Shown here: positions 1 through 64,000 of the stretch, piece by piece
How the letters are laid out: each line of letters starts with the position of its first letter
How positions within the stretch are numbered: the first letter of the stretch is position 1
Source of the DNA: a bacterium
GTDB lineage: Bacteria; Hinthialibacterota; Hinthialibacteria; Hinthialibacterales; Hinthialibacteraceae
Assembly (NCBI GenBank): GCA_963662285.2
Contig: CAXXMV010000002.1
Span: forward strand, 1,504,001 to 1,568,000
Length of the DNA stretch: 64,000 nucleotides
Direction: 5' to 3'
Made by a program: the position numbers and the translations under genes
Notes under the pieces: model-generated
The model's database searches: none
What the model saw: only the letters and a program-made list of their open reading frames with translations
What the model was told of the DNA's origin: nothing

Positions 1-1317
1 GTCAATCTTTTTAACCAGCAAGCCGCCATGATAAAGCGTTTGCCCGGGAAAATAAGAGAAGGTGAACTCGAACTCTTTCCAGCGCATTTTTTCACCTTCC
101 GGCATAACCTGAGTATTTCTTATGGCCTTGTCGGTTTGGGCTGGCATGTAGTAAGCCTGGGGATTTTCAAGGATATCCTGCTGCTCCCGGCAGAAGAATA
201 CGCGGCAGCCGAATTCAGTGGAGGCCCTTTCAATGAAATCAGTATGGTCGTCGTGATAGTGGGTCACATAGATTCCGTCTAGAGATTTAAGGCGGCCATC
301 TTCTTTCAGTTTACGTATTTCTTTGATAGCGTTGCTGCTGCCGCAATCGATCAGGAATCCATCGCCGTCTTCAGATAGTATCAGGCGTGATGTCCCGAAT
401 TGAATAATCCACTCAGGCGGATAAGGTTGAACAGTTTCCGCCATTGGCATCCAATCAATACCGGTTGCTCCCAGAATACGGCCAGCGCAGCCGGTAATAT
501 AATCATCTTTGAAATACCAGCGTAATGCGCAGATGGATAAGTAATTTTCATAAATTGCTTTTAATCGGCCAATCAATTTATCGATGGCTTGTGCTGGTTG
601 AGTAATTACCGGGCCTCTCGCCGGGATTAGAATATCCGGCGTTGCCCGGCGTATTGTTTCCAGGCTGGCGATTAAATCCGCCGCCCGCGTCATGTAGCCA
701 TGATATCCCATGGTTTTGGGTTTTGTGATCAAATCCTGAAAACTGTAGAGATCAAGAATTTTGCCATCGCCATAGATCAAATCGCCAACGCAGGCGATTC
801 GTTTGCCATCAATTTTGAATAGATAAGATACCGCATTGCGGGTATAGCCGGGAGTATCAAGCACCTGAATATCAAGCCCTTGCCATTCAACTGCGTCGCC
901 GCCTTTGACCGTTTCAACATCCTTAAATGATTCGCTCAGAACTTTAGTGGTTTGTTGCTCATAATCATGAAATCGTGCGGTCTTCTTCTTTTGCCAGTAA
1001 CTTTCAACATCAGTGAAAAGTTGCTTTTCTCCTTGTGGGATATAAGCCTCTGCGCCGCGTTTAACCAGTTCAGCGCCAGCCCATACAACATCACGCCGGT
1101 GATGAGTGAAAAGAACTTTTTCAGCAGGCGCCTGCTGGTCGCGGGGGTCGCCGTAAATAACCAGCGTTTTGCCATTTTGATTGATCAAAATCCCATTAAC
1201 CGCATCATGAATCACAGTGACATTTTCGGTTATAGATTCAATCGATGCATGAGAAGCCAATGCAACCAGAGGCGATATGATAGCCATTAAAATAATGATA
1301 CCGATTATTGATCTCAT
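1..1317 (-). CDS. Secreted MBL-fold metallo-hydrolase, two MBL-like domains; 3' end runs off the window
   Basis: Manual translation from ATG at 1317 (GGAG RBS upstream): MRSIIGIIILMAIISPLVALA signal peptide, degenerate THHRRD motif, second motif THYHDDHTD near 245-265. Absent from the ORF track because it has no stop in the window. Confidence 0.8.
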   Translation of the reverse strand, partial: MRSIIGIIILMAIISPLVALASHASIESITENVTVIHDAVNGILINQNGKTLVIYGDPRDQQAPAEKVLFTHHRRDVVWAGAELVKRGAEAYIPQGEKQLFTDVESYWQKKKTARFHDYEQQTTKVLSESFKDVETVKGGDAVEWQGLDIQVLDTPGYTRNAVSYLFKIDGKRIACVGDLIYGDGKILDLYSFQDLITKPKTMGYHGYMTRAADLIASLETIRRATPDILIPARGPVITQPAQAIDKLIGRLKAIYENYLSICALRWYFKDDYITGCAGRILGATGIDWMPMAETVQPYPPEWIIQFGTSRLILSEDGDGFLIDCGSSNAIKEIRKLKEDGRLKSLDGIYVTHYHDDHTDFIERASTEFGCRVFFCREQQDILENPQAYYMPAQTDKAIRNTQVMPEGEKMRWKEFEFTFSYFPGQTLYHGGLLVKKID

Positions 1318-1418
1318 GATTATCTCCAAAATTAATATGATTAAGGGACTATTACCAAACAAATACTGTTATCAAACAAACAACACCGATAAAAGAAAGT
1401 AAGGCGCGCTTCTCGTGA

Positions 1419-1467
1419 CCATGTCATTAAGTTAACCTGTCTTATCCCCTCTCCCGCCGGGAGTGGG
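1419..1467 (-). mobile_element. Isolated right end of the IS4-like MITE seen intact at 62453-62625
   Basis: ccatgtcattaagttaacctgtcttatcccctctcc closely matches the reverse complement of the MITE right end (caatgtcattaagttagccgtcttgtcccctctcc). Confidence 0.7.
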
Positions 1468-1564
1468 CAAAGGTGAGGAGAAAAAAGAAATCACCTAATG
1501 TAGACAGAGTGGGCTAAAAGCCATAGCGTAGCCACCAAAATTCCCAAAGCGGGCGCCAAGGGCA

Positions 1565-2183
1565 GTGCGCCTTGAAAGTTCATGGCGTCAAGTCGTCTGA
1601 AATGGCGACCACGGTAAAGCCTAACCAGCAGCCGTGTATCGAGTCTTGCGCTGTGTCTGGCAACAGCCATGGTGAAGCGTAGACAGAAAGGAAGCAGGCC
1701 GTAACGCAAGTGAAGAGATTTTAGTTCCGAAATACACGTCTTTGAAGTCGCAGACCTGTGTTGCCCTACGGGGAATGCGGAATTGGCGCTGTCGGTATGG
1801 TGAGGCGGTGACCAAGGCTTCCGGGATTTCAACTCACGGCATGTTTTCAAATGATGTCATGGGAACAAGGGAGGTCCGGTTGGTTCCGGCGGAGCCGGTA
1901 GGTTCAAACAAGCCCTAGCAAGGTGAAGATGATCTGATGACCGGTCGTAAGTCAGACCAGCTGATAATACTCTGAGTAAGGGAGAGCCTGTCACATGGGG
2001 AAGCGGCTGGCAGGAAAAGAGTCTTTTCAGGGACGCATAAGCTCCATGCAAAGGGAGGCTGCGGGCGATTCATCAAAAGGGATATCATCCTCCGGCGGTT
2101 CGGAGAGTGTATATACCTAAACCGGGAAAGAAGGAAAAACGTCCTCTAAGAGTGCCGTGCGTAGTGGACCGCGCCTTGCAGCG
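1565..2183 (+). mobile_element. Group II intron remnant: 5' ribozyme domains plus a short reverse transcriptase fragment, 3' half lost
   Basis: Starts with GTGCG at 1565 and has domain I-like motifs (ggtgaagcgtagacag, ccgaaat). 2068-2183 translates to IHQKGYHPPAVRRVYIPKPGKKEKRPLRVPCVVDRALQR, the RT1-RT2 signature of group II intron RTs. Confidence 0.85.
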
Positions 2184-2820
2184 CCGGAAAGCGCATCCTT
2201 AGTTTTCTCGCATTAAAATTATCTGATGTCAGAAGGTATTGTGAAGATGACCGTTGGTGCATGGACAGAAGTCTCGGGCTTTTTGCAAATTTAAATGTCT
2301 TACCCAAAGTCGGATGGTTTTCGTCTTACTCAAGCCGGATTACCCGCCGGATGAATTTGTCATTTTTAAGAAGCCTTTATCAACTATGGAAGAAGCATGG
2401 ATTGTTATCGGATTAAGGGATATTGGATTAAGGGATATTGGATTATAGCGACGCGACCATTAGACATGCGAATGAATCCGATGTTGTTTTGGAATTTCTT
2501 GATTTCTACAAAGCCGGGAATCCCCCAGATTCCAATTTGAAACACTTGATATTTGATAGCAAATTTACGCCATATAAAAACTTGCGCGAATTGGATGAAA
2601 AAGGAGTGAAATTCATCACCATTCAAAGGCGGGGCAAAACGATTGCCAGCCAATTAGAAAAAATCGAAAAATCTCAATGGAAAAAAATACTGGTTATGGG
2701 ATCGGATGGTAAAGGAAGGCTCTTGAAAATTCATGAAGAAAAGTGACCATCAAAGATTATGATAAACCCATCCGATAACTGGCGATTACCGTCCATGTGA
2801 AACAATACGAGCCCTGATTA
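2181..2820 (+). pseudogene. DDE-type transposase remnant, copy 1
   Basis: Near-identical to 6707-7083. ORF 2438-2746 has LIFDSKFT and GVKFITIQRRG, typical of DDE transposases. Fragmented by deletions and stops. Confidence 0.7.
2410..2445 (+). repeat. 15-bp tandem duplication (GGATTAAGGGATATT x2 plus partial)
   Basis: Read directly at 2410-2424, 2425-2439 and 2440-2445; lies at an internal junction of the transposase remnant. Confidence 0.85.
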
Positions 2821-3031
2821 GCTAATATAGATCAAGTGAATTGATGATGTCGCTTAATCGGCGTTGGCTGATGGGGCAGAGATTCATTTTTTCAGCGAGG
2901 TCTTTATATTTTTCATAAACATCCCCAGAATGAACGCGTTTTTTTGTACGCAGGAAGAGTGCGTAACAGGCGGTAAGACAAAGTTTTTGATGCAATGGTA
3001 GATTCTCCCCGCTACTTTTTTAAAAACCCTA

Positions 3032-3064
3032 TTGACAACGATATATTATTGTGCACAATTGTAC
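3032..3064 (+). promoter_or_regulatory. sigma70 promoter with overlapping BlaI-type operator
   Basis: TTGACA at 3032-3037; near-palindrome GCACAATTGTAC at 3053-3064 resembles the BlaI/MecI TACA-NN-TGTA box. Confidence 0.55.
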
Positions 3065-3098
3065 TCGATGAGGTATTCATGTAATTTTGAAGAGGACC

Positions 3099-3500
3099 AT
3101 GATGAAAAAGAAAAAGCCGATATCCCTCTCTCCGTCTGAATGGAAAGTGATGCGCGTCGTCTGGAAATTGAAAACATGCGCGGCTCGGGACGTTTATTCA
3201 GTCACGACCAAGAAATACGGCTGGACTCCGGCCACCGCCAAGACCATTCTGCGCCGGTTGGTGGAAAAAGGCCATCTGTCAACCCAGCAAATTGGGAATT
3301 GCTACGTCTATCAGCCGACGGCCTCCATCCTCGATCCTTTGTATAAAGCAGCCGATAACCTGTTGGAAAACGCCATTGATGGCACAATTGCTCCCGTCAT
3401 GTTTCACATGATCAAAAAAGGGAAAATGTCTGGAGAGGACATTCACGAACTTCGCGCGCTGCTGGATGAATTCGAAAAGAATCAATCCTCCAAGGAGTAA
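3099..3500 (+). CDS. BlaI/MecI/CopY family transcriptional repressor
   Basis: LSPSEWKVMRVVW...T.KTILRRLVEKG...YVY.P pattern; directly upstream of an M56 peptidase gene. Confidence 0.92.
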   Translation: MMKKKKPISLSPSEWKVMRVVWKLKTCAARDVYSVTTKKYGWTPATAKTILRRLVEKGHLSTQQIGNCYVYQPTASILDPLYKAADNLLENAIDGTIAPVMFHMIKKGKMSGEDIHELRALLDEFEKNQSSKE

Positions 3501-3503
3501 GCC

Positions 3504-6347
3504 ATGGATCTTATTGAAACCTTCAACCGGCTTTCCGAATCCTGGGCGTCTTTTATGTTGCATCGTTTTCTGGATTCGACACTCGTCTTTGCATTTATCA
3601 CGGCGATCTGGATGACGATCCGCAAGCGAACATCCCCGCAAGCCGGATACTGTTTGTATCTTTTAGTATTGATCAAACTCATCATTCCATTCGAAATCTC
3701 TATCCCTGACGTTGTATCTTCCTATTTCCCGGATTCGTCAATCGCACGGCAGGCGAGTTTCTTTTATATAGATGAATGGGCTAATCCAGAACGCATGAAG
3801 CCATCTGAAAGCATGAAAAGCATCGCTCCATCTGACGAAGACGAAAAGGATGCGAAAGGCATGGAGAAGGATGCGGTATACACCCCCTCCTTATCATCGC
3901 AAATTGACGAATCCGTCATTCGGAGCACTCCGCAATTAATGGTTTACAGACCGATCGCGCTTGTGTGGGCTCTTGTGACAATATTTCTGTTGGCGCTTTT
4001 TGGCTGGTCGGAGATCGCGTCCCGCCATCTGCTCAAATGCACTCATTTGCTGAAGGCCGATCAATTTCCCATCGATTTATTGAAATTGCAGAAAATCGCC
4101 AAAATCAAACAATCCGTGCGTTGGTTGACGGCGGACTGGGTAAAAAGTCCGATGGCCTACGGTTTTATCAAACCAGCCGTTATCATCCCCACAAATATGG
4201 ACGAACGTTTCAACGTAAATCAACTCCGGTGGATTCTACTGCATGAGTTGGCTCATATTCGCCGCAGGGATTCGTTCGTAGCATTTTTTCAGAAAATCAT
4301 TCAAATTATTTTCTTTTTCCATCCAATCGTCTGGCTAACCAATAATAGAATCAATCAGTTGCGCGAATATGCATGTGATGACGAAGCGTTGATTTTTTGC
4401 GACATCCCCCGTGCCGATTGCGGAGAGGGTTTGTTGTCGCTGGTGCGACAAACCAATAATTTCCCCGCATTCATGACAGTTCCTTTAGGGATAATCGATT
4501 ACAAGACGCAAGTCAGGAGGAGAATGATGAGAATTTTAGATACTGAGAGAAAATTGAAAGTAGGATTATCTGCTGGAATGACTATTTTATTGTTGTTCGT
4601 TGCTTGTGTGTTATTACCAACAGTGAAAGCAGAAAACAAATTCGTAACCAACAAATCTAAATCAAATTCAACCTTTCCATATAGTACAAAATTAAATCTT
4701 CAAGGTATTTATCCAACATCGATTTCTCCGGATGGCTTAAAAATAATTGGTATTCAATATAATGAGAATTATGATAAAGAAAATTTAGTTTTATATGATT
4801 TTAATGCAAATACAATTCAAACATTATTAGATGATCATTATTGTGTAAATGCCATATGGGATACGAAAGGAAAAAACATAGCAATCAATTATTACGATGA
4901 TCAAGGGGTAATGAATATCTCTATCTATAACCTCGAAACAGAAAATATTGAAGCAATATTAAATAAGACAACTCAAAGCGTTGTTGATTGGTCTCCTGAT
5001 GGCGAATCGCTTTTGTGTACTGAAAATAATAAGGATACTCAAAAAGTTTCTTTGATTAATCTTGAATCAAAAGAAATAAATTTCTTGTTTGAAGATAATC
5101 ATGATGCGGGGGGCAGACATAGAGGTGGTCTTACTCCAAGTTTTTCCCCAGATGGTCGCTATGTAGTTTACCTGGCACGAAAAAAACTTCTTGAAAATAG
5201 TATTAAAATATTCAACCTTGAAACATCTGAATTTGATGAATTTAAATGTCCGCCAATCTGGATGTTTTTTCCAACATGGTCAGAAAAAGGAGATTCAATA
5301 ATTTTTATTGGATACTCAAAAGTTCACCTTGATGTATTGGATTCCGATATATTTTCCATTCCTGTCAAAGATGGAAAATTTGAAGGCATACCCAAAGTAG
5401 TACATCCTGATTTTTTTATGAACGAAATCATTGCATTTGGAAAAGGGAATGATTTTTTATATCAAAAAGGTCAAAAGGTCCATTGGATGTATGTTTTACC
5501 GATAGATATTGAAACAGGTAAACCGAATGGTAATCCAAAGAGGATTGTGAAAAGTGGTCCTAGCGTATATCTTTGGGGGCCAGAGGGGAAATACATTATT
5601 CAACAACGTATGATTCGGGGACTAGGAGGCTATTCTTTTATATCTATAGATAATGGGATGATATTACGAGACATTACAGCGCCAAATATGAATGCATTTG
5701 ATAGATCACAAAGATATCTTCCAAATAAACAAATGATTCTTTCTGGTTCAATTGATGAAAAAGGTCGAAAAGGTATATTTGGAGTTGATGTTGAAAACGG
5801 AAAAATTGAATTACTTAAAGAGTCGAGTACTTACCGAAATTTATACCCGTCTGTTACTCCAGATGGGAAAATATTGGTTTACTCAGAGAAAGGTACAATT
5901 TTCAGCCATGATTTAACGACAAATACAACGCATGAACTGTTCTCCAGTACCAGTTTTTTTACGTCTCCTTCTATTTCACCTTTTGGAAAACAGATTGTAT
6001 ACGCTAAACATGAACAGGAAACATTTTCTATTATGATTTCATCTATTGATGGAAAACAATCGCGCGAATTATTCAGAAAACCCCTTGCTGAAGTAAGAAA
6101 TCCTTCTTTGGAATGGTCACCCGATGGTCAGTTTATTATCTTTAGTGTCGGTAGGTACATAAAAAGTGATAAATTATGGCTGATTTCTACGGATGACGGG
6201 GAAATTAGTTATATTAAAATACCAAATGAGATAGGGATACCATATTACCCTCTTTGGTCACCCGACGGGAAATATATATCATTTTTTGCTTATAATGACA
6301 TAGAAACAGAGTACTGGATGTTGAATGATATAATTAAAGAACAATAG
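3504..6347 (+). CDS. BlaR1-type M56 peptidase sensor-transducer with C-terminal TolB/PD40-like beta-propeller
   Basis: N-terminal TM helices, HELAH zinc motif, FFFHPIVW and REYACD; C-terminal repeats WSPDG/FSPDG/ISPDG. Confidence 0.9.
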   Translation: MDLIETFNRLSESWASFMLHRFLDSTLVFAFITAIWMTIRKRTSPQAGYCLYLLVLIKLIIPFEISIPDVVSSYFPDSSIARQASFFYIDEWANPERMKPSESMKSIAPSDEDEKDAKGMEKDAVYTPSLSSQIDESVIRSTPQLMVYRPIALVWALVTIFLLALFGWSEIASRHLLKCTHLLKADQFPIDLLKLQKIAKIKQSVRWLTADWVKSPMAYGFIKPAVIIPTNMDERFNVNQLRWILLHELAHIRRRDSFVAFFQKIIQIIFFFHPIVWLTNNRINQLREYACDDEALIFCDIPRADCGEGLLSLVRQTNNFPAFMTVPLGIIDYKTQVRRRMMRILDTERKLKVGLSAGMTILLLFVACVLLPTVKAENKFVTNKSKSNSTFPYSTKLNLQGIYPTSISPDGLKIIGIQYNENYDKENLVLYDFNANTIQTLLDDHYCVNAIWDTKGKNIAINYYDDQGVMNISIYNLETENIEAILNKTTQSVVDWSPDGESLLCTENNKDTQKVSLINLESKEINFLFEDNHDAGGRHRGGLTPSFSPDGRYVVYLARKKLLENSIKIFNLETSEFDEFKCPPIWMFFPTWSEKGDSIIFIGYSKVHLDVLDSDIFSIPVKDGKFEGIPKVVHPDFFMNEIIAFGKGNDFLYQKGQKVHWMYVLPIDIETGKPNGNPKRIVKSGPSVYLWGPEGKYIIQQRMIRGLGGYSFISIDNGMILRDITAPNMNAFDRSQRYLPNKQMILSGSIDEKGRKGIFGVDVENGKIELLKESSTYRNLYPSVTPDGKILVYSEKGTIFSHDLTTNTTHELFSSTSFFTSPSISPFGKQIVYAKHEQETFSIMISSIDGKQSRELFRKPLAEVRNPSLEWSPDGQFIIFSVGRYIKSDKLWLISTDDGEISYIKIPNEIGIPYYPLWSPDGKYISFFAYNDIETEYWMLNDIIKEQ

Positions 6348-6618
6348 TTATTGACTGGCAACATTAAAGGGCACCATACAGGTGAGATTCGAACCTCGTC
6401 GTATTTATCTGACTATACCAAAGTTGATATCATCTTGGAAAAGTGAGTAAAATATGATGAAGAACAAATGCATTCACTATCACTAAAAGTGTGTGAAAGT
6501 AACGGTTTTATTTATCACTGATTTTCATGAGACTATCCACCCCAAATTATTCTATCATTAATTTCCCACAACTCTCTCCTAAGTTTTAGCAAATCAATGT
6601 TATAGGTTTAAGAATCGT

Positions 6619-7083
6619 ATGCCCGTTTTAGAATATATTTTGGTATGTAAATCCCGGGCGAAGCCAACGCCAAAAAAACGCCGCTGCACTGCAAGAAATT
6701 ATTGCGGCGCCGGAAAGCGCATCCTTAACTTTCCACGCGGAGAAATTTACTTCCGAATCGTCCATCGGGATTCTGTGCTTTTTGCCGATCCTCAGAACCT
6801 ATGGCATTGACAAGGTCATTTGTGATTCCCATTACCCCGAAACCAAAACCATCAATAAGTTTTCATCGATCCTTAGTTTTCTCGCATTAAAATTATCTGA
6901 TGTCAGAAGATATTGTGAAGATGACCGTTGGTGCATGGACAGAAGTCTCAGGCTTTTTGCAAATTTAAATGTCTTAACCAAAGTTGGATGGTTTTCGTCT
7001 TACTCAAGCCGGATTACCCGCCGGATGAATTGGTCATTTTTAAGAAGCCTTTATCAACTATGGAAGAAGCATGGATTGTTATC
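6619..7083 (+). pseudogene. DDE-type transposase remnant, copy 2
   Basis: SFLALKLSDVRRY..DDRWCMDR.L.LFANLNVL.K..WFSSYSSR; DNA shared with 2181-2409; truncated at 7083. Confidence 0.7.
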
Positions 7084-7285
7084 CATCCAATGCCGTGACA
7101 AGATGCGGCTCCATTGCCCGACCGATTCGGGCGCCGCCATTGCAGACGTCTAGCGAGGTCTCGAAACGGGTGGGCGTTGCGCTGGCTTTTGTTGCTGCCG
7201 TTCAGGTCTTTTTTTTTTGATAGGAGATCAACTCGGATATGAATCCTTCGCCTGATGCGAATAGAGGTAATAAGGTCTGCGGCAT
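7084..7285 (-). pseudogene. Possible N-terminal fragment of a second transposase-associated ORF
   Basis: ATG at 7285 with GAGGGAG RBS gives MPQTLLPLFASGEGFISELISYQKK, reminiscent of IS-associated HTH proteins; similarity fades after an A-run. Confidence 0.35.
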
Positions 7286-7982
7286 TTTTTTAACTCCCTC
7301 ATACTCTGCAGGATTGGCCTTCCCTCCAGTATCCTAACAAAATCCCGCGAGAACCGAAAACCACGGGTGAGCTCAGGAGGTCTGAAATTAGAGATTTTAG
7401 AACCTAAGCAATAACAAGACTTAAGATTTTTACCATAGACATAAGCTTTTAGGCTGACGGCAGTCTTTATTATGATATAACGACAACTGTTTCAAAATCG
7501 GATCGTACGGTCATTTTGAGTTTTTAACGGCAATGAAAAAATTTGAATTATGATTGTTTAATTGATAACATATTCCAGCCGAGGAATCCTCTTTGGAATC
7601 CTTCATTAAAAAAACATCTCCTTTTTTCGATATATTATTGAAATACTCAATTTTGTAATCCCTACAAAAATAATAATTTACATAAATGGCTGATTTTCAT
7701 ATTAGTGGAGCATCAGTCCGATTAGCTGTAGGGATAATTTATTAATAAATCACTTATATAATAATCGATAGATTCTAGTTTATTTTTTTGAGGAATGAAA
7801 TATTATCCCTGCAATATACAATTCATCCCAACAATCTGTAAATTATCACAAATTACGCTCTAATTAAATTAAATTGGACTATCCTACATATCAAACATGA
7901 ATACAAAATGGTTGAATAAAGTGGGGCATACAGTACGCCTCGACTTTTACCCTTTGATATTTATGCAAAAGGAGATTCTTTT

Positions 7983-9320
7983 ATGAAACGTTTTGGTTCA
8001 TACCTCGTATTGTTTTTACTCAGTGTAACTTTGTTCGTCGTGAATTCTGAATCTTCAGACTGGCCGCAATATCTTGGTCCGGACAGAAACTCAACGTCGC
8101 CGGAAAAAGGTATTTTACATTCCTGGCCTGAAAATGGTCTGGAGGTTCTATGGACGGTTCCAGTTAATAGAGGTTATGGCGGACCTGTTATCAAAGACGG
8201 CAAGGTTTATTTGCTCGACAGGGATGATAAAGTCGGTGATAACATTCGGTGTTTTGATTTCTCGAATGGCAAGGAACTCTGGAACTTTGCTTATGATGCT
8301 CCTGGAGAAGTCATGTTTCCTGGTTCGAGAAGCGTACCGATTGTAGACGGCAATTATGTGTATTCTTGCGGACATAACGGCGACTTATATTGCATCGATA
8401 TAAGCACACTCAAACCCGTCTGGAATAAGAACGTTTGGACGGATTTCGGTGGAACTAAGCTCCCGATATGGGCTATAACACAGTGTCCGTTGGTTTATGG
8501 TGATTTGCTGATTTTGGCTTCGCAAGCTCCGGACGCGGGCGTCGTGGCTTATGACAAACTCACTGGAGCTATTAAATGGAAGACGCCCAATCTTGGCAAT
8601 GAATCATATGCCAGTCCTTCAGTTGTGAAAATAGACGGAAAAGACCATGTTGTAATGGTTATTTCATCTACTAATCCCTTTGGAAATAGAGGAATGCCGC
8701 AAACTCTCGGTAATATTGTTGGACTAGAACCCCTTACTGGAAAAATCCTTTGGGAATACAAGCAGTGGGAATGTCATATTTCCGTACCGAGTGCAGTGGA
8801 TGCCGGTAACAATAAAGTGCTTGTTGTTGGTGGATATGAACACGGTGCGGTTATGGTCGAAGTCAAAAAACAAGCAGATGGCAGCTACATTGCCACAGAA
8901 CTTTTCAAGCATAACGATTTTGGCGATCAAACCAAACCGCCGATATTACATAATGGTTATTTCTACGCTCAGTTCTCAACCAATAGTAAACGTGACGGCC
9001 TTGTATGCATGAATATGGATGGTGAGATTATGTGGAAAACAGGACGTTCACCCAATTTTAATAAAGGCAGTATGATTCTGGTTGACGGCCTGATTCTAGC
9101 TACTGATGGCGCAAAAACTTTATACCTAATAGAACCTGATCCGAAAGAGTTTAAACCACTGGCAACAGCTGAATTACTCGGTGAAGCTGGATTAAATGCT
9201 GAAGGCATTGCAGCCCGCTTTGGAGGTTCAACTCAGAACTGGGCTCCAATCGCTCTTTCCAACGGCAAACTCCTTATCCGGGATCACAGCCAGTTAAAGT
9301 GCGTCAAAGTCGCTAAATGA
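7983..9320 (+). CDS. Secreted PQQ-binding-like (BamB-like) beta-propeller protein
   Basis: Signal peptide, DWPQYLGPDRN start, repeated G..LW motifs, WAPIALSNGKLLIRD end. Confidence 0.88.
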   Translation: MKRFGSYLVLFLLSVTLFVVNSESSDWPQYLGPDRNSTSPEKGILHSWPENGLEVLWTVPVNRGYGGPVIKDGKVYLLDRDDKVGDNIRCFDFSNGKELWNFAYDAPGEVMFPGSRSVPIVDGNYVYSCGHNGDLYCIDISTLKPVWNKNVWTDFGGTKLPIWAITQCPLVYGDLLILASQAPDAGVVAYDKLTGAIKWKTPNLGNESYASPSVVKIDGKDHVVMVISSTNPFGNRGMPQTLGNIVGLEPLTGKILWEYKQWECHISVPSAVDAGNNKVLVVGGYEHGAVMVEVKKQADGSYIATELFKHNDFGDQTKPPILHNGYFYAQFSTNSKRDGLVCMNMDGEIMWKTGRSPNFNKGSMILVDGLILATDGAKTLYLIEPDPKEFKPLATAELLGEAGLNAEGIAARFGGSTQNWAPIALSNGKLLIRDHSQLKCVKVAK

Positions 9321-9359
9321 TCCCATGAAATTGATTTATGAATAGTCGAACTCAGCAAA

Positions 9360-9386
9360 CCTACGGCATGTTATTCATGCCGTAGG
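9360..9386. terminator. Inverted repeat between the two propeller genes
   Basis: CCTACGGCATG-ttatt-CATGCCGTAGG perfect 11-bp stem; no U tract. Confidence 0.5.
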
Positions 9387-9400
9387 CCTATAGGATAGAT

Positions 9401-10723
9401 ATGACGAGTATAGAGATTAAATATCATTCCCTTACCAAATATTTCGTTTTAAAAGTTCTTGTCACGCTCGCTTTTTTTATGACTGATTTAGTATTTTTGC
9501 CTGAAGCTCAAGCCGATGAAAACGTACCTTCCAAGCAAAAAGAAATCGAAAAGAACTGGCCCCGCTTTCGTGGTCCCAATGGACTGGGAATATCGTTCTA
9601 CACGAATATCCCCACTTCGTGGAATGGAAAGACAGGCGAAGGTGTTCTTTGGAAAAAAGAGATTCCTCTTCCCGGTGAAAATTCTCCGGTGCTATGGGGC
9701 GATCGTGTTTTTGTAACTGGAGCTGATAGAGAAAAAAGAGAAGTCTATTGTTTCAACGCCAATTCGGGAGACCTGTTTTGGCGAAAATCAGTAGACAATA
9801 TTTCAAGTGATTCGGATTACCGAAAATTGCGTGAGTCTTCAGTATTGACCGCTTCGACATCGGCAACCGATGGCAAGCGAATATTCTCCATCTTTGCCAA
9901 CGGAGATATTTTTTGTCTTGATTTTGATGGGAATAGCATATGGTCAAAATGTCTTGGCCCAATCAAAAACGATTTTGGCCATGCGAGTTCGTTGCTAGTT
10001 TACCAAGACCTTCTAATTGTTCAACTTTATCAGGGTTTTGATGATGATGGGCTTTCAAAAATAGTGGCGCTTAGAACCAATAATGGAGCTGTTGCTTGGA
10101 GCGCAAAGATAAATCTTCCATACTCATGGGCGACTCCAATCGTTATTAACACAGGCAAGCGGGAGGAAATTATCACTTGCGGCAATCCCTGGGTAATTGC
10201 CTATGCCCCATTGACCGGAAAAGAACTTTGGAGAGCAGAATGTTTGGGTGGAGAAGTAACGCTTTCTCCTGTTTATTCAGATGGTCTTGTATTTGTCGCC
10301 AATGCCATGGCCTTGTGCGCCGCAATCCGCCCTGGGGGACAGGGTGATGTTACCGATACAAATGTTGTATGGGCTTTCGGTGACGTTGTAGCAGATATTT
10401 GCAGTCCATTAGCTACGGAGGATTTTTTATACCTTCTGGAATCGGGAGGATATCTTATTTGCTATGACGCTAAAACAGGAAAAACAATCTGGGAACACGA
10501 TTTGAAAAATGGATTTACCGCTTCTCCCAGCCAAGTTGGAGATCGTATTTATTTATTGGCCGAGGATGGTGTAATGACAATAATTAACAATGGCCGTGAG
10601 TTCAAAGAGATTGCGAAATGCGAGTTAGGTGAAAAAACGCAGGCGACTCCCGCTTTTTCAGATGGAGCGATCTATATCCGGGGCGAGAACAATCTTTACT
10701 GCATTGGACAAGAGCAGATGTAA
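9401..10723 (+). CDS. Secreted PQQ-binding-like beta-propeller protein
   Basis: NWPRFRGPNG, SSPV-type and G..LW repeats, ATPAFSDGAIYIRG end. Confidence 0.88.
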   Translation: MTSIEIKYHSLTKYFVLKVLVTLAFFMTDLVFLPEAQADENVPSKQKEIEKNWPRFRGPNGLGISFYTNIPTSWNGKTGEGVLWKKEIPLPGENSPVLWGDRVFVTGADREKREVYCFNANSGDLFWRKSVDNISSDSDYRKLRESSVLTASTSATDGKRIFSIFANGDIFCLDFDGNSIWSKCLGPIKNDFGHASSLLVYQDLLIVQLYQGFDDDGLSKIVALRTNNGAVAWSAKINLPYSWATPIVINTGKREEIITCGNPWVIAYAPLTGKELWRAECLGGEVTLSPVYSDGLVFVANAMALCAAIRPGGQGDVTDTNVVWAFGDVVADICSPLATEDFLYLLESGGYLICYDAKTGKTIWEHDLKNGFTASPSQVGDRIYLLAEDGVMTIINNGREFKEIAKCELGEKTQATPAFSDGAIYIRGENNLYCIGQEQM

Positions 10724-10784
10724 CAATATCGCGTTCTCTTGGTCGAGAAAATCATACAATTTTATAATCAACAAGGAAAGAAAA

Positions 10785-11393
10785 ATGAGTTTTATTTTCC
10801 AAAGGAATGCTCCAGCATTCACACTTATTGAGTTATTGATCGTCGTTGCGATTATTGGAATATTGGCGGCGATAGCTGTCCCTAATTTCCTGAGCGCCCA
10901 AGTACGAGCAAAAGTAGCACGAACAAAAGCGGATATGCGTTCAATTTCCACAGCGCTTGAAACGTATCGGATCAATTATAATTCATATCCTCCCGATGGA
11001 GATGATTTACCAAATTTTAATCCAATGGATTTCGATACAGCGGCTAGACTCAAAGTTTTAACAACCCCAATAGCATTTATGTCGAATTTACCGAATGATC
11101 CGTTTCATGCCAACGATATAGAATTTCCTCCAGAAACGGGAATTCAATTGCTGTTTCCAAATGGCGGACCTTATACATACATTTATACAACATTCGGAAA
11201 TCATGCTGGAGATGAACGTCAAGCACCTAATTTGGGTAAACCAAATAATTATGGACTTAGTTCTCTGGGGCCGAATCAAATATTTAACGCTTTTATTGGA
11301 TATCCCATTCTCTATGATATGAGTAATGGTGTCGTATCTGACGGAGATATCACAATAGTTGGCGGAGAACGTACACCACTTTCTCCTCAATAA
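10785..11393 (+). CDS. Prepilin-type N-terminal cleavage/methylation protein (pseudopilin-like)
   Basis: AFTLIELLIVVAIIGILAAIAVPNF class III signal; start moved to the ATG at 10785 after AAGGA. Confidence 0.9.
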   Translation: MSFIFQRNAPAFTLIELLIVVAIIGILAAIAVPNFLSAQVRAKVARTKADMRSISTALETYRINYNSYPPDGDDLPNFNPMDFDTAARLKVLTTPIAFMSNLPNDPFHANDIEFPPETGIQLLFPNGGPYTYIYTTFGNHAGDERQAPNLGKPNNYGLSSLGPNQIFNAFIGYPILYDMSNGVVSDGDITIVGGERTPLSPQ

Positions 11394-11461
11394 TTTATTT
11401 ATTCAGACGCATCTCATTTTTGTGGTTATAATGAGTTGATTCTACTATAGGCAAGAATTTA

Positions 11462-12577
11462 ATGAACTTAAAGTTTTTTCATGAAAATGTTTGGAAGGGA
11501 ATGATTCTCTTCGGATTCTTTACCCTTGCGGGCATAATCTCCGCATTACCTTTCTGGTTCTTTGCAACCAAACACGGGAAATACGATTCTCCGTACATGA
11601 TCCTTTTTCAGGGATTGACGGAGTGGTACTTATGGATTTTATTCATTCCTCTCATCTACTGGATATATAAAACTTTCCCCATACAGGCACAATCTCTTGT
11701 AAGAAATATTTCCATCAATTTTCTCCTATCCTTTATCGTCATCCTGGGGAAAACATTATTAGATCAAACGATGCAGGTCCATTTTTGGAATACAAATCCT
11801 AACCCAAAACCATTGTTGGATGTGATATATTATACCTTTTTCTCTCCAAAGACATTTGCTCTCTTGTTGACCTATTGGTTAATTATGATGTTCATATACA
11901 TGATTCAATACTACAAGGAATTGCAAGAGCGCAAGCTGGTATCGTCGCAACTCGAAGTTCAATTGGCCCAGGCGCATCTGAGCGCGTTAAAGATGCAAAT
12001 CCAACCCCATTTTCTCTTCAATACGTTAAACTCCATCACATCGCTCTTGAGGAAGAATGTCGACGCCGCAGAAGATATGATTATCAATCTAAGCGACATG
12101 TTAAGATATAGTCTAAGAACAACAGACATACAGGAAGTGACTCTTGGGGAGGAACTTGATTTTTTACAACATTATCTGGATATCGAAAAAAAACGTTTTC
12201 AGGACCGTTTAACCACAGAATTTCAAATTGAGCGAGACGCCTTAGATGCCTGGGTTCCAAGCATGTTTCTGCAACCCATTGTAGAAAACTCGTTCCGCCA
12301 CGGGATTTCAAAACAAATCGGCTCCGGCAAGATTACCATTCGAAGTCAACGTTTAGGGGATGCTTTAAGCGTGTCAGTCCTGGATACGGGAGAAGGTTTT
12401 CTTCATGTAAAAGATAAAGAAGGTATTGGCCTTAGCAATACACGGAAACGCCTGGAAAAATTATATGGATCGTCTTTCGATTTGCAATTTGGACGTACGG
12501 AAAACAATGAGACGATTGTAACAATTTCAATTCCATTTACAGAAAAAAAAGATAACATAAGAAATGACAAATCATGA
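11462..12577 (+). CDS. LytS/YehU family sensor histidine kinase
   Basis: TM N-terminus, QIQPHFLFNTLN H-box, LQPIVEN, GIGLSN. Confidence 0.92.
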   Translation: MNLKFFHENVWKGMILFGFFTLAGIISALPFWFFATKHGKYDSPYMILFQGLTEWYLWILFIPLIYWIYKTFPIQAQSLVRNISINFLLSFIVILGKTLLDQTMQVHFWNTNPNPKPLLDVIYYTFFSPKTFALLLTYWLIMMFIYMIQYYKELQERKLVSSQLEVQLAQAHLSALKMQIQPHFLFNTLNSITSLLRKNVDAAEDMIINLSDMLRYSLRTTDIQEVTLGEELDFLQHYLDIEKKRFQDRLTTEFQIERDALDAWVPSMFLQPIVENSFRHGISKQIGSGKITIRSQRLGDALSVSVLDTGEGFLHVKDKEGIGLSNTRKRLEKLYGSSFDLQFGRTENNETIVTISIPFTEKKDNIRNDKS

Positions 12578-13350
12578 GTATTCCTAAGATACGCACTCTG
12601 ATCGTTGATGATGAATCACTCGCTCGTGATAGAGTATGCGCGTTGCTTGGCGAGGTTGAAGAGATCGATATCATTGGAGAATGCTCTAACGGTCTTCAAG
12701 CAGTAAAATCGATACTGGAAAACAAGCCTGACCTTATTTTTTTGGATATTCAAATGCCCGGTATGGATGGCTTTGAAGTGATTCGAACCATTGGCGTGAA
12801 GAATATGCCAACGATAATCTTTGTTACTGCTTACGATCAGTATGCCGTTCAAGCATTTGAGAATCATGCATTCGATTATCTATTAAAACCATTTAATTCC
12901 AAAAGGCTTATCGCTGCGGTTGAACGAGTTATGCCATTAATTAACCATCAAGCCGCGGATAATATCCATAAACGCCTTGATGATTTAATGGAGCAGATTA
13001 AACATAAGGAAAATTATATAGAAAGAATTCTGATCAAAGCGGCAAATCGCATCTATTTTATTAAAGCCGAAGAAATAGAGTGGATTGAAGCGGCGGGAAA
13101 TTATGTTGATATTCATACCGGCCAGGAAACTCATCTTCTTCGTGAAACGATGAACAACATCGAAGCAAAACTCAATCCTTCCAAGTTCTTGCGCATCCAT
13201 CGTTCAACCATCGTGAACATCGATCAAATCAAAGAGATGCAGCCCGATGTGGATAATAACCATATTGTTATTCTGAAATGTGGAAAGCAAATTACTATGA
13301 GTCGTGGACAACGTGAAAAGTTGAGAAACCTTATCGGCTCATATTTTTAA
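12574..13350 (+). CDS. LytTR family response regulator
   Basis: Receiver DLIFLDIQMP and FVTAYD; LytTR motif FLRIHRSTIVN; overlaps the kinase stop codon. Confidence 0.93.
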   Translation: MSIPKIRTLIVDDESLARDRVCALLGEVEEIDIIGECSNGLQAVKSILENKPDLIFLDIQMPGMDGFEVIRTIGVKNMPTIIFVTAYDQYAVQAFENHAFDYLLKPFNSKRLIAAVERVMPLINHQAADNIHKRLDDLMEQIKHKENYIERILIKAANRIYFIKAEEIEWIEAAGNYVDIHTGQETHLLRETMNNIEAKLNPSKFLRIHRSTIVNIDQIKEMQPDVDNNHIVILKCGKQITMSRGQREKLRNLIGSYF

Positions 13351-13475
13351 CTCAATGAATCAATAATTAAGATTATTGGGTATAATAAATATCAGTTAAA
13401 TATATAGAAGATTATAACCAAGAAAAACGATGGAAAAAGAAGCAAGACGCTGAATTACAGGGCTGAGGGCCAGGT

Positions 13476-14363
13476 ATGACTTTAATGAATGAATCTATCA
13501 AAATGAATCGATCAACTCTTGTTTTCTGTCAATGTAAGAATAGCGATTCAATCCCGGAAGACGTCAAACAAACCGTTTGCAATGCGCTAAACAAGTCGTC
13601 CATTGAATTCAATTCGGTGGATGATCTTTGCGGTTTAGCGGCGAATCAAGATGAATGGTTCGGCAAATTAAAAAACGATCAAAAACATACTATCGTTGCT
13701 TGCACCGAACGCGCAGTCAAATGGTTATTTCATCTGGCAGGATCAGAGATGCCCGAAAAAACAACGGTGCTCAATATGCGCGAGATGAATGCCGATGCGA
13801 TTCTGCAATCATTAAACATAGAAAAACCATGCAGTTCATGCTTACAGGATCAGGCTGAAATCAAACCTGAAATGGATGTTACCTGGATTCCCTGGTTCCC
13901 GGTCATTGATTATGATCGCTGTACACACTGCAAACAGTGCCTGAATTTCTGTCTGTTCCGTGTTTTTGAACTGGATGAAAAAGAGAATGTCATTGTTAGG
14001 AATCCCTCAAATTGCAAAACCAGCTGCCCCGCTTGCGCAAGAGTCTGTCCAGAAAGAGCTATCATATTCCCGAAACATGAATCATCACAAATAAATGGAA
14101 GCGATATTCAACCAAATGAAGTAAAACAAGAAACGAATCTGAATATTCTTCTCCAAGGTGATCTGCAAGATATCTTGCGAAAACGAACTGCCGGGGCCAA
14201 AGGAAATTATCCAACGATGCAAGACATCGCTTTGGCTCAGGAAGAACGGAAAAAATGCGGCTGCGAGCCATCATCTCCCGTTCAGATCGGCCTAATGGGT
14301 AATATGAATCCTGTAAAAAAAGCACCGTCAAGCAATAAAGGAGATATAAACAGCAGTGGTTAA
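13476..14363 (+). CDS. 4Fe-4S dicluster ferredoxin-domain protein
   Basis: [11 protein letters not shown] and [13 protein letters not shown] motifs plus extra N-terminal cysteines. Confidence 0.85.
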
Positions 14364-15876
14364 TTCATCTTTGAAACCTTCAGTCATTCTTGTTGCGGAC
14401 CGGACGCTTTCCAGTAATTATAAAATTCTGTTCGAGGGTATTTTCGCCACCATGCAAACTACGAAAGTCCCTGAACTGGCTATGAAATTGCTTGTATCGC
14501 CAAAAATGCCTACGGACAGCCAAGGCCGCGCAATGGCCGTCCCTTTAGGTTTGCGCCGTTTAGAAGCGGCTCTAATCGAACAAGGCGTGTTACATGAAGA
14601 CGAAGTGGTTTGCACAACTCCAGAAGCGCTAGAATCTCTCCTGGGACCATGGGTGAAAATAGTCGGGATCAGTTCCAGCGACCCACTCGGGCAAGGTATG
14701 AGCAACACTACTACCGACAAATTTTGGAGCGGAGAACTCTACACTAAAGTCTGGACTGCCAAGATGATGGGCGAACTGAAAAAGGCCAAGGAGAAATTCA
14801 ATTTTAAAGTTATTGGCGGCGGAGCTGGAGCATGGCAATGGCAGAACGCTCCGCAAGAATGTCAAAACCAGGGAATAGACCATCTCTTTATTGGCTACGG
14901 TGAATCAAAAGGCGTTAATTTAATCCGCGATCTACTCAATGATAAAGACGCTTCATTCACGACAATAGAAAAAGACAACACTGTCGGCGACATACCTAAA
15001 ATCCGTCATGCTTCACTCCTTGGAATCATCGAACTCTCGCGGGGCTGCGGAAAAGGATGCCGTTTCTGCACGCTCGCCAAACAACCGATGGTGCATTTAC
15101 CTGCCGATACCATCCTCTCCGACATCGAAACCAATGTCTCTCAGGGAGTAACTTCAGTTGTTAGTGGAAGCGAAGATTTTTTCCGCTACGGCGCAACCGG
15201 TTCCAAAATCAATTTTGATGCACTCCATCAGTTATTTACTGAAATGAAGAAAATCAAGGGACTCTCATTCATGCAGATCGACCACGCCAACATTTCGTCG
15301 GTCTTACAAATGAGCGATGACCAACTCAAAGAAATCCGGTCTCTTCTCCAATGGGAGAAAATGAGTGATTACCTGTGGGTGAACATGGGCGTCGAAAGCG
15401 CCAATGGAAATCTGGTCGCGGCCAACGGAGCAGCTAAAATGCATCCCTTCGATCCTTCAAACTGGGAAGACATGGTCAAAGACGCCGTCGCCCGTTTAAG
15501 CAGAACAGGCTACTTTCCCGTTCTCAGCATCATTCTAGGTCTCCCTGGTGAAACAGAAGACGATGTTGAAAGAACGATCCAACTCGTGAAAGAAATCTCG
15601 CGTCAATCTGCGGTAGTATTCCCGGTGTTCTATGAGCCGGTGCTTCCGGGAGAACAACGCTTTACACTGGAAAGCATGACCGCCAAACACCTGAAACTCT
15701 ATGCCATGTGCTATGAAATCAACTTTAAGCATGTTCCTGAAATGTACTGGGACAATCAACGGGCAGGAGGCGTGCCATGGCTCAAACGTGCGCTAGTCCG
15801 ACTTTTGGGTAAAACAGAAATTAACGCGTGGCGCAAGAAGTTTAGACAATTGGAAACGACTCTTGCTGTCCAATAA
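14356..15876 (+). CDS. Radical SAM protein, probably with an N-terminal cobalamin-binding-like domain
   Basis: [13 protein letters not shown] (CxxxCxxC), [18 protein letters not shown] and GLPGETEDD motifs. Confidence 0.85.
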
Positions 15877-15929
15877 AATAATATGGTGATATAGTCATCT
15901 ATGAATAAGAAAAATTCCGGGATTTATCA

Positions 15930-17618
15930 ATGCAAGAATTAAACGAGACAAAATTGGAACTGCCGCTGGCTACCCAATCGCTACCCATTCAGGACAACAT
16001 CTGTCAAACCAAATCCGAGCGGGATGAACTCCGTTCGGTTATCCACGCCTATGTTCAGCAAGAAAACCTGATTGCCCCTCTATCCATAGATGAACTATCA
16101 TACCATGCAAATGCAATCTTGAAGATCGCTGGATGTGATGCAAAATACCAAGACTATACAGCCATCCTGGTTCACAATGAACTCTGGTCTCAACGCGTCA
16201 GTCAAATCCCTTATGATAGGAGACTATTGCTTCTTCCGCGTTGCTTTAAGCACCAAGAACTCTGCCAGGCTCAAGAAGACAGCCTGGGCCTTATCTGCGC
16301 TCATTGTGGGAACTGCGCCATTGATGATCTACAAACCGAAGCCGAACAGTTAGGTTATATGGTCATGGTCGCTGAAGGATCACCAGTTGTTATGGCCTTG
16401 ATCGAATCAGGAAAAATTGAAACTGTCATCGGTGTTTGTTGCATCTCCGTCTTAGAAAAAGTCTTCCCCTACTTGGAAGCTGGCGCCATACCTGGAATCG
16501 CAATTCCCTTACTCCGCGATGGGTGCTTTGATACGTATACCGACATGGATTGGGTCTGGGAAGCCATTTACCTCAACTCAGATAATCCCGTTCCAAGAAT
16601 GGATATAAACTCACTCAAACAAGAAGTGCAAAACTGTTTCGATCTCAAAACGCTAGAATCCTACATGGGATCCCCACAGAGCGAAACCGAAAAGATCGCC
16701 CTTCAGTGGCTGGCAAAATCTGGCAAACGCTGGCGTCCTTATCTAGCGGCATGCGTCTATCAATCATTACGCGACGACTCTTCAGCGCCGTTGCCCGGAT
16801 CGATATGTAAATTATTAATCGCAATCGAATGCTTCCATAAAGCATCGCTCATCCATGACGATATTGAAGATAATGATAACCTGCGATATGGAGAAGAGAC
16901 GCTGCATGTCCAATACGGCGTTCCCGTTGCGCTCAATGTCGGCGATATTCTGGTCGGCGACGGATACCGCCTGATTGCAGAATTAGATATCTCTAATGAC
17001 CAGAAAGTAGACATGCTGTATATCGCGGCTCTTGGACACCGGACCTTATGCCAAGGCCAAGGCGCAGAACTCTGTTGGCAACAACATCGCTCACCACTCT
17101 CCATCAATGATATTCTCGATATCTACAAACAAAAAACCGCCCCGGCTTTTGAAGTTGCGCTCAGGCTTGGAGCCATGTTTGCCGGTATGGATGATAAGAT
17201 CGGCAATATCCTCCAGCAATACAGCACGGCTTTGGGCATTGCCTATCAAATAAGAGACGACTTTTCCGATAGCGGTTTGGAAGAAGGGCAGAGCCTAAAT
17301 AACCATAACTCAATGGATATCTCTCTGCTCATGGCTGTCGCTTATAAGAAAGCCAATGAAGGCGACAAAAAAATACTCAAAGCGTTTTGGCAACAGTCAA
17401 CATCAGACGCGCAAAGCGCAGACCAAATCTACAACCTAATGAAACAACTGAAAGTTATTAATGACATTCAGGCGTTATTCCAACAATACAAGAATGATGC
17501 GTATTCAGTACTCTCACCTATTGATAATCCAAATTTAAAATGCGTTCTTCACCGGGTTATTGGCAAAATCTTCAGTGATATAACAAATATGGGTTGTTGC
17601 AATGACTATAAGACTTGA
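15930..17618 (+). CDS. DUF116-polyprenyl diphosphate synthase fusion
   Basis: Cys-rich DUF116-like N-terminus (LLLLPRCF..C...C..C..C, GVCC) followed by GKRWRP, FARM HDDIED and SARM QIRDDFSD. Confidence 0.85.
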   Translation: MQELNETKLELPLATQSLPIQDNICQTKSERDELRSVIHAYVQQENLIAPLSIDELSYHANAILKIAGCDAKYQDYTAILVHNELWSQRVSQIPYDRRLLLLPRCFKHQELCQAQEDSLGLICAHCGNCAIDDLQTEAEQLGYMVMVAEGSPVVMALIESGKIETVIGVCCISVLEKVFPYLEAGAIPGIAIPLLRDGCFDTYTDMDWVWEAIYLNSDNPVPRMDINSLKQEVQNCFDLKTLESYMGSPQSETEKIALQWLAKSGKRWRPYLAACVYQSLRDDSSAPLPGSICKLLIAIECFHKASLIHDDIEDNDNLRYGEETLHVQYGVPVALNVGDILVGDGYRLIAELDISNDQKVDMLYIAALGHRTLCQGQGAELCWQQHRSPLSINDILDIYKQKTAPAFEVALRLGAMFAGMDDKIGNILQQYSTALGIAYQIRDDFSDSGLEEGQSLNNHNSMDISLLMAVAYKKANEGDKKILKAFWQQSTSDAQSADQIYNLMKQLKVINDIQALFQQYKNDAYSVLSPIDNPNLKCVLHRVIGKIFSDITNMGCCNDYKT

Positions 17619-18483
17619 GATGATCCAAACCGCCAAATTCGGTGCGGCTAGTTTAAACCCGACCATAGCCAATCAAATCATTAATTTCGTGAGCAGCTTA
17701 CACAATCCTGATGGCGGATACCGCGGACGCAGCACGGCGAGCGATTTATACTATACCGTCTTCGCCATGAAAATCCTGTTATCATTTAATGCAGAGTTGC
17801 CCGTAGATAAAATTGAAGCCTATTTAAACTCTATCAGCGCCGGTCAACCTCTCGATCTTGTTCACTTATCTTGCCTGGCCCGCTGCTGGGCGAATTTACC
17901 TGATAAAAAGCCTTCATTTGAAAAGCGCGCTTCAATCATAGAACAGATCAAAAGCTGCTGGATCGGCCCAACAGGATTCGCCAATCGGCCAGGAGAAAAA
18001 AAAAGTTCAATTTACAGCACATTCATGGCATTGAGCGCGTATCAGGATTTAGAAGAGGCCATGCCCGATCAGGAGGCCATTATTGATTGGCTCTTTTCCA
18101 ACGAAGCAGCTGAAGAAGGTTTTGCGTTTAAGACGGATGCCAACGGTTTAACGCCAATCACATCAGGCGCCGTTATCCTGCTCAAGCATTTAAGCGTTGC
18201 GGTTCCAGATGAAACCAGGCAATGGCTGCTCAACAGACATAATCCGGATGGTGGATTCTACGCCGCATCTCTGCTGCCTCTCCCCGATCTATTATCCACA
18301 GCTACCGCTCTGCATGCATTAAAAGCGTTAAACGTTTCCCTCGATGAAATCCGTGAGCCTTGCTTAAACTTTGTTAATAGCCTTTGGCGTAAACACGGTT
18401 TCTGCGGGATGACCGTTGATGAAACAGTTGATTGCGAATACACCTTCTATGGATTGCTTGCGCTTGGTAACTTATTAGAATAA
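17602..18483 (+). CDS. Prenyltransferase/squalene oxidase repeat protein (single alpha/alpha barrel)
   Basis: HNPDGGY and HNPDGGF repeats, DLYYT and DCEYTFY motifs. Confidence 0.8.
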   Translation: MTIRLEMIQTAKFGAASLNPTIANQIINFVSSLHNPDGGYRGRSTASDLYYTVFAMKILLSFNAELPVDKIEAYLNSISAGQPLDLVHLSCLARCWANLPDKKPSFEKRASIIEQIKSCWIGPTGFANRPGEKKSSIYSTFMALSAYQDLEEAMPDQEAIIDWLFSNEAAEEGFAFKTDANGLTPITSGAVILLKHLSVAVPDETRQWLLNRHNPDGGFYAASLLPLPDLLSTATALHALKALNVSLDEIREPCLNFVNSLWRKHGFCGMTVDETVDCEYTFYGLLALGNLLE

Positions 18484-18496
18484 ACAGAGGATTGAC

Positions 18497-20359
18497 ATGA
18501 GTTTCAACATCAATGATCTAACAACAACATTAAACAATACCCGGCAACGCTTACTCCATGAACGCAACCAACAAGGCCATTGGGAAGGCGAACTTTCCAG
18601 CAGCGCCCTCTCAACCGCAACGGCGGTTGTGGCCCTGGCGTTAACCGACTCTAAAAAACACCGGCGCCGCATCCAAAAGGGCTTGGATTGGCTAGTTCAT
18701 AACCAAAACCAGGATGGCGGCTGGGGGGATAGCGCATGCAGTCCAAGCAATATCAGTACAACCACGTTGGCATGGGCCGCTTATGCTGTAGCGGAAAATG
18801 AATCTATCTACCAAAAGACCATAGATGGAGCAGGTCAGTGGATAATTAAGAAGTCAGGCAGTTTAGATATTGAAGCACTCGCGGATACCATCACCGCTTG
18901 CTATGGAGAAGACCGGACTTTCTCTGTACCGATCTTGACGCATTGCGTCTTAAGCGGGAGATTCGGCTCAGACTGTAAAACATGGTCATTAATTAAACCG
19001 CTGCCTTTTGAGTTCGCCCTGGTTCCGTTCTGGTGCTTAAAATGGCTGCGAATCACGGTTGTCAGTTATGCGCTTCCCGCGCTAATCGCTATCGGTCAGG
19101 TAAGGCATCATCACGCTCCTCCCAAGAATCTCCTGGTGCGAATCGTGCGCAATCTAGCTCGCTCCAGAACATTAAAACTCCTAAACCGCATACAGCCCGG
19201 CAGCGGTGGATTTCTGGAAGCAACGCCGCTAACAAGTTTTGTAACCATGTCGCTGGCATCATCCAATGAAAAAGATAATCCCGTCGTCAAAAAAGCCATT
19301 GAGTTTTTAACGCAATCACAAAGAGAAGATGGCAGCTGGCCCATTGATACTAACCTGGCCACATGGGTAACAACTTTAAGCATAAATGCACTTGCGATTA
19401 ACAAAGATTTTCACAATATCCTTCAAGAAAAAGACCGGACGGCCATCACAACCTGGCTATTGATGCAACAAAACCGTGACATTCATCCCTATACCCGCGC
19501 AGGCGCAGGAGGATGGGCCTGGACTGATTTAGCGGGAGGCGTCCCCGACGCTGACGACACGGCAGGAACTCTTATCGCATTACAAAACCTGGGAATTTAT
19601 AATGAAAAAGTGAGAGAATCTATCCAACCAGGCATTCTATGGTTTTTGCAATTGCAAAACAGCGATGGCGGCATCCCGACTTTCTGCCGCGGCTGGGGAA
19701 AACTTCCCTTCGATCAAAGCGCCCCGGATCTAAGCGCTCATTTCATTTCAGCATTAATGATTTGGTCGCAGACAAACAAGTTGCCAGAGCGCCTCAATCT
19801 AAAAATCAAAAAGGCCATCAAGAAAAACCTGCATTACTTAAAAACCGCGCAAAAAGAAAATGGTTCCTGGATACCTCTGTGGTTCGGCAACAACCACGCC
19901 CCAAAAGAAGAGAATCCCGTCTATGGAACAGCGTTGGTAATATCATCTCTTGCAAGCCTGGAAATAATCCCGGACAATGACCTTACCGGGATGATATCAA
20001 GAGGCCATAAATACATCCTGCAAACTCAAAACACGGATCAAGGTTGGGGAGGCGCAAATGATATCCCCTCAAGCATTGAAGAAACCGCCCTGGCGGTCAG
20101 TGCTCTATCTCTAACACTGACCTGGTGTTATAAACATGAAATTGCGCCAGAATGCTTTGATCAGCAAAATATTAAAAATTCAATTCAACAAGGCATAGTT
20201 TGGCTCATCAACAAAACCAACCAAGGCGCAGAGTTCCCCCCATCGCCAATAGGTCTTTACTTCGCCAAACTATGGTATTACGAAAAACTTTACCCCATCA
20301 TCTTCACAACCAGAGCTCTTGAAAGAGCAAACACAATCCTATATCTACTGGATGAATAA
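18497..20359 (+). CDS. Squalene-hopene cyclase-like class II terpene cyclase
   Basis: QW repeats (QNQDGGW, QREDGSW, QKENGSW, QNTDQGW), catalytic DADDTA, GLYFAKLWY end. Confidence 0.88.
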   Translation: MSFNINDLTTTLNNTRQRLLHERNQQGHWEGELSSSALSTATAVVALALTDSKKHRRRIQKGLDWLVHNQNQDGGWGDSACSPSNISTTTLAWAAYAVAENESIYQKTIDGAGQWIIKKSGSLDIEALADTITACYGEDRTFSVPILTHCVLSGRFGSDCKTWSLIKPLPFEFALVPFWCLKWLRITVVSYALPALIAIGQVRHHHAPPKNLLVRIVRNLARSRTLKLLNRIQPGSGGFLEATPLTSFVTMSLASSNEKDNPVVKKAIEFLTQSQREDGSWPIDTNLATWVTTLSINALAINKDFHNILQEKDRTAITTWLLMQQNRDIHPYTRAGAGGWAWTDLAGGVPDADDTAGTLIALQNLGIYNEKVRESIQPGILWFLQLQNSDGGIPTFCRGWGKLPFDQSAPDLSAHFISALMIWSQTNKLPERLNLKIKKAIKKNLHYLKTAQKENGSWIPLWFGNNHAPKEENPVYGTALVISSLASLEIIPDNDLTGMISRGHKYILQTQNTDQGWGGANDIPSSIEETALAVSALSLTLTWCYKHEIAPECFDQQNIKNSIQQGIVWLINKTNQGAEFPPSPIGLYFAKLWYYEKLYPIIFTTRALERANTILYLLDE

Positions 20360-20431
20360 GTTTGACCTGAAATAATGTTGCAGTTATTTGTGAAGCACAC
20401 AGAACATATCCGTTTTAGAAGCAAGACCATC

Positions 20432-20731
20432 ATGACTAAGAAGGTATTTTATCTTTCGCTCATTTTATTCGCCTCAATACAGGCGTCCGCTGATATTACT
20501 ATAGTGGCCAATCCAGGCCAATTTGAAAGCATAGAAAAAGCAGCCAATGCAGAAAAACAGGTTGATTTCTGGGATGCGGATTTAACCGATGACCGCGCCT
20601 GCACAGAGTGTTTTGCGGCGTTGGAATTGAAGACCTTCCTGCTCAAATCCCTCTGTGCCAGTTTTTTTCAGCAGAGATCTAGGTTGAATCCTATTTTCTT
20701 TATTTTCCATTTTGAAGAACCTCGGTTATAA
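20432..20731 (+). pseudogene. Truncated N-terminus of a secreted protein
   Basis: Signal peptide MTKKVFYLSLILFASIQASA and about 55 natural-looking residues, then an atypical tail running into AT-rich DNA. Confidence 0.45.
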
Positions 20732-20997
20732 ATCTCACGATTATAAGTAAAGCCTATAGAATCTAGAGATTTGATGCAAGAATTCTAGCAATTATTTTAA
20801 ATGTACGGTTAGTTATAATGCATTTTAGATCACTGCTGTCCACGGAAATATATGAATGATCCGAAAACATTGGAAATTTCCAATGTTGGCAAATACATTG
20901 AATACAAATCTAAAAACTATAAAGTCTATGGATAAAATAAGAAACTTGTGACGTGGTTGCATTGATACGATCATTATAAAAGGAGTGACGAACCATC

Positions 20998-22332
20998 ATG
21001 ATGAACCGGCGCCATTTTCTACAGACTTTCGGGGCTTGTAGTATTCTCGCATCTAATCTCATCTTGAACGCAAGCAGCAGTGTGCGAAAATCTAAACGTC
21101 CTCCAAATATTATCGTTATCATGGCGGATGATCTCGGCTTCGGTGATTTATCCTGTTACGGTAACGACTTTATTCAAACACCGAACCTGGACGCGCTGGC
21201 TGGTGGAGGAGTTCGCTTCACGGATTATCATTCCAGTTGTCCCGTATGCAGCCCTACGCGTGCGGGATTGGTCACAGGACGTTATCAGCAGCGTTGTGGA
21301 ATCCCGGAAGTGTTGACCGTCGCAAAACACCGGGATCAAGGCCTATCAACTGACGAAACAACTTTCGCGAAAGTATTTAAAAAGGCAGGATATTCAACTG
21401 GACTGTTCGGAAAATGGCATCTGGGATATAAACCGGAATTCAATCCGGTGAACCATGGCTTCGATGAGTTCCGGGGATACCTGAGCGGCAATGTCGATTA
21501 TATTTCCCACATAGATCAAAGCGGAGTCTATGATTGGCGGCATAATGATAAACTCGTTGAAGAAGAGGGTTATACAACTCATTTGATCACTAAGCACTCT
21601 GTGCAATTTATAGAAGAGCATAAATCGAAACCGTTTTGCATCTACGTTGCTCACGAAGCGCCTCATTACCCATACCAAGGGCCGGAAGATAAAGCTGATC
21701 GAACCGTCGATGGTGATTTTTTATCTCACGGAAGCCGGAAAGATGTCGCCAATGCCTATAAAACCATGGTCGAAGAAATGGATCATGGTATTGGACAGAT
21801 CGTAAAAAAATTGCGTGAACACGATATCGAGAAAGATACGCTGATCTTTTTCTGTTCCGATAACGGCGCGACAAAGGCTGGTTCCAACGGGCTGCTACGA
21901 GGCTATAAAGGCGCATTATGGGAAGGCGGGCACCGTGTTCCAGCCATTGCTTATTGGCCGGGGAGCATCGCACCAGGTCGAATCTGTGGAGAGGCGGCAA
22001 TCAGCCTGGATGTCTTTCCAACCATTGCTTCAGCCGCGAAGTTGCAACTACCCGAATCACTATATCTGGATGGGGTGGATCTCATGCCTGAATTGCTTTC
22101 AGACCGGGGAATCCCTAATCGAACACTTTTCTGGGCATTTAAAAATCAGAAGGCAGTACGCCAAGGGTCATGGAAACTTGTTGTAACTCAAAAAGAAAAC
22201 ATGGAAAAAATTGAACTGTTTAATCTAAGCAATGATTTAGAAGAAAAGCATAATCTCTCAGGAAAAGAATCCGCAATACTCAAATCTTTATTGTCAGATT
22301 TAAGCAAATGGATCAAAGATGTTGCTTCATGA
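20998..22332 (+). CDS. Tat-exported formylglycine-dependent sulfatase
   Basis: RRHFL Tat motif, PNIIVIMADDLG, CSPTR, GKWHLG, SDNG. Confidence 0.93.
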   Translation: MMNRRHFLQTFGACSILASNLILNASSSVRKSKRPPNIIVIMADDLGFGDLSCYGNDFIQTPNLDALAGGGVRFTDYHSSCPVCSPTRAGLVTGRYQQRCGIPEVLTVAKHRDQGLSTDETTFAKVFKKAGYSTGLFGKWHLGYKPEFNPVNHGFDEFRGYLSGNVDYISHIDQSGVYDWRHNDKLVEEEGYTTHLITKHSVQFIEEHKSKPFCIYVAHEAPHYPYQGPEDKADRTVDGDFLSHGSRKDVANAYKTMVEEMDHGIGQIVKKLREHDIEKDTLIFFCSDNGATKAGSNGLLRGYKGALWEGGHRVPAIAYWPGSIAPGRICGEAAISLDVFPTIASAAKLQLPESLYLDGVDLMPELLSDRGIPNRTLFWAFKNQKAVRQGSWKLVVTQKENMEKIELFNLSNDLEEKHNLSGKESAILKSLLSDLSKWIKDVAS

Positions 22333-22484
22333 TCTGATAAACCTTCTCAATAGAAAAATAAATTGTACGGATGTGCAATTTTGGCCTGGTTTTTGCCCTT
22401 TAACGTTTTTAATTCTTACATTTTATGACGTTGTCAGTAATGAATTTAGATTGACAATCGATCAAAACGAAAGGGAGATTTATT

Positions 22485-23099
22485 ATGAATACATCTACAA
22501 AACAAGAAAAAACAAGATGTTACGGTGAAGCAATTCATCCTCCTGAATGGGAAAATTTGTTAAAAGACGTTGCAATCGACCGTTCAAAAAATGAAAACAC
22601 ACTTGATCCTCTCTTGATGGACATGCTCTATGCAAAAGATGACATGATTGAATTGCTGGATCGTTTTGTAGATTCCAACTGGGAAGATGAAAGCATTCAA
22701 AAGATCGAATTGGTGCGCAAAATTGCCATAAATAAGTTAAAAGGCGTATCGCGTTACTGCATTTTACTGACGTTAATGACTGGCGCCGGACCCAAGCGTA
22801 TAGCGGAAATTCTGGGCAATGTATCTGTGGAAAATGTACAACGTATGTTGACTAAAGGAATCGATACTATCAAAAAATGTCTTGCCGATAATTTCGGTGA
22901 TTTCCCCGTTGGCAAGGGTACCAGGCCGCCTATTCGCGCTTGCCTTTTTCCTTTGGATACTCCAGAAGAGAAGAAGCAATTCACGGCTTTTCTAAACGAG
23001 CATACTATTATGCATGTCTCTTATCGCGGTGATGATATTTTCAGGGAAGCGCTGGTAATCTTTTTGACTGGTAAACCTGCGCGAAGGTCTTTGCACTGA
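22485..23099 (+). CDS. Hypothetical protein with sigma70 region 4-like HTH
   Basis: GGGAG RBS; segment RYCILLTLMTG...RIAEILGNVSVENVQRMLTKG resembles region 4; no region 2 evident. Confidence 0.55.
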   Translation: MNTSTKQEKTRCYGEAIHPPEWENLLKDVAIDRSKNENTLDPLLMDMLYAKDDMIELLDRFVDSNWEDESIQKIELVRKIAINKLKGVSRYCILLTLMTGAGPKRIAEILGNVSVENVQRMLTKGIDTIKKCLADNFGDFPVGKGTRPPIRACLFPLDTPEEKKQFTAFLNEHTIMHVSYRGDDIFREALVIFLTGKPARRSLH

Positions 23100-23148
23100 T
23101 ATTCTTGTTGATCATCCTGAAAACGGCGGTTAATTTTGAAGATTTAAT

Positions 23149-23316
23149 CTAACTGCTGTTTTCAGGTTCATTCATAACCATAAGTTGGTAGGCGTCTTTT
23201 ATATTCTCTTCCAATTATTCCAAGGTTTCGCCCTGAGTCATTATTTCGGGATACTCTTTTAATTTTCCCAGCCAGAAACGATCATCTTTCCAATAAATCA
23301 GGGTATAGTTATGCAC
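23149..23316 (-). pseudogene. hicB: HicB-family antitoxin with internal stop
   Basis: Manual translation MHNYTLIYWKDDRFWLGKLKEYPEIMTQGETLE*LEENIKDAYQLM; TAA at 23215-23217; AAGGA RBS. Confidence 0.75.
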
Positions 23317-23408
23317 GGCGAATATTCCTTAACAAAGCATTATTTCTTATATCAACCCATGTGATAATGCATCAAAATTAAAAAAAAAGTAGGATTTAAT
23401 CGCAGGAA

Positions 23409-24173
23409 TTACAAATCTTTGCTTTCTTCTGATTTCAGTTGTCCGCATTCGGGGCCTCTGGCGCCGCAATTCTGGCAAACCCAGGTTTCTTCAAATTGTG
23501 AAAAAAGGAAAAGCCCGACTGCAACGGCAGGGATGCCAATCAAGGCGTAAAAGGAGAACACCAGTCCGCACGATATAGCAATGCCAATGAAGACAATTCC
23601 TAAGGATAACTGGGGATTATAAATTGGGCGTCGCTCTTTTTCGATTAAACCATCGCAACACATACAAGGAGGGAATTCCGACTTGACTGGTTCTTTCTTT
23701 ACAGTCGTTTCGTCTTCCAGATTTGGAGGAGGATCACCGCTGGGCTCTACCGTATTTTGTTCTTCAGTAACTTCATCTTGATCGGCTTCGATCTTTTCGA
23801 ACTCAGATTCCTCAAACTCGTCATCCTGATCGTCTTCACCATTTTCTGTGTTTTCTTGCAGCTCCACATCCGGCTCTTCGCCTGAAATTATTTTGTTGAA
23901 GACCGGATCTTCATGTAATGCATTGAATTCCCGATCTTCGCTGGCCCAGTCTATACAGTGTGGATTCAGTTTAGCTGCGCGGCTCAGATACATTATGGCT
24001 TTATCTTTATCGCCGGTCATGGAGTAGCAACACGACAAATTGTATAAAGCTTCCGAATATTCAGGATTCTCCATAATGGCTTCTTCGAAATAGGTCGAAG
24101 CCTGGCTGTAACTTTCCTTGTGGAAAAAGTTCAGGCCTTGCTCAAAATGAAACCGGGACTTGTTCTTTGACAT
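23409..24173 (-). CDS. TPR protein with acidic linker, two TM helices and flanking Cys pairs
   Basis: TPR segment ALYNLSCCYS...AIMYLSRAAKLNP; CMCC and CQNC bracket a hydrophobic hairpin. Confidence 0.75.
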   Translation of the reverse strand: MSKNKSRFHFEQGLNFFHKESYSQASTYFEEAIMENPEYSEALYNLSCCYSMTGDKDKAIMYLSRAAKLNPHCIDWASEDREFNALHEDPVFNKIISGEEPDVELQENTENGEDDQDDEFEESEFEKIEADQDEVTEEQNTVEPSGDPPPNLEDETTVKKEPVKSEFPPCMCCDGLIEKERRPIYNPQLSLGIVFIGIAISCGLVFSFYALIGIPAVAVGLFLFSQFEETWVCQNCGARGPECGQLKSEESKDL

Positions 24174-24468
24174 TTTAATCTACGTGGATTTACTGAGTCC
24201 ATTTTTATTGTTTCTTTAGACTCTTGTCTATCATCCACCTACTCCTGATTCCCCATCGAAATAAATAAATAGATTAACATCGTAATGAAAATCGTTGCAA
24301 TAATTCATTACGTTAGAATAATACTAGCATAGATAACAAGAGGTTCAAGAAAAAAATAAATTATTATTCATGTAATTATTAATTGTCGCTGGATGATAAT
24401 AAGTAGTTAATTTATATAGGCTTTCGGAAATCCTCTATGAAAAAGAATAAAAAAAATCAAAAAAAGTC

Positions 24469-24521
24469 TTGACACCACAATATGTAGGGGTTATCTTTTT
24501 GTTCCCTACTATAAATTGATG
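24469..24521 (+). promoter_or_regulatory. nrdJ promoter with tandem NrdR boxes
   Basis: TTGACA 24469-24474, 17 bp, TATCTT; CCACAATATGTAGGGG (24475) and CTACTATAAATTGATG (24506) are 31 bp apart and fit the NrdR consensus. Confidence 0.75.
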
Positions 24522-24596
24522 GTTGCTATTTAGGGGTTATTTCTTCTTTGCTTTTCAGCGGAAATCAGTCAATTGCCCATAAAGGAGATTATTGGC

Positions 24597-27419
24597 ATGG
24601 CTTTGGTCGATTCAAACCGTATTACTAACGAGCAGAAACATGAAATTGAGAATAAAGATATGAGCGCTTCGACATCCACTGAAGGTAAAGGATTGCACTT
24701 TCGGCGTATCTATACTCAAGAGGGCGTTGATCCGTTTTCTACAGTTGAGTGGGAGTATCGCGATGCTTTGATAGCTGGCGAAAAAGGGGAAACGATTTTC
24801 GAACAAAAAAATGTTGAATTTCCCAAAGCATGGTCGCAATTGGCTGCTAATGTAGTTGTTTCTAAATATTTCCGTGGACAAAACGGTACGAACAATAGAG
24901 AAAATAGCGTCAGGCAACTCATATCCCGTGTAGCGGATACGATTGTCTCCTGGGGCGAGCGGCAGAAATATTTTGCATCTGAGCGGGATCGCGACGCCTT
25001 TCATGATGAATTAGTCTATCTGCTGTTGCATCAACATGCTTCTTTCAATAGCCCTGTGTGGTTCAATGTCGGCGTCGAAAAGGAACCGCAATGTTCCGCA
25101 TGTTTTATTAATTCTGTAGAAGATACTATGGAATCAATCCTGGAATTGGCTAAAACTGAGGGCATGTTGTTCAAATATGGTTCCGGCGCCGGGGCTAATT
25201 TATCTCCGATTCGCTCTTCCAAGGAACTGCTGCATGGTGGAGGAACCGCTTCTGGCCCAGTATCATTCATGAAGGGTTATGATGCTTTCGCCGGGGTTAT
25301 CAAGTCTGGCGGCAAGACGCGTCGCGCCGCCAAAATGGTGATCTTAAACGCAGATCACCCCGATATCATCGATTTCATCCAATCGAAATCCAAGGAAGAA
25401 AAGAAAGCCTGGTCGCTGATCGATATGGGCTATGATGGCTCCTTCAACGGCGAGGCTTACAACTCGGTATTCTTTCAGAACGCCAACCATAGCGTCCGGG
25501 TTACAGATGAATTCATGAAATCAGTCGAAAATGACGGTGATTGGCATACTCGCTATGTTGCGAGTAATGAATTATGCGATACTCATAAGGCGCGCGAAAT
25601 TATGAGCATGATCGCCGAAGGAACGCATCTCTGCGGCGACCCGGGGATGCAATTTGATTCTACCGTCAACCGTTGGCATACCTGTCCTAACTCTGACCGC
25701 ATCAATGCTTCCAACCCATGCTCAGAATATATGTTTCTGGATGATACCGCCTGTAATCTGGCTTCTCTTAACCTGATGAAATATCAGAATGAGGATAGTA
25801 CGTTTGATGCGGATAAATTCAGGTATTCGGTTGATATAATGATAACGGCGCAGGAAATCATTATCGATAACGCCAGTTATCCAACCGAGAAGATCGGCGA
25901 AAATAGCCACCTATACCGTACTCTAGGCTTGGGCTACGCCAATTTGGGCGCCTTGATCATGGCTAGCGGTTACGCCTACGACAGCGAATCAGGCCGTACT
26001 TACGCTTCTGTCATCACATCGCTGCTCTGCGGTGAATCCTACGCCCAGAGCGCCCGCATCGCCCGTGAGATGCAGCCTTTCTCTGAATTTGCGATTAATC
26101 GCGAGCCGATGCTCAAAGTGATCGATATGCACCGCAAAGCCACCTATGATATAAATGCTGATAATGAGCATTCATACCTGCGTGACGAGGCCATTAAAGC
26201 CTGGGATAGCGCTTACGAACTGGGCGAACAGCATGGCTACCGCAACGCCCAGGTTACGGTTCTGGCCCCTACCGGAACCATCGCATTTATGATGGATTGC
26301 GACACCACCGGCATTGAACCGGATATCGCATTGGTTAAATACAAAAATCTGGTTGGCGGCGGAGCTCTCAAAATCATCAACAACACCGTACCTCGTTCAC
26401 TTGACCGATTGGGCTACTCAAAAGATGACAAAGAAAAAATCTTAGCCTATATCGCAGAAAACGACACCATCGAAGGCGCGCCGCAACTTAAACAGGAACA
26501 TCTTTCGGTATTCGATTGCGCCTTCAAACCATCTAAAGGCGAGCGTTCAATTAAATACATGGGGCATATTCGTATGATGGGCGCCGTCCAGCCATTCATA
26601 TCCGGCGCCATATCCAAGACCGTCAATCTTCCCACTGAAGCAACCGCCAAAGAAATCGAGAAAGTTTATCTCGAATCATGGAAACTGGGCTTAAAAGCGG
26701 TGGCGGTTTACCGGGATGGCTGCAAGCGGACTCAACCGCTGAACACCAGCAGTAACGCCGCTATGAAAGAAGCCAGCGATGCTCGCGCCAATTCCGTAAC
26801 TGATGCGACGCCGAAGCCTTACCGCTGGCGGTTGCCGGATGAGCGCTATGCCATTACTCATAAATTCAGCGTGGGCGGTCATGAAGGATATATTACGGTC
26901 GGCCTTTATCCTGAAGGTCAGCCGGGTGAGATTTTCCTGACCATGGCCAAAGAGGGAACTGTGGTATCGGGTATGATGGACGCTTTTGCTACAGCGGTTT
27001 CGCTATCCCTGCAATATGGCGTGCCCCTGAAAGTTCTGGTCAATAAATTCGCCCATACCCGATTTGAACCATCCGGTTTTACCGGCAATCCGGAAATCCC
27101 TATCGCCAAATCTATTACGGACTATATTTTCCGCTGGCTGGCTTCCAAATTTCTCTCTGATGAAGACCGCAAAATTGTGGGCATAATCGACCGCGGCGTA
27201 AAGAATGGCATTGATCTGAGCCAGGATAATTTCCCCGTTCCTGATTTGAATAATAAACTTGATTCTAAATCTACTGCTGGAGTAGGTAATTCAACTAAAG
27301 CATTCGCTTTCGAAACCCAGACCGACGCGCCCCCCTGCCATGAATGCGGCTCAATGATGGTGCGCAATGGATCGTGCTACAAATGCCTGAACTGCGGAGC
27401 AACCAGCGGCTGCTCGTGA
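24597..27419 (+). CDS. nrdJ: Adenosylcobalamin-dependent class II ribonucleotide reductase with TSCPD-type domain and C-terminal Zn ribbon
   Basis: PQCSACFI, SNPCSEY, APTGTI, GAISKTVN, terminal CxxC..CxxC..GCS; AAGGAG RBS. Confidence 0.95.
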   Translation: MALVDSNRITNEQKHEIENKDMSASTSTEGKGLHFRRIYTQEGVDPFSTVEWEYRDALIAGEKGETIFEQKNVEFPKAWSQLAANVVVSKYFRGQNGTNNRENSVRQLISRVADTIVSWGERQKYFASERDRDAFHDELVYLLLHQHASFNSPVWFNVGVEKEPQCSACFINSVEDTMESILELAKTEGMLFKYGSGAGANLSPIRSSKELLHGGGTASGPVSFMKGYDAFAGVIKSGGKTRRAAKMVILNADHPDIIDFIQSKSKEEKKAWSLIDMGYDGSFNGEAYNSVFFQNANHSVRVTDEFMKSVENDGDWHTRYVASNELCDTHKAREIMSMIAEGTHLCGDPGMQFDSTVNRWHTCPNSDRINASNPCSEYMFLDDTACNLASLNLMKYQNEDSTFDADKFRYSVDIMITAQEIIIDNASYPTEKIGENSHLYRTLGLGYANLGALIMASGYAYDSESGRTYASVITSLLCGESYAQSARIAREMQPFSEFAINREPMLKVIDMHRKATYDINADNEHSYLRDEAIKAWDSAYELGEQHGYRNAQVTVLAPTGTIAFMMDCDTTGIEPDIALVKYKNLVGGGALKIINNTVPRSLDRLGYSKDDKEKILAYIAENDTIEGAPQLKQEHLSVFDCAFKPSKGERSIKYMGHIRMMGAVQPFISGAISKTVNLPTEATAKEIEKVYLESWKLGLKAVAVYRDGCKRTQPLNTSSNAAMKEASDARANSVTDATPKPYRWRLPDERYAITHKFSVGGHEGYITVGLYPEGQPGEIFLTMAKEGTVVSGMMDAFATAVSLSLQYGVPLKVLVNKFAHTRFEPSGFTGNPEIPIAKSITDYIFRWLASKFLSDEDRKIVGIIDRGVKNGIDLSQDNFPVPDLNNKLDSKSTAGVGNSTKAFAFETQTDAPPCHECGSMMVRNGSCYKCLNCGATSGCS

Positions 27420-27451
27420 TGAGGAGAATATTTTTTGTGGATTAGCTTCAT

Positions 27452-27536
27452 GTAGGGGCGCCTCTCGTGGGCGCCCGATCTATCGATTGGCGTAGGCAAC
27501 CAATAGATCGGGCAACTACAAGGAATTGCCTCTACG
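27452..27536. repeat. GTAG-type REP doublet
   Basis: GTAGGGGCGCCTCTCGTGGGCGCCC followed by inverted partner GGGCAACTACAAGGAATTGCCTCTAC between convergent genes. Confidence 0.7.
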
Positions 27537-27657
27537 AGGATAGTGCACATAGAATATTTGGAGAGAATTCGGTTGATTTTGCAGACATTTTAGACCATCC
27601 CGCCTGCTATTATTATTCATAATTCACCAACTTTATAATCATATTTAATATTGTATA

Positions 27658-28872
27658 TTATCCAAAGGCTATTATCCCTTTTTTGCCCGGCGTAATTTTC
27701 CCTAAAACTACTGCATGATCGGCGCCGGTTACTTGTGGGATGTTGGCTGGTATGCCGCACAAGGTTGAGAAGGCCAGGATCGCGAAACCTATTGCTTCTT
27801 TGGCGTCGGATGAGACGCCGTACTTTTCTATACTTTGCCAGCGTAATGCAGGGCATAGGGTTTGCAGGCGTTGCATCAAGAACTCATTTTTTACTCCTCC
27901 CCCGCTGATAATAACTTCTCTAGGCGACCCGTGAGGGAAAATGAATCTACGATAGGCGCCGGTAATGGATTGCGCCGTCAATTCACATGCAGTGGCCAGG
28001 ATATCCTCCAGCGGTTTTCCCGCGGCTTGGCTTAAAAACTGCTGTACGAATTGTTCGCCAAAATCCTCATGTCCGGTGGCTTTGGGTGGTGTTTTTTCAA
28101 AGAAAGGATGCTTCAGAGAGTCTTCTAAAAGTTGTGGAATAACGCTTCCACTTTTTGCCAGTTCGCCATTTTTATCGTAGCGTGCTCCTTTTATCATCTT
28201 TTGCACAATCAAATCCATGACCATATTTCCAGGGCCGCTGTCGAATGCTATGATGCCGCCGTCCTTTTGAATTAATGTACAGTTAGCGATCCCCCCGATA
28301 TTTTGACATAACACATCCTGATCGTTTTGCGCAAACAGAAATGCGTCGACAAACGGAATCAATGGCGCCCCGACTCCCCCCGCCGCCATATCGCTCATCC
28401 GGAAATCACCCACAGTCATCACGCCTGTTCTTTCAGCAATAACGCAGGGGTCGCCAATCTGCAAAGTCGAAGGTTTCAGCCAGCCGCGTGATTTATTGGT
28501 TGTGGGGATGTGGAAAATGGTTTGTCCGTGCGAGCCGATAAAATCCACCTTGCTTAAATCAACCTTCGCTTTCGCCGCAACATCTATAGCCGCCTCTGCA
28601 AACAATTCTCCCATTTCAAAATTGAGTTGGCAGATCAACTCAGCATTGGATCGTTGTGGATCAATGGCCTCCTGCAAACGTCGGCGCAAATGAGATGGAA
28701 TGGGCGTTTCCTGATAGGCGACCAGTTTAATCCGTTGATTACTGCAAGGTGAAATAGATACTAATGCAGCGTCGACTGCATCCATTGAGGTGCCCGACAT
28801 CAGCCCGATAGCCAAAACAGGCGAATCCAGTTTAATATCTCTCAATTGCTGATAGGCTGTTAACATTATCAT
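27658..28872 (-). CDS. anmK: Anhydro-N-acetylmuramic acid kinase
   Basis: IGLMSGTSMDAVD, IGSHGQT, GAPL, NIGGIAN, DSGPGN, KEAIGFA. Confidence 0.95.
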   Translation of the reverse strand: MIMLTAYQQLRDIKLDSPVLAIGLMSGTSMDAVDAALVSISPCSNQRIKLVAYQETPIPSHLRRRLQEAIDPQRSNAELICQLNFEMGELFAEAAIDVAAKAKVDLSKVDFIGSHGQTIFHIPTTNKSRGWLKPSTLQIGDPCVIAERTGVMTVGDFRMSDMAAGGVGAPLIPFVDAFLFAQNDQDVLCQNIGGIANCTLIQKDGGIIAFDSGPGNMVMDLIVQKMIKGARYDKNGELAKSGSVIPQLLEDSLKHPFFEKTPPKATGHEDFGEQFVQQFLSQAAGKPLEDILATACELTAQSITGAYRRFIFPHGSPREVIISGGGVKNEFLMQRLQTLCPALRWQSIEKYGVSSDAKEAIGFAILAFSTLCGIPANIPQVTGADHAVVLGKITPGKKGIIAFG

Positions 28873-28998
28873 TGCCGTGATTCTTTCAAGAATATAAAAG
28901 CTTTTGATTATTGAATTATGATATGATAAAACACAATATTGAATTTTATAACCAATGATATTAAATAATGATGCACCCTATTTACGGGAGGGTAAATT

Positions 28999-30525
28999 AT
29001 GAAAAAGCAATCTAGGATAACAATACGGTTTTCTTTTATGCTTATATTTATGGCTGCTATGTATGCGTCAAGCGCGTTGTGCGCCCAGATGGTGGTAGAC
29101 CATAGCGGCGGCGGTGATTATGAATCCCTCAGCGCGGCTGTAGCGGACGCGCTCATTAATAACGGACCGGATGAGATTATCGTGAAACCGGGCGTCTATG
29201 TTGATGAGCAGAACGTCGGCGAAATTCTCTATTTTACCGGCGCTGATGATATCACCATCCGGGGAGAAGACCCTGCTGATCGTCCCATCATTGTCGTTGA
29301 ACCTAATCACGAAAATTCTGCAGCCGATAGCGTTGACGGCGTTATCATTCAAATGGGAGGGCAATTGACTTTTGAAAATTTGATTTTTGTACCTTCAGAG
29401 AATTTCACCATGGATAACGGGGTTGATGACCTCATCGCCGTCTTCAATGCGGAAGCCGAAGGAAATCAGTCTTGGCTTGAATTAACTTTCAGAAATGTTG
29501 TGATAACTCATTCAGACTTTGATAACCAACCCGTGACCACTGATGGCTTTGACGATCCCCGCTATTGGGATAACACCTTGCGGGATGACGCCATTAATAT
29601 AGATGTCAGCGCTGCACCCAATGATCACATCGATCTTCTTTTAGATAATGTCGTCATTACCGGTTATGGAACCGCTTCAGACTCGGATGCCTTGGTGCTG
29701 GATGGACCGGAAATCGTAGCCAGGATTACCGAAGGCTCGCGCTTCACCTACATTCGCCGACGAGGGATTTATGCTTATTCGGTAAAATATTTGATCATTC
29801 TGGGAACCGATGAAAATCCGGTGCTGATTTATGGAGCGGGAGAAACAATGATCCGCGCTTCAGACGGCTCCAATAACTGGAGTCATCTATGGTGCGTTGG
29901 ATTAAATGAGGGTGATGGTGGCATCAACACGGGTTTCGCCGCAAGGGTTGATCCGAATGGAATCGACTCGCTTGATGCGACCAATTGTATTTTTTCTACG
30001 GCCTTAAGCGATGGGCTATTCATGAATTTCGATTCAGAAGAACCGATTTTATGTGAGTTGCGTAGTTGTACGTTTTACAATGTGCCCGAATTAATTCGCT
30101 TTGGATTCGCCGGCGAACCGGGGCCATCGGCTAACGTCACAATGCGGGTTATCGATACAATCATCGATAACCAGGATTGGACTGCACCCAACGATGGCAC
30201 GTATTGGGCGCCTGAACCGACCGTGGTGCATTACGGCGACGGGGATAACACCTTGGCGCAGCTGACCTTTACAAATCTTGCCTATCGCACTCAGACTTTC
30301 ACTTCGAGCATGAGTGGATCAAGGTCTCCGACGACGGATGGCAACATCATAGAAATGACCGATTTCCAATTCGCCGCAACCGAACTGACCCGTGATAATT
30401 TCTCTGAATTCATGGTGGCGGAGAATAGCGACGCCCTTGCAGGAAAGGGCATCCAAGAGAGTTATCTCGGCGGCGCAAGATCTAAAGCGCACTATACGGA
30501 TATTATGGATTGGTCGATTTATTGA
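28999..30525 (+). CDS. Secreted acidic protein, probable right-handed beta-helix, with C-terminal motif TDIMDWSIY
   Basis: Signal peptide; GGGDYESLSAAV..A...I.VKPGVY start typical of pectin-lyase-like folds. Confidence 0.7.
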   Translation: MKKQSRITIRFSFMLIFMAAMYASSALCAQMVVDHSGGGDYESLSAAVADALINNGPDEIIVKPGVYVDEQNVGEILYFTGADDITIRGEDPADRPIIVVEPNHENSAADSVDGVIIQMGGQLTFENLIFVPSENFTMDNGVDDLIAVFNAEAEGNQSWLELTFRNVVITHSDFDNQPVTTDGFDDPRYWDNTLRDDAINIDVSAAPNDHIDLLLDNVVITGYGTASDSDALVLDGPEIVARITEGSRFTYIRRRGIYAYSVKYLIILGTDENPVLIYGAGETMIRASDGSNNWSHLWCVGLNEGDGGINTGFAARVDPNGIDSLDATNCIFSTALSDGLFMNFDSEEPILCELRSCTFYNVPELIRFGFAGEPGPSANVTMRVIDTIIDNQDWTAPNDGTYWAPEPTVVHYGDGDNTLAQLTFTNLAYRTQTFTSSMSGSRSPTTDGNIIEMTDFQFAATELTRDNFSEFMVAENSDALAGKGIQESYLGGARSKAHYTDIMDWSIY

Positions 30526-30567
30526 TGGGTAATTTATTGAGTTTGATTGTTGAATTAATTCAACTAA

Positions 30568-30602
30568 GCCCTCTGCTTCCATTTGACTCGGGAGCAGAGG
30601 GC
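30568..30602 (+). terminator. Stem-loop, probable terminator
   Basis: GCCCTCTGCTTCC...GGGAGCAGAGGGC. Confidence 0.55.
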
Positions 30603-30656
30603 CAGTAATTTATGGTTGTTTGTTTTTACATCTATGGAATACTTTAAGGTGAATAA

Positions 30657-31895
30657 ATGAAAAAGTTATTTGTTTTATACATTTCTATGGCATCAATGAT
30701 AATCTTCGCGCAATCATCTCAGGCCGTTGACCGCGACTATCATTTCGACGGTATCATCTCCCGCGAAGTTCTATGCAATTATCTTTCACGGTCGACCACC
30801 TTTTGCGAGTTGCTCAATTCCAAGCGGACTGAGCAAACCTTGGGCGGCGATGTGGATGACAATATCCGCATGTTGAAGAATACCGGCGCCAAGTTCGCTG
30901 GCCGCGCCATCTATATGTGGGGCGGCGAGACACGTTTGGAAGCTCTGCTGGCTGATGGCGCCGTAGTTGCGGAGAAAGTCCATCAAGCCGATCCGGATGT
31001 GGTTTTGCAAGCCGCCGTTTTTGAGATTGTCACAACTCAAGTCAACCAGATTCCTATCCCTGACTGGGTGTTTGAGGCATTCGACCTCGCTCCAGAGCAA
31101 CGCAATTTCAAATATGAAGCTATGTTGTATCCCGATGGAAACCGGGTGAATCATTGGCGCAATGGGCAATCGGTTCCTGATATGAGTCAAATGGAAACCC
31201 GTATGTGGTTCTTATATATTGCCGCAAGTTACATCAACATCGGCGTCGAAGCGATACATTTCGGCCAAGTGGAAATCATGGATGACCGCGACCCTGATCG
31301 CGCCTATTGGAACGACATGATGACCCGCGTGCGCCGTTATGCATCGAAAAATGCACGACGTCACATGGTTCTATGCGACGCTCATGTTCCCAGCGGGGGC
31401 ATTGTACTGCCCGATGGCAAACTGCTGTTCGATTTTCACTCCTTCCCGCTGCGCATTGAGGAGATTGGCGACAAACCTCAGCAAGGCATTCTTCTGGTTG
31501 GGTATCTGGACAGCATCTTCCTGCGCAGCAAGGGGGGAATTGCTCCCAGCGGCTGGAAATGCGACAGCCTGCCCTACATTGTTGAACTGGATAATTTCGG
31601 CGGCAGCGGCGGCCATGAAGGAGAAAACTACGGCCAGCATTTTTGCTGGGGTTATGACGAGATTACCTGGTTCGCCAATCAAAGCCAAAACTACCGCGAC
31701 CTGTGGCTCCACTACGCCTGGAACTGGATCCGCCGCACCGACTCCAACGGCTACCTGCAAATGCCTCTAAGCCGAACTCTATATCAGAAAGTAAATGGAA
31801 AAAACTGGTATTGGGCCAACAAACCCAGCGACGCCGTCCCCGGCGGCTTCAATCAAGAAGAGACCATCAAGGCTATATGGGCGAATGATGGATGA
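30657..31895 (+). CDS. Secreted hypothetical protein, possibly a TIM-barrel glycoside hydrolase
   Basis: Signal peptide, 412 aa, aromatic-rich; family not recognised with certainty. Confidence 0.65.
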   Translation: MKKLFVLYISMASMIIFAQSSQAVDRDYHFDGIISREVLCNYLSRSTTFCELLNSKRTEQTLGGDVDDNIRMLKNTGAKFAGRAIYMWGGETRLEALLADGAVVAEKVHQADPDVVLQAAVFEIVTTQVNQIPIPDWVFEAFDLAPEQRNFKYEAMLYPDGNRVNHWRNGQSVPDMSQMETRMWFLYIAASYINIGVEAIHFGQVEIMDDRDPDRAYWNDMMTRVRRYASKNARRHMVLCDAHVPSGGIVLPDGKLLFDFHSFPLRIEEIGDKPQQGILLVGYLDSIFLRSKGGIAPSGWKCDSLPYIVELDNFGGSGGHEGENYGQHFCWGYDEITWFANQSQNYRDLWLHYAWNWIRRTDSNGYLQMPLSRTLYQKVNGKNWYWANKPSDAVPGGFNQEETIKAIWANDG

Positions 31896-32013
31896 TTCGT
31901 TGCTAAAAAGAATCTTCATCCATTTTTTTGTCGACTCCTTATATACTTTCAATATAAACGATAATTTCTCAAAATAGCGCACAGGCAATTCCTATCGATA
32001 AAATCCCTCTGGA

Positions 32014-33723
32014 TTAACTGGTCTCGCGGGAAACGGTTGGTACAAAGGGTACCGGCCTGGCGATTCGAGTCAGCCCCAGAAGATCACGGGCGCGATTCAG
32101 CGAGTCATCGATATTACCAAACATATTGTCTTCGCCGATTTCATCGATCAGTCCGGATCGATGTAGGGTAAAGAGGGGCTGAGCGTGAACTCCGGAGAGG
32201 AGGAGGGTTGTCCCGTCGCGTTGACAGCGTTGATGGAATTCGCGCAATACATGAAGCCCTGTTGCATCGATGGCGAAGACATTGCGGAGGCGCAGGATAA
32301 TAACCTGTACGGGTTTGTCGATAAGACGCATGGTCTCCTTGAAGCGATCCGCCGCGCCAAAAAAGAAAGATCCTTGAATTTCAAAAACTTCTACGCCGAG
32401 AGGTACTTCGCGTAGTGCGATGGCGTTAGGATCGTCTGGTTCATCACTGTCACCCGAAAGTTCGCGGGTAATCATACTGACATTACTCACCTCGGACATG
32501 CGGCGAATAAAGAGGAGTGAAGCCAGAACGACTCCCACTTCGACGGCAACGGTCAGGTCAACGAAAACGGTCAGGGTAAAGGTTGTGAGAAGAACCATCA
32601 CATCGCTGCGAGGCGCCTTGAAAATCCGGATAAAATTATGAATTTCGCTCATGTTATAACTGACTACTACCAGAATTCCGGCGAGAGAAGCCAGGGGGAT
32701 TTTTTTTGCCATGGGGGCAAACAGTAATAGCAGCAGCGCCAGAGTGATGGCATGGATGATGCCGGCAACCGGGGTTTTGGCGCCGCTTTTCACATTGGTT
32801 GCAGTGCGGGCGATGGCGCCCGTAGCTGGAATTCCTCCGAATAACACCGAGGCTATATTGGCTATTCCCTGAGCGACCAGTTCCATATTGGGGCGGTGGC
32901 GGCCTCCGATCATTCCGTCTGCAACCGTCGCCGAGAGAAGCGATTCAATAGCCGCCAACAGGCCAATCGTGAAGGAAGGGGCGATCAAGTTTTTCAGTTG
33001 ATCCCAAGGAATGGAGGGCAGCGATGGTCTCGGTAGAACTCGAGGTAAATCGCCAAAACGGCTGCCTATGGTATCAATATCCAGTTGAAGAATTGACGCC
33101 GCCAAGGTTGCTACGATCATTCCCATGAGTATCGCCGGGAGGCGGGGGAAAAAGCGCCGGAGTAGCACGATGAATAAAATCGTGCCTAATCCAATGGCGG
33201 TGGCGGATAAATTGTATGAACCGGAATTATGGATATATGATGTCCATTTTTCGATAAATTCGGCTGGGGGCGATTCCATGCGCAAACCGAATAAATCCTT
33301 AACTTGGGTTGAAAAAATAACGACCGCAATTCCCGTCGTAAAACCAGTGGTGACGGGAAAGGGAATGAACTTGATTAATCCCCCCATCTGGAAAACGCCA
33401 AGAGCGATGAGAAATCCCCCCGCAAGCAGCGTACAGCAGACAAGCCCTTCGTATCCATACTGATTGACAATCCCCGCGACAATTATCACAAACGCGCCCG
33501 TCGGGCCGCCGATCTGAACGCGGCTTCCTCCCAACAAGGAAATCAGAAATCCTGCAACGATGGCTGTGAATATCCCGCGTTCGGGAGGGATTCCACAGGC
33601 AATCGCAAATGCCATAGCCAAGGGAAGAGCCACGACGCCTACGGTAATCCCCGCGAAGAGGTCAGACATGAAGAGAGACGAATTATAGGTTTTAAGGTAT
33701 GTCAGTAATTTGGGTTTTAACAT
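32014..33723 (-). CDS. SulP family inorganic anion transporter with STAS domain
   Basis: DLFAGITVGVVALPLAMAFA, QIGGPTGAF, GAIARTA, C-terminal FFGAA...IDATG. Confidence 0.95.
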   Translation of the reverse strand: MLKPKLLTYLKTYNSSLFMSDLFAGITVGVVALPLAMAFAIACGIPPERGIFTAIVAGFLISLLGGSRVQIGGPTGAFVIIVAGIVNQYGYEGLVCCTLLAGGFLIALGVFQMGGLIKFIPFPVTTGFTTGIAVVIFSTQVKDLFGLRMESPPAEFIEKWTSYIHNSGSYNLSATAIGLGTILFIVLLRRFFPRLPAILMGMIVATLAASILQLDIDTIGSRFGDLPRVLPRPSLPSIPWDQLKNLIAPSFTIGLLAAIESLLSATVADGMIGGRHRPNMELVAQGIANIASVLFGGIPATGAIARTATNVKSGAKTPVAGIIHAITLALLLLLFAPMAKKIPLASLAGILVVVSYNMSEIHNFIRIFKAPRSDVMVLLTTFTLTVFVDLTVAVEVGVVLASLLFIRRMSEVSNVSMITRELSGDSDEPDDPNAIALREVPLGVEVFEIQGSFFFGAADRFKETMRLIDKPVQVIILRLRNVFAIDATGLHVLREFHQRCQRDGTTLLLSGVHAQPLFTLHRSGLIDEIGEDNMFGNIDDSLNRARDLLGLTRIARPVPFVPTVSRETS

Positions 33724-33940
33724 TGGTTTAAGAGAAACAAAGCCGCAATTTATGAATTAAACTTCTTAACGATGTCACTCTAAACGAAATCGATTTCGTG
33801 CAGGAAATGGCATACTATTTGATGATCACTTTATTATTATCATTGATGATTTTGGAGATGCAATCCCCTTGTAGAGTACTGTATGAAATTTAATGAATAA
33901 TTTTCAATCGATTCTGATTGCTTCACCTTATTTCTAAAAT

Positions 33941-35221
33941 CTACTTCCAAAACTGAACTTTTTTATAAATCTGAAATAGTGGATTGTTGCGGATGCTTTC
34001 CAGGTCGTGTTGCAGGGCGTCCTTCTGGTGCTGTAATAGATCTATGTTTTGCTGCATCTGCTTGATTTGTTGTTCGCGTTCACGGGTGCGGGCGTCGAAG
34101 AATGATGGAGACGGTAGGCGCTTGGTTGGGTTTTCCAGCCATTTCATTAGGTGATCGACGTGTGAATCATCGGATATTTTGGTGGAAACAACCTGGGCGC
34201 CCCGGCGTTTGCCTACGATATCGACTCTTTCAAGAGCAATCTCTTTGATCAGCGCTTTTAATTGTTTTTGCGCGTCATAAGCGATAACCCACCCGGCGTT
34301 ATGCTCTTTGATCCAATCCGCCCAGGGCGACTGGGGAGAGACGATGCAGGGAACCCCAGCCCATAAAGCTGTTCCAGTGCGCAGGTCGGATGACAGGCGT
34401 CGTTCTTCGGTTGGTTTGCACAGATCAATAGCCACAGCGCAACGTTTTAACTCGGTGACGTATTCGTTAAAATTAAGCGATCCGATCCATGAGACGTGGG
34501 GATGATCGGCGTAGGCGCTATCCATACCGCCGGTGCATTCCCGGTCGCTGGCGCCGGCTACTACCATTTGGCCTTTGCGGAAATGACTCATGGTTTCCAG
34601 GATAGTCTCAAAAGCCAGTGTTCGATCCTGCCAGGGCCAGAACATGCCGCCCCAGAAGAAAAGCGGCTCGTCTTCGGCGTGACCTTGGCGTGAGATGGGC
34701 ATTTCGTGGGATATAAATGGAGTAACGGCAAGCCTTTGCGCATCCGGCGCCACCCCGGCCCATATCAGCCAGGCGTCATAATATCCCCGCTGCCGTTCAA
34801 GGGCGCAGGTGAAATAGTCGGCGCGTGACAAACATTCAACTTTATCTACCACATGCTGGAAGAAATTCTCTTTATCCCGCCAGACGTATTCCAACGCCAG
34901 GGGTCCGGGAAGGTCGACCAAGATAGGTATATCAAGCGGTTCCCATAGAAAAGTCATGGGCTGCCATTGCTCGAATAGCACCGCATCATAATTACCGTTT
35001 TGAATTTCTTGATGCAATAGTTCGGGCTTGAATAATTTGATAGGCGTATTTGATGGAAGGTTTTCAGTTCCCGAAGCGTTTTGGCTGATCAAATAGGTAC
35101 ACTGCAGGCCGCGTCTGCGTAACGCTTCGCCCAGACCCCAAATGCGTACTCCACCACCGGCGCAGGGTTGTTTGAAGCAGGGCAGCGTCTCAGTTGTTAT
35201 TAATGCCAGGTGTTGAACCAT
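33941..35221 (-). CDS. GT-B fold glycosyltransferase with C-terminal coiled coil
   Basis: GGGVR, ALWAGVPCI; start placed at the ATG at 35221 because the longer ORF overlaps the 6S terminator. Confidence 0.7.
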   Translation of the reverse strand: MVQHLALITTETLPCFKQPCAGGGVRIWGLGEALRRRGLQCTYLISQNASGTENLPSNTPIKLFKPELLHQEIQNGNYDAVLFEQWQPMTFLWEPLDIPILVDLPGPLALEYVWRDKENFFQHVVDKVECLSRADYFTCALERQRGYYDAWLIWAGVAPDAQRLAVTPFISHEMPISRQGHAEDEPLFFWGGMFWPWQDRTLAFETILETMSHFRKGQMVVAGASDRECTGGMDSAYADHPHVSWIGSLNFNEYVTELKRCAVAIDLCKPTEERRLSSDLRTGTALWAGVPCIVSPQSPWADWIKEHNAGWVIAYDAQKQLKALIKEIALERVDIVGKRRGAQVVSTKISDDSHVDHLMKWLENPTKRLPSPSFFDARTREREQQIKQMQQNIDLLQHQKDALQHDLESIRNNPLFQIYKKVQFWK

Positions 35222-35318
35222 AAGAAGGTAAGTTCTGATGAATAAATATTCGGTTTTGCCTTTAAAAAGACCATTTAACGCGCTTTTTATAAGACGAGAC
35301 GTAAGGTAGTAAATAATT

Positions 35319-35358
35319 GGGAAATAACGACTTTCGGCAAAGAGAGTCGTTATTTCCC
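35319..35358 (-). terminator. Hairpin immediately 3' of the 6S RNA
   Basis: GGGAAATAACGACT / AGTCGTTATTTCCC perfect 14-bp stem. Confidence 0.65.
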
Positions 35359-35360
35359 GA

Positions 35361-35538
35361 ACTCCGCATTTGCCGTGTGTCAAAGCGTTTTGTTAAGACC
35401 TGACTCAGCAGGTGGGATCCCTGGCCCAAACCTCAGCCTCCCTCGCATGGAGGTATGACATCAATTGGGGATTGAGAGCCCGAGTAATGCTCATTATAGC
35501 CTTAAAACAACTTTAACCATCACCAACAACGCAGAGCG
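35361..35538 (-). ncRNA. ssrS: 6S RNA
   Basis: About 180 nt; 5' CTCTGCGTTGTTGGTG pairs with 3' CACACGGCAAATGCGGAG; conserved-looking 3' part CCCACCTGCTGAGTCAGGTCTTAA...ACGGCA. Confidence 0.75.
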
Positions 35539-35930
35539 ATTAAACAAATGATAGGCAATTATTGCCTGAGATTGATATTGTATCTCATTCATTTTATATT
35601 TTCAATTATCATTTCGATTAAGGAATGATGTTTTAGAGTGATTGATGTAAAATATTCATTGCGGCGTTTCGACAAAGCCAGTAAAGATTGGCTTTATCGA
35701 AGACTAAAGGCAATCTTTAACTAATATCATTTTGACTACCTCTCTAATGGAAAACAAAAAAAGTGATTTAACTTTTGCTATTCAGGGAAAAACAATAATA
35801 ATATTATGATAAGAGTATGATTTTGTGAGCAAAGTAGACAAAAGAAGATGCACTTGACTACTATTACTTATAATCTCATGATGAAACTCAATAGAATGAA
35901 GCATGCTTTTTTGAAAGGAGTGGTTTTAAA

Positions 35931-36452
35931 ATGAAAACCAACCGAATCCTAGTTGTTTTAGCTTGTCTTTCCGTGGTGATTGTTGGAGCGTGGGCGATTG
36001 ACAATCAGAATAACGCCGCCAGCGTCTCTCCGGCTGATTTTAATCCGGGTAATCCTAATGATTATCCTGTTCTCACAGATATTGATATCGATTTCATGGG
36101 TTTGGGTGACGTCGGCGAGATTTATATGATCGAAGGCATTGAAAATATGACCTCGGTTGAATTTAAAACAAATAAATATACCGCAGGCCCAACCTCATAT
36201 TCCCGTCTGGTTATGCATGGCGTCTTTGATAAAATTATGCGTGATTGGCGTGATACCATCATCGCGGGAACTACGACTAGACATGACATCGAACTGAATC
36301 TAAACAATAAAACCGGTAAACGCGTCCTACGCATTACCTTCTACGATGCGTTTCCAGTCAGTTTTTCCATCCCCCCTTTATCGGTTGATAACAACACGCG
36401 CTATATGGAGCGGATAGAATTCGTTTATACCGATTTCGACATCACTAATTAA
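35931..36452 (+). CDS. T4 gp19-like phage tail tube protein with N-terminal signal peptide
   Basis: C-terminal pattern W...I..G...R.DI.L.L....G..V.R..F..AFP....P.L.......E.IE..Y resembles gp19/eCIS tube proteins; MKTNRILVVLACLSVVIVGAWA signal; AAAGGAG RBS. Confidence 0.72.
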   Translation: MKTNRILVVLACLSVVIVGAWAIDNQNNAASVSPADFNPGNPNDYPVLTDIDIDFMGLGDVGEIYMIEGIENMTSVEFKTNKYTAGPTSYSRLVMHGVFDKIMRDWRDTIIAGTTTRHDIELNLNNKTGKRVLRITFYDAFPVSFSIPPLSVDNNTRYMERIEFVYTDFDITN

Positions 36453-36482
36453 CGCGAGCATTGATTTGACGAGGTGTCTCTC

Positions 36483-37709
36483 ATGAAAAAGATATTGTCT
36501 TTATGTCTGGCAATAATAGCAACGCTCGCGGTGACAGGATGGTCCGCGACGCCCAAAGCCGTAGATATGGTGGTGATTGATGGTGAATCGTCAGTATATG
36601 TTTTATATGATGACGGTTTTATTCAAACCACTGGTTTCGCGGTATCATTTGGTTATCCGGGAAATGCAGATGCCATTAGTCTTGCCATGACCAATACCAA
36701 AAGCGGGTATTATGTTCTGGAAAGCGATGGTACTTTGCATTCGTTTGGCGATGCAGTCGTTATCCCGAATCCTATGAAGGATAATGGCAAAAATCCATAC
36801 GTTGATATGGAATTGTATCAATATACCAATAGCCCCTATTTTCTGCGTCAGGACGGTTCCATCGAAGTATCCGGCGAGGCGGTTTTTTATGGCGAATTGT
36901 TGCGAAACAAGAAAGCCGTTGATTTGGAATTGACTAGAGATGGACTGGGTTATTACGTCCTCTACGAAGATGGTCATATCGCTTTCTTTGGAACAGCTGT
37001 CGATAGGGGATTCACCATATCCAGTTCAATCAAAGCAGTCGATCTCGAACTGGATGGAGATGGATACTTTGTCTGCCTGGAAGATGGCGGCATCCTTTCT
37101 TTTGGTTCTGCTGCGCAGATGCCTTTCCGCACCCGGCCATCAGAAGATGTCGTCAATATGACCATAACCCAGCAGGGATATCGCATCCTGACTGAATCCG
37201 GCGAAGTGGAGAGTTTTATCCGCGTGGATGCCCAGGGAATTTCAAATTGGTATGCTAAAGTATCAGCGCGAACGGTTAAGCCTCAGGCTACTAATACCCC
37301 GACTCCTACTCAGACGCCCAAACAGGATGTCAACTACTTTACCTATGAAGAGTCTGGATTTGCGGAAAAAATCATTGGTAAAATACCCGAAACGGCTTCT
37401 CTGCCGGTATCACTAAACAGCGGTTTCGCCAGCCTATATGGCGGCGGGCTTTTTGTTGCTGTTGCTGATGGAGAAGAGCAGCCGGTTCGCAAGATTCTGC
37501 TTTATAGCGTGGAAGAATCCACTGGCGCTGATTCGACTGGCGCGGTCTTCGCCCAGTTGTCTCCAGAACGCGGAGACGCCGTAATCCGTGGGATTTCATA
37601 CAGCAGCGTTGGACTCTATGTTGTTGTTCAAGATGTTAGCGGATTGTTTATATTCCTTATTGAAGGAAATTTTGAATCATCCGACATCAACGCTTTTTCT
37701 TTGTATTAA
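36483..37709 (+). CDS. Secreted beta-propeller-like repeat protein with Thr/Pro linker and C-terminal motif SDINAFSLY
   Basis: Repeats GYYVLESDGTLHSFGDA, GYYVLYEDGHIAFFGTA, GYFVCLEDGGILSFGSA; TNTPTPTQTP linker. Confidence 0.78.
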   Translation: MKKILSLCLAIIATLAVTGWSATPKAVDMVVIDGESSVYVLYDDGFIQTTGFAVSFGYPGNADAISLAMTNTKSGYYVLESDGTLHSFGDAVVIPNPMKDNGKNPYVDMELYQYTNSPYFLRQDGSIEVSGEAVFYGELLRNKKAVDLELTRDGLGYYVLYEDGHIAFFGTAVDRGFTISSSIKAVDLELDGDGYFVCLEDGGILSFGSAAQMPFRTRPSEDVVNMTITQQGYRILTESGEVESFIRVDAQGISNWYAKVSARTVKPQATNTPTPTQTPKQDVNYFTYEESGFAEKIIGKIPETASLPVSLNSGFASLYGGGLFVAVADGEEQPVRKILLYSVEESTGADSTGAVFAQLSPERGDAVIRGISYSSVGLYVVVQDVSGLFIFLIEGNFESSDINAFSLY

Positions 37710-37734
37710 CCTTGAAAACATTTGAGTTATGTAA

Positions 37735-37772
37735 ACGGGGCGGGCTAGCCGCATTACGGCTGCCCGCCCCGT
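37735..37772 (+). terminator. Intrinsic terminator of the tube/propeller unit
   Basis: ACGGGGCGGGC...GCCCGCCCCGT followed by GTTTATT. Confidence 0.7.
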
Positions 37773-37860
37773 GTTTATTCATGTCTCATCTTTTATCCTA
37801 AAGACGGTAGTTAATTTTGGTGAGTATGTGAGGCTGACTCACCCCGCGTAGGTGATCTTT

Positions 37861-37998
37861 ATCAACCCTCTCCTAACCTCTCCCAGTCTTGGGAGAGGAA
37901 TGTCTAACCAGAGTTTTTTGAATAACTTAGTTATATCATATAACTGGCGCCATTTCCAAAATCCCTATCCCCCAAGTTGGGGGAGAATTTAAGAGGGG
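37861..37998. repeat. Pair of CCCTCTCC/GGGAGAGG-type REP elements
   Basis: atcaaccctctcctaacctctcccagtcttgggagaggaa has a near-exact inverted copy at 46988-47028; related units at 37962-37998, 61195-61227 and 62626-62655. Confidence 0.75.
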
Positions 37999-38064
37999 TC
38001 GTTTTCTACAACTATGGATGTTCTATTTGACTTTATAATGATAACCTAACTGCTATTATTAGGA

Positions 38065-40037
38065 TTATTGCATCGCTTTCAATAAATCCTGGGCTTGTTT
38101 GTTATCGGGATCTAGTTCGATGGCTTTTTGTAGATGAGTCAGCGCTTTATCTTTCTGTTCCTGGCGCTGATAGACCATTCCCATAAATATATGCGTTTGG
38201 ACGTTGTCTGGGTCTTTATCAAGGACGAACTGAAAATCGGATAACGCTCCTTTTAAGTCTCCACCGAACGCTTCAGGAGTGAAGAACCGAACCGCTCCAC
38301 GTCCAATATGCCCGCCGATGTTTTCGGGATCAACTTCAAGCGCTTTTTCAAATACTTTGCCAATCTGCATTCCATATACCATTTTATCCATGGGTTCAGA
38401 CAGTTCCGTCAATTGTCCAAGGATGTCTCCCTTTTGGACATACAATTCAGCATTGTTGGGATTCTGGTTAATCGACTTATCCATCTCTTTCAGATCATCT
38501 TTTAACTGTTGGATAATCTTCTTGGTCTCTTCATCCAATGGTTTTTGCGGAGGGAAGGGCGACATCCCTGGAGGAGGACCGCCTTGTCCATCTTGCATAA
38601 ATGGTGGAGGGCCGCCGGGGTCACCGGGTCTTGGGCCGCCTGGCGGGGGGCCGCCCGGTTGGCCGAATATGAAACTGTCAATCTGGTCGCCTTCTTTTTC
38701 ACCGGCCAATTGCGCTTTGACCGATGCAATACGTTGTTCAACGAACGGCTTGAGGCCGATGATCTGCTGGCTGAAGATGAAAGCCTGTGGTTTGACCGGA
38801 CCTTCCATACTCTTCTGGAAATCCTCGAATGAAAATACCGGCTTGGAGTCGGCTTGCACAGAATCTTTGATATGCGAATATAAACGGTCTATATCGGCGT
38901 TCATGGCTGTTGGATTGAAGAAATCCCGAATGAATGAACTGAGGTAAAATTCAAAAATCACCCGGTATTTTTCGATATCCAGAATGCGCTGGATCATGAT
39001 TTTGTCGCCCATATAAGGCTTTTTGATATCAAAATTGAGTATCTTCTCCGGCGATACCACTTGCAGGTTGCCGAATGCTTCGTTGACATCCCAGGGGATA
39101 AATTCAAAACGGCTTGAAGCGGTGTTGTAATACAGATACCAGTTATGCCCCAATCCGGCGTAACTATCCAGATCGGTCAACAGGGTATTGACCGCCAGCG
39201 ACGCCAGAAAGCGGTCGACGTTCAGTTTCTGCTCGATTTTCGAGGTGAATTCCTTATCAGATGCATCATTCAGAAACTTGATGAACTTAATCAATTGTTT
39301 TGCGTCATCAATGCCGCCGGATTTTAATTCGTGGTCATGGGCGTATTCTTCCCAATCATCCCCCCGGTATTCCAGATCACGCATGATCTCGAACTTAAAC
39401 AGACCACCATCAGAGTTGCCGAAACGGTCTTCCAGGAAAGGACGGTTGACTTGTTCGACCACCACGAAGAAACCCAGATGCTATTGGGGCTTGCCTTCAA
39501 TGTTCAAATAGATATTGGCGAAATGGCGCGCGGCGCCGGTACCGCTGCTTTTTGGTATAAATCATAAGTCAACTTATCTCGCAGCATGGATGGATCGCGG
39601 AAGCAGTTGATGAAATTCAGTTTGGTGAATCCATGAAAAATCTGTTCATCATTGTATCGGTTAAAATCTATTTTCAACGGCTTCTTCCCGTCAGGGGGGA
39701 TCATCATGATTGAAGCGTTGCCCCGGTAGCGCACGCCGACGCCTTCGTAAACCGCGCCGCCGCAGGTTACCGTTGCCGGGACGTAGGGAAACTCTTGAGA
39801 GAACATACTGCGCGAGCTCATTTTGGTCATATCGCGCTGTTGGGGCTTGGGTTGCATGTTCTGGAAATTTTCCGCCGTCATCTCGATGGTGAAAGTGAGA
39901 ATTTCCTGATTTTCGAAGACATAATTGTAATCCGCCACTGTCGCAGCGCTGCTGTTCATTGGTATAGTTAGGCTTAAAACCAATGCCAGAGCGGTAAAAC
40001 AGATTGCTTGATGCTTGGTTGAGCAGTAATGTCGCAT
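38065..40037 (-). pseudogene. CotH kinase family protein with C-terminal TPRs, disrupted
   Basis: VGVRYRGNAS, K.PLKIDFN, DPSMLRDKL; 1-nt frameshift near 39525, in-frame TAG at 39481-39483, then VVEQV, HNWYLY, FIPWDVNEAFG. Confidence 0.85.
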
Positions 40038-40287
40038 TTCGTTTCTTCTCTCCTTGGGAAGGTCGGTGATAATAAGACGCAGTTATAGCATACAATAATA
40101 TACGATATTGGGATGGAGTTTATTTAATATAAAAAAGGTTGTTCGAGTGGCTGGAAAGAAAAAGAGTTGATAGCAACCCTCTATGTTTACGTAGTTAGCC
40201 CAAATGCAATAATTATCTAAGCAAAAAAAAATCCTGCGAATCCTTCAATCCGGGGAATCCAGATTCAGACAAAAGAACGATAAGATC

Positions 40288-40374
40288 AAGGTGAAGATAG
40301 TTTTTAAGGGATATTAAAAATCATAGGTGATAGCATCAAGGGCTGACCGCATTGCGGTCTTGCCCTTGGCGCCC
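40288..40374. repeat. CAAGGGC hairpin repeat, copy A
   Basis: CAAGGGCTGACCGCATTGCGGTCTTGCCCTTGG; upstream flank also shared with 43665-43751. Confidence 0.85.
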
Positions 40375-40393
40375 TCCCTTGGCGCCTTGCATC

Positions 40394-41200
40394 TTATTTA
40401 ACTTTTCTTTCCGGGATGTAGAAATCTTCCTTGGAAAGGTTGCATTTTTGGGCGACTCTCTTGCAATAGGCTAAACGTCCTGCATTTTTATTGCGGGCAT
40501 CGGAGCCGAAGGTAAATTTTAATCCTTGTTCTTTGGCCATATTAATGAATTTATCATGAGGCGTGTGGGACATATCGTTTATTTCAATGGCGATATTTCT
40601 TTTTTTGACAGCCGTAATTATTTGCTGCATCCGTTCCTGCGTCCACAATGTATAGTAGTCGCGGGCGATGCATACCGGCAGAAACAGCGGCCATGCAAAT
40701 ATGGTCATAGGTTCGTTTTCCAGGATTTCCATAGTGTAATCCATGTATCGCGCCATGAATTCTTCCGTATCCTCCACATAAGTATCAAATTCCCAGATGC
40801 TCAACCTTTCACCATTTCCCATAGGCACTCTTTGGGGATCCATTAGTATGTAATCGAGTTGGGCTAACAGTTCTGGCGAGAATTTTTTGGACCACCCAAG
40901 ATCGATGGGTTGCAATCCAATATAGACAGGATATTGCCGTAGTTTATCGATATAGTTTTTCAGGTCATCATCGTTTTTAATAGCCCATTCGGCGGGATGT
41001 TCAACGATGCCGAATTGAACATTTCTTTCTTTTGCGATATCCATTATATGTTCAATTGTAAATTGCCGGGTAGTGTGGACATGCATATCTATCAAGGGGA
41101 AATCATATTCATTCTTAGCAGCAGTATTGCCTAAAACTGGTGATGCAGCTATTGCTCCAAGAATAATACTTGAGTTTTTAATAAAGCTTCGTCTTTTCAT
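40394..41200 (-). CDS. Tat-exported PHP-like metallohydrolase
   Basis: KRRSFI, DMHVH, VEH, IAIEIN, FTFGSDA. Confidence 0.8.
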   Translation of the reverse strand: MKRRSFIKNSSIILGAIAASPVLGNTAAKNEYDFPLIDMHVHTTRQFTIEHIMDIAKERNVQFGIVEHPAEWAIKNDDDLKNYIDKLRQYPVYIGLQPIDLGWSKKFSPELLAQLDYILMDPQRVPMGNGERLSIWEFDTYVEDTEEFMARYMDYTMEILENEPMTIFAWPLFLPVCIARDYYTLWTQERMQQIITAVKKRNIAIEINDMSHTPHDKFINMAKEQGLKFTFGSDARNKNAGRLAYCKRVAQKCNLSKEDFYIPERKVK

Positions 41201-41388
41201 GGTTTTTCCTTTTTTTAGTTCTAAAGTTAATCCTGCAAGTGAGTCGCGCTATTTTATCGACTTGAGATGCATCAATGATTTTGCAAACGTTAGTGATACT
41301 AACATATATTGATTGATTGATGAAGTCAATTTTGGTATGAAAAGGACAGGGGGGGAGTATTGAGGCTGAGAGTTAACTTATAATGTCA

Positions 41389-41435
41389 GTGATAGCATCA
41401 AGGGCTGAACGCATTACGGTCTTGCCCTTGGCGCC
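41389..41435. repeat. CAAGGGC hairpin repeat, copy B
   Basis: GTGATAGCATCAAGGGCTGAACGCATTACGGTCTTGCCCTTGGCGCC. Confidence 0.85.
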
Positions 41436-41704
41436 AGGCTTGCGAGGGTGTCATTTCTGCTTTGCGGTTAGACCCTGACCTTTCTGCTTTGCGGTAACAC
41501 TTTGTTTGGAAAATAATTGACAATATCCAATATTCCATAGATAATAGATTACTCCAAATGAAATAAGAGCAGAATCTGAGTTGCCTCGGATAAAACTCAA
41601 TCGAAGCGGGGCATGGGCGCTCATAGCCCAGGGATGTTCATTCGCATCGAATGAGTGGGGGATTATCCTGATAAAAGATGGAAATAGAAAATGAACACAC
41701 GTAA

Positions 41705-42748
41705 ATGAACGTATCCATGAACGAGGCATCAGAAATTTCAGTTCCATCGCAGATTCCATTGGACGCCGGCCCTGAAGACGCGGATCGGTTGGCGATCCGG
41801 ACTAAACACCTGACGAAGATCTACTCGCAGAGTAACATCGCGGTCAACGATATGAACCTGGAGGTTCCCAAAGGTTCAGTGTTTGCATTGCTTGGGCCAA
41901 ACGGCGCTGGCAAGACGACAACCCTAAGGCTTATTCTCGGTCTACAGCGTCCCAGTGCTGGAAAGGCGGAAGTGTTCGGGCGTAAATGCGGCCCCAATGC
42001 CGTCGATGTCCGCTCCCGCATAGGTTATTTGCCCACTAATCCGAAATTGCCCGCACATCTCAAACCCATCGAGTATCTGGATCTGTTAGGAAGATTGTGT
42101 GGTCTGACATCCCAGGCCCGGAAGCCGGTGATTGCTTCGTTGCTTCGCGCGGTGGGATTGCTGGGAGCAACCAATCAGCGAATTGGAACGTTCTCCACCG
42201 GGATGTGTACGCGGCTGGGGATTGCAGCATCACTTGTCGGCGATCCGCCCTTGCTGATATGGGATGAACCTACCGCAGGTCTCGATCCATCGGCCAGACG
42301 CTTCACGCTGGATTTTATTCGTGAACTGGGAAAGACCAAAACAATTGTAGTGGCTACTCACATTTTGAGCGACATCGATCAGGTATCCGACTATCTTGGA
42401 GTGATGCATGAGGGGCGAATGATCTACACCGGTTCGATGGCCGATATGAGAAAGCGTCTTCTTTATGACGAATTCAGACTGGACCTGGATGGCGAGTCTG
42501 AGAACATCCGGAATCTAAGCAATAAGGTTGCCATGAAAGACGGCGTCGAGGTTCGGATTGAAGGCGATCGAATTCTTCACGTCAGAATCGCCGATGGGCA
42601 TAACCGTTCAGGCGTCCTTGCAGGTATCTTAAGCATGATCGAGGGAGACAATATATCTCTGGCGGCGATCCGCTCTGGACAGAACACAACCGAGGACGCG
42701 TATCTTCAATTGCTGCAGGAGGACCAAGCCCATGGCTTCGACCGTTAG
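41705..42748 (+). CDS. ABC-2 type transporter ATP-binding protein
   Basis: GPNGAGKTT, FSTGM, WDEPTAGLD, ATH. Confidence 0.93.
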   Translation: MNVSMNEASEISVPSQIPLDAGPEDADRLAIRTKHLTKIYSQSNIAVNDMNLEVPKGSVFALLGPNGAGKTTTLRLILGLQRPSAGKAEVFGRKCGPNAVDVRSRIGYLPTNPKLPAHLKPIEYLDLLGRLCGLTSQARKPVIASLLRAVGLLGATNQRIGTFSTGMCTRLGIAASLVGDPPLLIWDEPTAGLDPSARRFTLDFIRELGKTKTIVVATHILSDIDQVSDYLGVMHEGRMIYTGSMADMRKRLLYDEFRLDLDGESENIRNLSNKVAMKDGVEVRIEGDRILHVRIADGHNRSGVLAGILSMIEGDNISLAAIRSGQNTTEDAYLQLLQEDQAHGFDR

Positions 42749-43646
42749 TAATTCTAATCTCGCCGTGCGGCTAGATCCTTATCTGGCAATATGCCAGTAT
42801 GACCTGCGCGGCCTATGGCAGAGCCGGTTGATCCGGCTTTGGTTGGCTGTAGCCGTGGTTCTGACGCTGCTAATAATGTTGAGCAACTGGGAACAAATGC
42901 CGGATGCTCCTTTGATTGCAGTGATTTTGATCCCGTATCTGGTCTTTCCTTGGCCTTTCGTGGTGATAATACTGAGCGTCACCCCTGTCTCAGATGCACG
43001 AACCGATACGCTTGCCGACGGAATTCTCAGCAGGCCAGTGACCCGTCACGGTTACCTGCTTGCAATCTGGGCAGCCCGGCTTATTGCAGTGCTGGGCGTC
43101 TACCTGGTGGGTACCGTCCCGGCAATCGCAATGCTCACTTTGGCGCAGCGTCCTGCGCCCCAGGATTATGTTACTCTATATGGAATAATCACTTCTCTGT
43201 TTGTAGTGGGGCTGGTGCTTTCCTTGATTGTGTCATTGGGTTTCCTGGCCGGAACGCTCTTGCGAAAACCTTTGCTGGCAGTGGTGGTTCTGGTTTTTGT
43301 GTGGTATCCAGTCAATCTTGTCTTGAGCGCTTTTTCGCTCGAAGAGTTTTCGCCCATCAGTTTGAGCCGGGCTATACCCATACAACTGCAAATGAAATTA
43401 TTTAGATTCGAATAGTCCGATCAAGATGAGGCTGTGAATATAGGAGGCCTTGAAGCTGTCACCGATATTTTGTCCGATTTCGGTAAGACCTTTTCCACGC
43501 CTAAAACCAGTGATAAATACTTCGAGACGGATAAATTCGAGGACTTTTCTTTGCTTCGAGTCACTCTGGGATACGCCCTGTCGTCATTGATTGCGGTGGC
43601 TATTATCTCTCATTTGCTTCTATTGGCGGGATTTGTGATGGAGTGA
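42732..43646 (+). CDS. ABC-2 permease, apparently interrupted by an in-frame TAG at 43413-43415
   Basis: LSRPVTR motif and TM helices; ORF 43434-43646 continues in the same frame and supplies a last TM helix. Confidence 0.75.
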
Positions 43647-43664
43647 ATGTCCGGCGCGAATGTT

Positions 43665-43751
43665 AAGGTGAAGACAGCGCTTAAGGGATAGTCAAAATCA
43701 TAAGTGATAGCATCAAGGGCTGACCGCAATGCGGTCTTGCCCTTGGCACCC
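43665..43751. repeat. CAAGGGC hairpin repeat, copy C
   Basis: Matches copy A over about 85 bp. Confidence 0.85.
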
Positions 43752-43859
43752 GAATCGTGACAAATTGTCACGGGTAGAAATCCTTATCCGCCCATTATTT
43801 CACCAATCCCCCCAACTCAGCCTATGCAATATATCTATTGCATTTAAAATCTGTTTACT

Positions 43860-45049
43860 ATGAAAGAGATCAGACCTGACAACGGGATTCCTGTATATTT
43901 GTATATCGATCAGATCGAAGATGGAGCGTTGGAGCAGGCGGAGATGTGTTCGCGGCTGCCTCATGCTTTTCATCATATCGCCATCATGCCCGATTCTCAT
44001 CAGGGTTACGCCATGCCGGTGGGCGGGGTGATGGCTATGCAGGGCGCGGTGATGCCCAATGCGGTGGGGGTTGATATCGGCTGCGGCATGGTCGCCGCCC
44101 GCACTGACGCCCCGGCGGTTCAGGTTCGTCCCCGGTTGGAAGCGTTGGCTGAGGAGATATTCTATCGCATCCCGGTGGGCTTCGATTGGCACAAACAGCC
44201 TCAAGAAGGCGAAGCGATAGACCGTATCAAGGCGAAAGGTAAAGCCAAGCGCCAATTGAAAGAGCGTATGCCGGTGGTTATGCAGAGAGCCGATGACGCG
44301 GCGCGTCAACTTGGCACCCTGGGCGGGGGGCAATCACTTTATCGAGTTGGCAGATTGATGAGGATGGCCTGTTGTGGGTGATGCTCCATTCCGGGTCGCG
44401 CAACATAGGTCTGCAAATCGCCAATCATTACCATAAAATCGCCAAACAGTATTGCTCCAGTCTGGGCATGGGGCTGCCCAAGGATTACGCTTTTCTACCT
44501 TTGATACTGCCCGAAGCGCAACAGTATCTGGCCGAAATGCAGTGGGCTATGGATTTTGCTATGGAGAACCGCCTCCATATGATGGATCGCGTTTTTGAAG
44601 CCATGAACGATATCCTGGGGCGGGCGGTTCGCAATACTCTTGAAGTGCGCACCCACCATAACTACGCCGCCTGGGAAAACCATTTCGGTGAAAAAGTCCT
44701 GGTGCATCGCAAAGGCGCGGTTCGTGCGGCGCCGGGTGAATTGGTCACCATCCCCGGATCGATGGGAACCTCCAGTTATATCGGGCGGGGCATGGGATGC
44801 GCTGATGCTTTCCTGTCATGCTCGCATGGCGCCGGACGCGCTTTAGGCCGTAAGCAGGCCAAAAAGCAGATATCACGGGATGATTTTGAAGAGCAGGTTA
44901 AGGATATTATCGTCATGAGCCCCAAGCGAAGCGCTATAATCGATGAAGCGCCCGGCGCTTATAAGGATATCGAAGACGTGATGCGCCAGCAGCAGGAATT
45001 GGTGACTATAGAATTTCGTTTAAAGCCATTGGCGGTGATTAAAGGGTAA
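43860..45049 (+). pseudogene. rtcB: RtcB RNA ligase with two +1 frameshifts
   Basis: MPDSHQG, GVDIGCG, GTLGGG/NHFIEL/QIDEDG, HSGSR, HHN, HRKGA, SCSHGAGR; extra G in 44325-44330 and at 44349-44350. Confidence 0.9.
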
Positions 45050-45084
45050 TGGGTGATAATCTTAATTCGCCCTCGCCCCAGCCC

Positions 45085-45148
45085 CAATATCATTAAGTTA
45101 AGGAATTTCATACTATCGTTAGTGGCTTGATCAAGGGCTGAGCGCATG
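45085..45148 (+). mobile_element. Truncated left end of the IS4-like MITE
   Basis: caatatcattaagttaaggaatttc...atcaagggctgagcgca matches 62453-62514; preceded by a REP-like left half ccctcgccccagccc. Confidence 0.75.
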
Positions 45149-45366
45149 GGAGTAGGTGGTTGCATTGATTGGTGTATTTTTCTCGCATCGGGTATGGATC
45201 AAATATATGTGATCATAAAGCGCGTAAAGATGGGTTTTTTGATCATAAAAGGTTATGATAAATAAATATCTTGTAGTTAACCGATCAATTGGCTATCTTT
45301 AGAGTGGTTATTACAATAGTCATTATATGGTCGCCGTATTAATAGATTATTATCAGGAGATTATTT

Positions 45367-46962
45367 ATGAGTAATCCGGCCGGGTATCTTTCGCTCGTTT
45401 TACATGCGCATCTTCCATTCATCCGTCATCCAGAACATGAAGAGTTTTTAGAAGAAGACTGGCTCTTCGAAGCGATGAGCGAGACGTATATTCCATTACT
45501 GGACGTATATGAGCGTCTGCTCAATGATGGAGTGGATTTCCGCATTACTATGTCGCTCACGCCTCCCTTGTGTGAGATGCTGGCCGACCCGACTCTGCAA
45601 GACCGCTATGAGCGCCGTTTGGAAAAGCACGCCGAATTAGCTCAGAAGGAACTGGTTCGTACATCCAAAAAATCAGCAGCTGAATTTCATGAAACAGCCC
45701 AGATGCATCATGACATCGTAAAAACGTCGTTACGCGTGTTTCGCGATGAACATAAACGAAATCTGGTTAGTGGTTTTAAGCGCTTGCAGGATGAAGGCGT
45801 TTTAGAAGTTATAACCTGCGGCGCCACGCATGGTTTCCTGCCTCTGATGACAACCAAAAACGCTCAGCGTGCTCAGATTCAAATAGCTAAAACTAATTAT
45901 GAGAAACATTTCGGGCGTTCGCCTCGCGGCATCTGGTTGGCCGAATGCGCTTATGCTGCTGGAGTTGATGATCTTCTGGCCGAAGCGGGCATCAATCATT
46001 TCTTCGTCGATTCACATGGCATCCTGTTTGGCGAGCCTCGTCCTAAGTATGGCGTTTTCGCCCCGGTATTGTGTCCATCAAACGTGGCCGCTTTTGCGCG
46101 GGATATGGAATCTTCCAAACAGGTGTGGAGCCGCGACGCCGGGTATCCCGGTGATGTGGAATACCGTGAATTCTACCGCGACCTGGGTTATGATGCGCCC
46201 TATGAAGATATTCAGCCATACTTGCAGAGTGATGGAGTGCGGCGCAATCTTGGTTTTAAGTATCACCGGATTACGGGAGATGTTGACCTGTCAGAGAAAG
46301 AACCTTATCGTCCAGGCGCAGCCCGTAAAAGGGCTGCTGAACATGCAGGTAACTTTATTTATAACCGCCAGAAACAGATAAAATATCTGAAGAAATTTAT
46401 GGATCGGCCTCCATTGATCATTGCTCCTTATGATGCGGAACTATACGGCCATTGGTGGTTTGAAGGCCCAATGTTTATCGAGTCTCTATTCCGTAGAATG
46501 CATCAGAGTAAGAATAAACTTTCATCTATCACTCCCTTCGAATACATGAAAAAACATCCGGTTATTCAATCGGTGCAGCCTGCTCCATCATCATGGGGCG
46601 ACAAGGGATTTTATGAAGTATGGCTTAATGGCTCCAATGATTGGATTTACCGTCACCTTAATCAATGTGAAGAACGGATGGTGGAACTGACAGCGACGCG
46701 TCCCGCAGCGGATGGGATTGAAGAACGGGCGCTTAACCAGGCGGCGCGTGAATTGGTCTTGGCGCAAAGCAGCGACTGGGCTTTCATTATGACCACTGCC
46801 ACCGCCGTACCTTACGCCAATCGGCGTACGCGTGAACATGTCTATCGTTTCAATGTTTTATACGACCAGATTAAGAGTGGTCAAATCGATGAGGTTTTCC
46901 TGAAAGATATTGAATGGAAAGATTCCATCTTCCAGGAGATCGATTACAAAGTGTATGCATAG
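45367..46962 (+). CDS. GH57 1,4-alpha-glucan branching enzyme (DUF1957)
   Basis: LHAHLP, ETYIPL, GIWLAECAY, PYDAELYGHWWFEG, AQSSDWAF. Confidence 0.92.
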   Translation: MSNPAGYLSLVLHAHLPFIRHPEHEEFLEEDWLFEAMSETYIPLLDVYERLLNDGVDFRITMSLTPPLCEMLADPTLQDRYERRLEKHAELAQKELVRTSKKSAAEFHETAQMHHDIVKTSLRVFRDEHKRNLVSGFKRLQDEGVLEVITCGATHGFLPLMTTKNAQRAQIQIAKTNYEKHFGRSPRGIWLAECAYAAGVDDLLAEAGINHFFVDSHGILFGEPRPKYGVFAPVLCPSNVAAFARDMESSKQVWSRDAGYPGDVEYREFYRDLGYDAPYEDIQPYLQSDGVRRNLGFKYHRITGDVDLSEKEPYRPGAARKRAAEHAGNFIYNRQKQIKYLKKFMDRPPLIIAPYDAELYGHWWFEGPMFIESLFRRMHQSKNKLSSITPFEYMKKHPVIQSVQPAPSSWGDKGFYEVWLNGSNDWIYRHLNQCEERMVELTATRPAADGIEERALNQAARELVLAQSSDWAFIMTTATAVPYANRRTREHVYRFNVLYDQIKSGQIDEVFLKDIEWKDSIFQEIDYKVYA

Positions 46963-46987
46963 TCATATAAAGCACTGTGGATAAACA

Positions 46988-47028
46988 TTCCTCTCCCAAG
47001 ATTGGGAGAGGTTAGGAGAGGGTTGATA
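46988..47028. repeat. REP element, inverted copy of 37861-37900
   Basis: ttcctctcccaagattgggagaggttaggagagggttgata. Confidence 0.75.
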
Positions 47029-47266
47029 TCAGCAATCTTTGCAGAAGAATAATCAACAATAAGCTATTTCCAATCAACATTATCGATAATCACTGATTCT
47101 ATCTAATGGCGCCACTTCCATTCCAAGCGAATGGCGCCACAATTCTAAGAATTATTTCAAAATTATCTGATTTCGGTGAGATATTCTGTACTATTAGATA
47201 ACTCATTATTTAATTCCCTAATTTAATTTGAATTATTCATTTAGTAATACGAAGGAGACTAAACAA

Positions 47267-48358
47267 ATGACTGACCGGATATTTAATTTCAGCGCTGGAC
47301 CGGCGGTTCTGCCGCTTTCAGTTTTGGAAAAAGCGCAAAGTGAACTGGTGAATTATGCGGGATGCGGCATGTCCGTTATGGAGATGAGCCACCGCTCCAA
47401 AGAGTTCAGCGGCATTATAGAACGGGCGGATTCTGGAATGCGCCAGGCGTTGAATATACCGGACGATTATGCAGTGCTCTTTTTACAGGGCGGCGCCAGT
47501 TTGCAGTTCGCTATGGTTCCAATGAACCTGTATCAGGCAGGCAAGCCGGTCGATATTATCCACACTGGCAGCTGGACCAAGAAAGCCATCGCCGAACATA
47601 AGAAACTGTCTGAATATAGATTGGCGGCTACGACTGAAGAAGACAGGTTTTTGCGTTTGCCCAAACCGGAAGAGATCAATTTAAGCGGCGATGCATCGTA
47701 TGTCTATATGTGCTCGAACAACACTATTGCTGGAACCCAGTTTAAGCAGTTTCCTGATACGGGCGACATTCCACTAGTGGCTGATATGTCGTCGGATATC
47801 CTTTCCCGACAACTTGATATATCCAAATTCGGATTGATCTTCGCTGGCGCTCAGAAGAACATCGGGCCATCCGGCGTGACATTAGTGATTATCCGCAAAG
47901 ACCTGGCTGATAGAGCCGCAGAGACGCTGCCCACTATGATGCAGTATCGCACTCATATCGCAGGTGGATCACTGTATAACACTCCGCCAACTTACGGCAT
48001 CTATATCGCGATGTTAGTGGTTGAGTGGATTAATGAACAAGGCGGCGTTTCTGTGATGGAAAAGATAAATGCAGATAAAGCGCAGATACTTTATGACGCC
48101 ATAGATCAGAATGATTTCTTCTACTGCCCGATTCCAGCCGCAGACCGTTCGCCGATGAACGTCGTTTTCCGCGTGACGGGCGACAAAGAAGATGTAGAGA
48201 AAACTTTTGTCGAGCAAGCAACGGCTGCTGGATTAAGCGGGCTGAAAGGCCACCGTTCAGTCGGTGGACTACGCGCTTCGATTTATAATGCGCACCCCGT
48301 TGAGGGCGTTAAGGCGTTGGTCTCGTTCATGAATGATTTTGCCAAACTGAACAGATAA
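47267..48358 (+). CDS. serC: Phosphoserine aminotransferase
   Basis: NFSAGPA, EMSHRS, DMSS, GAQKNIGP, GHRSVGG.RASIYN; AAGGAG RBS. Confidence 0.97.
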   Translation: MTDRIFNFSAGPAVLPLSVLEKAQSELVNYAGCGMSVMEMSHRSKEFSGIIERADSGMRQALNIPDDYAVLFLQGGASLQFAMVPMNLYQAGKPVDIIHTGSWTKKAIAEHKKLSEYRLAATTEEDRFLRLPKPEEINLSGDASYVYMCSNNTIAGTQFKQFPDTGDIPLVADMSSDILSRQLDISKFGLIFAGAQKNIGPSGVTLVIIRKDLADRAAETLPTMMQYRTHIAGGSLYNTPPTYGIYIAMLVVEWINEQGGVSVMEKINADKAQILYDAIDQNDFFYCPIPAADRSPMNVVFRVTGDKEDVEKTFVEQATAAGLSGLKGHRSVGGLRASIYNAHPVEGVKALVSFMNDFAKLNR

Positions 48359-48383
48359 TTTTTATTCATACAAACTGGTAATC

Positions 48384-48414
48384 AGAAAGGGCGATCTTCG
48401 GGACGCCCTTTCTG
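48384..48414 (+). terminator. Intrinsic terminator
   Basis: CAGAAAGGGCG...CGCCCTTTCTG followed by a T-rich tail. Confidence 0.75.
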
Positions 48415-48677
48415 CGTTTGTTTTACGCAATTGAATAAAAATGGAATCGGTTGTTCTGTTATATGTACAAGTAATATTAATAGAATATTGTTGACTTGTA
48501 TTTTAGAGTATCTTTGCAGTGTTGAATTAAAGAGAAAAAACACTGCCATATTTTTGAAAGGAGGTGGATTTCTTAATAACTCATTGAAATGTCGAGTATC
48601 TAAGAATTTTCATATTCGATATTTGGGTAATCGATATATGTTGATGTGTCTAAACAAACATACTTTTGGAGGATTAC

Positions 48678-50097
48678 ATGAAATTAATAACAATAAGTTT
48701 ACTTCTGGTTTGTCTTTTTGCGCTTCCAGTTATGTCGCAGGATGTAGAAATTAAGCCGGTTTTTGAGCATCTGGCCAAAAACGGCGTTCCCGGATTTCCC
48801 TTCATGGTGGCTCAGCAGGGTTTAAACGATGATTCTTCAGAAGGCCATGCAGACTATGACATGATTAGTTCATTTGTGCGGTATGATGAAAACCGTTTGC
48901 TACTCTATGTAGTTGAAAACGGAATCGATGAATCCGCCGCTGATCATGACGCCGCCATGGCAGCGGAATTTCCCGACCGCACTATCTGGTGGATAAATCC
49001 AGTGACTGGCGCTCCGATGGGTATTGCGCTTAACGTGGGATTGGAACCATGGCCTAATTCCGACTTTTATATTCAAAAGACGACAGGCCAGCATCCTGAC
49101 GGTCCTACTAGTGATCGTAGTTGGGCTTTGGTTGACGTTTATCCCGTTATTTCAGTTGATGGAGATGGATATCTATATCTGGGTAATGTTCATAACATTA
49201 TTCGCTACACCCTGGAAGGCGACCAATTCGGCAACCCCGAAAAAGTATGGAACCGTCCCGAAGAAGAGACCACCAACCAGCATTACCGGGCATGGCGCAT
49301 TTGGGATATGAATGTCATTGGTTCGGGAAACAACAAGAAAATGACCATTGACGCCAAGTATTGGATTGACTTGGGTGGAACGTGGTATCTATCTTCTACA
49401 GATGGCGGTAAGAGCTGGACATGGGAAGATGAGTTCAATAGCGGCGGCGGTTCGAGCGTACCAGTTGAATTTGAGTTGTTTGGAGACAATCTGGAACTGG
49501 TTTTCAACACTGCTTTTCCCTGGACGTGATGGTGGAAGAGGCAACACGCCGCTACGCCGTTATTTACGTCCGGTAGGTTCGCCTGAGGAATTCCAGGAAG
49601 AAGTCGCCGAACTTTGGAAACCGACGCGTGATCCAGCGATTGAAGATATGCCAGAACCTGATTCGGTGACATCCTTATATCAGGGTTGGTCCAAATGCGA
49701 CGTAGCCGCTTATCCGGGGATACCATACATAACGGTTTGCACCATTCCCCGTTGGCAGAGCCGTTTGGATGACTATGGCGACCAGGCTTTTCCAACCGCA
49801 TGGTTGGCGCTTCACAGCATCGATGAAGATTTGAATGGTGATGGCGCTGAAGGCGACTTTGTTGCTGGTTACTCAATCGAGCATTTTGATGCCGATGAAC
49901 CGGGTATGATGGATGCCGGAGCGCCTACCGATCCCTGGGTTAATATCTATTTGAGTGAAGTTAATATGTATGTCCCTGAAGGTTTCACCAATGGCGCTTT
50001 TGAAATTCTATGGAGCGGTGGTGGAATCGGATATGGCCGTTATGTTGTCGGCGATGTTGAAATTCCGACTGAATTAATGAATTGGCAACTGTTCTAA
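48678..50097 (+). CDS. Secreted acidic protein split by a +1 frameshift near 49515-49520; C-terminal motif TELMNWQLF
   Basis: Signal peptide, GGAGG RBS, Asp-box SSTDGGKSW; removing one base of TTTTCCC joins TAFP to GRDGG. Confidence 0.75.
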
Positions 50098-50123
50098 GTT
50101 TTAAGAAGTGAAAAGATGTAATT

Positions 50124-50149
50124 AAAAGGGGGCCTCGCGGCCCCCTTTT
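50124..50149 (+). terminator. Intrinsic terminator
   Basis: AAAAGGGGGCC-tcgc-GGCCCCCTTTT. Confidence 0.85.
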
Positions 50150-50378
50150 CTCATTGTGAAGAGTTGTGTATAAAACGCGATTTTAATGAATATGATTTTC
50201 AAATATCTTTCTAATTACTTATTAGGTGAATCTGATAACAAATTCTTTCTATAAGGATTACACCGTTGATAAGCTGCCCTACAATCTATTACGATAAGAT
50301 AATAAGGGGGGTATGAATATGAATGTTTTATGAATCCCTCTCTAACATTAATTTAAACCTATAATATTCAGATAAATA

Positions 50379-51770
50379 ATGGCTATTCTATTTAAATCTC
50401 GTCCCAAAAATCCCGGCGGCTTTCGAGAGTTTCTGGTGATTGCATTTCCACTGGTAATCAGTAATGCTTCTATTACCATGATGCATTTCATCGACCGCTT
50501 GATGCTCTCATGGTCCAGCCCTGAAGAAATAGCCGCCTGCATCCCGGCGGGCATTTTCGCATGGATGCTGCTTGCTTTGTTTATTGGAATAAGTGAATAT
50601 ACCAATACATTCATAGCTCAGTTTTTTGGCGCCAAGCGCTATTTCTCTATCGGCGCCGCAACCTGGCAGGGGATTTTCTTCTCGTTGATTTGTGGAATCG
50701 CCAGTCTCTCTCTACTGCCGCTTGGCATAAAAATATTTGATTGGATCGGGCATCCGGCTGATATTATCCAATACGAAAAAGCCTATTATGCGATAATATT
50801 CTCTGGTGGAACTTTCATCATCCTCAAAGAATCATTGAGCAGTTTCTATTCAGGACGCGGCAAGACGCTAGTGGTGATGACCGTCAATATTCTCGCCAAT
50901 ATCTTCAATGCCGTGCTGGATTACGCATTAATCTTCGGGGCTTGGGGTTTCCCATGCATGGGAATTCGAGGCGCTGCTTTGGCGACGGTTATATCCACTG
51001 TTATTACCTGCATAATATTTTTTGTATTATTTCTGTCTCCCCGCAATGCGCATAGATATAACACGCGGAAGATGCGGTTTAATTGGACGCTTATGAAGCG
51101 CATGATACGCTTCGGGGCGCCTTCGGGAATCCATTTTTTCCTTGAAGTGAGCGCTTTCACCGCATTTGTTTTTATCATCGGTAATATTGGGAAACTGGAA
51201 CTGGCGGCCAGCAATATCGCGCTGGCTCTCAACAGTCTGGCATGGCTGCCCATGTTGGGCGCCGGAATGGCCACCGCAACCATTGTTGGACAATATATTG
51301 GCAAAAAAGATATTAAAACCGCCGAAAAAAGCGCTTATACAGCTGTGATTACTGTTGAAATCTATATGATCTTTTTTGCCATAGTTTATATCTGTTTTCC
51401 TACGATGTTGCTTAGTCTTTTTCAGGGTGACTCAGTCAATATCGATGTCCCATTCTCGGAAATTCAACGTTACGGCAGAATAATTCTGCTTTTAGTGGCG
51501 GTTTATCAAATATCGGATGCGATGAACATAACCTTCTCTGGAGCTTTGCGAGGCGCGGGCGACACCAGATTCGCTATGTGGGCTAATATTGTTTTCGCCT
51601 GGTTATTGTTTATTCCCGGTACGTTGATCACTGTTTTATATTTAAAGCAGGGATTAATTGGCGCCTGGTGCTGGGCGACGGCGTATATTTCTATGTTGGG
51701 CGTCGCCTATTTGATACGTTTCCGCTTAGGGCATTGGAAACGCATTAAGTTAATCTCTAATCATGAATGA
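50379..51770 (+). CDS. MATE family efflux transporter
   Basis: About 12 TM; LIFGAWGFP.MGIRGAALAT, GALRGAGDT. Confidence 0.93.
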   Translation: MAILFKSRPKNPGGFREFLVIAFPLVISNASITMMHFIDRLMLSWSSPEEIAACIPAGIFAWMLLALFIGISEYTNTFIAQFFGAKRYFSIGAATWQGIFFSLICGIASLSLLPLGIKIFDWIGHPADIIQYEKAYYAIIFSGGTFIILKESLSSFYSGRGKTLVVMTVNILANIFNAVLDYALIFGAWGFPCMGIRGAALATVISTVITCIIFFVLFLSPRNAHRYNTRKMRFNWTLMKRMIRFGAPSGIHFFLEVSAFTAFVFIIGNIGKLELAASNIALALNSLAWLPMLGAGMATATIVGQYIGKKDIKTAEKSAYTAVITVEIYMIFFAIVYICFPTMLLSLFQGDSVNIDVPFSEIQRYGRIILLLVAVYQISDAMNITFSGALRGAGDTRFAMWANIVFAWLLFIPGTLITVLYLKQGLIGAWCWATAYISMLGVAYLIRFRLGHWKRIKLISNHE

Positions 51771-51860
51771 TTCAGTGCAAATATCAAAGCGCATCTTCCC
51801 CAATGGCGCAAAATAACATACGGTGTAAGTAAAAATTCGGGATGGTATGGCAGCGTTATC

Positions 51861-53396
51861 GTGAATGAACCAACTCTTTCAACCATAATATTGAGCGCTT
51901 TGATGGATTGCTGCGATGGATCAGTCATTCTTTTATTGATTGCATCTTGCGCCGTATCTATTCGATTCAGGATGTTCCGGTTTCTGACGCCTTTGATTCT
52001 ATCAGGAGTCATCATTGCCGAAGCGTTGATCAATATACCTTTTTTTGTCTCTATGGTTGGAGCGAAATGGCTTTTTGTCTTATGGGGACCGGGTTTGTCG
52101 TTGATCATTTATTCTACGTACAAGAAGATTAAGGGTATGGCGATAGAGCATACTGGCGACTATCCTCCTTTAATCTTCGTTCTGGCTGGGCACGGGATCG
52201 CTCTGGCTGGATTTTTCTCAATATTACTCCTTATTTATCAACAAGTTAAATCAGGTCAGGCTATCGACTGGCCGCGAATCAATGCTTATGGAGTGGTCGT
52301 TCTCTCTTTTTACCTGCTCTTCGAAATTGCGCCCTGGCGTCTGTTGCCTATCCGATCGCCGAAAGATATCGCATGCATCTTATTACTGGTTGCGGTGGGG
52401 CTCTTTGTTCTGCGGGGAGGTATGTGGTGTTACGGACTTTTTAATGCATCAGTTAAAGAGCGTCCCGGCAGTTTCCGCCTTAAGGGACTCATATATAGCG
52501 AAGAATTGGCCAGTGGATGGCGTTTTAACCGCCTGAAAGAACTGACAGACCAATATTGGCGCTATATAGTTCATCCATTGATGGTTAAACAAGAGCCTCC
52601 ATTTGTCAGGAATGAAGCGTTCTTATGGGATGGATTGCAAAAAGCGGAGGATTTCCGCCAGAGCCTGTTGGTTCCAGATGAAAATGGATTCACCCGCGCC
52701 GAACTGATTGCAATGGCGATAGTTGAGTTCAAGAATTCGGCTGAAATGTTATTGGAAGACCACGTATCGCTGAAGCGATTCAAGTTTGACGCCTATGATC
52801 TATTAGAACAAATCAATGGAAATGAGTTTGAAATAGACAGTAAAGGCGCGTTTGATGAATTTATCGGGCGTTGGTATGGAATCTGGGATAAGTCGCCTGT
52901 AAATCACCATTGGAGGCCTTTGGAATATTTCGAACCAGTATTGACTATTCCAGGTGAAAATTCTATGCAACTGAGGATGAGACAATATTGCTGGATCGGT
53001 GATGGCTTTGGCTGGAACGCTATCGCTTCAATTCCATCTGCTGCAGATGCGAACAAAACTAAAGAGAATATATTAGGGATTGTCTATCATGTCAAAGATA
53101 AAAAGGTAGATAGCATTACTGGGATTAGGCCTCATATCGGTCTGGTAGTGGGCTATGGTCAACTGATTTGGATAACTGATGGAGAGATATTTTTAGAAGA
53201 GGTTATTACATACAAGAATAAAAGCCATAACTATTATGCTATAACTGGTTTTAATTATATTATTGATAATAATACACTTATGAATAATGGAGATTTATTT
53301 CAGGCGGTATATTCCCGATTAGCAAAGAACAGAACCGCTTTCTTTAAATCGAATTTCAAACTCTCAATCTCAGTTGATGCTGTTCCCTATAATTAA
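51861..53396 (+). CDS. Hypothetical membrane protein (multi-TM N-half, soluble C-half)
   Basis: 511-aa ORF; start uncertain; no motif recognised. Confidence 0.6.
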   Translation: MNEPTLSTIILSALMDCCDGSVILLLIASCAVSIRFRMFRFLTPLILSGVIIAEALINIPFFVSMVGAKWLFVLWGPGLSLIIYSTYKKIKGMAIEHTGDYPPLIFVLAGHGIALAGFFSILLLIYQQVKSGQAIDWPRINAYGVVVLSFYLLFEIAPWRLLPIRSPKDIACILLLVAVGLFVLRGGMWCYGLFNASVKERPGSFRLKGLIYSEELASGWRFNRLKELTDQYWRYIVHPLMVKQEPPFVRNEAFLWDGLQKAEDFRQSLLVPDENGFTRAELIAMAIVEFKNSAEMLLEDHVSLKRFKFDAYDLLEQINGNEFEIDSKGAFDEFIGRWYGIWDKSPVNHHWRPLEYFEPVLTIPGENSMQLRMRQYCWIGDGFGWNAIASIPSAADANKTKENILGIVYHVKDKKVDSITGIRPHIGLVVGYGQLIWITDGEIFLEEVITYKNKSHNYYAITGFNYIIDNNTLMNNGDLFQAVYSRLAKNRTAFFKSNFKLSISVDAVPYN

Positions 53397-53705
53397 AGTA
53401 GTTGTTAATGTTAATTGCGTATAAAACGTTATTGCAAAGTTATATATTGCATTAATTTATATCAATAACGGCATTCCTTGCTATATAATTTCATTGTAAT
53501 TTTTGTAAATGACATTTATGTCAGTATTTAAAGTAATTTCTTGTCAAAAATGTCATTAATTAAATTATAAGCAATTTTTATTGAAATTAAAAAGATGATT
53601 ACCTATGTTTTATAGATGTTTTTTTATCTATTATGTCATTGATAACATTTGATTTGCATTATCGTTAACTTCCATCAACGTTTTTTAATAGGTATTTTTT
53701 ATGAT

Positions 53706-53721
53706 TGGTATATTGATTGCT
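53706..53721 (+). promoter_or_regulatory. Putative sigma54 -24/-12 promoter
   Basis: TGGTATATTGATTGCT gives GG-N10-GC; upstream 5-4-5 sites TGACA-N4-TGTCA, TGTCA-N4-TGTCA and TGTCA-N4-TAACA within about 53510-53647. Confidence 0.5.
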
Positions 53722-54204
53722 ATATATTAAATTGTACGTTGTATTGAACACCATTGATTTTGCATCCAATCACATCATGATATTTTCATCCAGTACGACA
53801 ACTATGTTTTCATCGTTGCATGGCATCGTGTTTAACATGCAAGAGTAATTTGTTTAGAGAACGCACCATTGCATTTCATCTTTTGTCTTCTCCTATACAG
53901 CGTGCGACATTGGGGTAAGAAGGAATACACCGAGGCGGCAGCATTTTCGTTTTCTTTCAGCATTGTCCATCAGCATAGTTTGAAAGCGTATGATTACATT
54001 ATAAGGTTCTAGACCTAGGTTTTTTTTTCACCAAAGTTGAATAAACACACCCGGTATTGCATCATTTCATCAAGGCTATACAACTCAGTGAGTCATCACA
54101 TCTTTGGTTATCAGGTGAGTTTCACAAGCGGTTAGTTCAGCAAAAGCACTTTTTCAACAATTCGCCCGTACCTTTATCTAGCCTGTATAATATTTCCTCT
54201 TACT

Positions 54205-54234
54205 CAAAAAGGCTCTCGCAAGAGAGCCTTTTTC
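54205..54234. terminator. Bidirectional intrinsic terminator
   Basis: AAAAAGGCTCTC-gcaa-GAGAGCCTTTTT. Confidence 0.85.
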
Positions 54235-54305
54235 ATTGTTTAAATAAATGGTTAATTCATGTTTTTATGGAATAGTTTTGTGGATGATAGGGCATTGGTT
54301 TTGTT

Positions 54306-56084
54306 TTAGATAGCGGCGGGCAAGTGTATTGAGAAGGTTGAGCCTGAGCCGTATTCACTGGTAACGGTGACATATCCCCCATGAGTTTGGGTGATGTGTT
54401 TTACAATGGCTAATCCCAGGCCGGTGCCGCCAAGTTTGCGGCTGCGGGCTTTATCTACTCGATAGAAACGTTCAAATATTCGCGGTAGATGCTCTTCCAT
54501 TATACCGCATCCCCAATCCTGGACGTTGATTGATATCAGGTCATTTTTACATGTAACTTCGATTTGGATCTGGCTGCCGGATTCGCTGTATTTCACTGCG
54601 TTATCAATCAAGTTCACAACCGCCTGTTCAAGCAAAGGAGGATTAATATTGGCGATAATATCCTCTTGGTTAACGATTATGATGTTAATATTCTTCTCTT
54701 GCGAATTGTTCTTGCAGCATTCAATAGCAGATTGAATTAAATTATTGATAGAAGAATGTTCTTTGGGAATGCTATCTTGTTCTTTGCCCTGTTCCACGCG
54801 GGAAAGGCTGAGAAGGTCTTCAATAATGGCATTTAAGCGGTCAGTTTGTCTGGCGATGATGCCCAGAAAACGCATGGCGTCATCGCGGTCGTCCAGAGCG
54901 CCTTCCATTAGCGTTTCGACGAAGCCTTTGATGGAAGTGATCGGCGTTTTGAGTTCATGTGATACATTGGCGACGAAGTCACGTCGTAGGTTTTCCAACC
55001 GTCGGACGGTAGTTACGTCATGAAGCACGATTACCGAACCGATTTGAGCGCCGTTGGAATCCTGCATAGCAGCGCCATGCGCTTTCAAGAAACGGCGTTC
55101 CTGATTAGTTATAACAATTTCACCCTCAATTATTTCATGATTTAATAACGCTTGTTTAATTACCTGATATAGTTCGGGATTGGCGATCACTTCATCAATG
55201 CGCTTATTTGTAATATCATCGGATTTCACATCAAGCAGTTGAGCGGCGGCATAATTAAGGCTGATCAGTCTATTGTCTTTGTCAACGGCGATGACGCCTT
55301 CAACCATACTGGCGAAAATTGCTTCCTGTTGTTTACGTTGGTGGTTGATGGTTTTGATGCGGGCGTCAAGCTGTTCGGCCATGTAGTTCATGGCCTTGGC
55401 CAGGTGGCTTATTTCTTCCGAGTTAGAAACATTGAGGCGCATAGAAAAGTCGCCGCGGGCAAAGCGGTCGGCGACTTGTTTCATTTTATGAAGCGGCTGA
55501 CTGATGCGGTGCGAAACAAATAAGCATATCAATGCAGCGATCAATGCAACTACTACGCCTACTATTACTATATTGAAATAGACAATTCCTAAGGTATATT
55601 CTATGGCGCTGGTAGAAATAGAGGTTCGAATAACTGCTGAAACATTGCGGTTATGGTCGGAAAGCGGAATGGCGATGTACATCATGCTTTTACTAAGGGT
55701 ATTGCTGTATCGAATCGATTTACCCAGGGCGCCATTCAGCGCCTTTTGAATTTCCGGGCGTTTTAGATGGTTTTCCATTTCCAGAGGATTTTCATCAGAT
55801 TCACCTATCACTTCTCCAGAGGGAAGTACGATTGTTATACGGCATTTCATGACCTGAGCCAATTTCTTGCACAGTGTGTCTATCTTGCTAACTTCTATAT
55901 CAAGATTATCTTCCAGCATACGGTTTTCAACAGTTCGCGCCCGGGTTTTCAGTTCTTCTTCGAGGGTTCCCAAATAGAATCCTCTTAATTCCCGTGTGGA
56001 ATACCAGGTAATTGCGATCAGTGATAATAACGTGATAACTAGATATGAAGGATATAGTTGCCAGATTAGTCGTTTTTGGGACAC
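54306..56084 (-). CDS. phoR: PhoR-like sensor kinase (HAMP, PAS, HisKA, HATPase)
   Basis: RRDFVANVSHELKTPITSIKGF, NLIDNAVKY, RFYRVDKARSR..GGTGLGL. Confidence 0.85.
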   Translation of the reverse strand: MSQKRLIWQLYPSYLVITLLSLIAITWYSTRELRGFYLGTLEEELKTRARTVENRMLEDNLDIEVSKIDTLCKKLAQVMKCRITIVLPSGEVIGESDENPLEMENHLKRPEIQKALNGALGKSIRYSNTLSKSMMYIAIPLSDHNRNVSAVIRTSISTSAIEYTLGIVYFNIVIVGVVVALIAALICLFVSHRISQPLHKMKQVADRFARGDFSMRLNVSNSEEISHLAKAMNYMAEQLDARIKTINHQRKQQEAIFASMVEGVIAVDKDNRLISLNYAAAQLLDVKSDDITNKRIDEVIANPELYQVIKQALLNHEIIEGEIVITNQERRFLKAHGAAMQDSNGAQIGSVIVLHDVTTVRRLENLRRDFVANVSHELKTPITSIKGFVETLMEGALDDRDDAMRFLGIIARQTDRLNAIIEDLLSLSRVEQGKEQDSIPKEHSSINNLIQSAIECCKNNSQEKNINIIIVNQEDIIANINPPLLEQAVVNLIDNAVKYSESGSQIQIEVTCKNDLISINVQDWGCGIMEEHLPRIFERFYRVDKARSRKLGGTGLGLAIVKHITQTHGGYVTVTSEYGSGSTFSIHLPAAI

Positions 56085-56249
56085 AATAGGTTCTTTTTTT
56101 TATGTTTTTGGTATGACTGATGAGTCGGTAAAAAGTGAATGAAAGACGAAACTCAAGTTATATCTTGTATATAAGTAAATTAATATCCGCAAATTATTAT
56201 TGAGGTCATAAAACAAGTTTTGGATTTTTTACTGTTTCGTCATAACTGG

Positions 56250-56936
56250 TTAATCCTTAAATCGATAGCCGACGCCACGGACTGTTTCAATATACTCTCC
56301 ACAAGCGCCCAGTTTCTTACGTAATCCAACCACTTGAACATCTACCGAGCGTTCTGTGACCGGGTAATCATCACCGTGAACGGCGTCGATAATTTGATTT
56401 CTGGTGAAAACCCAACCTGGTCTTTTGATCAGGAAATGAAGGATGCGGTATTCCGTCAATGTCAGGTCGAGTAATTGTTCGTTGATTGATACTTCATGAC
56501 GTCCGGGATGAATAAATATCTCATGCAGTTTGATGTATTTGGTTTCATCGATGGCGCCAGCCGTATTACGTCTGATAACGGCTTTGATTCTGGCTTTGAG
56601 GATGTTGGGGCTGAATGGTTTGGTGATGTAATCGTCCGCTCCCATTTCTAGTCCTCTAACTACATCGGATTCTTCGCCTTTTGCGGTCAGCATCACAATC
56701 GGGATAGAGTTGGTTGATGCATCCTGCTTAAGAAAATGGCAGATTTGCAAACCGTCTATTCCAGGAAGCATGAGGTCTAACACGATCAAGTCGGGAGACA
56801 TGGTTTTCGCCAGTTCCAAGGCATTCTCACCGGAAGTAACGCATGTGACTTTATAACCTACTTTTACCAGGTTGTATTCAACTAAACAAAGAATATCTTC
56901 CTCATCATCGACAACCAGGATGTTTTCGTGAGCCAT
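56250..56936 (-). CDS. phoB: PhoB/PhoP-like OmpR family response regulator
   Basis: DLMLP, MLTAKGEESD, GADDYITKPF, IETVRGVGY. Confidence 0.8.
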   Translation of the reverse strand: MAHENILVVDDEEDILCLVEYNLVKVGYKVTCVTSGENALELAKTMSPDLIVLDLMLPGIDGLQICHFLKQDASTNSIPIVMLTAKGEESDVVRGLEMGADDYITKPFSPNILKARIKAVIRRNTAGAIDETKYIKLHEIFIHPGRHEVSINEQLLDLTLTEYRILHFLIKRPGWVFTRNQIIDAVHGDDYPVTERSVDVQVVGLRKKLGACGEYIETVRGVGYRFKD

Positions 56937-57001
56937 TCTTCTCTCCTATGTATATTATTTTATGTTCAGGGTATTAATATACATAGTCCGTATTAGCGTT
57001 A

Positions 57002-57018
57002 TGTTAGGGAATTGTTAA
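57002..57018 (-). promoter_or_regulatory. Pho-box-like direct repeat upstream of the regulator
   Basis: Minus-strand TAACA-ATTCCC-TAACA with 11-bp period. Confidence 0.5.
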
Positions 57019-57105
57019 TATATTATACTGATTCCAAAACTTTGTAATATATTACCTTTGATAAAGCAGGATTTTTGAAAAGAATTGATTGCATATCGCT
57101 CTAAA

Positions 57106-57138
57106 CAAAGGGTGAAGGATTATCTCCTTCACCCTTTG
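57106..57138 (-). terminator. Intrinsic terminator
   Basis: CAAAGGGTGAAGGA...TCCTTCACCCTTTG. Confidence 0.75.
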
Positions 57139-57174
57139 AGCATCTGATTATTAAGTGGTTGTTATAGAAATGCT

Positions 57175-58548
57175 CTATACCAGTTTCCAGCCCTTCCGGT
57201 ATTCACGCCGGATAAGGGGATCTGCTTCCGGGGCATTGGTTGCTTTCATCTGCTTCTCGTCCCACTCCAGTTTCTTTCCAACGCGGTAGGCCACATTACC
57301 CAAGTGGTTGGCTTCGGTCAGCCATCCGGCGTATTCGAAGTTGCAGGTGGTGGGTGCGCCAGTCTTGCATGCGTGAATCCATTCGGCGTGATGACCTAAT
57401 GATTTAGGGATGAACTGATCGGGACGCTTGAAATCTTTGAACTTATCTTCGGGCAGCAGCATGTGTTTGCCGTAGTCCGCCAAGAGCATGCCTTTGTCGC
57501 CTATGAAAAGTACTGCGCTGTCCCATTTGGGAATGGCGCCATCTTTCCAGATTTTGGGCTTATTGGTTCCCTGGTACCAGGTGAGTTCCAGAGGCGGCAT
57601 GTCGCCCCGTGCGCCGTAGGTGTACTTGGCTTGCATGGAAGCCGGGGCGATTTCGGCGTTAACCGGAGGGCCTTCCGCTTCGATGGTCAATGGGTGATCC
57701 AGTTTCAACGCCCAGAAGGGTAAGTCGATCCAGTGGCTGCCGAGGTCTGACATGGTGCCATTGCCGAAATCCCACCAGCGGTACCACTTGGGTCCTGGAA
57801 AATATACATTATTGAAAGGACGCATCGGCGCCGGGCCTATCCACATATCCCAGTCTAATCCGGCTGGGATTGGATCTACGGTTTTGGGGCGCTCCTGAAC
57901 GAAAACAATATCATTGGCTTTTTTACAATCGGCCTCAGAGGCATGCCAGCCCCAGGCGCGTGATACCCAGACATGAGTTTCGCTTACTGATCCGATGGCG
58001 CCGGACTGGATCAACTCAACCACCCGGCGGTAGTTATCGCCAGCGTGAATCTGGGTTCCCATCTGGGTGGCTACTTTCGCTTTATTGGCAGCTTCGCGGA
58101 TTATGCGCGCTTCCCACACGCTGTGGGTCAGAGGCTTCTCGCAATATACATGCTTGCCCAGTTGCAGCGCTGGTAGCGTGGCGAATGCGTGGGTGTGTTC
58201 GCAGGTGCTTACAACTACCGCGTCGAATTCTTTTTCATGATCATAAAGTTTATGGAAATCGTTCACCTGCCGGGCTTTGGGATGCTTGGCAGCAGCTGCA
58301 TCCAGGCCTTTTTGGTTTACATCGCTTAAGGCAACGATGTTCTCTGAACTTACTGATCCTAAATTGCTTCCCCCGCGACCTCCCGCGCCGATGATGGCGA
58401 TGTTGAGGCGGTCGTTCAGGTTACTGGCGCGTGCAATATATGGCGCCCCCAGCGTCACTGAACCAGCCGCAACAGCCGTTGCGCCCAAGAAATGCCGCCT
58501 GGTGATGGAGAGATTTTTGTTTTTTGAATTAGAGCGATTCTTCTGCAT
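57175..58548 (-). CDS. Tat-exported Gfo/Idh/MocA oxidoreductase
   Basis: [28 protein letters not shown]...H..D. Confidence 0.92.
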
Positions 58549-58647
58549 GGTTGCGATATCCTTTCGCGATTAAGTGAATCTATTTAAGCAGTATTAACTT
58601 GAAAAATCAAAAAATTTGTACGGTTTAACGGTTGATTCTCTTTATGC

Positions 58648-60612
58648 TTATTTAATCGATTCGATCCATAATTGATGAATCTTTTGTTTCTTCCCGTCTT
58701 GTGAGGCGCCGTATTCCTCCATTAATTTAACGAATCCATTATAGACTCTTTGGGCTGTATCGTGATAACTTTGATCAGCCGCGATTTGAGATTTTTCCGG
58801 CAATGGCGCCAGGTTTAACTTGGAACGTTCGGTGATAACGTTGAAGCATTTAATCCCCAAACGGCAATGCGCCGCCTCGTAACTCTTATCAAGTTGATTC
58901 TTTTTCAGCGCCTGATGCATCTTGAGCAGTTTTTCGCCATTAGCGCTTAAATTTGAACTAGATAGCGAACTTTTCTTAACCTTTTTATCAGGAATATCTC
59001 CTACTCCATCACCCAATGAAATATGGATATCAGAACGGGGTGAAAGGCTCTCATAAGGCAGTTTCACAGATTTTGCGTCAAAATTTGCCCATGATTTTCC
59101 GTTGATGGTGACTTTGCTGATATCGCCTGAGCCGCTGGTGGATAGATAGAGTTGTTTTTCGCCTGTCCGTATGGGGAATTTTTGCTGGAATTGTTTTATG
59201 GCGTTTGGTATATGGGGAATCAGTTTAACGCCTTCGGCGTTATAAATGTATTCAAACAAACCGCGAATTATGGCCGCCGAAGGACCAAATGTATCGTAAC
59301 ATAAGTTGATCGGCTCCTTGGGTTGGTATACCTTGGCGCCAAAATCAACCAGCGGATTATCCATGCGGAACTGGCGGGCGAAAGTCAGCAGATGCTTCAT
59401 AGAGCGGCGGTTATCTTCATATTTGCCGAGACGGCTGTAGCCCATCATCATCCGCGCTTCGCATGTGGACCAATGTCCTCCATTAACCCATGTTCCGAAA
59501 CTCCACAACCAGTTTCCGGTTGGATTGATATACATATCATCCAGTCCGGGGTAATTGGCGATGATGAAATCATGGGGGCGGAGTCCGGGGATGGACTTGA
59601 TTTTTTGATAGATTTTTTCGGCCTGCGCGTCGTCAACAACGCGGAAAGCGATGGCGTCGTGATTGGGCGAGGCTTCGAAATAACCATGTTTATCAGCCCC
59701 ATAAACGCCATGACGGGTTCCATTGGGATCAATGGATTTTACAAAATAACCGTCTTTGGTCATAAGAGATGGTAAGCCTTGTTTGGCTAATTCACGCCGT
59801 TTTGAGTAGAGTTCGATTTTATCTGTTCTACTCAGCATTTTTTCCAACTCAATTAAACGATCCAAAGCGGCGATGGTGGTGATGGAAAGACCAGCCAGGT
59901 AGGCTTGGGCGAATGTCCCATCCTCTTTCTTATATCCCGCATAACTGGGCGCCAGAAGGTTGCTGGCCGGACCGCCGAGAAACAGGTTGTTTTCCGGGTC
60001 TCTGCGGGTTTCAAGGAAATTGGCGCAGCGTTCCAACTTGGGCAGGTACAGGGCTATGGCTTCTTTATCGCGGCTGACCAATAGCAACTCCGCTTGCATT
60101 AGTAAACCAGCGGCGGTAAATTCCATGCCCCAGTCGTGTATATCCGTACGTCCGTCGCCTTGTTTGGCGATGAAATCATTGGGACGGGCGGCGTCGCATA
60201 GGGAGCCATCCGGTGGAATCCACTTAAAATCCCGGTGGGGCCTAACCGTATGGCCATCGCCCATCTGACTGAACCAGAGGTCTTGCGAGTTCTGTAGAAA
60301 TGTTATAAATGGCTCCTGAAGAAAAGGAAGAGAGCAGTAAGTGGTTCCATAACTATTTTGAATCCACCATGCATCCCAGGTCGGGCCTTCCACCAGGCCG
60401 TTCCAGGACGGGGTGTACATCATCGACATGTTCTGGAACTCAGGATCGGGTTCAAACATGCGCCGGGCGATATCCAGCAACTCAAGATATTCCACGTCGC
60501 CTTCGCCGGAAAAGTATTGCCCATCAAATGATTGCGCTTGAGCGTATCCAACAGTGATAGCAATAGACAGTATGAACAGGCTAATACAAAAACAATAGAT
60601 AAATCGTTTCAT
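58648..60612 (-). CDS. Secreted (alpha/alpha)6 glycoside hydrolase-like protein
   Basis: Signal peptide, WVNGGHW motif, C-terminal L.PHIP and beta-sandwich segment. Confidence 0.65.
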   Translation of the reverse strand: MKRFIYCFCISLFILSIAITVGYAQAQSFDGQYFSGEGDVEYLELLDIARRMFEPDPEFQNMSMMYTPSWNGLVEGPTWDAWWIQNSYGTTYCSLPFLQEPFITFLQNSQDLWFSQMGDGHTVRPHRDFKWIPPDGSLCDAARPNDFIAKQGDGRTDIHDWGMEFTAAGLLMQAELLLVSRDKEAIALYLPKLERCANFLETRRDPENNLFLGGPASNLLAPSYAGYKKEDGTFAQAYLAGLSITTIAALDRLIELEKMLSRTDKIELYSKRRELAKQGLPSLMTKDGYFVKSIDPNGTRHGVYGADKHGYFEASPNHDAIAFRVVDDAQAEKIYQKIKSIPGLRPHDFIIANYPGLDDMYINPTGNWLWSFGTWVNGGHWSTCEARMMMGYSRLGKYEDNRRSMKHLLTFARQFRMDNPLVDFGAKVYQPKEPINLCYDTFGPSAAIIRGLFEYIYNAEGVKLIPHIPNAIKQFQQKFPIRTGEKQLYLSTSGSGDISKVTINGKSWANFDAKSVKLPYESLSPRSDIHISLGDGVGDIPDKKVKKSSLSSSNLSANGEKLLKMHQALKKNQLDKSYEAAHCRLGIKCFNVITERSKLNLAPLPEKSQIAADQSYHDTAQRVYNGFVKLMEEYGASQDGKKQKIHQLWIESIK

Positions 60613-60830
60613 TGTTTATCTCCCCATTTATGAAATATGTACTAACCTATCATGTAACGATTTGATTTTGTAGTACTGCGTCCATCAGTGAAGCTGATGG
60701 TATAGAGGAGGATGGTGGGGATAAAGATGACAGACTCTTCGGCTTTGAGGTTAATCGGTGTAATCTTATATGTGAAATGTGATGAATGGATTACTTGACG
60801 TATGGTTTGATATGATGAGGTCGCCCTATT

Positions 60831-61079
60831 TTGATAGATAAACAAATTCAAGAAATGTTGGATAAAGCCTGTAAACTTTTTAATCGAATACAAAATGCAT
60901 TAGAACGAGAGAGGAAGATATCTCTCGATTTAACGGAATGCGTTTATGTTTTGCAACAAATGAAAATATCCGTTATTTATCGTATAAAAGATAGTAGATA
61001 TTCGAAAGAAGACCTTGCCGCGATTAATGAAATCAGCCTTATGGCGATGAATGCAGAGAATATAATTAAAGAATTATAG
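60831..61079 (+). CDS. Small hypothetical helical protein
   Basis: GAGG RBS, TTG start, 82 aa amphipathic sequence in an intergenic gap. Confidence 0.5.
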   Translation: MIDKQIQEMLDKACKLFNRIQNALERERKISLDLTECVYVLQQMKISVIYRIKDSRYSKEDLAAINEISLMAMNAENIIKEL

Positions 61080-61263
61080 AGTATTTTTCATGACATAGTT
61101 CTATTTCACGATTCGAAAAAGCCGGAAAAGACCGGCTTCAGAAACGTTTGATCTGTCAGGAATCTCAAATCTGATTGATTAGTCGAAATGTAATCCCACT
61201 CTAACTCCCCCAAACCTGGGGGGATAATTTGTCGCGTCATACAGCTAAACTTTTACCGTTATC

Positions 61264-62328
61264 TTAATCTATGCATGAGTATTTTTTCTCAGGAACCATG
61301 GCATGTCCCCAGCCTAGCAGTTCTTCATTTTTTAAGCCCTTTTTCATCTTCAAGAAGCCTGTTTCTACCAAAGCGCCAATATGGAAATAGACCGCATCAA
61401 CGTCTGAAGCAGGATTATCGGGATAATGACTGAAACCTCCATCCGGTTTTCTGCACTGCAATATCCACTTGTTGGCTTTGTTATAAACCTTTTTCAGTCG
61501 TGGATCATTCGGGTCGCCCAATTGGCGCAGGATAAATAGTGCGTCGAAAGCAGCGTGGACATCCCAATCAGGTGGATGAAGATGCCAGGAACCGTCATCT
61601 TTTTGATCATTGATCACGCGGTCAACCATGGCTTGGGCTTTGGGGGTGGGCTGCCCGATGAGACGGAAATAATGAGCGGCGTGGAAAGTCGAAGCGACGT
61701 GATTTCTTAGATAGCCATCTTCCGTCTGTTCGCTCAATATCAATTGGCGCATTTTTTCATCAATCCGGGCGGGCATTTTTTCGCCTAAAGCATTGAAAAA
61801 ATGCGGAAAGAAACTGGTGGTGTAGAGCGGTAGTTCCTTGAATCCACTGCCCTGGAAAAAATGTTCGATAACCGGCATGGGGTCATACTTGGGTTTGGCG
61901 CCTAACAGGCGCAGAGTTACTAACCCCTGGACGGTATTATAAAGTTTGGCCAAAGGAGCATTTGGGTCTAAATCGCCGGTTACAGCGTAAAAGGCGCCAT
62001 CCGGTTTTTGCAGAGAGAGCATGAACTTTTTAGTTTTATCGGGGTAGGGAAGCGACCAACCGAAAGTCTGGCAAAGAATCGTGGCGTAGGTTGGCGCGGC
62101 TATGCCGGATAAAAAAGTATCCGAATTACCTTTATAATCTGGATCAATCCCCGGTCTGAACGAGCCGTCTTGGTCAGCCACCTGGTAGAGGAATGATTTT
62201 ACGCCCTCAAGAATTTTTGCCGGGCTTACATCCTCTGGATTTTGCGCACTTGAGGCCAGGGCGAAAGAATATGCGCCTGTACATAGAGCGCATTTTTTTA
62301 TGAATTGTCGGCGGTTTGCATGGATCAT
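61264..62328 (-). CDS. Tat-exported prenyltransferase/squalene oxidase repeat protein
   Basis: NRRQFI; QKPDGAF, QTEDGY, QKDDGSW, RKPDGGF repeats. Confidence 0.8.
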   Translation of the reverse strand: MIHANRRQFIKKCALCTGAYSFALASSAQNPEDVSPAKILEGVKSFLYQVADQDGSFRPGIDPDYKGNSDTFLSGIAAPTYATILCQTFGWSLPYPDKTKKFMLSLQKPDGAFYAVTGDLDPNAPLAKLYNTVQGLVTLRLLGAKPKYDPMPVIEHFFQGSGFKELPLYTTSFFPHFFNALGEKMPARIDEKMRQLILSEQTEDGYLRNHVASTFHAAHYFRLIGQPTPKAQAMVDRVINDQKDDGSWHLHPPDWDVHAAFDALFILRQLGDPNDPRLKKVYNKANKWILQCRKPDGGFSHYPDNPASDVDAVYFHIGALVETGFLKMKKGLKNEELLGWGHAMVPEKKYSCID

Positions 62329-62452
62329 GATTAGACTTTACGCTGCTTAATATTTCGCAGTTTCCCCTTCATATTCATAATAACAAATAGAACAGTAGTG
62401 TGACCAATCCGTTTTGTCGGGAGTTGTTATTATTTACCCCTCACCCTACCCC

Positions 62453-62625
62453 CAATGTCATTAAGTTAAGGAATTTCGCCCCATCGTTGGTGGCTTAATC
62501 AAGGGCTGAGCGCAATGCGCTCTTGCCCTTGGCACCCATACAATGTCATTGATGACTTCAGTTATTGGAATATCCCTCTCTCCCGGTGCTGGAGAGGGGA
62601 CAAGACGGCTAACTTAATGACATTG
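62453..62625. mobile_element. 173-bp IS4-like MITE inserted in a REP
   Basis: Perfect 16-bp TIR CAATGTCATTAAGTTA / TAACTTAATGACATTG; flanking 10-bp repeat ACCCTACCCC / ACCCTAACCC. Confidence 0.82.
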
Positions 62626-62689
62626 ACCCTAACCCTCTCCCGGCGGGAGAGGGAATTTTGTTACCTGACATTATTTGTTGGACATAGTA

Positions 62690-63655
62690 CTAGTGAATTT
62701 CCCAGTGATCCACGGAGGTTACCAGGTCTGAATCGATTCCGGTTGCGAAGCCCATGCGATAAGCGCCGGTTGTTTCATGCTTCCCGGAACGCCACATTTT
62801 GAATTGTCCATTGCCATCATACACAACGCTGGGATGGTAGTTGCGATTACCGTTCCATGAATCGATTGGTCCGGCGCCGCCTACTACCCCGACCGGGTCT
62901 TCAATCACATCAAATTCTAATCCATCGGTAGAGCGCAGATATTGAATACCGGGAACATCATAAGCCCGGAAACCCCAGGCCCGGTAATCATTCTCGCTAA
63001 TCTGTATAACAGCGGTAATGTGTAGTCCATCATAGAAAACGGCGAAGTCGTACCATTGCCATGTGATTCCATCGTTAGATTCCATGATGGATGTCTCGGT
63101 TCCTGTTTTTACAAACATGCGGTATGGCGCCCCAGGGAAATCAGGGTTGTATAAAACTGCATGTCCGTCGGGAGAACTGAGAGATTGGCCTTCTTCGGTT
63201 GCGTCGGACATATCAAGGGCCTGGTTGTTTTCCCAGGCGACGCCGTCTTTGGATTCAGCAAATCTGACATGATCGCCCAAGTCGCCCCCACGTCCAAAAA
63301 AGTAGGCTTTGTATGGTGATTCCCAGCCAGTATTGTACAAAATGAAACCACGGCCTACTTGAAATTCTTCGAATTTAATGCCGGTGGTCAATGTCTCATT
63401 GACCCAGTTGACGCCGTCATCGGATTCAGCATAGGTGACCAAGTCAATGCTGCCCTGCTCGTACCATATCTGATATTTCTGCAAATCCGGATTCCAGATG
63501 ATATTCGCCATATACGAACGGTCGCCATCCGGCATGGGCATGTCCAGAGGATTGTCGGGATAATCGGTCCATACGATTTCGGCCTGTGATGGACAGATGT
63601 ATAATAGCGATAAACCTAATACAGCGATTCCTAAGACAAAACATTTTTTAATCAT
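62690..63655 (-). CDS. Secreted five-bladed beta-propeller (GH32/43/130-like) with C-terminal motif TSVDHWEIH
   Basis: AGGAGG RBS, signal peptide, repeats AESDDGVNW, AESKDGVAW, ESNDGITW, RSTDGLEF. Confidence 0.8.
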   Translation of the reverse strand: MIKKCFVLGIAVLGLSLLYICPSQAEIVWTDYPDNPLDMPMPDGDRSYMANIIWNPDLQKYQIWYEQGSIDLVTYAESDDGVNWVNETLTTGIKFEEFQVGRGFILYNTGWESPYKAYFFGRGGDLGDHVRFAESKDGVAWENNQALDMSDATEEGQSLSSPDGHAVLYNPDFPGAPYRMFVKTGTETSIMESNDGITWQWYDFAVFYDGLHITAVIQISENDYRAWGFRAYDVPGIQYLRSTDGLEFDVIEDPVGVVGGAGPIDSWNGNRNYHPSVVYDGNGQFKMWRSGKHETTGAYRMGFATGIDSDLVTSVDHWEIH

Positions 63656-63798
63656 TGTGCATGTTCCTCCTGATGAATACAGAGTTTGAGATAAACGGAA
63701 TATTTCTACACGCTTTGTGTATGAATAAATCATTATCCCTCAAAAGGTTGCATCTTGTCAAACATGGCAAGGCATTATTTATTATTATTCGCAAAGAT

Positions 63799-64000
63799 TT
63801 ATTCTGGCGCCGATATGTCTACATCCCGAACCAAGCGAATACCCAGCCAATGATAACCATTGTTGGGACTGGTGAAATTGCGTCGACCAGACTGACACCA
63901 CTGAGCTTCTCCATTCCAGGGGCCTCCACGGAATATTATGGCGCCATCTTTTGCGGGGCCTTGTGGATCAACTTGAGGCTCGCTGCTATAAGGAGCGAAA
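63799..64000 (-). CDS. C-terminus of an FGE-sulfatase (SUMF1) domain protein, partial
   Basis: Manual translation ...DPQGP...IFRGGPWN...CQSGRR...LGIRLVR...*. Confidence 0.8.
   Translation of the reverse strand, partial: FAPYSSEPQVDPQGPAKDGAIIFRGGPWNGEAQWCQSGRRNFTSPNNGYHWLGIRLVRDVDISAPE

Follow-up and report, generated by a model that had tools for sequence, protein, structure and literature searches.

Gene organization and conservation of the module

The window, i.e., the whole 64-kb stretch of DNA that was analysed, carries five co-oriented and tightly packed open reading frames (ORFs) on the + strand between positions 13476 and 20359. The features are as follows.

13476-14363, + strand: iron-sulfur protein, 295 aa (ORF call, Pfam Fer4 families)
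14356-15876, + strand: radical SAM enzyme of the long type (rSAM-L), 506 aa, GTG start (Pfam Radical_SAM)
15930-17618, + strand: fusion of DUF116 and a trans-polyprenyl diphosphate synthase, 562 aa (Pfam)
17602-18483, + strand: single α/α-toroid protein (PT), 293 aa (Pfam Prenyltrans)
18497-20359, + strand: divergent two-domain class II terpene cyclase, 620 aa (Pfam SQHop_cyclase_N and SQHop_cyclase_C)

The junctions are, in gene order, an 8-nt overlap, a 53-nt gap, a 17-nt overlap, and a 13-nt gap, and no terminator-like site was found on the + strand between 13476 and 20359. The ORFs and Pfam matches thus bear out the initial annotation, which had described a five-gene operon with these domains and overlapping or short junctions.

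Eighty related loci were fetched, and conservation was counted in the 50 that have at least 6.5 kb upstream of the cyclase. The DUF116-synthase is present in 34 of these, PT in 31, and the iron-sulfur protein in 35, while the cyclase stands without partner genes within 9 kb in 16. A radical SAM gene is found in 28 of the 34 synthase-positive loci; it is of the long type in 10 and of a short, SPASM-like type in 18. The two types are unrelated to each other, and none of the loci has both. Gene order and strand are the same in dozens of genomes from several phyla, and loci occur in Planctomycetota, Verrucomicrobiota, Acidobacteriota, Kiritimatiellota, Lentisphaerota, and Hydrogenedentota. The cyclase is therefore conserved together with its own prenyl synthase and radical SAM enzyme, in agreement with the earlier view of a dedicated module. 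Similar clusters had been expected in other anaerobes; they do recur, but they are not confined to anaerobes, as taxa such as Chthoniobacter flavus Ellin428, Gimesia, and Fimbriiglobus have variants of it. In loci of the Gimesia type, PT and the radical SAM gene are missing, and the second motif of the synthase is degenerate (NDLKD). Another cluster type adds a cysteine desulfurase, a CobW-type GTPase, and a GcvH-like protein, whose lipoyl-Lys position is kept in 15 of 15 sequences.

Iron-sulfur, radical SAM, synthase, and toroid proteins

In the iron-sulfur protein, a small Cys-containing domain (residues ~15-122; nt 13518-13841) is fused to a 2x[4Fe-4S] ferredoxin domain, in which Pfam locates a 4Fe-4S dicluster at residues 140-196 (nt 13893-14063; Fer4_6, E = 8.5e-8), and the C-terminal tail that follows is also conserved. 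Residues 15-122 resemble a separate Cys-containing protein of ~130 aa found elsewhere (40% identity), and residues 136-261 resemble the Fer4 core of a ~300-aa protein in other genomes (49% identity); these two counterparts are encoded by neighbouring genes in other loci.

rSAM-L takes the form of an N-terminal Rossmann-like domain followed by a radical SAM barrel (Pfam Radical_SAM, E = 2.2e-12), and its CxxxCxxC motif (C231, C235, and C238; residues 231-238, nt 15046-15069) is invariant. Among the other cysteines, C452 alone is invariant, and C86 is conserved in at least 90% of the sequences. The best PDB folds for the AF2 model (pLDDT = 86.5) are MgmA (E = 4e-15), AprD4, MiaB, TsrM, CysS, OxsB, and TokK, and RimO is also matched; AprD4 is B12-free, and MiaB and RimO are methylthiotransferases. 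Identity with MiaB or RimO was rejected, since rSAM-L lacks the three-Cys N-terminal auxiliary cluster and scores 56 bits with TIGR00089 (cut-off 251). The modelled combination of CxxxCxxC and a Rossmann-like N-terminal domain would correspond to the class B (cobalamin-dependent) layout. A protein search returned 786 relatives, some of which NCBI names "B12-binding domain-containing radical SAM protein"; the score of rSAM-L with TIGR04013 (B12-binding/radical SAM) is 88 bits against a cut-off of 251, and no Pfam B12-binding domain is matched at E ≤ 0.001. The 11 NCBIfam matches listed for rSAM-L include neither HpnH nor a hopanoid methylase model. That two unrelated radical SAM enzymes occupy the same slot speaks against a firm assignment of the tailoring chemistry.

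In the fused synthase, the Cys-rich DUF116 occupies residues 61-213 (nt 16110-16568; Pfam E = 5.1e-32), and seven of its cysteines are invariant across 29 sequences. The polyprenyl_synt domain (PF00348; residues 254-504, nt 16689-17441; E = 6.8e-44, 150 bits) contains a first Asp-rich motif, DDIED (residues 310-314, nt 16857-16871), and a second, DDFSD (residues 443-447, nt 17256-17270); Asp310, Asp311, Asp314, Asp443, Asp444, and Asp447 are invariant in the same number of sequences. The stretch ECFHKASLIHDDIED is near-invariant among 38 sequences, and the first motif is preceded by Phe at -8, Ala at -5, and Ser at -4 in all 38. By chain-length rules drawn from mutagenesis, the Ala -5/Ser -4 pattern belongs to medium- and long-chain synthases. 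The Ala/Ser/Phe pattern would, by these rules, point to a product of more than C20; a tentative size is C25-C35. Overall similarity places the domain equally far from short- and long-chain enzymes, and its best PDB and NCBIfam matches are GGPP and FPP synthases, none near the cut-off.

PT is a single α/α toroid (Pfam Prenyltrans, E = 5.4e-17; AF2 pLDDT = 94) with repeat motifs, as in the β subunits of RabGGTase and FTase, which give its best sequence and fold matches: a PDB profile search matches RabGGTase β (E = 1e-12; Foldseek E = 1.4e-8), and the top Foldseek matches are the β chains of GGTase-III, RabGGTase, and FTase. The residues Asp277, Glu279, and Tyr280 are invariant at the presumed counterpart of the D-x-C-Y metal/diphosphate motif found in prenyltransferase β subunits. 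The zinc site of protein prenyltransferases consists of Asp, Cys, and His. In contrast to those β subunits, none of the Cys or His residues of PT is invariant among 29 sequences (His88 is conserved in at least 90%), the conserved module has no α-subunit-like gene, and in some organisms PT is fused to the cyclase (P0241, P0242, and P0243).

Relation of the cyclase to known class II cyclases

The cyclase shows two hallmarks of squalene-hopene cyclases (SHCs), namely the DxDD proton-donor motif and two α/α-toroid domains (SQHop_cyclase_N, E = 9.6e-17; SQHop_cyclase_C, E = 2.6e-36). The acid motif is DADDTA (residues 351-356, nt 19547-19564), whose DADD (residues 351-354) aligns with DVDD of PDB accession number 1gsz; Asp351, Asp353, and Asp354 are invariant in 19 sequences. 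On the other hand, its scores fall far under the cut-off of every NCBIfam cyclase model. With the hopene-cyclase model TIGR01507 (curated cut-off 431.1), the window cyclase scores 105.9 bits and three other family members 92-105, as compared with 657 and 711 for annotated SHCs and 414-461 for Bacillales homologues. With TIGR01787, the squalene/oxidosqualene cyclase superfamily model that also covers SqhC-type enzymes (cut-off 322.7), it scores 136.2 bits (family range, 115-136), the Bacillales homologues 387 and 416, and SHCs 533 and 550.

In a tree of 28 family members, 5 SHCs, and 2 Bacillales homologues, with no OSC reference, the family members group together (SH-aLRT = 100), set apart by a very long branch; the summed length from the family to the SHC and Bacillales rows is ~8 changes per column. 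Seven SHC/Bacillales references share 77 invariant columns; 37 of these, including those of DxDD, are kept in at least 90% of 72 family members, and 40 differ. Canonical SHC identity is ruled out by the TIGR01507 score and the tree placement, and SqhC-type identity by the model scores and the position opposite the Bacillales homologues on the long branch, so that, against these references, the enzyme is of neither kind, which supports the earlier interpretation. Judged from its sequence, the cyclase is a very divergent relative of the hopanoid cyclases.

A divergent clade of "SHC-like" or "unknown function" class II cyclases has been described by Santana-Molina et al. in 2020 (PMC7306690) and McShea et al. 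in 2025 (PMC12414744). According to the latter and to passages of the former, its members diverge from SHC and OSC, have 550-700 aa, keep the catalytic residues, and occur in PVC, Acidobacteriota, and FCB lineages, including Gemmataceae; no product is assigned to the clade in those passages of PMC7306690 or in PMC12414744. The window cyclase agrees with the description in its 620 aa, its invariant DxDD, and the phyla of its relatives, which at 46-74% identity are Planctomycetota (including Fimbriiglobus), Verrucomicrobiota, Acidobacteriota, Kiritimatiellota, and Lentisphaerota. Assigned by description, it matches this clade; divergence from SHC/OSC, size, catalytic residues, and a genomic context pointing away from squalene are shared, and no distinguishing trait was found. 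The cyclase relatives comprise 623 cluster representatives at E ≤ 1e-30, and the copy in the window is typical of this very large family, which, like its odd genomic context, has already been noticed in print. Beyond the printed clade, the present analysis adds how the conserved module is built, the finding that its two radical SAM types exclude each other, and the fusions of PT with the cyclase. We found no defined product in the literature, in line with the initial annotation, and no family member has a known activity.

A Pfam scan of 43 window ORFs (the five operon ORFs, a 118-aa ORF, and picked others of at least 150 aa; in part at E ≤ 1e-5) gave no squalene/phytoene synthase, amino-oxidase, or HpnG-type match, and HpnC, HpnD, HpnE, and HpnH of a Streptomyces hopanoid cluster have no tblastn match in the window at E ≤ 1e-3. 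The reported absence of hpnCDE, squalene synthase, hpnH, and hpnG from the window is thereby upheld. HpnC, HpnD, and HpnE likewise match none of 81 sequences (the window and, within ~10 kb, the 80 loci).

Proposed pathway and alternative explanations

The operon probably makes a cyclic isoprenoid lipid. In the proposed pathway, the DUF116-synthase would extend an allylic diphosphate into a polyprenyl diphosphate of the regular, head-to-tail kind, and PT may hold this chain or present it to the cyclase, as suggested by its β-subunit-like build and the cyclase fusions. The acid of the DxDD motif, given the conserved motifs, would protonate the terminal double bond and yield a polycyclic skeleton, and the radical SAM enzyme would tailor the substrate or product without O2, being reduced via the ferredoxin-like protein and possibly also via the Cys-rich DUF116 domain. 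No enzyme family of the operon is known to need O2, in line with the oxygen independence considered possible in the initial annotation. For the B12-radical-SAM-like enzyme of the window, our first guess is C-methylation, and the product may be a cyclic, possibly methylated, non-hopanoid polyprenoid. In the cyclic or methylated non-hopanoid lipid proposed earlier, methylation draws on the B12-radical-SAM-like fold of just one of two alternative enzymes, and we infer the non-hopanoid character. Altogether, we give slightly better than even odds to the proposal that the five genes are a single operon encoding a self-contained route to an isoprenoid lipid, without squalene as an intermediate.

The module shares with the hopanoid pathway (HpnCDE, SHC/HpnF, and HpnH/HpnP/HpnR) a two-toroid DxDD cyclase and a clustered prenyl synthase and radical SAM enzyme; unlike that pathway, it has no HpnC, HpnD, or HpnE nearby, its cyclase lies far below the SHC cut-off, and it adds DUF116, PT, and iron-sulfur proteins. 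The sporulenol pathway of Bacillus (heptaprenyl synthase, YtpB, and SqhC), as presented in part of PMC7306690, is similar in that an SHC relative cyclises the product of a regular polyprenyl diphosphate rather than squalene; however, no YtpB-type class I enzyme is seen in the module, and the Bacillales homologues have the higher model scores. The epoxy-polyprenyl cyclases Lon15, AtoE, Bra4, and PlaT2, which according to a published claim are the sister clade of the SHC-like enzymes, also cyclise head-to-tail polyprenyl substrates (PMC12414744). They need an O2-derived epoxide, whereas the window family keeps the DxDD acid, which is used for plain alkenes (PMC12414744), and the window module has no monooxygenase.

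An unlikely alternative is a meroterpenoid or secreted metabolite, in which PT prenylates a non-isoprenoid acceptor, possibly one that the radical SAM enzyme produces or alters, before the cyclase closes the rings on the prenyl tail, like the β-only MstE. PT is indeed closest to prenyl-transferring β subunits and has the invariant Asp277, Glu279, and Tyr280, but it lacks an invariant Cys or His for a zinc site, and, across the loci, the module has no conserved gene that would account for an acceptor, aromatic or other. Meroterpenoid pathways do include enzymes of the epoxy-polyprenyl sister clade (PMC12414744). An MFS_3 exporter-type gene lies between the synthase and PT genes, but only in L008 and L023 among the 80 loci, and the very wide, largely vertical-looking, and highly conserved distribution fits a core lipid better. 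We consider it quite unlikely that the enzyme cyclises squalene or a squalene-like triterpene, with squalene coming from hpnCDE or sqs elsewhere, the synthase supplying FPP only, and the radical SAM enzyme decorating the triterpene like HpnH, HpnP, and HpnR. The score of 106 bits, as against 657-711 for SHCs and 414-461 for Bacillales homologues, the very long separating branch, and the 40 differing SHC-invariant columns oppose this reading despite the fold and acid motif common to SHC. The synthase has Ala and Ser at -5 and -4, with no aromatic residue. The canonical Streptomyces hopanoid cluster follows the same synthase-cyclase-radical SAM logic, with a polyprenyl synthase directly upstream of shc that feeds squalene synthesis, and the adjacency of synthase and cyclase alone is therefore no proof of a non-squalene substrate; the short radical SAM type also matches HpnH weakly by tblastn in 17 loci (best, 53 bits). 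Squalene genes could sit elsewhere, since the contig is at least 1.85 Mb long, of which the window covers 64 kb, and the absence of hpnCDE says little about the genome, but HpnC, HpnD, and HpnE are absent near the cyclase in the 80 loci as well. Moreover, passages of PMC7306690 state that planctomycetes carry HpnCDE and judge, from the genomic context, that a precursor other than squalene is probable for their SHC-like genes.

It is highly improbable that the iron-sulfur protein, the radical SAM enzyme, and the DUF116-synthase join two prenyl units, by reductive or radical chemistry and independently of squalene synthase, into a symmetric hydrocarbon that the cyclase folds. This would be without precedent, and the synthase has all the motifs of head-to-tail elongation. 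The redox load on the prenyl synthase is unusual, with seven invariant DUF116 cysteines and a 2x[4Fe-4S] protein, but the redox proteins are more simply a reducing system for the radical SAM enzyme. The cysteine desulfurase, CobW-type GTPase, and GcvH-like protein of the other cluster type and the SHC size of the two-domain cyclase would also suit such a reaction, and some lineages have SHC without a known squalene synthase, as noted in a part of PMC7306690. Practically negligible is the probability that the genes are neighbours by chance with no joint function; despite the 16 of 50 loci in which the cyclase lacks partners, this reading is contradicted by the order and strand kept across phyla, the PT-cyclase fusions, and the synthase-PT junction, at which the stop and start codons overlap in 26 of 37 loci.

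As for the favoured squalene-bypassing pathway, we give only a slender chance to a bolder version, in which the module would supply the polycyclic regular polyprenoids of the tricyclohexaprenol type, whose biosynthesis has long been sought: a three-toroid PT-cyclase machine would fold a head-to-tail chain of at least C30 from the DUF116-synthase, and the radical SAM enzyme would methylate or cross-link it, all without O2. From compounds of the tricyclohexaprenol type, it has been proposed, the tricyclic terpane "orphan biomarkers" in sediments and oils are derived. If this were true, the sources of these biomarkers would be Planctomycetota, Verrucomicrobiota, and Acidobacteriota, which are abundant in sediment and soil.

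Organization of the operon

The initial annotation had described a five-gene operon ending in a class II terpene cyclase, and the open reading frames (ORFs), Pfam matches, motifs, and junctions bear out all of the domains that it named.

Genes of the operon
13476-14363, +, Fe-S protein ("ferredoxin"); Pfam 4Fe-4S dicluster domain
14356-15876, +, long radical SAM enzyme (506 residues); Pfam Radical_SAM, CxxxCxxC at residues 231-238
15930-17618, +, DUF116-synthase; Pfam DUF116 and polyprenyl_synt in one protein
17602-18483, +, single-toroid protein (PT; 293 residues); Pfam Prenyltrans alpha/alpha toroid
18497-20359, +, cyclase; Pfam SQHop_cyclase_N and SQHop_cyclase_C, DADDTA at residues 351-356

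The first and second genes overlap by 8 nt, the second and third are 53 nt apart, the third and fourth overlap by 17 nt, and 13 nt separate the fourth from the fifth. The terminator scan found no terminator-like site on the forward strand inside 13476-20359, and an Rfam search of the operon and its immediate surroundings yielded no RNA element. Sites in the promoter and terminator scan were rarer than in shuffles (13 versus 19.8 and 8 versus 11.3), and no promoter was assigned. Comparison with other genomes reveals that the Fe-S protein consists of two fused units: residues 15 to 122 match a separate Cys-containing protein of approximately 130 residues, and residues 136 to 261 match the ferredoxin core of a protein of approximately 300 residues, the gene of which neighbors that of the smaller protein. 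ESM Atlas searches with the Fe-S protein and the DUF116 part of the synthase returned ferredoxin and DUF116 clusters only.

A 118-residue ORF with a signal-peptide-like stretch (20375-20731, +) lies 15 nt past the cyclase gene. Neither Pfam nor NCBIfam matches this ORF, and tblastn gave no counterpart in the 80 fetched genome loci that contain relatives of the window's cyclase (L001 and so on). It is not regarded as part of the module and may be a gene remnant or specific to its lineage. The LytTR two-component system upstream of the operon is not conserved beside the module: the 80 loci yielded only two tblastn matches, of which that in L001 is partial and that in L052 is distant.

Divergence of the cyclase

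Judging from its sequence, the window's cyclase is not a canonical squalene-hopene cyclase (SHC). It scores 105.9 bits with the NCBIfam hopene cyclase model (cutoff, 431.1), 136.2 bits with the general squalene/oxidosqualene cyclase model (cutoff, 322.7), 98.1 bits with the oxidosqualene cyclase (OSC) model (cutoff, 851), and 58.9 bits with the tetrahymanol synthase model (cutoff, 500). Three other family members score 92 to 105 with the hopene cyclase model and 115 to 125 with the general model. For calibration, two annotated SHCs from plasmid records score 657 and 711 with the former and 533 and 550 with the latter, and two Bacillales homologs, which are SqhC-type by taxon and have no such annotation in their records, score 414 and 461 and 387 and 416, respectively. 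The best match among solved structures is the SHC of A. acidocaldarius (70.9 bits), the DVDD motif of which aligns with DADD.

A maximum-likelihood tree was calculated from 35 rows, i.e., the window's cyclase, 27 of the 80 relatives spanning the taxa (the other 53 were left out for speed), 5 annotated SHCs, and the 2 Bacillales homologs, with no OSC or epoxy-polyprenyl cyclase rows. The family is set apart from both reference groups: all 28 family rows lie on one side of a branch with an SH-aLRT value of 100, with branch lengths of 4.69 and 3.28 toward the SHC/Bacillales side. The window's cyclase groups with the five other rows of the tree that come from loci encoding the long radical SAM enzyme (SH-aLRT = 92). 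The seven reference sequences share 77 invariant alignment columns. At 37 of these, among them the three Asp positions and several positions with Trp, Phe, or Tyr, at least 90% of 72 family members have the reference residue. The other 40 differ, many of them in a family-specific manner (for example, Trp replaces Phe at 342 and 593, and Tyr replaces Gly at 588). The acid machinery is thus retained, while much else has diverged.

Conservation of the module and its partner proteins

To survey the module, the 80 loci were queried by tblastn with the proteins of the window and were mapped by crude ORF calls; the counts refer to the 50 loci with at least 6.5 kb upstream. The recurring gene order is Fe-S protein, radical SAM enzyme, DUF116-synthase, PT, and cyclase. 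Near the cyclase gene, the Fe-S protein is found in 35 of the 50 loci, the DUF116-synthase in 34 (it is absent from 16), and PT in 31. The long radical SAM enzyme of the window occurs in 10 loci and a short one (approximately 396 residues) in 18, the two never occurring together (0/50); 6 of the 34 synthase-positive loci lack a radical SAM gene. The short enzyme is unrelated to the long one and is SPASM/NirJ-like by weak NCBIfam matches. A GcvH-like protein, in which the lipoyl-Lys position is conserved in 15 of 15 sequences, is encoded in 21 loci, none of them of the long type, and a CobW-type GTPase (14/50) and a DndA/IscS-like cysteine desulfurase (12/50) occur in short-type loci and never with the long enzyme. 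Examples from short-type loci are L011 2627-4224, L020 11806-13008, and L041 4816-6116. The mutual exclusion suggests two solutions to one step, i.e., a B12-like radical SAM enzyme, or a SPASM-type enzyme with the GcvH-like protein, CobW, and cysteine desulfurase. Gimesia-like loci have a third arrangement (GcvH-like protein, Fe-S protein, cyclase, and synthase, without PT), in which the second Asp-rich motif of the synthase is degenerate.

Two neighboring gene types were also observed. Secreted PQQ-like β-propeller proteins with a signal peptide and a DWPQ(W/F)RGP motif are encoded at 7983-9320 and 9401-10723 (+) of the window, where a pilin-like gene and the LytTR system lie between them and the operon; in eight long-type loci (L004, L006, L022, L023, L035, L037, L060, and L069), such genes immediately precede the gene for the Fe-S protein. 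Their products may represent a sixth component on the envelope side, or the genes may simply belong to a family that is abundant in planctomycetes. In several loci of Verrucomicrobiota (L015, L032, L050, L057, L062, and L076), a gene for a DCC1-like thiol-disulfide oxidoreductase (approximately 140 residues) lies directly upstream of the cyclase gene, and most of these loci lack the rest of the module nearby.

Both Asp-rich motifs of the synthase are intact and invariant, and 38 sequences share the stretch ECFHKASLIHDDIEDxDxxRYG almost without variation, with Ala, Ser, and Phe at positions -5, -4, and -8 relative to the first motif. According to mutagenesis work on archaeal and Thermotoga synthases, an aromatic residue at -5 or -4 restricts the product to C15 to C20 and small residues permit longer chains, with position -8 as the next floor. 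By these rules, the product would be somewhat longer than C20. Overall similarity does not discriminate between chain lengths: synthases of FPP, GGPP, hexaprenyl, and solanesyl diphosphates are intermingled among the PDB and NCBIfam matches, with comparable scores. The DUF116 domain has seven invariant Cys residues; the account in PMC5898192 predicts a flavodoxin-like, metal-binding redox domain.

The predicted model of PT is a single toroid (pLDDT = 94), and its closest matches are the β subunits of protein prenyltransferases (profile E = 1e-12; Foldseek E = 1.4e-8), to which it is nearer than to β-only class II cyclases such as MstE. Because PT lacks DxDD as well as any invariant Cys or His, it is unlikely to act as a cyclase or as a thiol prenyltransferase that depends on zinc. 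Three database proteins of 898 to 906 residues contain a full PT (39 to 41% identity) followed by a full cyclase (44 to 45% identity, DADD kept), and a fourth (960 residues) has a weaker PT part; these natural fusions physically tie PT to the cyclase. Of the 37 loci in which both ends can be placed, 26 have overlapping synthase and PT genes. A complex prediction for these two proteins scored 0.00 with controls absent, and nothing was drawn from it. Apparent long fusions in the crude ORF calls (L016, 945 residues; L005, 775 residues; L030, 561 residues) have no extra Pfam domains and are probably upstream overextensions. A second single toroid resembling prenyltransferase/SQHop_cyclase_N (354 residues) is encoded at 61264-62328 (-) and is no more than a distant relative of PT (22% identity).

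In the predicted model of the long radical SAM enzyme (pLDDT = 86.5), an N-terminal domain of Rossmann-like fold is combined with a radical SAM barrel and a helical tail. The nearest structures are the B12-dependent methylases MgmA and TsrM, together with CysS, OxsB, and TokK, and also AprD4, which is B12-free, and two methylthiotransferases (MiaB and RimO). The three N-terminal Cys residues of the methylthiotransferases are missing from the window's enzyme. The enzyme does not match the Pfam B12 model, although some relatives are labeled B12-binding at NCBI. Identity among relatives from distant lineages is approximately 60%. The window also encodes a class II (B12-dependent) ribonucleotide reductase, NrdJ (24573-27419, +; 1458 bits on NF005122), showing that cobalamin is used by this organism, a point that bears on the long enzyme if the latter is B12 dependent.

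Proposed pathway, family, and further features of the window

In the pathway that we propose, the synthase would make a regular polyprenyl diphosphate longer than C20, PT would bind the chain and present it to the cyclase, and the DxDD cyclase would form a polycyclic skeleton. The radical SAM enzyme would tailor the molecule without O2, methylation being the leading guess for that of the window, with reductant supplied via the ferredoxin-like protein and perhaps DUF116. On balance, we lean slightly toward this general scheme of a PT-presented, DxDD-cyclized, and radical SAM-tailored lipid.

A squalene-type substrate of the cyclase seems distinctly unlikely. The canonical hopanoid cluster of Streptomyces has the order hpnC-hpnD-hpnE-polyprenyl synthase-shc-(IspH-like)-hpnH-ispG-dxs, so the adjacency of a prenyl synthase and a cyclase is, taken alone, no evidence against squalene. 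Whereas hpnC-hpnD-hpnE lie beside shc in that cluster, homologs of HpnC, HpnD, and HpnE are found in none of the 80 loci. Within the window, the Streptomyces HpnC, HpnD, HpnE, and HpnH queries have no match, and none of the 43 ORFs scanned matches Pfam families of squalene/phytoene synthase or related hopanoid genes, in agreement with the reported absence of squalene-synthesis genes. A meroterpenoid or secreted metabolite is unlikely as the product of the module, with an MFS exporter gene inside the cluster in its favor: in L008 (7672-9078) and L023 (7666-9096), an MFS_3 transporter gene with overlapping ends lies between the synthase and PT genes, which hints that the product is exported or flipped in some lineages. 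A new reductive coupling route is very improbable, and a chance neighborhood, set beside the recurring gene order and the PT-cyclase fusions, is extremely so.

Tricyclohexaprenol-type compounds are reportedly the precursors of tricyclic terpanes in the Ourisson hypothesis. That the module is the source pathway of such cyclized regular polyprenoids is decidedly doubtful. The orphan biomarkers known as tricyclic terpanes are proposed to derive from these compounds (PMC9247107).

The word-indexed protein search gave at least 8000 candidates, with identities of 48 to 74% among the matches listed. An exhaustive search of 50%-identity representatives gave 3278 matches at E ≤ 1e-3, 1622 at ≤ 1e-10, and 623 at ≤ 1e-30, and the species-level genome collection has relatives in at least 577 genomes (577 of the 587 stretches listed as matching encode one). 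The hosts include Planctomycetota (Phycisphaerae, Sedimentisphaerales, Pirellulales, Planctomycetaceae, and Gemmataceae), Verrucomicrobiota, Acidobacteriota, Kiritimatiellota, Lentisphaerota, Hydrogenedentota, Sumerlaeota, and Methylomirabilota. Because the family is large and its hosts are common in soils and sediments, the product could be a membrane lipid that is abundant but has been overlooked, and it is a possible candidate source for orphan terpane biomarkers (PMC9247107).

Within this widespread family, the operon of the window is unexceptional and does not represent a new clade, and both the existence of the family and its odd context have been published. The family fits the "SHC-like" group described by Santana-Molina et al., whose Fig. 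S10 is said to give the genomic context (PMC7306690), and the "unknown function" clade of McShea et al., which lies outside the 14 SHC/OSC-side enzymes in their expression tests (PMC12414744). The same work, the latest cyclase phylogeny, names this clade the main uncharacterized branch of the class II cyclase tree, and its authors state that the clade's substrate would help constrain the proposed evolutionary scenarios for cyclases (PMC12414744). Makarova et al. mention a DUF116-polyprenyl synthase fusion in passing (Psta_0175 of Pirellula staleyi; PMC5898192). No product assigned to the family was found in the full-text searchable literature. The module departs from every characterized class II cyclase pathway in its redox-domain (DUF116)-fused synthase, its prenyltransferase-like third toroid, and its alternative radical SAM enzymes, and each of these, including the swap of radical SAM families, would be new terpenoid enzymology if confirmed.

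Other features of the window are an RtcB RNA ligase split into two overlapping ORFs in different frames (43860-44381 and 44372-45049, +), which cover model positions 1 to 153 and 181 to 426 and reflect a frameshift, a sequencing error, or recoding, and a CotH kinase-like protein spread over adjacent ORFs (38065-39465 and 39504-40037, -), the second of which has TPR repeats. Two RNA elements and a tail-tube gene were also located.

Further elements of the window
1600-1836, +, group II intron domains D1-D4 (Rfam RF02005, 119.6 bits)
35357-35540, -, 6S RNA (Rfam RF00013, 66.3 bits)
35931-36452, T4 gp19-like tail-tube protein gene, just downstream of the 6S RNA (Pfam scan of window ORFs)

Follow-up and report, generated by a model that had tools for sequence, protein, structure and literature searches.

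A nine-residue C-terminal tail on unrelated Sec-exported proteins of Ca. Hinthialibacterota: a likely, previously undescribed address or docking label

Introduction

New machinery, namely sortases, exosortases, the T9SS and myxosortase, has repeatedly been found by way of C-terminal sorting tags. The folded CTD of the T9SS spans some 70-100 residues, and the WxL domain of Firmicutes surface proteins comprises ~150 aa. PTS1 and the encapsulin cargo-loading peptides consist of ~3-10 C-terminal residues, stand behind a flexible linker and are transferable between unrelated cargo. The tripartite sorting signals (such as LPXTG, PEP-CTERM, GlyGly-CTERM and MYXO-CTERM) are lineage-restricted, and a genome encodes dozens of unrelated exported proteins that bear them. 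The OMP beta-signal is a C-terminal strand read by BamA/BamD, with the pattern polar-x-G-x-x-[aromatic/hydrophobic]-x-[aromatic/hydrophobic], the dyad of which ends the protein (PMC10945584). The Llps of Pseudomonas (LlpA/B, L-type pyocins) possess one or two monocot-mannose-binding-lectin domains and a hypervariable C-terminal peptide (152 distinct among 246), which pairs with beta-strand 1 of BamA, according to a preprint (bioRxiv 10.64898/2026.09.25.754295).

Here, we describe a short C-terminal tail found on four genes of a 64,000-nucleotide stretch of DNA (hereafter the window) from a bacterium that probably belongs to Ca. Hinthialibacterota (OLB16), and compare it with these systems.

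Results

Four tails in the window

The original prediction held that four secreted proteins of the window end in a common nine-residue motif. The sequence and position of each tail were checked directly, and all four were found as described. The genes and their tails are as follows.

28999..30525, + strand: F1 gene, 508 aa, signal peptide, pectinesterase-like N-terminus (weak)
30496..30522 (stop to 30525), + strand: F1 tail TDIMDWSIY, matrix score 23.8
36483..37709, + strand: F2 gene, 408 aa from MKKILS, signal peptide
37680..37706 (stop to 37709), + strand: F2 variant tail SDINAFSLY, F for W, matrix score 5.2
48678..50097, + strand: F3 gene, split in ORFs 48666-49529 and 49348-50097
50068..50094 (stop to 50097), + strand: F3 tail TELMNWQLF, matrix score 17.2
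62690..63655, - strand: F4 gene (short form), 321 aa, signal peptide
62693..62719 (stop to 62690), - strand: F4 tail TSVDHWEIH, matrix score 23.4

The true starts of F2 and F4 were corrected to 36483 (408 aa) and 63655 (321 aa), respectively. Sec signal peptides, which had been claimed for all four proteins, are present; that of F3, however, lies on a separate upstream ORF as a result of a frameshift. The F3 signal peptide is encoded by the upstream piece (48678-49529) and the tail by ORF 49348-50097, with a one-base frame discrepancy near a T4C3T run (49514-49521), and intact F3 homologues have 440-507 aa. The F1 gene showed no Pfam or NCBIfam match. The N-terminal repeat region of F2 is common to actinobacterial proteins, and its C-terminal half is lineage-specific. 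For F3, a BNR/Sortilin-type propeller fold is a lead only. Among PDB structures, the short form of F4 shows a weak relation to a GH130 enzyme and to a carbohydrate-binding protein.

Motif definition and enrichment at C-termini

A position matrix of 10 residues was trained on 37 homologue tails and gave the refined consensus T-x-[VI]-x-x-W-[SEQ]-[LIV]-[YFH]-COOH. The motif of the original consensus is real, and the refined pattern describes it better, with SDINAFSLY as a weak variant. Among family-weighted tails, the last residue is His in 26%, and Val/Ile stands in 99% at the position where the beta-signal has Gly. Positions -3 (S/E/Q) and -5 (D/N/E) are polar, and the linker before the tail is short, variable and rich in Gly, Pro and Asp.

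The matrix score divided C-termini into two classes (bimodal). When all six frames of the window and 15 related loci were scored, 19 of 14,028 stop-preceded 10-mers reached ≥17, all 19 in frames of ≥109 codons, and the next best score was 8.7, the noise ceiling. The F2 tail, at 5.2, falls inside this noise; its membership in the class is uncertain and is argued for by conservation within the F2 family, not by score. The original pattern, widened to accept V at the penultimate position, was found in 15/247 non-overlapping ORFs of the window and the 15 related loci, and in 1/472 overlapped "shadow" ORFs, that one being the F3 gene itself. A matrix score of ≥10 was obtained in 7/87,525 windows inside proteins; set against 17/247 termini, this makes the motif ~900 times commoner at termini; four more internal matches were tails followed by 1-3 extra residues. 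None of 216 long frames from 100 kb of E. coli scored above 0.83, and none of 94 far homologues from other lineages above 0.5, which bears out the predicted lineage specificity. The enrichment was tested on 326 kb, and in the window alone the test is weak (4/20 vs 0/27, p = 0.027).

Given that the earlier pattern was designed post hoc, the motif could have been a chance or compositional artefact, or a DNA repeat overlapping gene ends; this design is the only point in favour of such an origin. The six-frame, shadow-ORF, E. coli and other-lineage controls were all empty. Moreover, a matrix built without them detected new independent tail families in the flanks of four related loci.

L004, 7207-8100: independent tail family
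L013, 19859-20881: independent tail family
L015, 1443-2630: independent tail family
L002, 273-1601: independent tail family

Synonymous codon use in the tails is diverse, with four codons for Thr, Ser codons of both families and each of the three stop codons in use, and the DNA downstream of tail genes is unrelated between genes, indicating that selection acts on the tail peptide rather than on the DNA. An artefactual origin is thus refuted.

Conservation and modularity of the tail

The tail was present in 10/10 members of the F1 family (window gene included) and in 16/17 F3 matches, whose median pairwise identity is 31% (range 26-47%). For F4, 12/16 proteins end in the exact tail and 2 others carry it with one extra residue. 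Conservation of the W at -4 reaches 100% in F1, F3 and the F4 forms (F4s and F4L), while F1 and F3 are variable at positions -10 to -16. In the F2 family, 9/18 orthologues end in [SAT]-x-[VI]-x-x-F-[ST]-[LI]-[YF], and the other 9 retain only the aromatic residue. When the 130 residues upstream of the tail were compared, hhalign gave ≤0.8% probability in all 10 family pairs, and BLAST showed no links across families. The carriers are therefore unrelated to one another, as originally claimed, and have no common C-terminal domain. In total, the tail was found on at least eight families without a detectable domain in common.

These data bear on whether the tail is no more than the structural strand or helix that closes each carrier's own fold. 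In the long F4 forms, which have gained ~220 aa, a canonical tail stands at the new end (scores 23.9-27.7), and the old, now internal site has decayed to between -2.3 and 7.0. The W is still invariant at this old site, and the degenerate F2 ends keep their F, suggesting that the aromatic residue may also be structural there; the F2 tail also closely follows the last hydrophobic strand. However, a structural strand would not account for the same nine residues on at least eight families without a common domain, for length differences directly before the tail in the F3 linker, for the full-score new tail of long F4 beside a decayed old one, or for the ~900-fold excess at termini. A structural strand is disfavoured and appears very unlikely. 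These results support the tail being a lineage-restricted peptide element that is autonomous, is tied to the extreme C-terminus and stands on Sec-exported proteins that are otherwise unrelated, as would be expected of a signal read in trans.

Carriers and their neighbourhood

A signal peptide was found in every carrier with an assessable N-terminus. Net acidity was 0.087 per residue in 10 family representatives, compared with 0.015 for 59 other proteins with a signal peptide (p = 3e-6), in agreement with the acidic composition noted before. Most carriers match no family model, and several resemble carbohydrate-active or carbohydrate-binding folds (weak hints of a soluble beta-helix and a propeller). 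LptF/LptG are present in the loci, indicating an LPS outer membrane that would have to be crossed. Many secreted enzymes that Pfam recognises in these loci do not have the tail (GH2, GH3, GH38, sulfatase, PQQ propellers and Met-zincin), indicating that it is not the general export route; as predicted, the Tat proteins and PQQ propellers of the window do not carry it.

The only neighbour recurring beside tail genes is a Tat prenyltransferase-like gene, which adjoins F4 in two places, and no other conserved neighbour was seen in the related loci. No Omp85, PDZ or S41 gene was present in the 326 kb examined, and no receptor, translocase or peptidase for the tail was found in the loci examined. 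In L002, paralogous F4 genes of the short and the long form are adjacent, and L015 has a run of three genes with the tail or a variant of it.

Two further functions were weighed against these observations. Surface-layer proteins are often very acidic and lineage-specific, and the tail might be an assembly element by which carriers dock on each other or on an extracellular scaffold, for instance in a multi-enzyme complex, in an S-layer-like coat or through donor-strand-type pairing, with no role in translocation. The very acidic, lineage-specific character of the carriers, their several carbohydrate-active or -binding-looking folds and the gene arrangements in L002 and L015 are consistent with this. 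On the other hand, no cohesin-like or scaffold gene was present in the loci examined, and nine residues are short for a stable dock. We consider assembly alone quite unlikely; it also overlaps with the tag reading preferred below, of which surface docking is one outcome.

Free C-termini are read by PDZ domains, and OMP Y-x-F ends activate DegS. The tail could accordingly be what a periplasmic protease or chaperone of the PDZ or tail-specific type (such as Prc/Ctp or HtrA-like proteins) recognises, and serve as a degron, maturation site or stress signal instead of an address. Its extreme C-terminal position, with at most one extra residue tolerated, its hydrophobic or aromatic last residue and the export of the carriers would fit such a site. 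However, 26% of the tails end in His, which is unusual for a PDZ pocket, and conservation reaches back to the V at -7 and the T at -9, beyond typical PDZ ligands. Furthermore, a degron has no obvious rationale on many stable-looking, enzyme-like proteins and would hardly be kept at 26-47% identity in F3, and there is no PDZ or S41 gene nearby (326 kb). Recognition by a protease or chaperone is thus unlikely.

Discussion

The nine-residue tail has the appearance of a label for addressing or docking that has not been described so far. On balance, we lean slightly towards the view that it is an autonomous tag on acidic Ca. Hinthialibacterota (OLB16) proteins, which is read in trans after Sec and sets their final location. 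Judging from their signal peptides, the carriers would first cross the inner membrane via Sec. A common trans-acting receptor in the periplasm or outer membrane would then read the tag, which it would require at the free C-terminus or within one residue of it, and this reading would fix the final place of the carrier, by letting it pass the LPS outer membrane or dock there. The data establish the motif with its statistics, conservation, modularity and positional constraint, and the class of its carriers; from these we infer the existence and identity of this receptor as well as the destination of the carriers. The original reading of the tail as a lineage-specific secretion or surface-attachment signal is to this extent partly supported.

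At a best guess, the tag would be read by beta-strand augmentation, on a barrel of the Omp85/BAM type or on a partner of it, because T-x-V-x-x-W-x-Phi has the spacing of the OMP beta-signal (polar-x-G-x-x-aromatic-x-hydrophobic) and because the last residue shares the aromatic/His alphabet of the BamA-binding "cap" of Llps. The V in place of Gly, the hydrophobic residues that do not alternate and the one extra residue after the dyad count against this mode. More tentatively, and at clearly less than even chances, the tail may label an unrecognised outer-membrane translocation or surface-display route, in which an Omp85-family (or other) receptor takes folded acidic soluble cargo. Such a route would reuse the recognition chemistry of barrel assembly for non-barrel export via a beta-signal-like nonapeptide.

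Taken as a C-terminal sorting tag for Sec-exported proteins, the tail is the shortest, and it lacks both a TM helix and a folded domain. Its carriers form a coherent group, very acidic and without family assignment, in a phylum that has been seen in metagenomes only. Should the tail be an address label, its receptor could be sought by phylogenetic profiling, the exoproteome or surface proteome of these glycan degraders would become predictable, and beta-signal-type recognition may prove to extend to cargo that is soluble. Even as no more than a protease or assembly motif, the tail would provide a compact, transferable peptide-receptor pair.

Comparison with known systems

The tail resembles the OMP beta-signal in being C-terminal on Sec-exported diderm proteins, in the identical spacing T-x-V-x-x-W-x-[LIV] and in its aromatic-x-hydrophobic dyad with an aromatic end. 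It differs in having Val for Gly, an extra Y/F/H after the dyad, polar rather than alternating hydrophobic residues at -3/-5, and a flexible linker that separates it from the fold. The last strand of a transmembrane beta-barrel was rejected on the polar -3/-5, the lack of OMP family matches and the variable linker, and these also agree with the prediction that the carriers are not barrel-like.

According to the Llp preprint, Llps resemble the carriers in combining a soluble carbohydrate-binding-type body with a short C-terminal peptide that has a conserved Trp in its dyad; the cap is aromatic or His, and the dyad is never the last residue. The Llp cap usually stands two residues after the dyad, whereas that of the tail follows directly. 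The Llp peptide, as described there, is hypervariable and aimed at other cells, whereas the tail is nearly invariant and occurs on many families per genome with Sec signal peptides. Given their soluble lectin- or propeller-like domains and Trp-containing ends with an aromatic or His last, the carriers might be bacteriocin-like weapons whose tails block the BamA of competitors. This is highly improbable, because the tail is nearly invariant across genomes and families, carriers are many per genome with orthologues lineage-wide in housekeeping-like neighbourhoods, and no immunity-like genes were noticed in the loci. Membership among the Llps was likewise rejected, with no lectin-domain match in Pfam scans and a conserved tail.

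The T9SS CTD is also a C-terminal signal on Sec-exported, often glycan-degrading cargo of unrelated folds that crosses the outer membrane. The CTD is a folded domain, whereas only ~10 residues are common to the carriers; T9SS cargo (Por_Secre_tail, type B CTD) was rejected, with no model match in carriers and no common domain in the 130 residues before the tail. The tripartite signals are likewise lineage-restricted C-terminal tags on unrelated exported proteins, but consist of a signature motif, a TM helix and basic residues, and the tail has neither a hydrophobic helix nor a basic tail. Substrates of sortase, exosortase, rhombosortase or myxosortase were rejected on a maximal Kyte-Doolittle 15-residue mean of ≤1.01 over the last 40 residues in 20/21 tail proteins, K+R = 0 in the last 10 residues of 19/21 and the lack of NCBIfam CTERM matches. 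These values and the missing model matches confirm the original statement that the tail has no TM helix, basic tail or T9SS-type domain.

T1SS substrates have no N-terminal signal peptide but a secretion signal at the C-terminus, often with RTX repeats; carriers with complete N-termini have Sec-type signal peptides and no RTX matches, and were rejected as such. A WxL-domain protein was rejected too, with no Pfam match and a resemblance limited to the W-x-L tripeptide. PTS1 and encapsulin peptides share with the tail the short, extreme C-terminal position behind a flexible linker, but they are cytoplasmic, whereas tail carriers have signal peptides, and there is no sequence resemblance. The claim that the tail is unlike known tags has to be qualified in that its spacing is that of the OMP beta-signal plus one aromatic or His residue and the BamA-docking, Trp-containing Llp peptide is comparable.

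Four genes of the window end in a nonapeptide motif or a probable variant of it

Translation of the four ORFs showed that each of the C-terminal tails originally predicted is present at its claimed position; the families of these genes are termed F1 to F4.

Tails of the four window genes (ORF translation)
30496-30525, +, F1 tail, TDIMDWSIY-stop
37680-37709, +, F2 tail, SDINAFSLY-stop
50068-50097, +, F3 tail, TELMNWQLF-stop
62690-62719, -, F4 tail, TSVDHWEIH-stop

Database copies corrected two of the protein starts, to 36483 for F2 (408 aa) and to 63655 for F4 (321 aa). A signal peptide had been claimed for all four proteins and was found, but that of F3 (MKLITISLLLVCLFALPVMSQ) sits on an upstream ORF (48666-49529), separate from the ORF carrying the tail (49348-50097). 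The two pieces overlap at a T4C3T run (49514-49521), and because intact F3 homologues (440-507 aa) align to both, F3 is a single gene with a one-base frame discrepancy. Three genes in the 64 kb are broken into overlapping ORF pairs.

38065-40037, -, CotH kinase-like gene, pieces matching profile positions 1-68 and 85-300
43860-45049, +, RtcB gene, pieces matching profile positions 1-153 and 181-426
48666-50097, +, F3 gene

Since the CotH and RtcB genes are split like F3, an assembly error is as likely as real decay; the F3 break inside a homopolymer run suggests assembly indels over pseudogenes. The F2 tail, with F in place of W, scored 5.2 on a W-based matrix and is a probable variant rather than a sure member. 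A further gene lies just upstream of the F2 gene.

35931-36452, +, 173-aa protein with a T4 gp19/contractile-injection-system tube domain (Pfam 1.8e-10) and a signal-peptide-like N-terminus

Its NCBIfam CIS and PHROG tail-tube matches were weak, its 3' end lies 21 nt upstream of the ORF of the F2 tail gene, and a Sec-type leader on such a protein is odd.

The tail is concentrated at gene ends and is not a product of chance

The window was analysed together with 15 related loci (L001-L015), 326 kb in all, and ORFs of at least 90 aa were classed as non-overlapping genes (247) or overlapped shadow ORFs (472). Because F4 was the bait with which the loci were retrieved, the 13 F4 members do not count as independent. 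The motif of the original prediction, with V also allowed at position -2 from the C-terminus, matched 15/247 genes versus 1/472 shadow ORFs, the sole shadow match being the downstream piece of F3. A 10-residue matrix was then built from 37 tails of four families, with equal weight per family. Among 14,028 stop-preceded 10-mers in the six frames of the 326 kb, 19 scored at least 17, each in a frame of at least 109 codons, and the next best reached 8.7 within a 21-codon frame. Scores of at least 10 were found at 17/247 gene termini and in 11/87,525 windows within proteins; four of these internal windows were tails followed by one to three residues, leaving seven true internal matches, the best of which scored 13.4. 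No tail was found in 100 kb of E. coli K-12 (best of 216 frames of at least 100 codons, 0.83), nor among 94 distant F2 homologues belonging to other lineages (top score 0.5). The six-frame, shadow-ORF, E. coli and other-lineage comparisons exclude a chance origin, and the observation of the tail is real and strong.

High scores were also obtained for carriers, that is, proteins ending in the tail, whose families did not contribute to the matrix.

Carriers from families outside the matrix
L004 7207-8100, score 18.9
L013 19859-20881, score 18.1
L015 1443-2630, score 18.0
L002 273-1601, score 17.5, one residue beyond the tail
L005 12202-12531, -, carrier remnant ending CTPVIDWSVF, score 19.5

The L005 entry is a 109-codon open frame with no plausible start. 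It lies beside genes for a helicase and an Eco57I-type methylase and appears to be what is left of a carrier gene cut short by an insertion. Two adjacent L015 genes end in the weaker variants VSIDSWVQY (8.5) and TDVTSWLFF (8.6), which by score alone are at noise level. At L015 1041-6903 (+) three genes in a row end in the tail or variants (TPVSIWEVY, VSIDSWVQY, TDVTSWLFF). The second and third have a C-terminal domain in common, and the third (1012 aa) begins with a lipoprotein-like leader and contains a PPDK_N ATP-grasp-type domain, which is unexpected on an exported protein. There are 4 carriers in the 64-kb window and, not counting the bait family, 4-7 in the 262 kb of loci, which by extrapolation suggests tens of carriers per genome.

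Conservation in orthologues

Conservation of the tail in the four families
F1 (508-aa protein): 10 clusters; 10/10 end T-x-[VI]-x-x-W-x-[LIV]-[YH]
F4: 16 clusters; 12 exact, 2 with one extra residue (WEIHE, WEIHP), 2 decayed (WSLISR, WKQR)
F3: 17 matches from 1.84 billion representatives; 16 with tail, the seventeenth a fragmentary match
F2: 18 full-length orthologues; 9 end [SAT]-x-[VI]-x-x-F-[ST]-[LI]-[YF], 9 retain the aromatic only

Pairwise identity within F3 had a median of 31% (range 26-47%). F4 occurs in a short form and in a long form with an extra C-terminal segment. When the sequences were right-aligned, W at -4 was present in 100% of F1, F3, F4-short and F4-long, and T at -9 in 100% of three of these, while positions -10 to -16 were variable in F1 and F3.

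The tail is a module under selection as a peptide

The carriers had been described as unrelated, and all-against-all BLAST bore this out, joining no carrier families except for the two L015 variants. When the 130 residues upstream of the tail were compared among five families by hhalign, the probability was at most 0.8% in 10/10 pairs, and the idea of a cryptic C-terminal domain common to carriers was dropped. The F3 alignment is gapped immediately upstream of the tail, after the last conserved block (GYGRY-x-[VI]-G). F4-long proteins (541-546 aa) continue for about 220 residues past the propeller and then terminate in a full tail (23.9-27.7), while the segment aligned to the F4-short tail retains the W alone (-2.3 to 7.0). 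The full tail at the new end and the degraded old site indicate that the motif tracks the terminus. These results show that the tail is a module and not a component of the fold, though the tail segment may have a residual structural role in F2 and F4. That the module serves as a site for a PDZ domain or a tail-specific protease, which would also read a C-terminal peptide, seems unlikely.

Codon usage shows that selection acts on the peptide. Thr at -9 is encoded by ACA (3), ACG (7), ACC (4) and ACT (3), Ser at -3 by TCN as well as AGY, and the stops are TAA (12), TGA (7) and TAG (2). The DNA downstream of the tail genes is unrelated between genes; with such diverse synonymous codons, a DNA repeat at gene ends was excluded. 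Promoter and terminator scans around the tail genes gave no more than shuffled expectation.

Carriers are acidic, predicted to be exported and unrelated to one another

By a crude in-house score, 14/17 high-scoring gene termini belonged to signal-peptide-positive proteins. The negative carriers at L004 22-873 and L013 19859-20881 are truncated by the end of a contig or locus, and that at L015 1443-2630 has a frameshift, with a signal-like piece upstream of it; every carrier whose N-terminus is complete has a signal peptide. Within the window alone, the tail was found on 4/20 signal-positive versus 0/27 signal-negative proteins (p = 0.027). The predicted acidic composition was also evident, with net (D+E-K-R)/residue of 0.087 in 10 family representatives versus 0.015 in 59 other signal-positive and 0.012 in 95 signal-negative proteins (Mann-Whitney p = 3e-6 for carrier acidity). 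As proposed, no carrier had a TM helix or basic end, and the Tat proteins and PQQ propellers were without the tail; so were the recognisable secreted enzymes of the same DNA (sulfatase, GH2, GH3, GH38 and Met-zincin). That the tail is an extracellular assembly element also seems unlikely.

Searches of the carriers against Pfam, NCBIfam, PADLOC and PHROGs gave no matches, save PPDK_N (variant carrier L015 3865-6903) and a sub-threshold PPC (L002 273-1601), and PDB sequence searches with four new carriers gave nothing significant. PDB/Atlas comparisons gave weak hints of a pectinesterase-like beta-helix for F1 and a GH130/carbohydrate-binding-like propeller for F4, and a similarly weak hint, a lead only, of a BNR/Sortilin-like propeller for F3 (Atlas score 0.91). 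P0013, a 514-aa protein on a 1,873-base contig, combines a Porphyromonas-type peptidyl-arginine deiminase domain in its N-terminal half with a C-terminal half that corresponds to the final 59% of F1 including the tail (63% identity to the query); a fusion and an assembly chimera are the two alternatives. In L003, a deiminase gene adjoins F4.

Lineage and genomic neighbourhood

Named relatives were 'Candidatus Hinthialibacter sp.' and 'Candidatus Omnitrophica/Omnitrophota bacterium' MAGs. The OLB16/SURF_12 lineage was formerly misclassified as Omnitrophica (PMC10066038); OLB16 is named Ca. Hinthialibacterota in PMC9324843, in which a glycan-degrading bacterium with numerous signal-peptide-bearing hydrolases and sulfatases is described. 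The presence of LptF/LptG in L014 points to an outer membrane containing LPS. All-against-all BLAST of the 247 ORFs and Pfam searches of 25 and then 120 flank proteins revealed no receptor or conserved neighbour, save one Tat toroid gene.

Other features of the window
1600-1836, +, group II intron D1-D4 segment (Rfam, 119.6 bits)
3087-6347, +, BlaI-type repressor, then BlaR1 M56 peptidase fused to PD40/TolB-like propeller repeats
10629-11393, T2SS-G/pilin-like gene
13476-20359, +, ferredoxin-like, B12-type radical SAM, DUF116-polyprenyl synthase fusion, prenyltransferase-toroid and squalene-hopene-cyclase-like genes; an apparent isoprenoid cluster
35357-35540, -, 6S RNA (Rfam, 66.3 bits)
61264-62328, -, Tat-signal prenyltransferase/terpene-cyclase-toroid gene

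The Tat toroid gene adjoins the F4 tail gene here and at L004 1094-2200 (+); no other neighbour of a tail gene was conserved. The repressor-peptidase pair recurs in a related genome (L001 3664-6002, +). T2SS-G/pilin-like genes also occur in L002, L003 and L007 and are too common for a link to the tail to be drawn. No tRNA genes were found in the window.

Possible function and comparison with known systems

Taken together, the short and invariant peptide, the flexible linker, the need for a free end and the unrelated exported cargo are consistent with a signal recognised in trans. A lineage-specific signal is the best available reading of the sequences, in which the tail would be recognised on exported cargo by a receptor. 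No earlier description of the tail was found in the literature on the lineage, C-terminal sorting signals and secretion. The tail lacks the defining features of tripartite sorting signals, the T9SS CTD, T1SS signals, the WxL domain and the Pseudomonas lectin-like bacteriocins (Llp), and an encapsulin or microcompartment cargo peptide was dropped because carriers have signal peptides.

As judged from the motif, the closest known type of recognition would be that of the beta-signal, the C-terminal strand of outer-membrane proteins read by BamA/BamD, here on soluble cargo. Its consensus is given as polar-x-G-x-x-[aromatic/hydrophobic]-x-[aromatic/hydrophobic] (PMC10945584). The T-x-V-x-x-W-x-[LIV] spacing of the tail is identical, but the resemblance is in spacing only: Val replaces Gly, -3 and -5 are polar, and the terminal Y/F/H lies one residue past the dyad. 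These differences and the lack of a receptor in the loci count against a beta-signal-type reading mode. On the other hand, Llp are soluble proteins that use a short C-terminal peptide to pair with strand 1 of BamA; in those described, the core is [aromatic/hydrophobic]-x-[aromatic/hydrophobic]-x-[aromatic/His], with Trp conserved and the dyad never terminal (bioRxiv 10.64898/2026.09.25.754295). The cap spacing of Llp is off by one relative to the tail, a further point against, but Llp provide a precedent for a non-barrel protein offering a beta-signal-like tail to an Omp85 protein.
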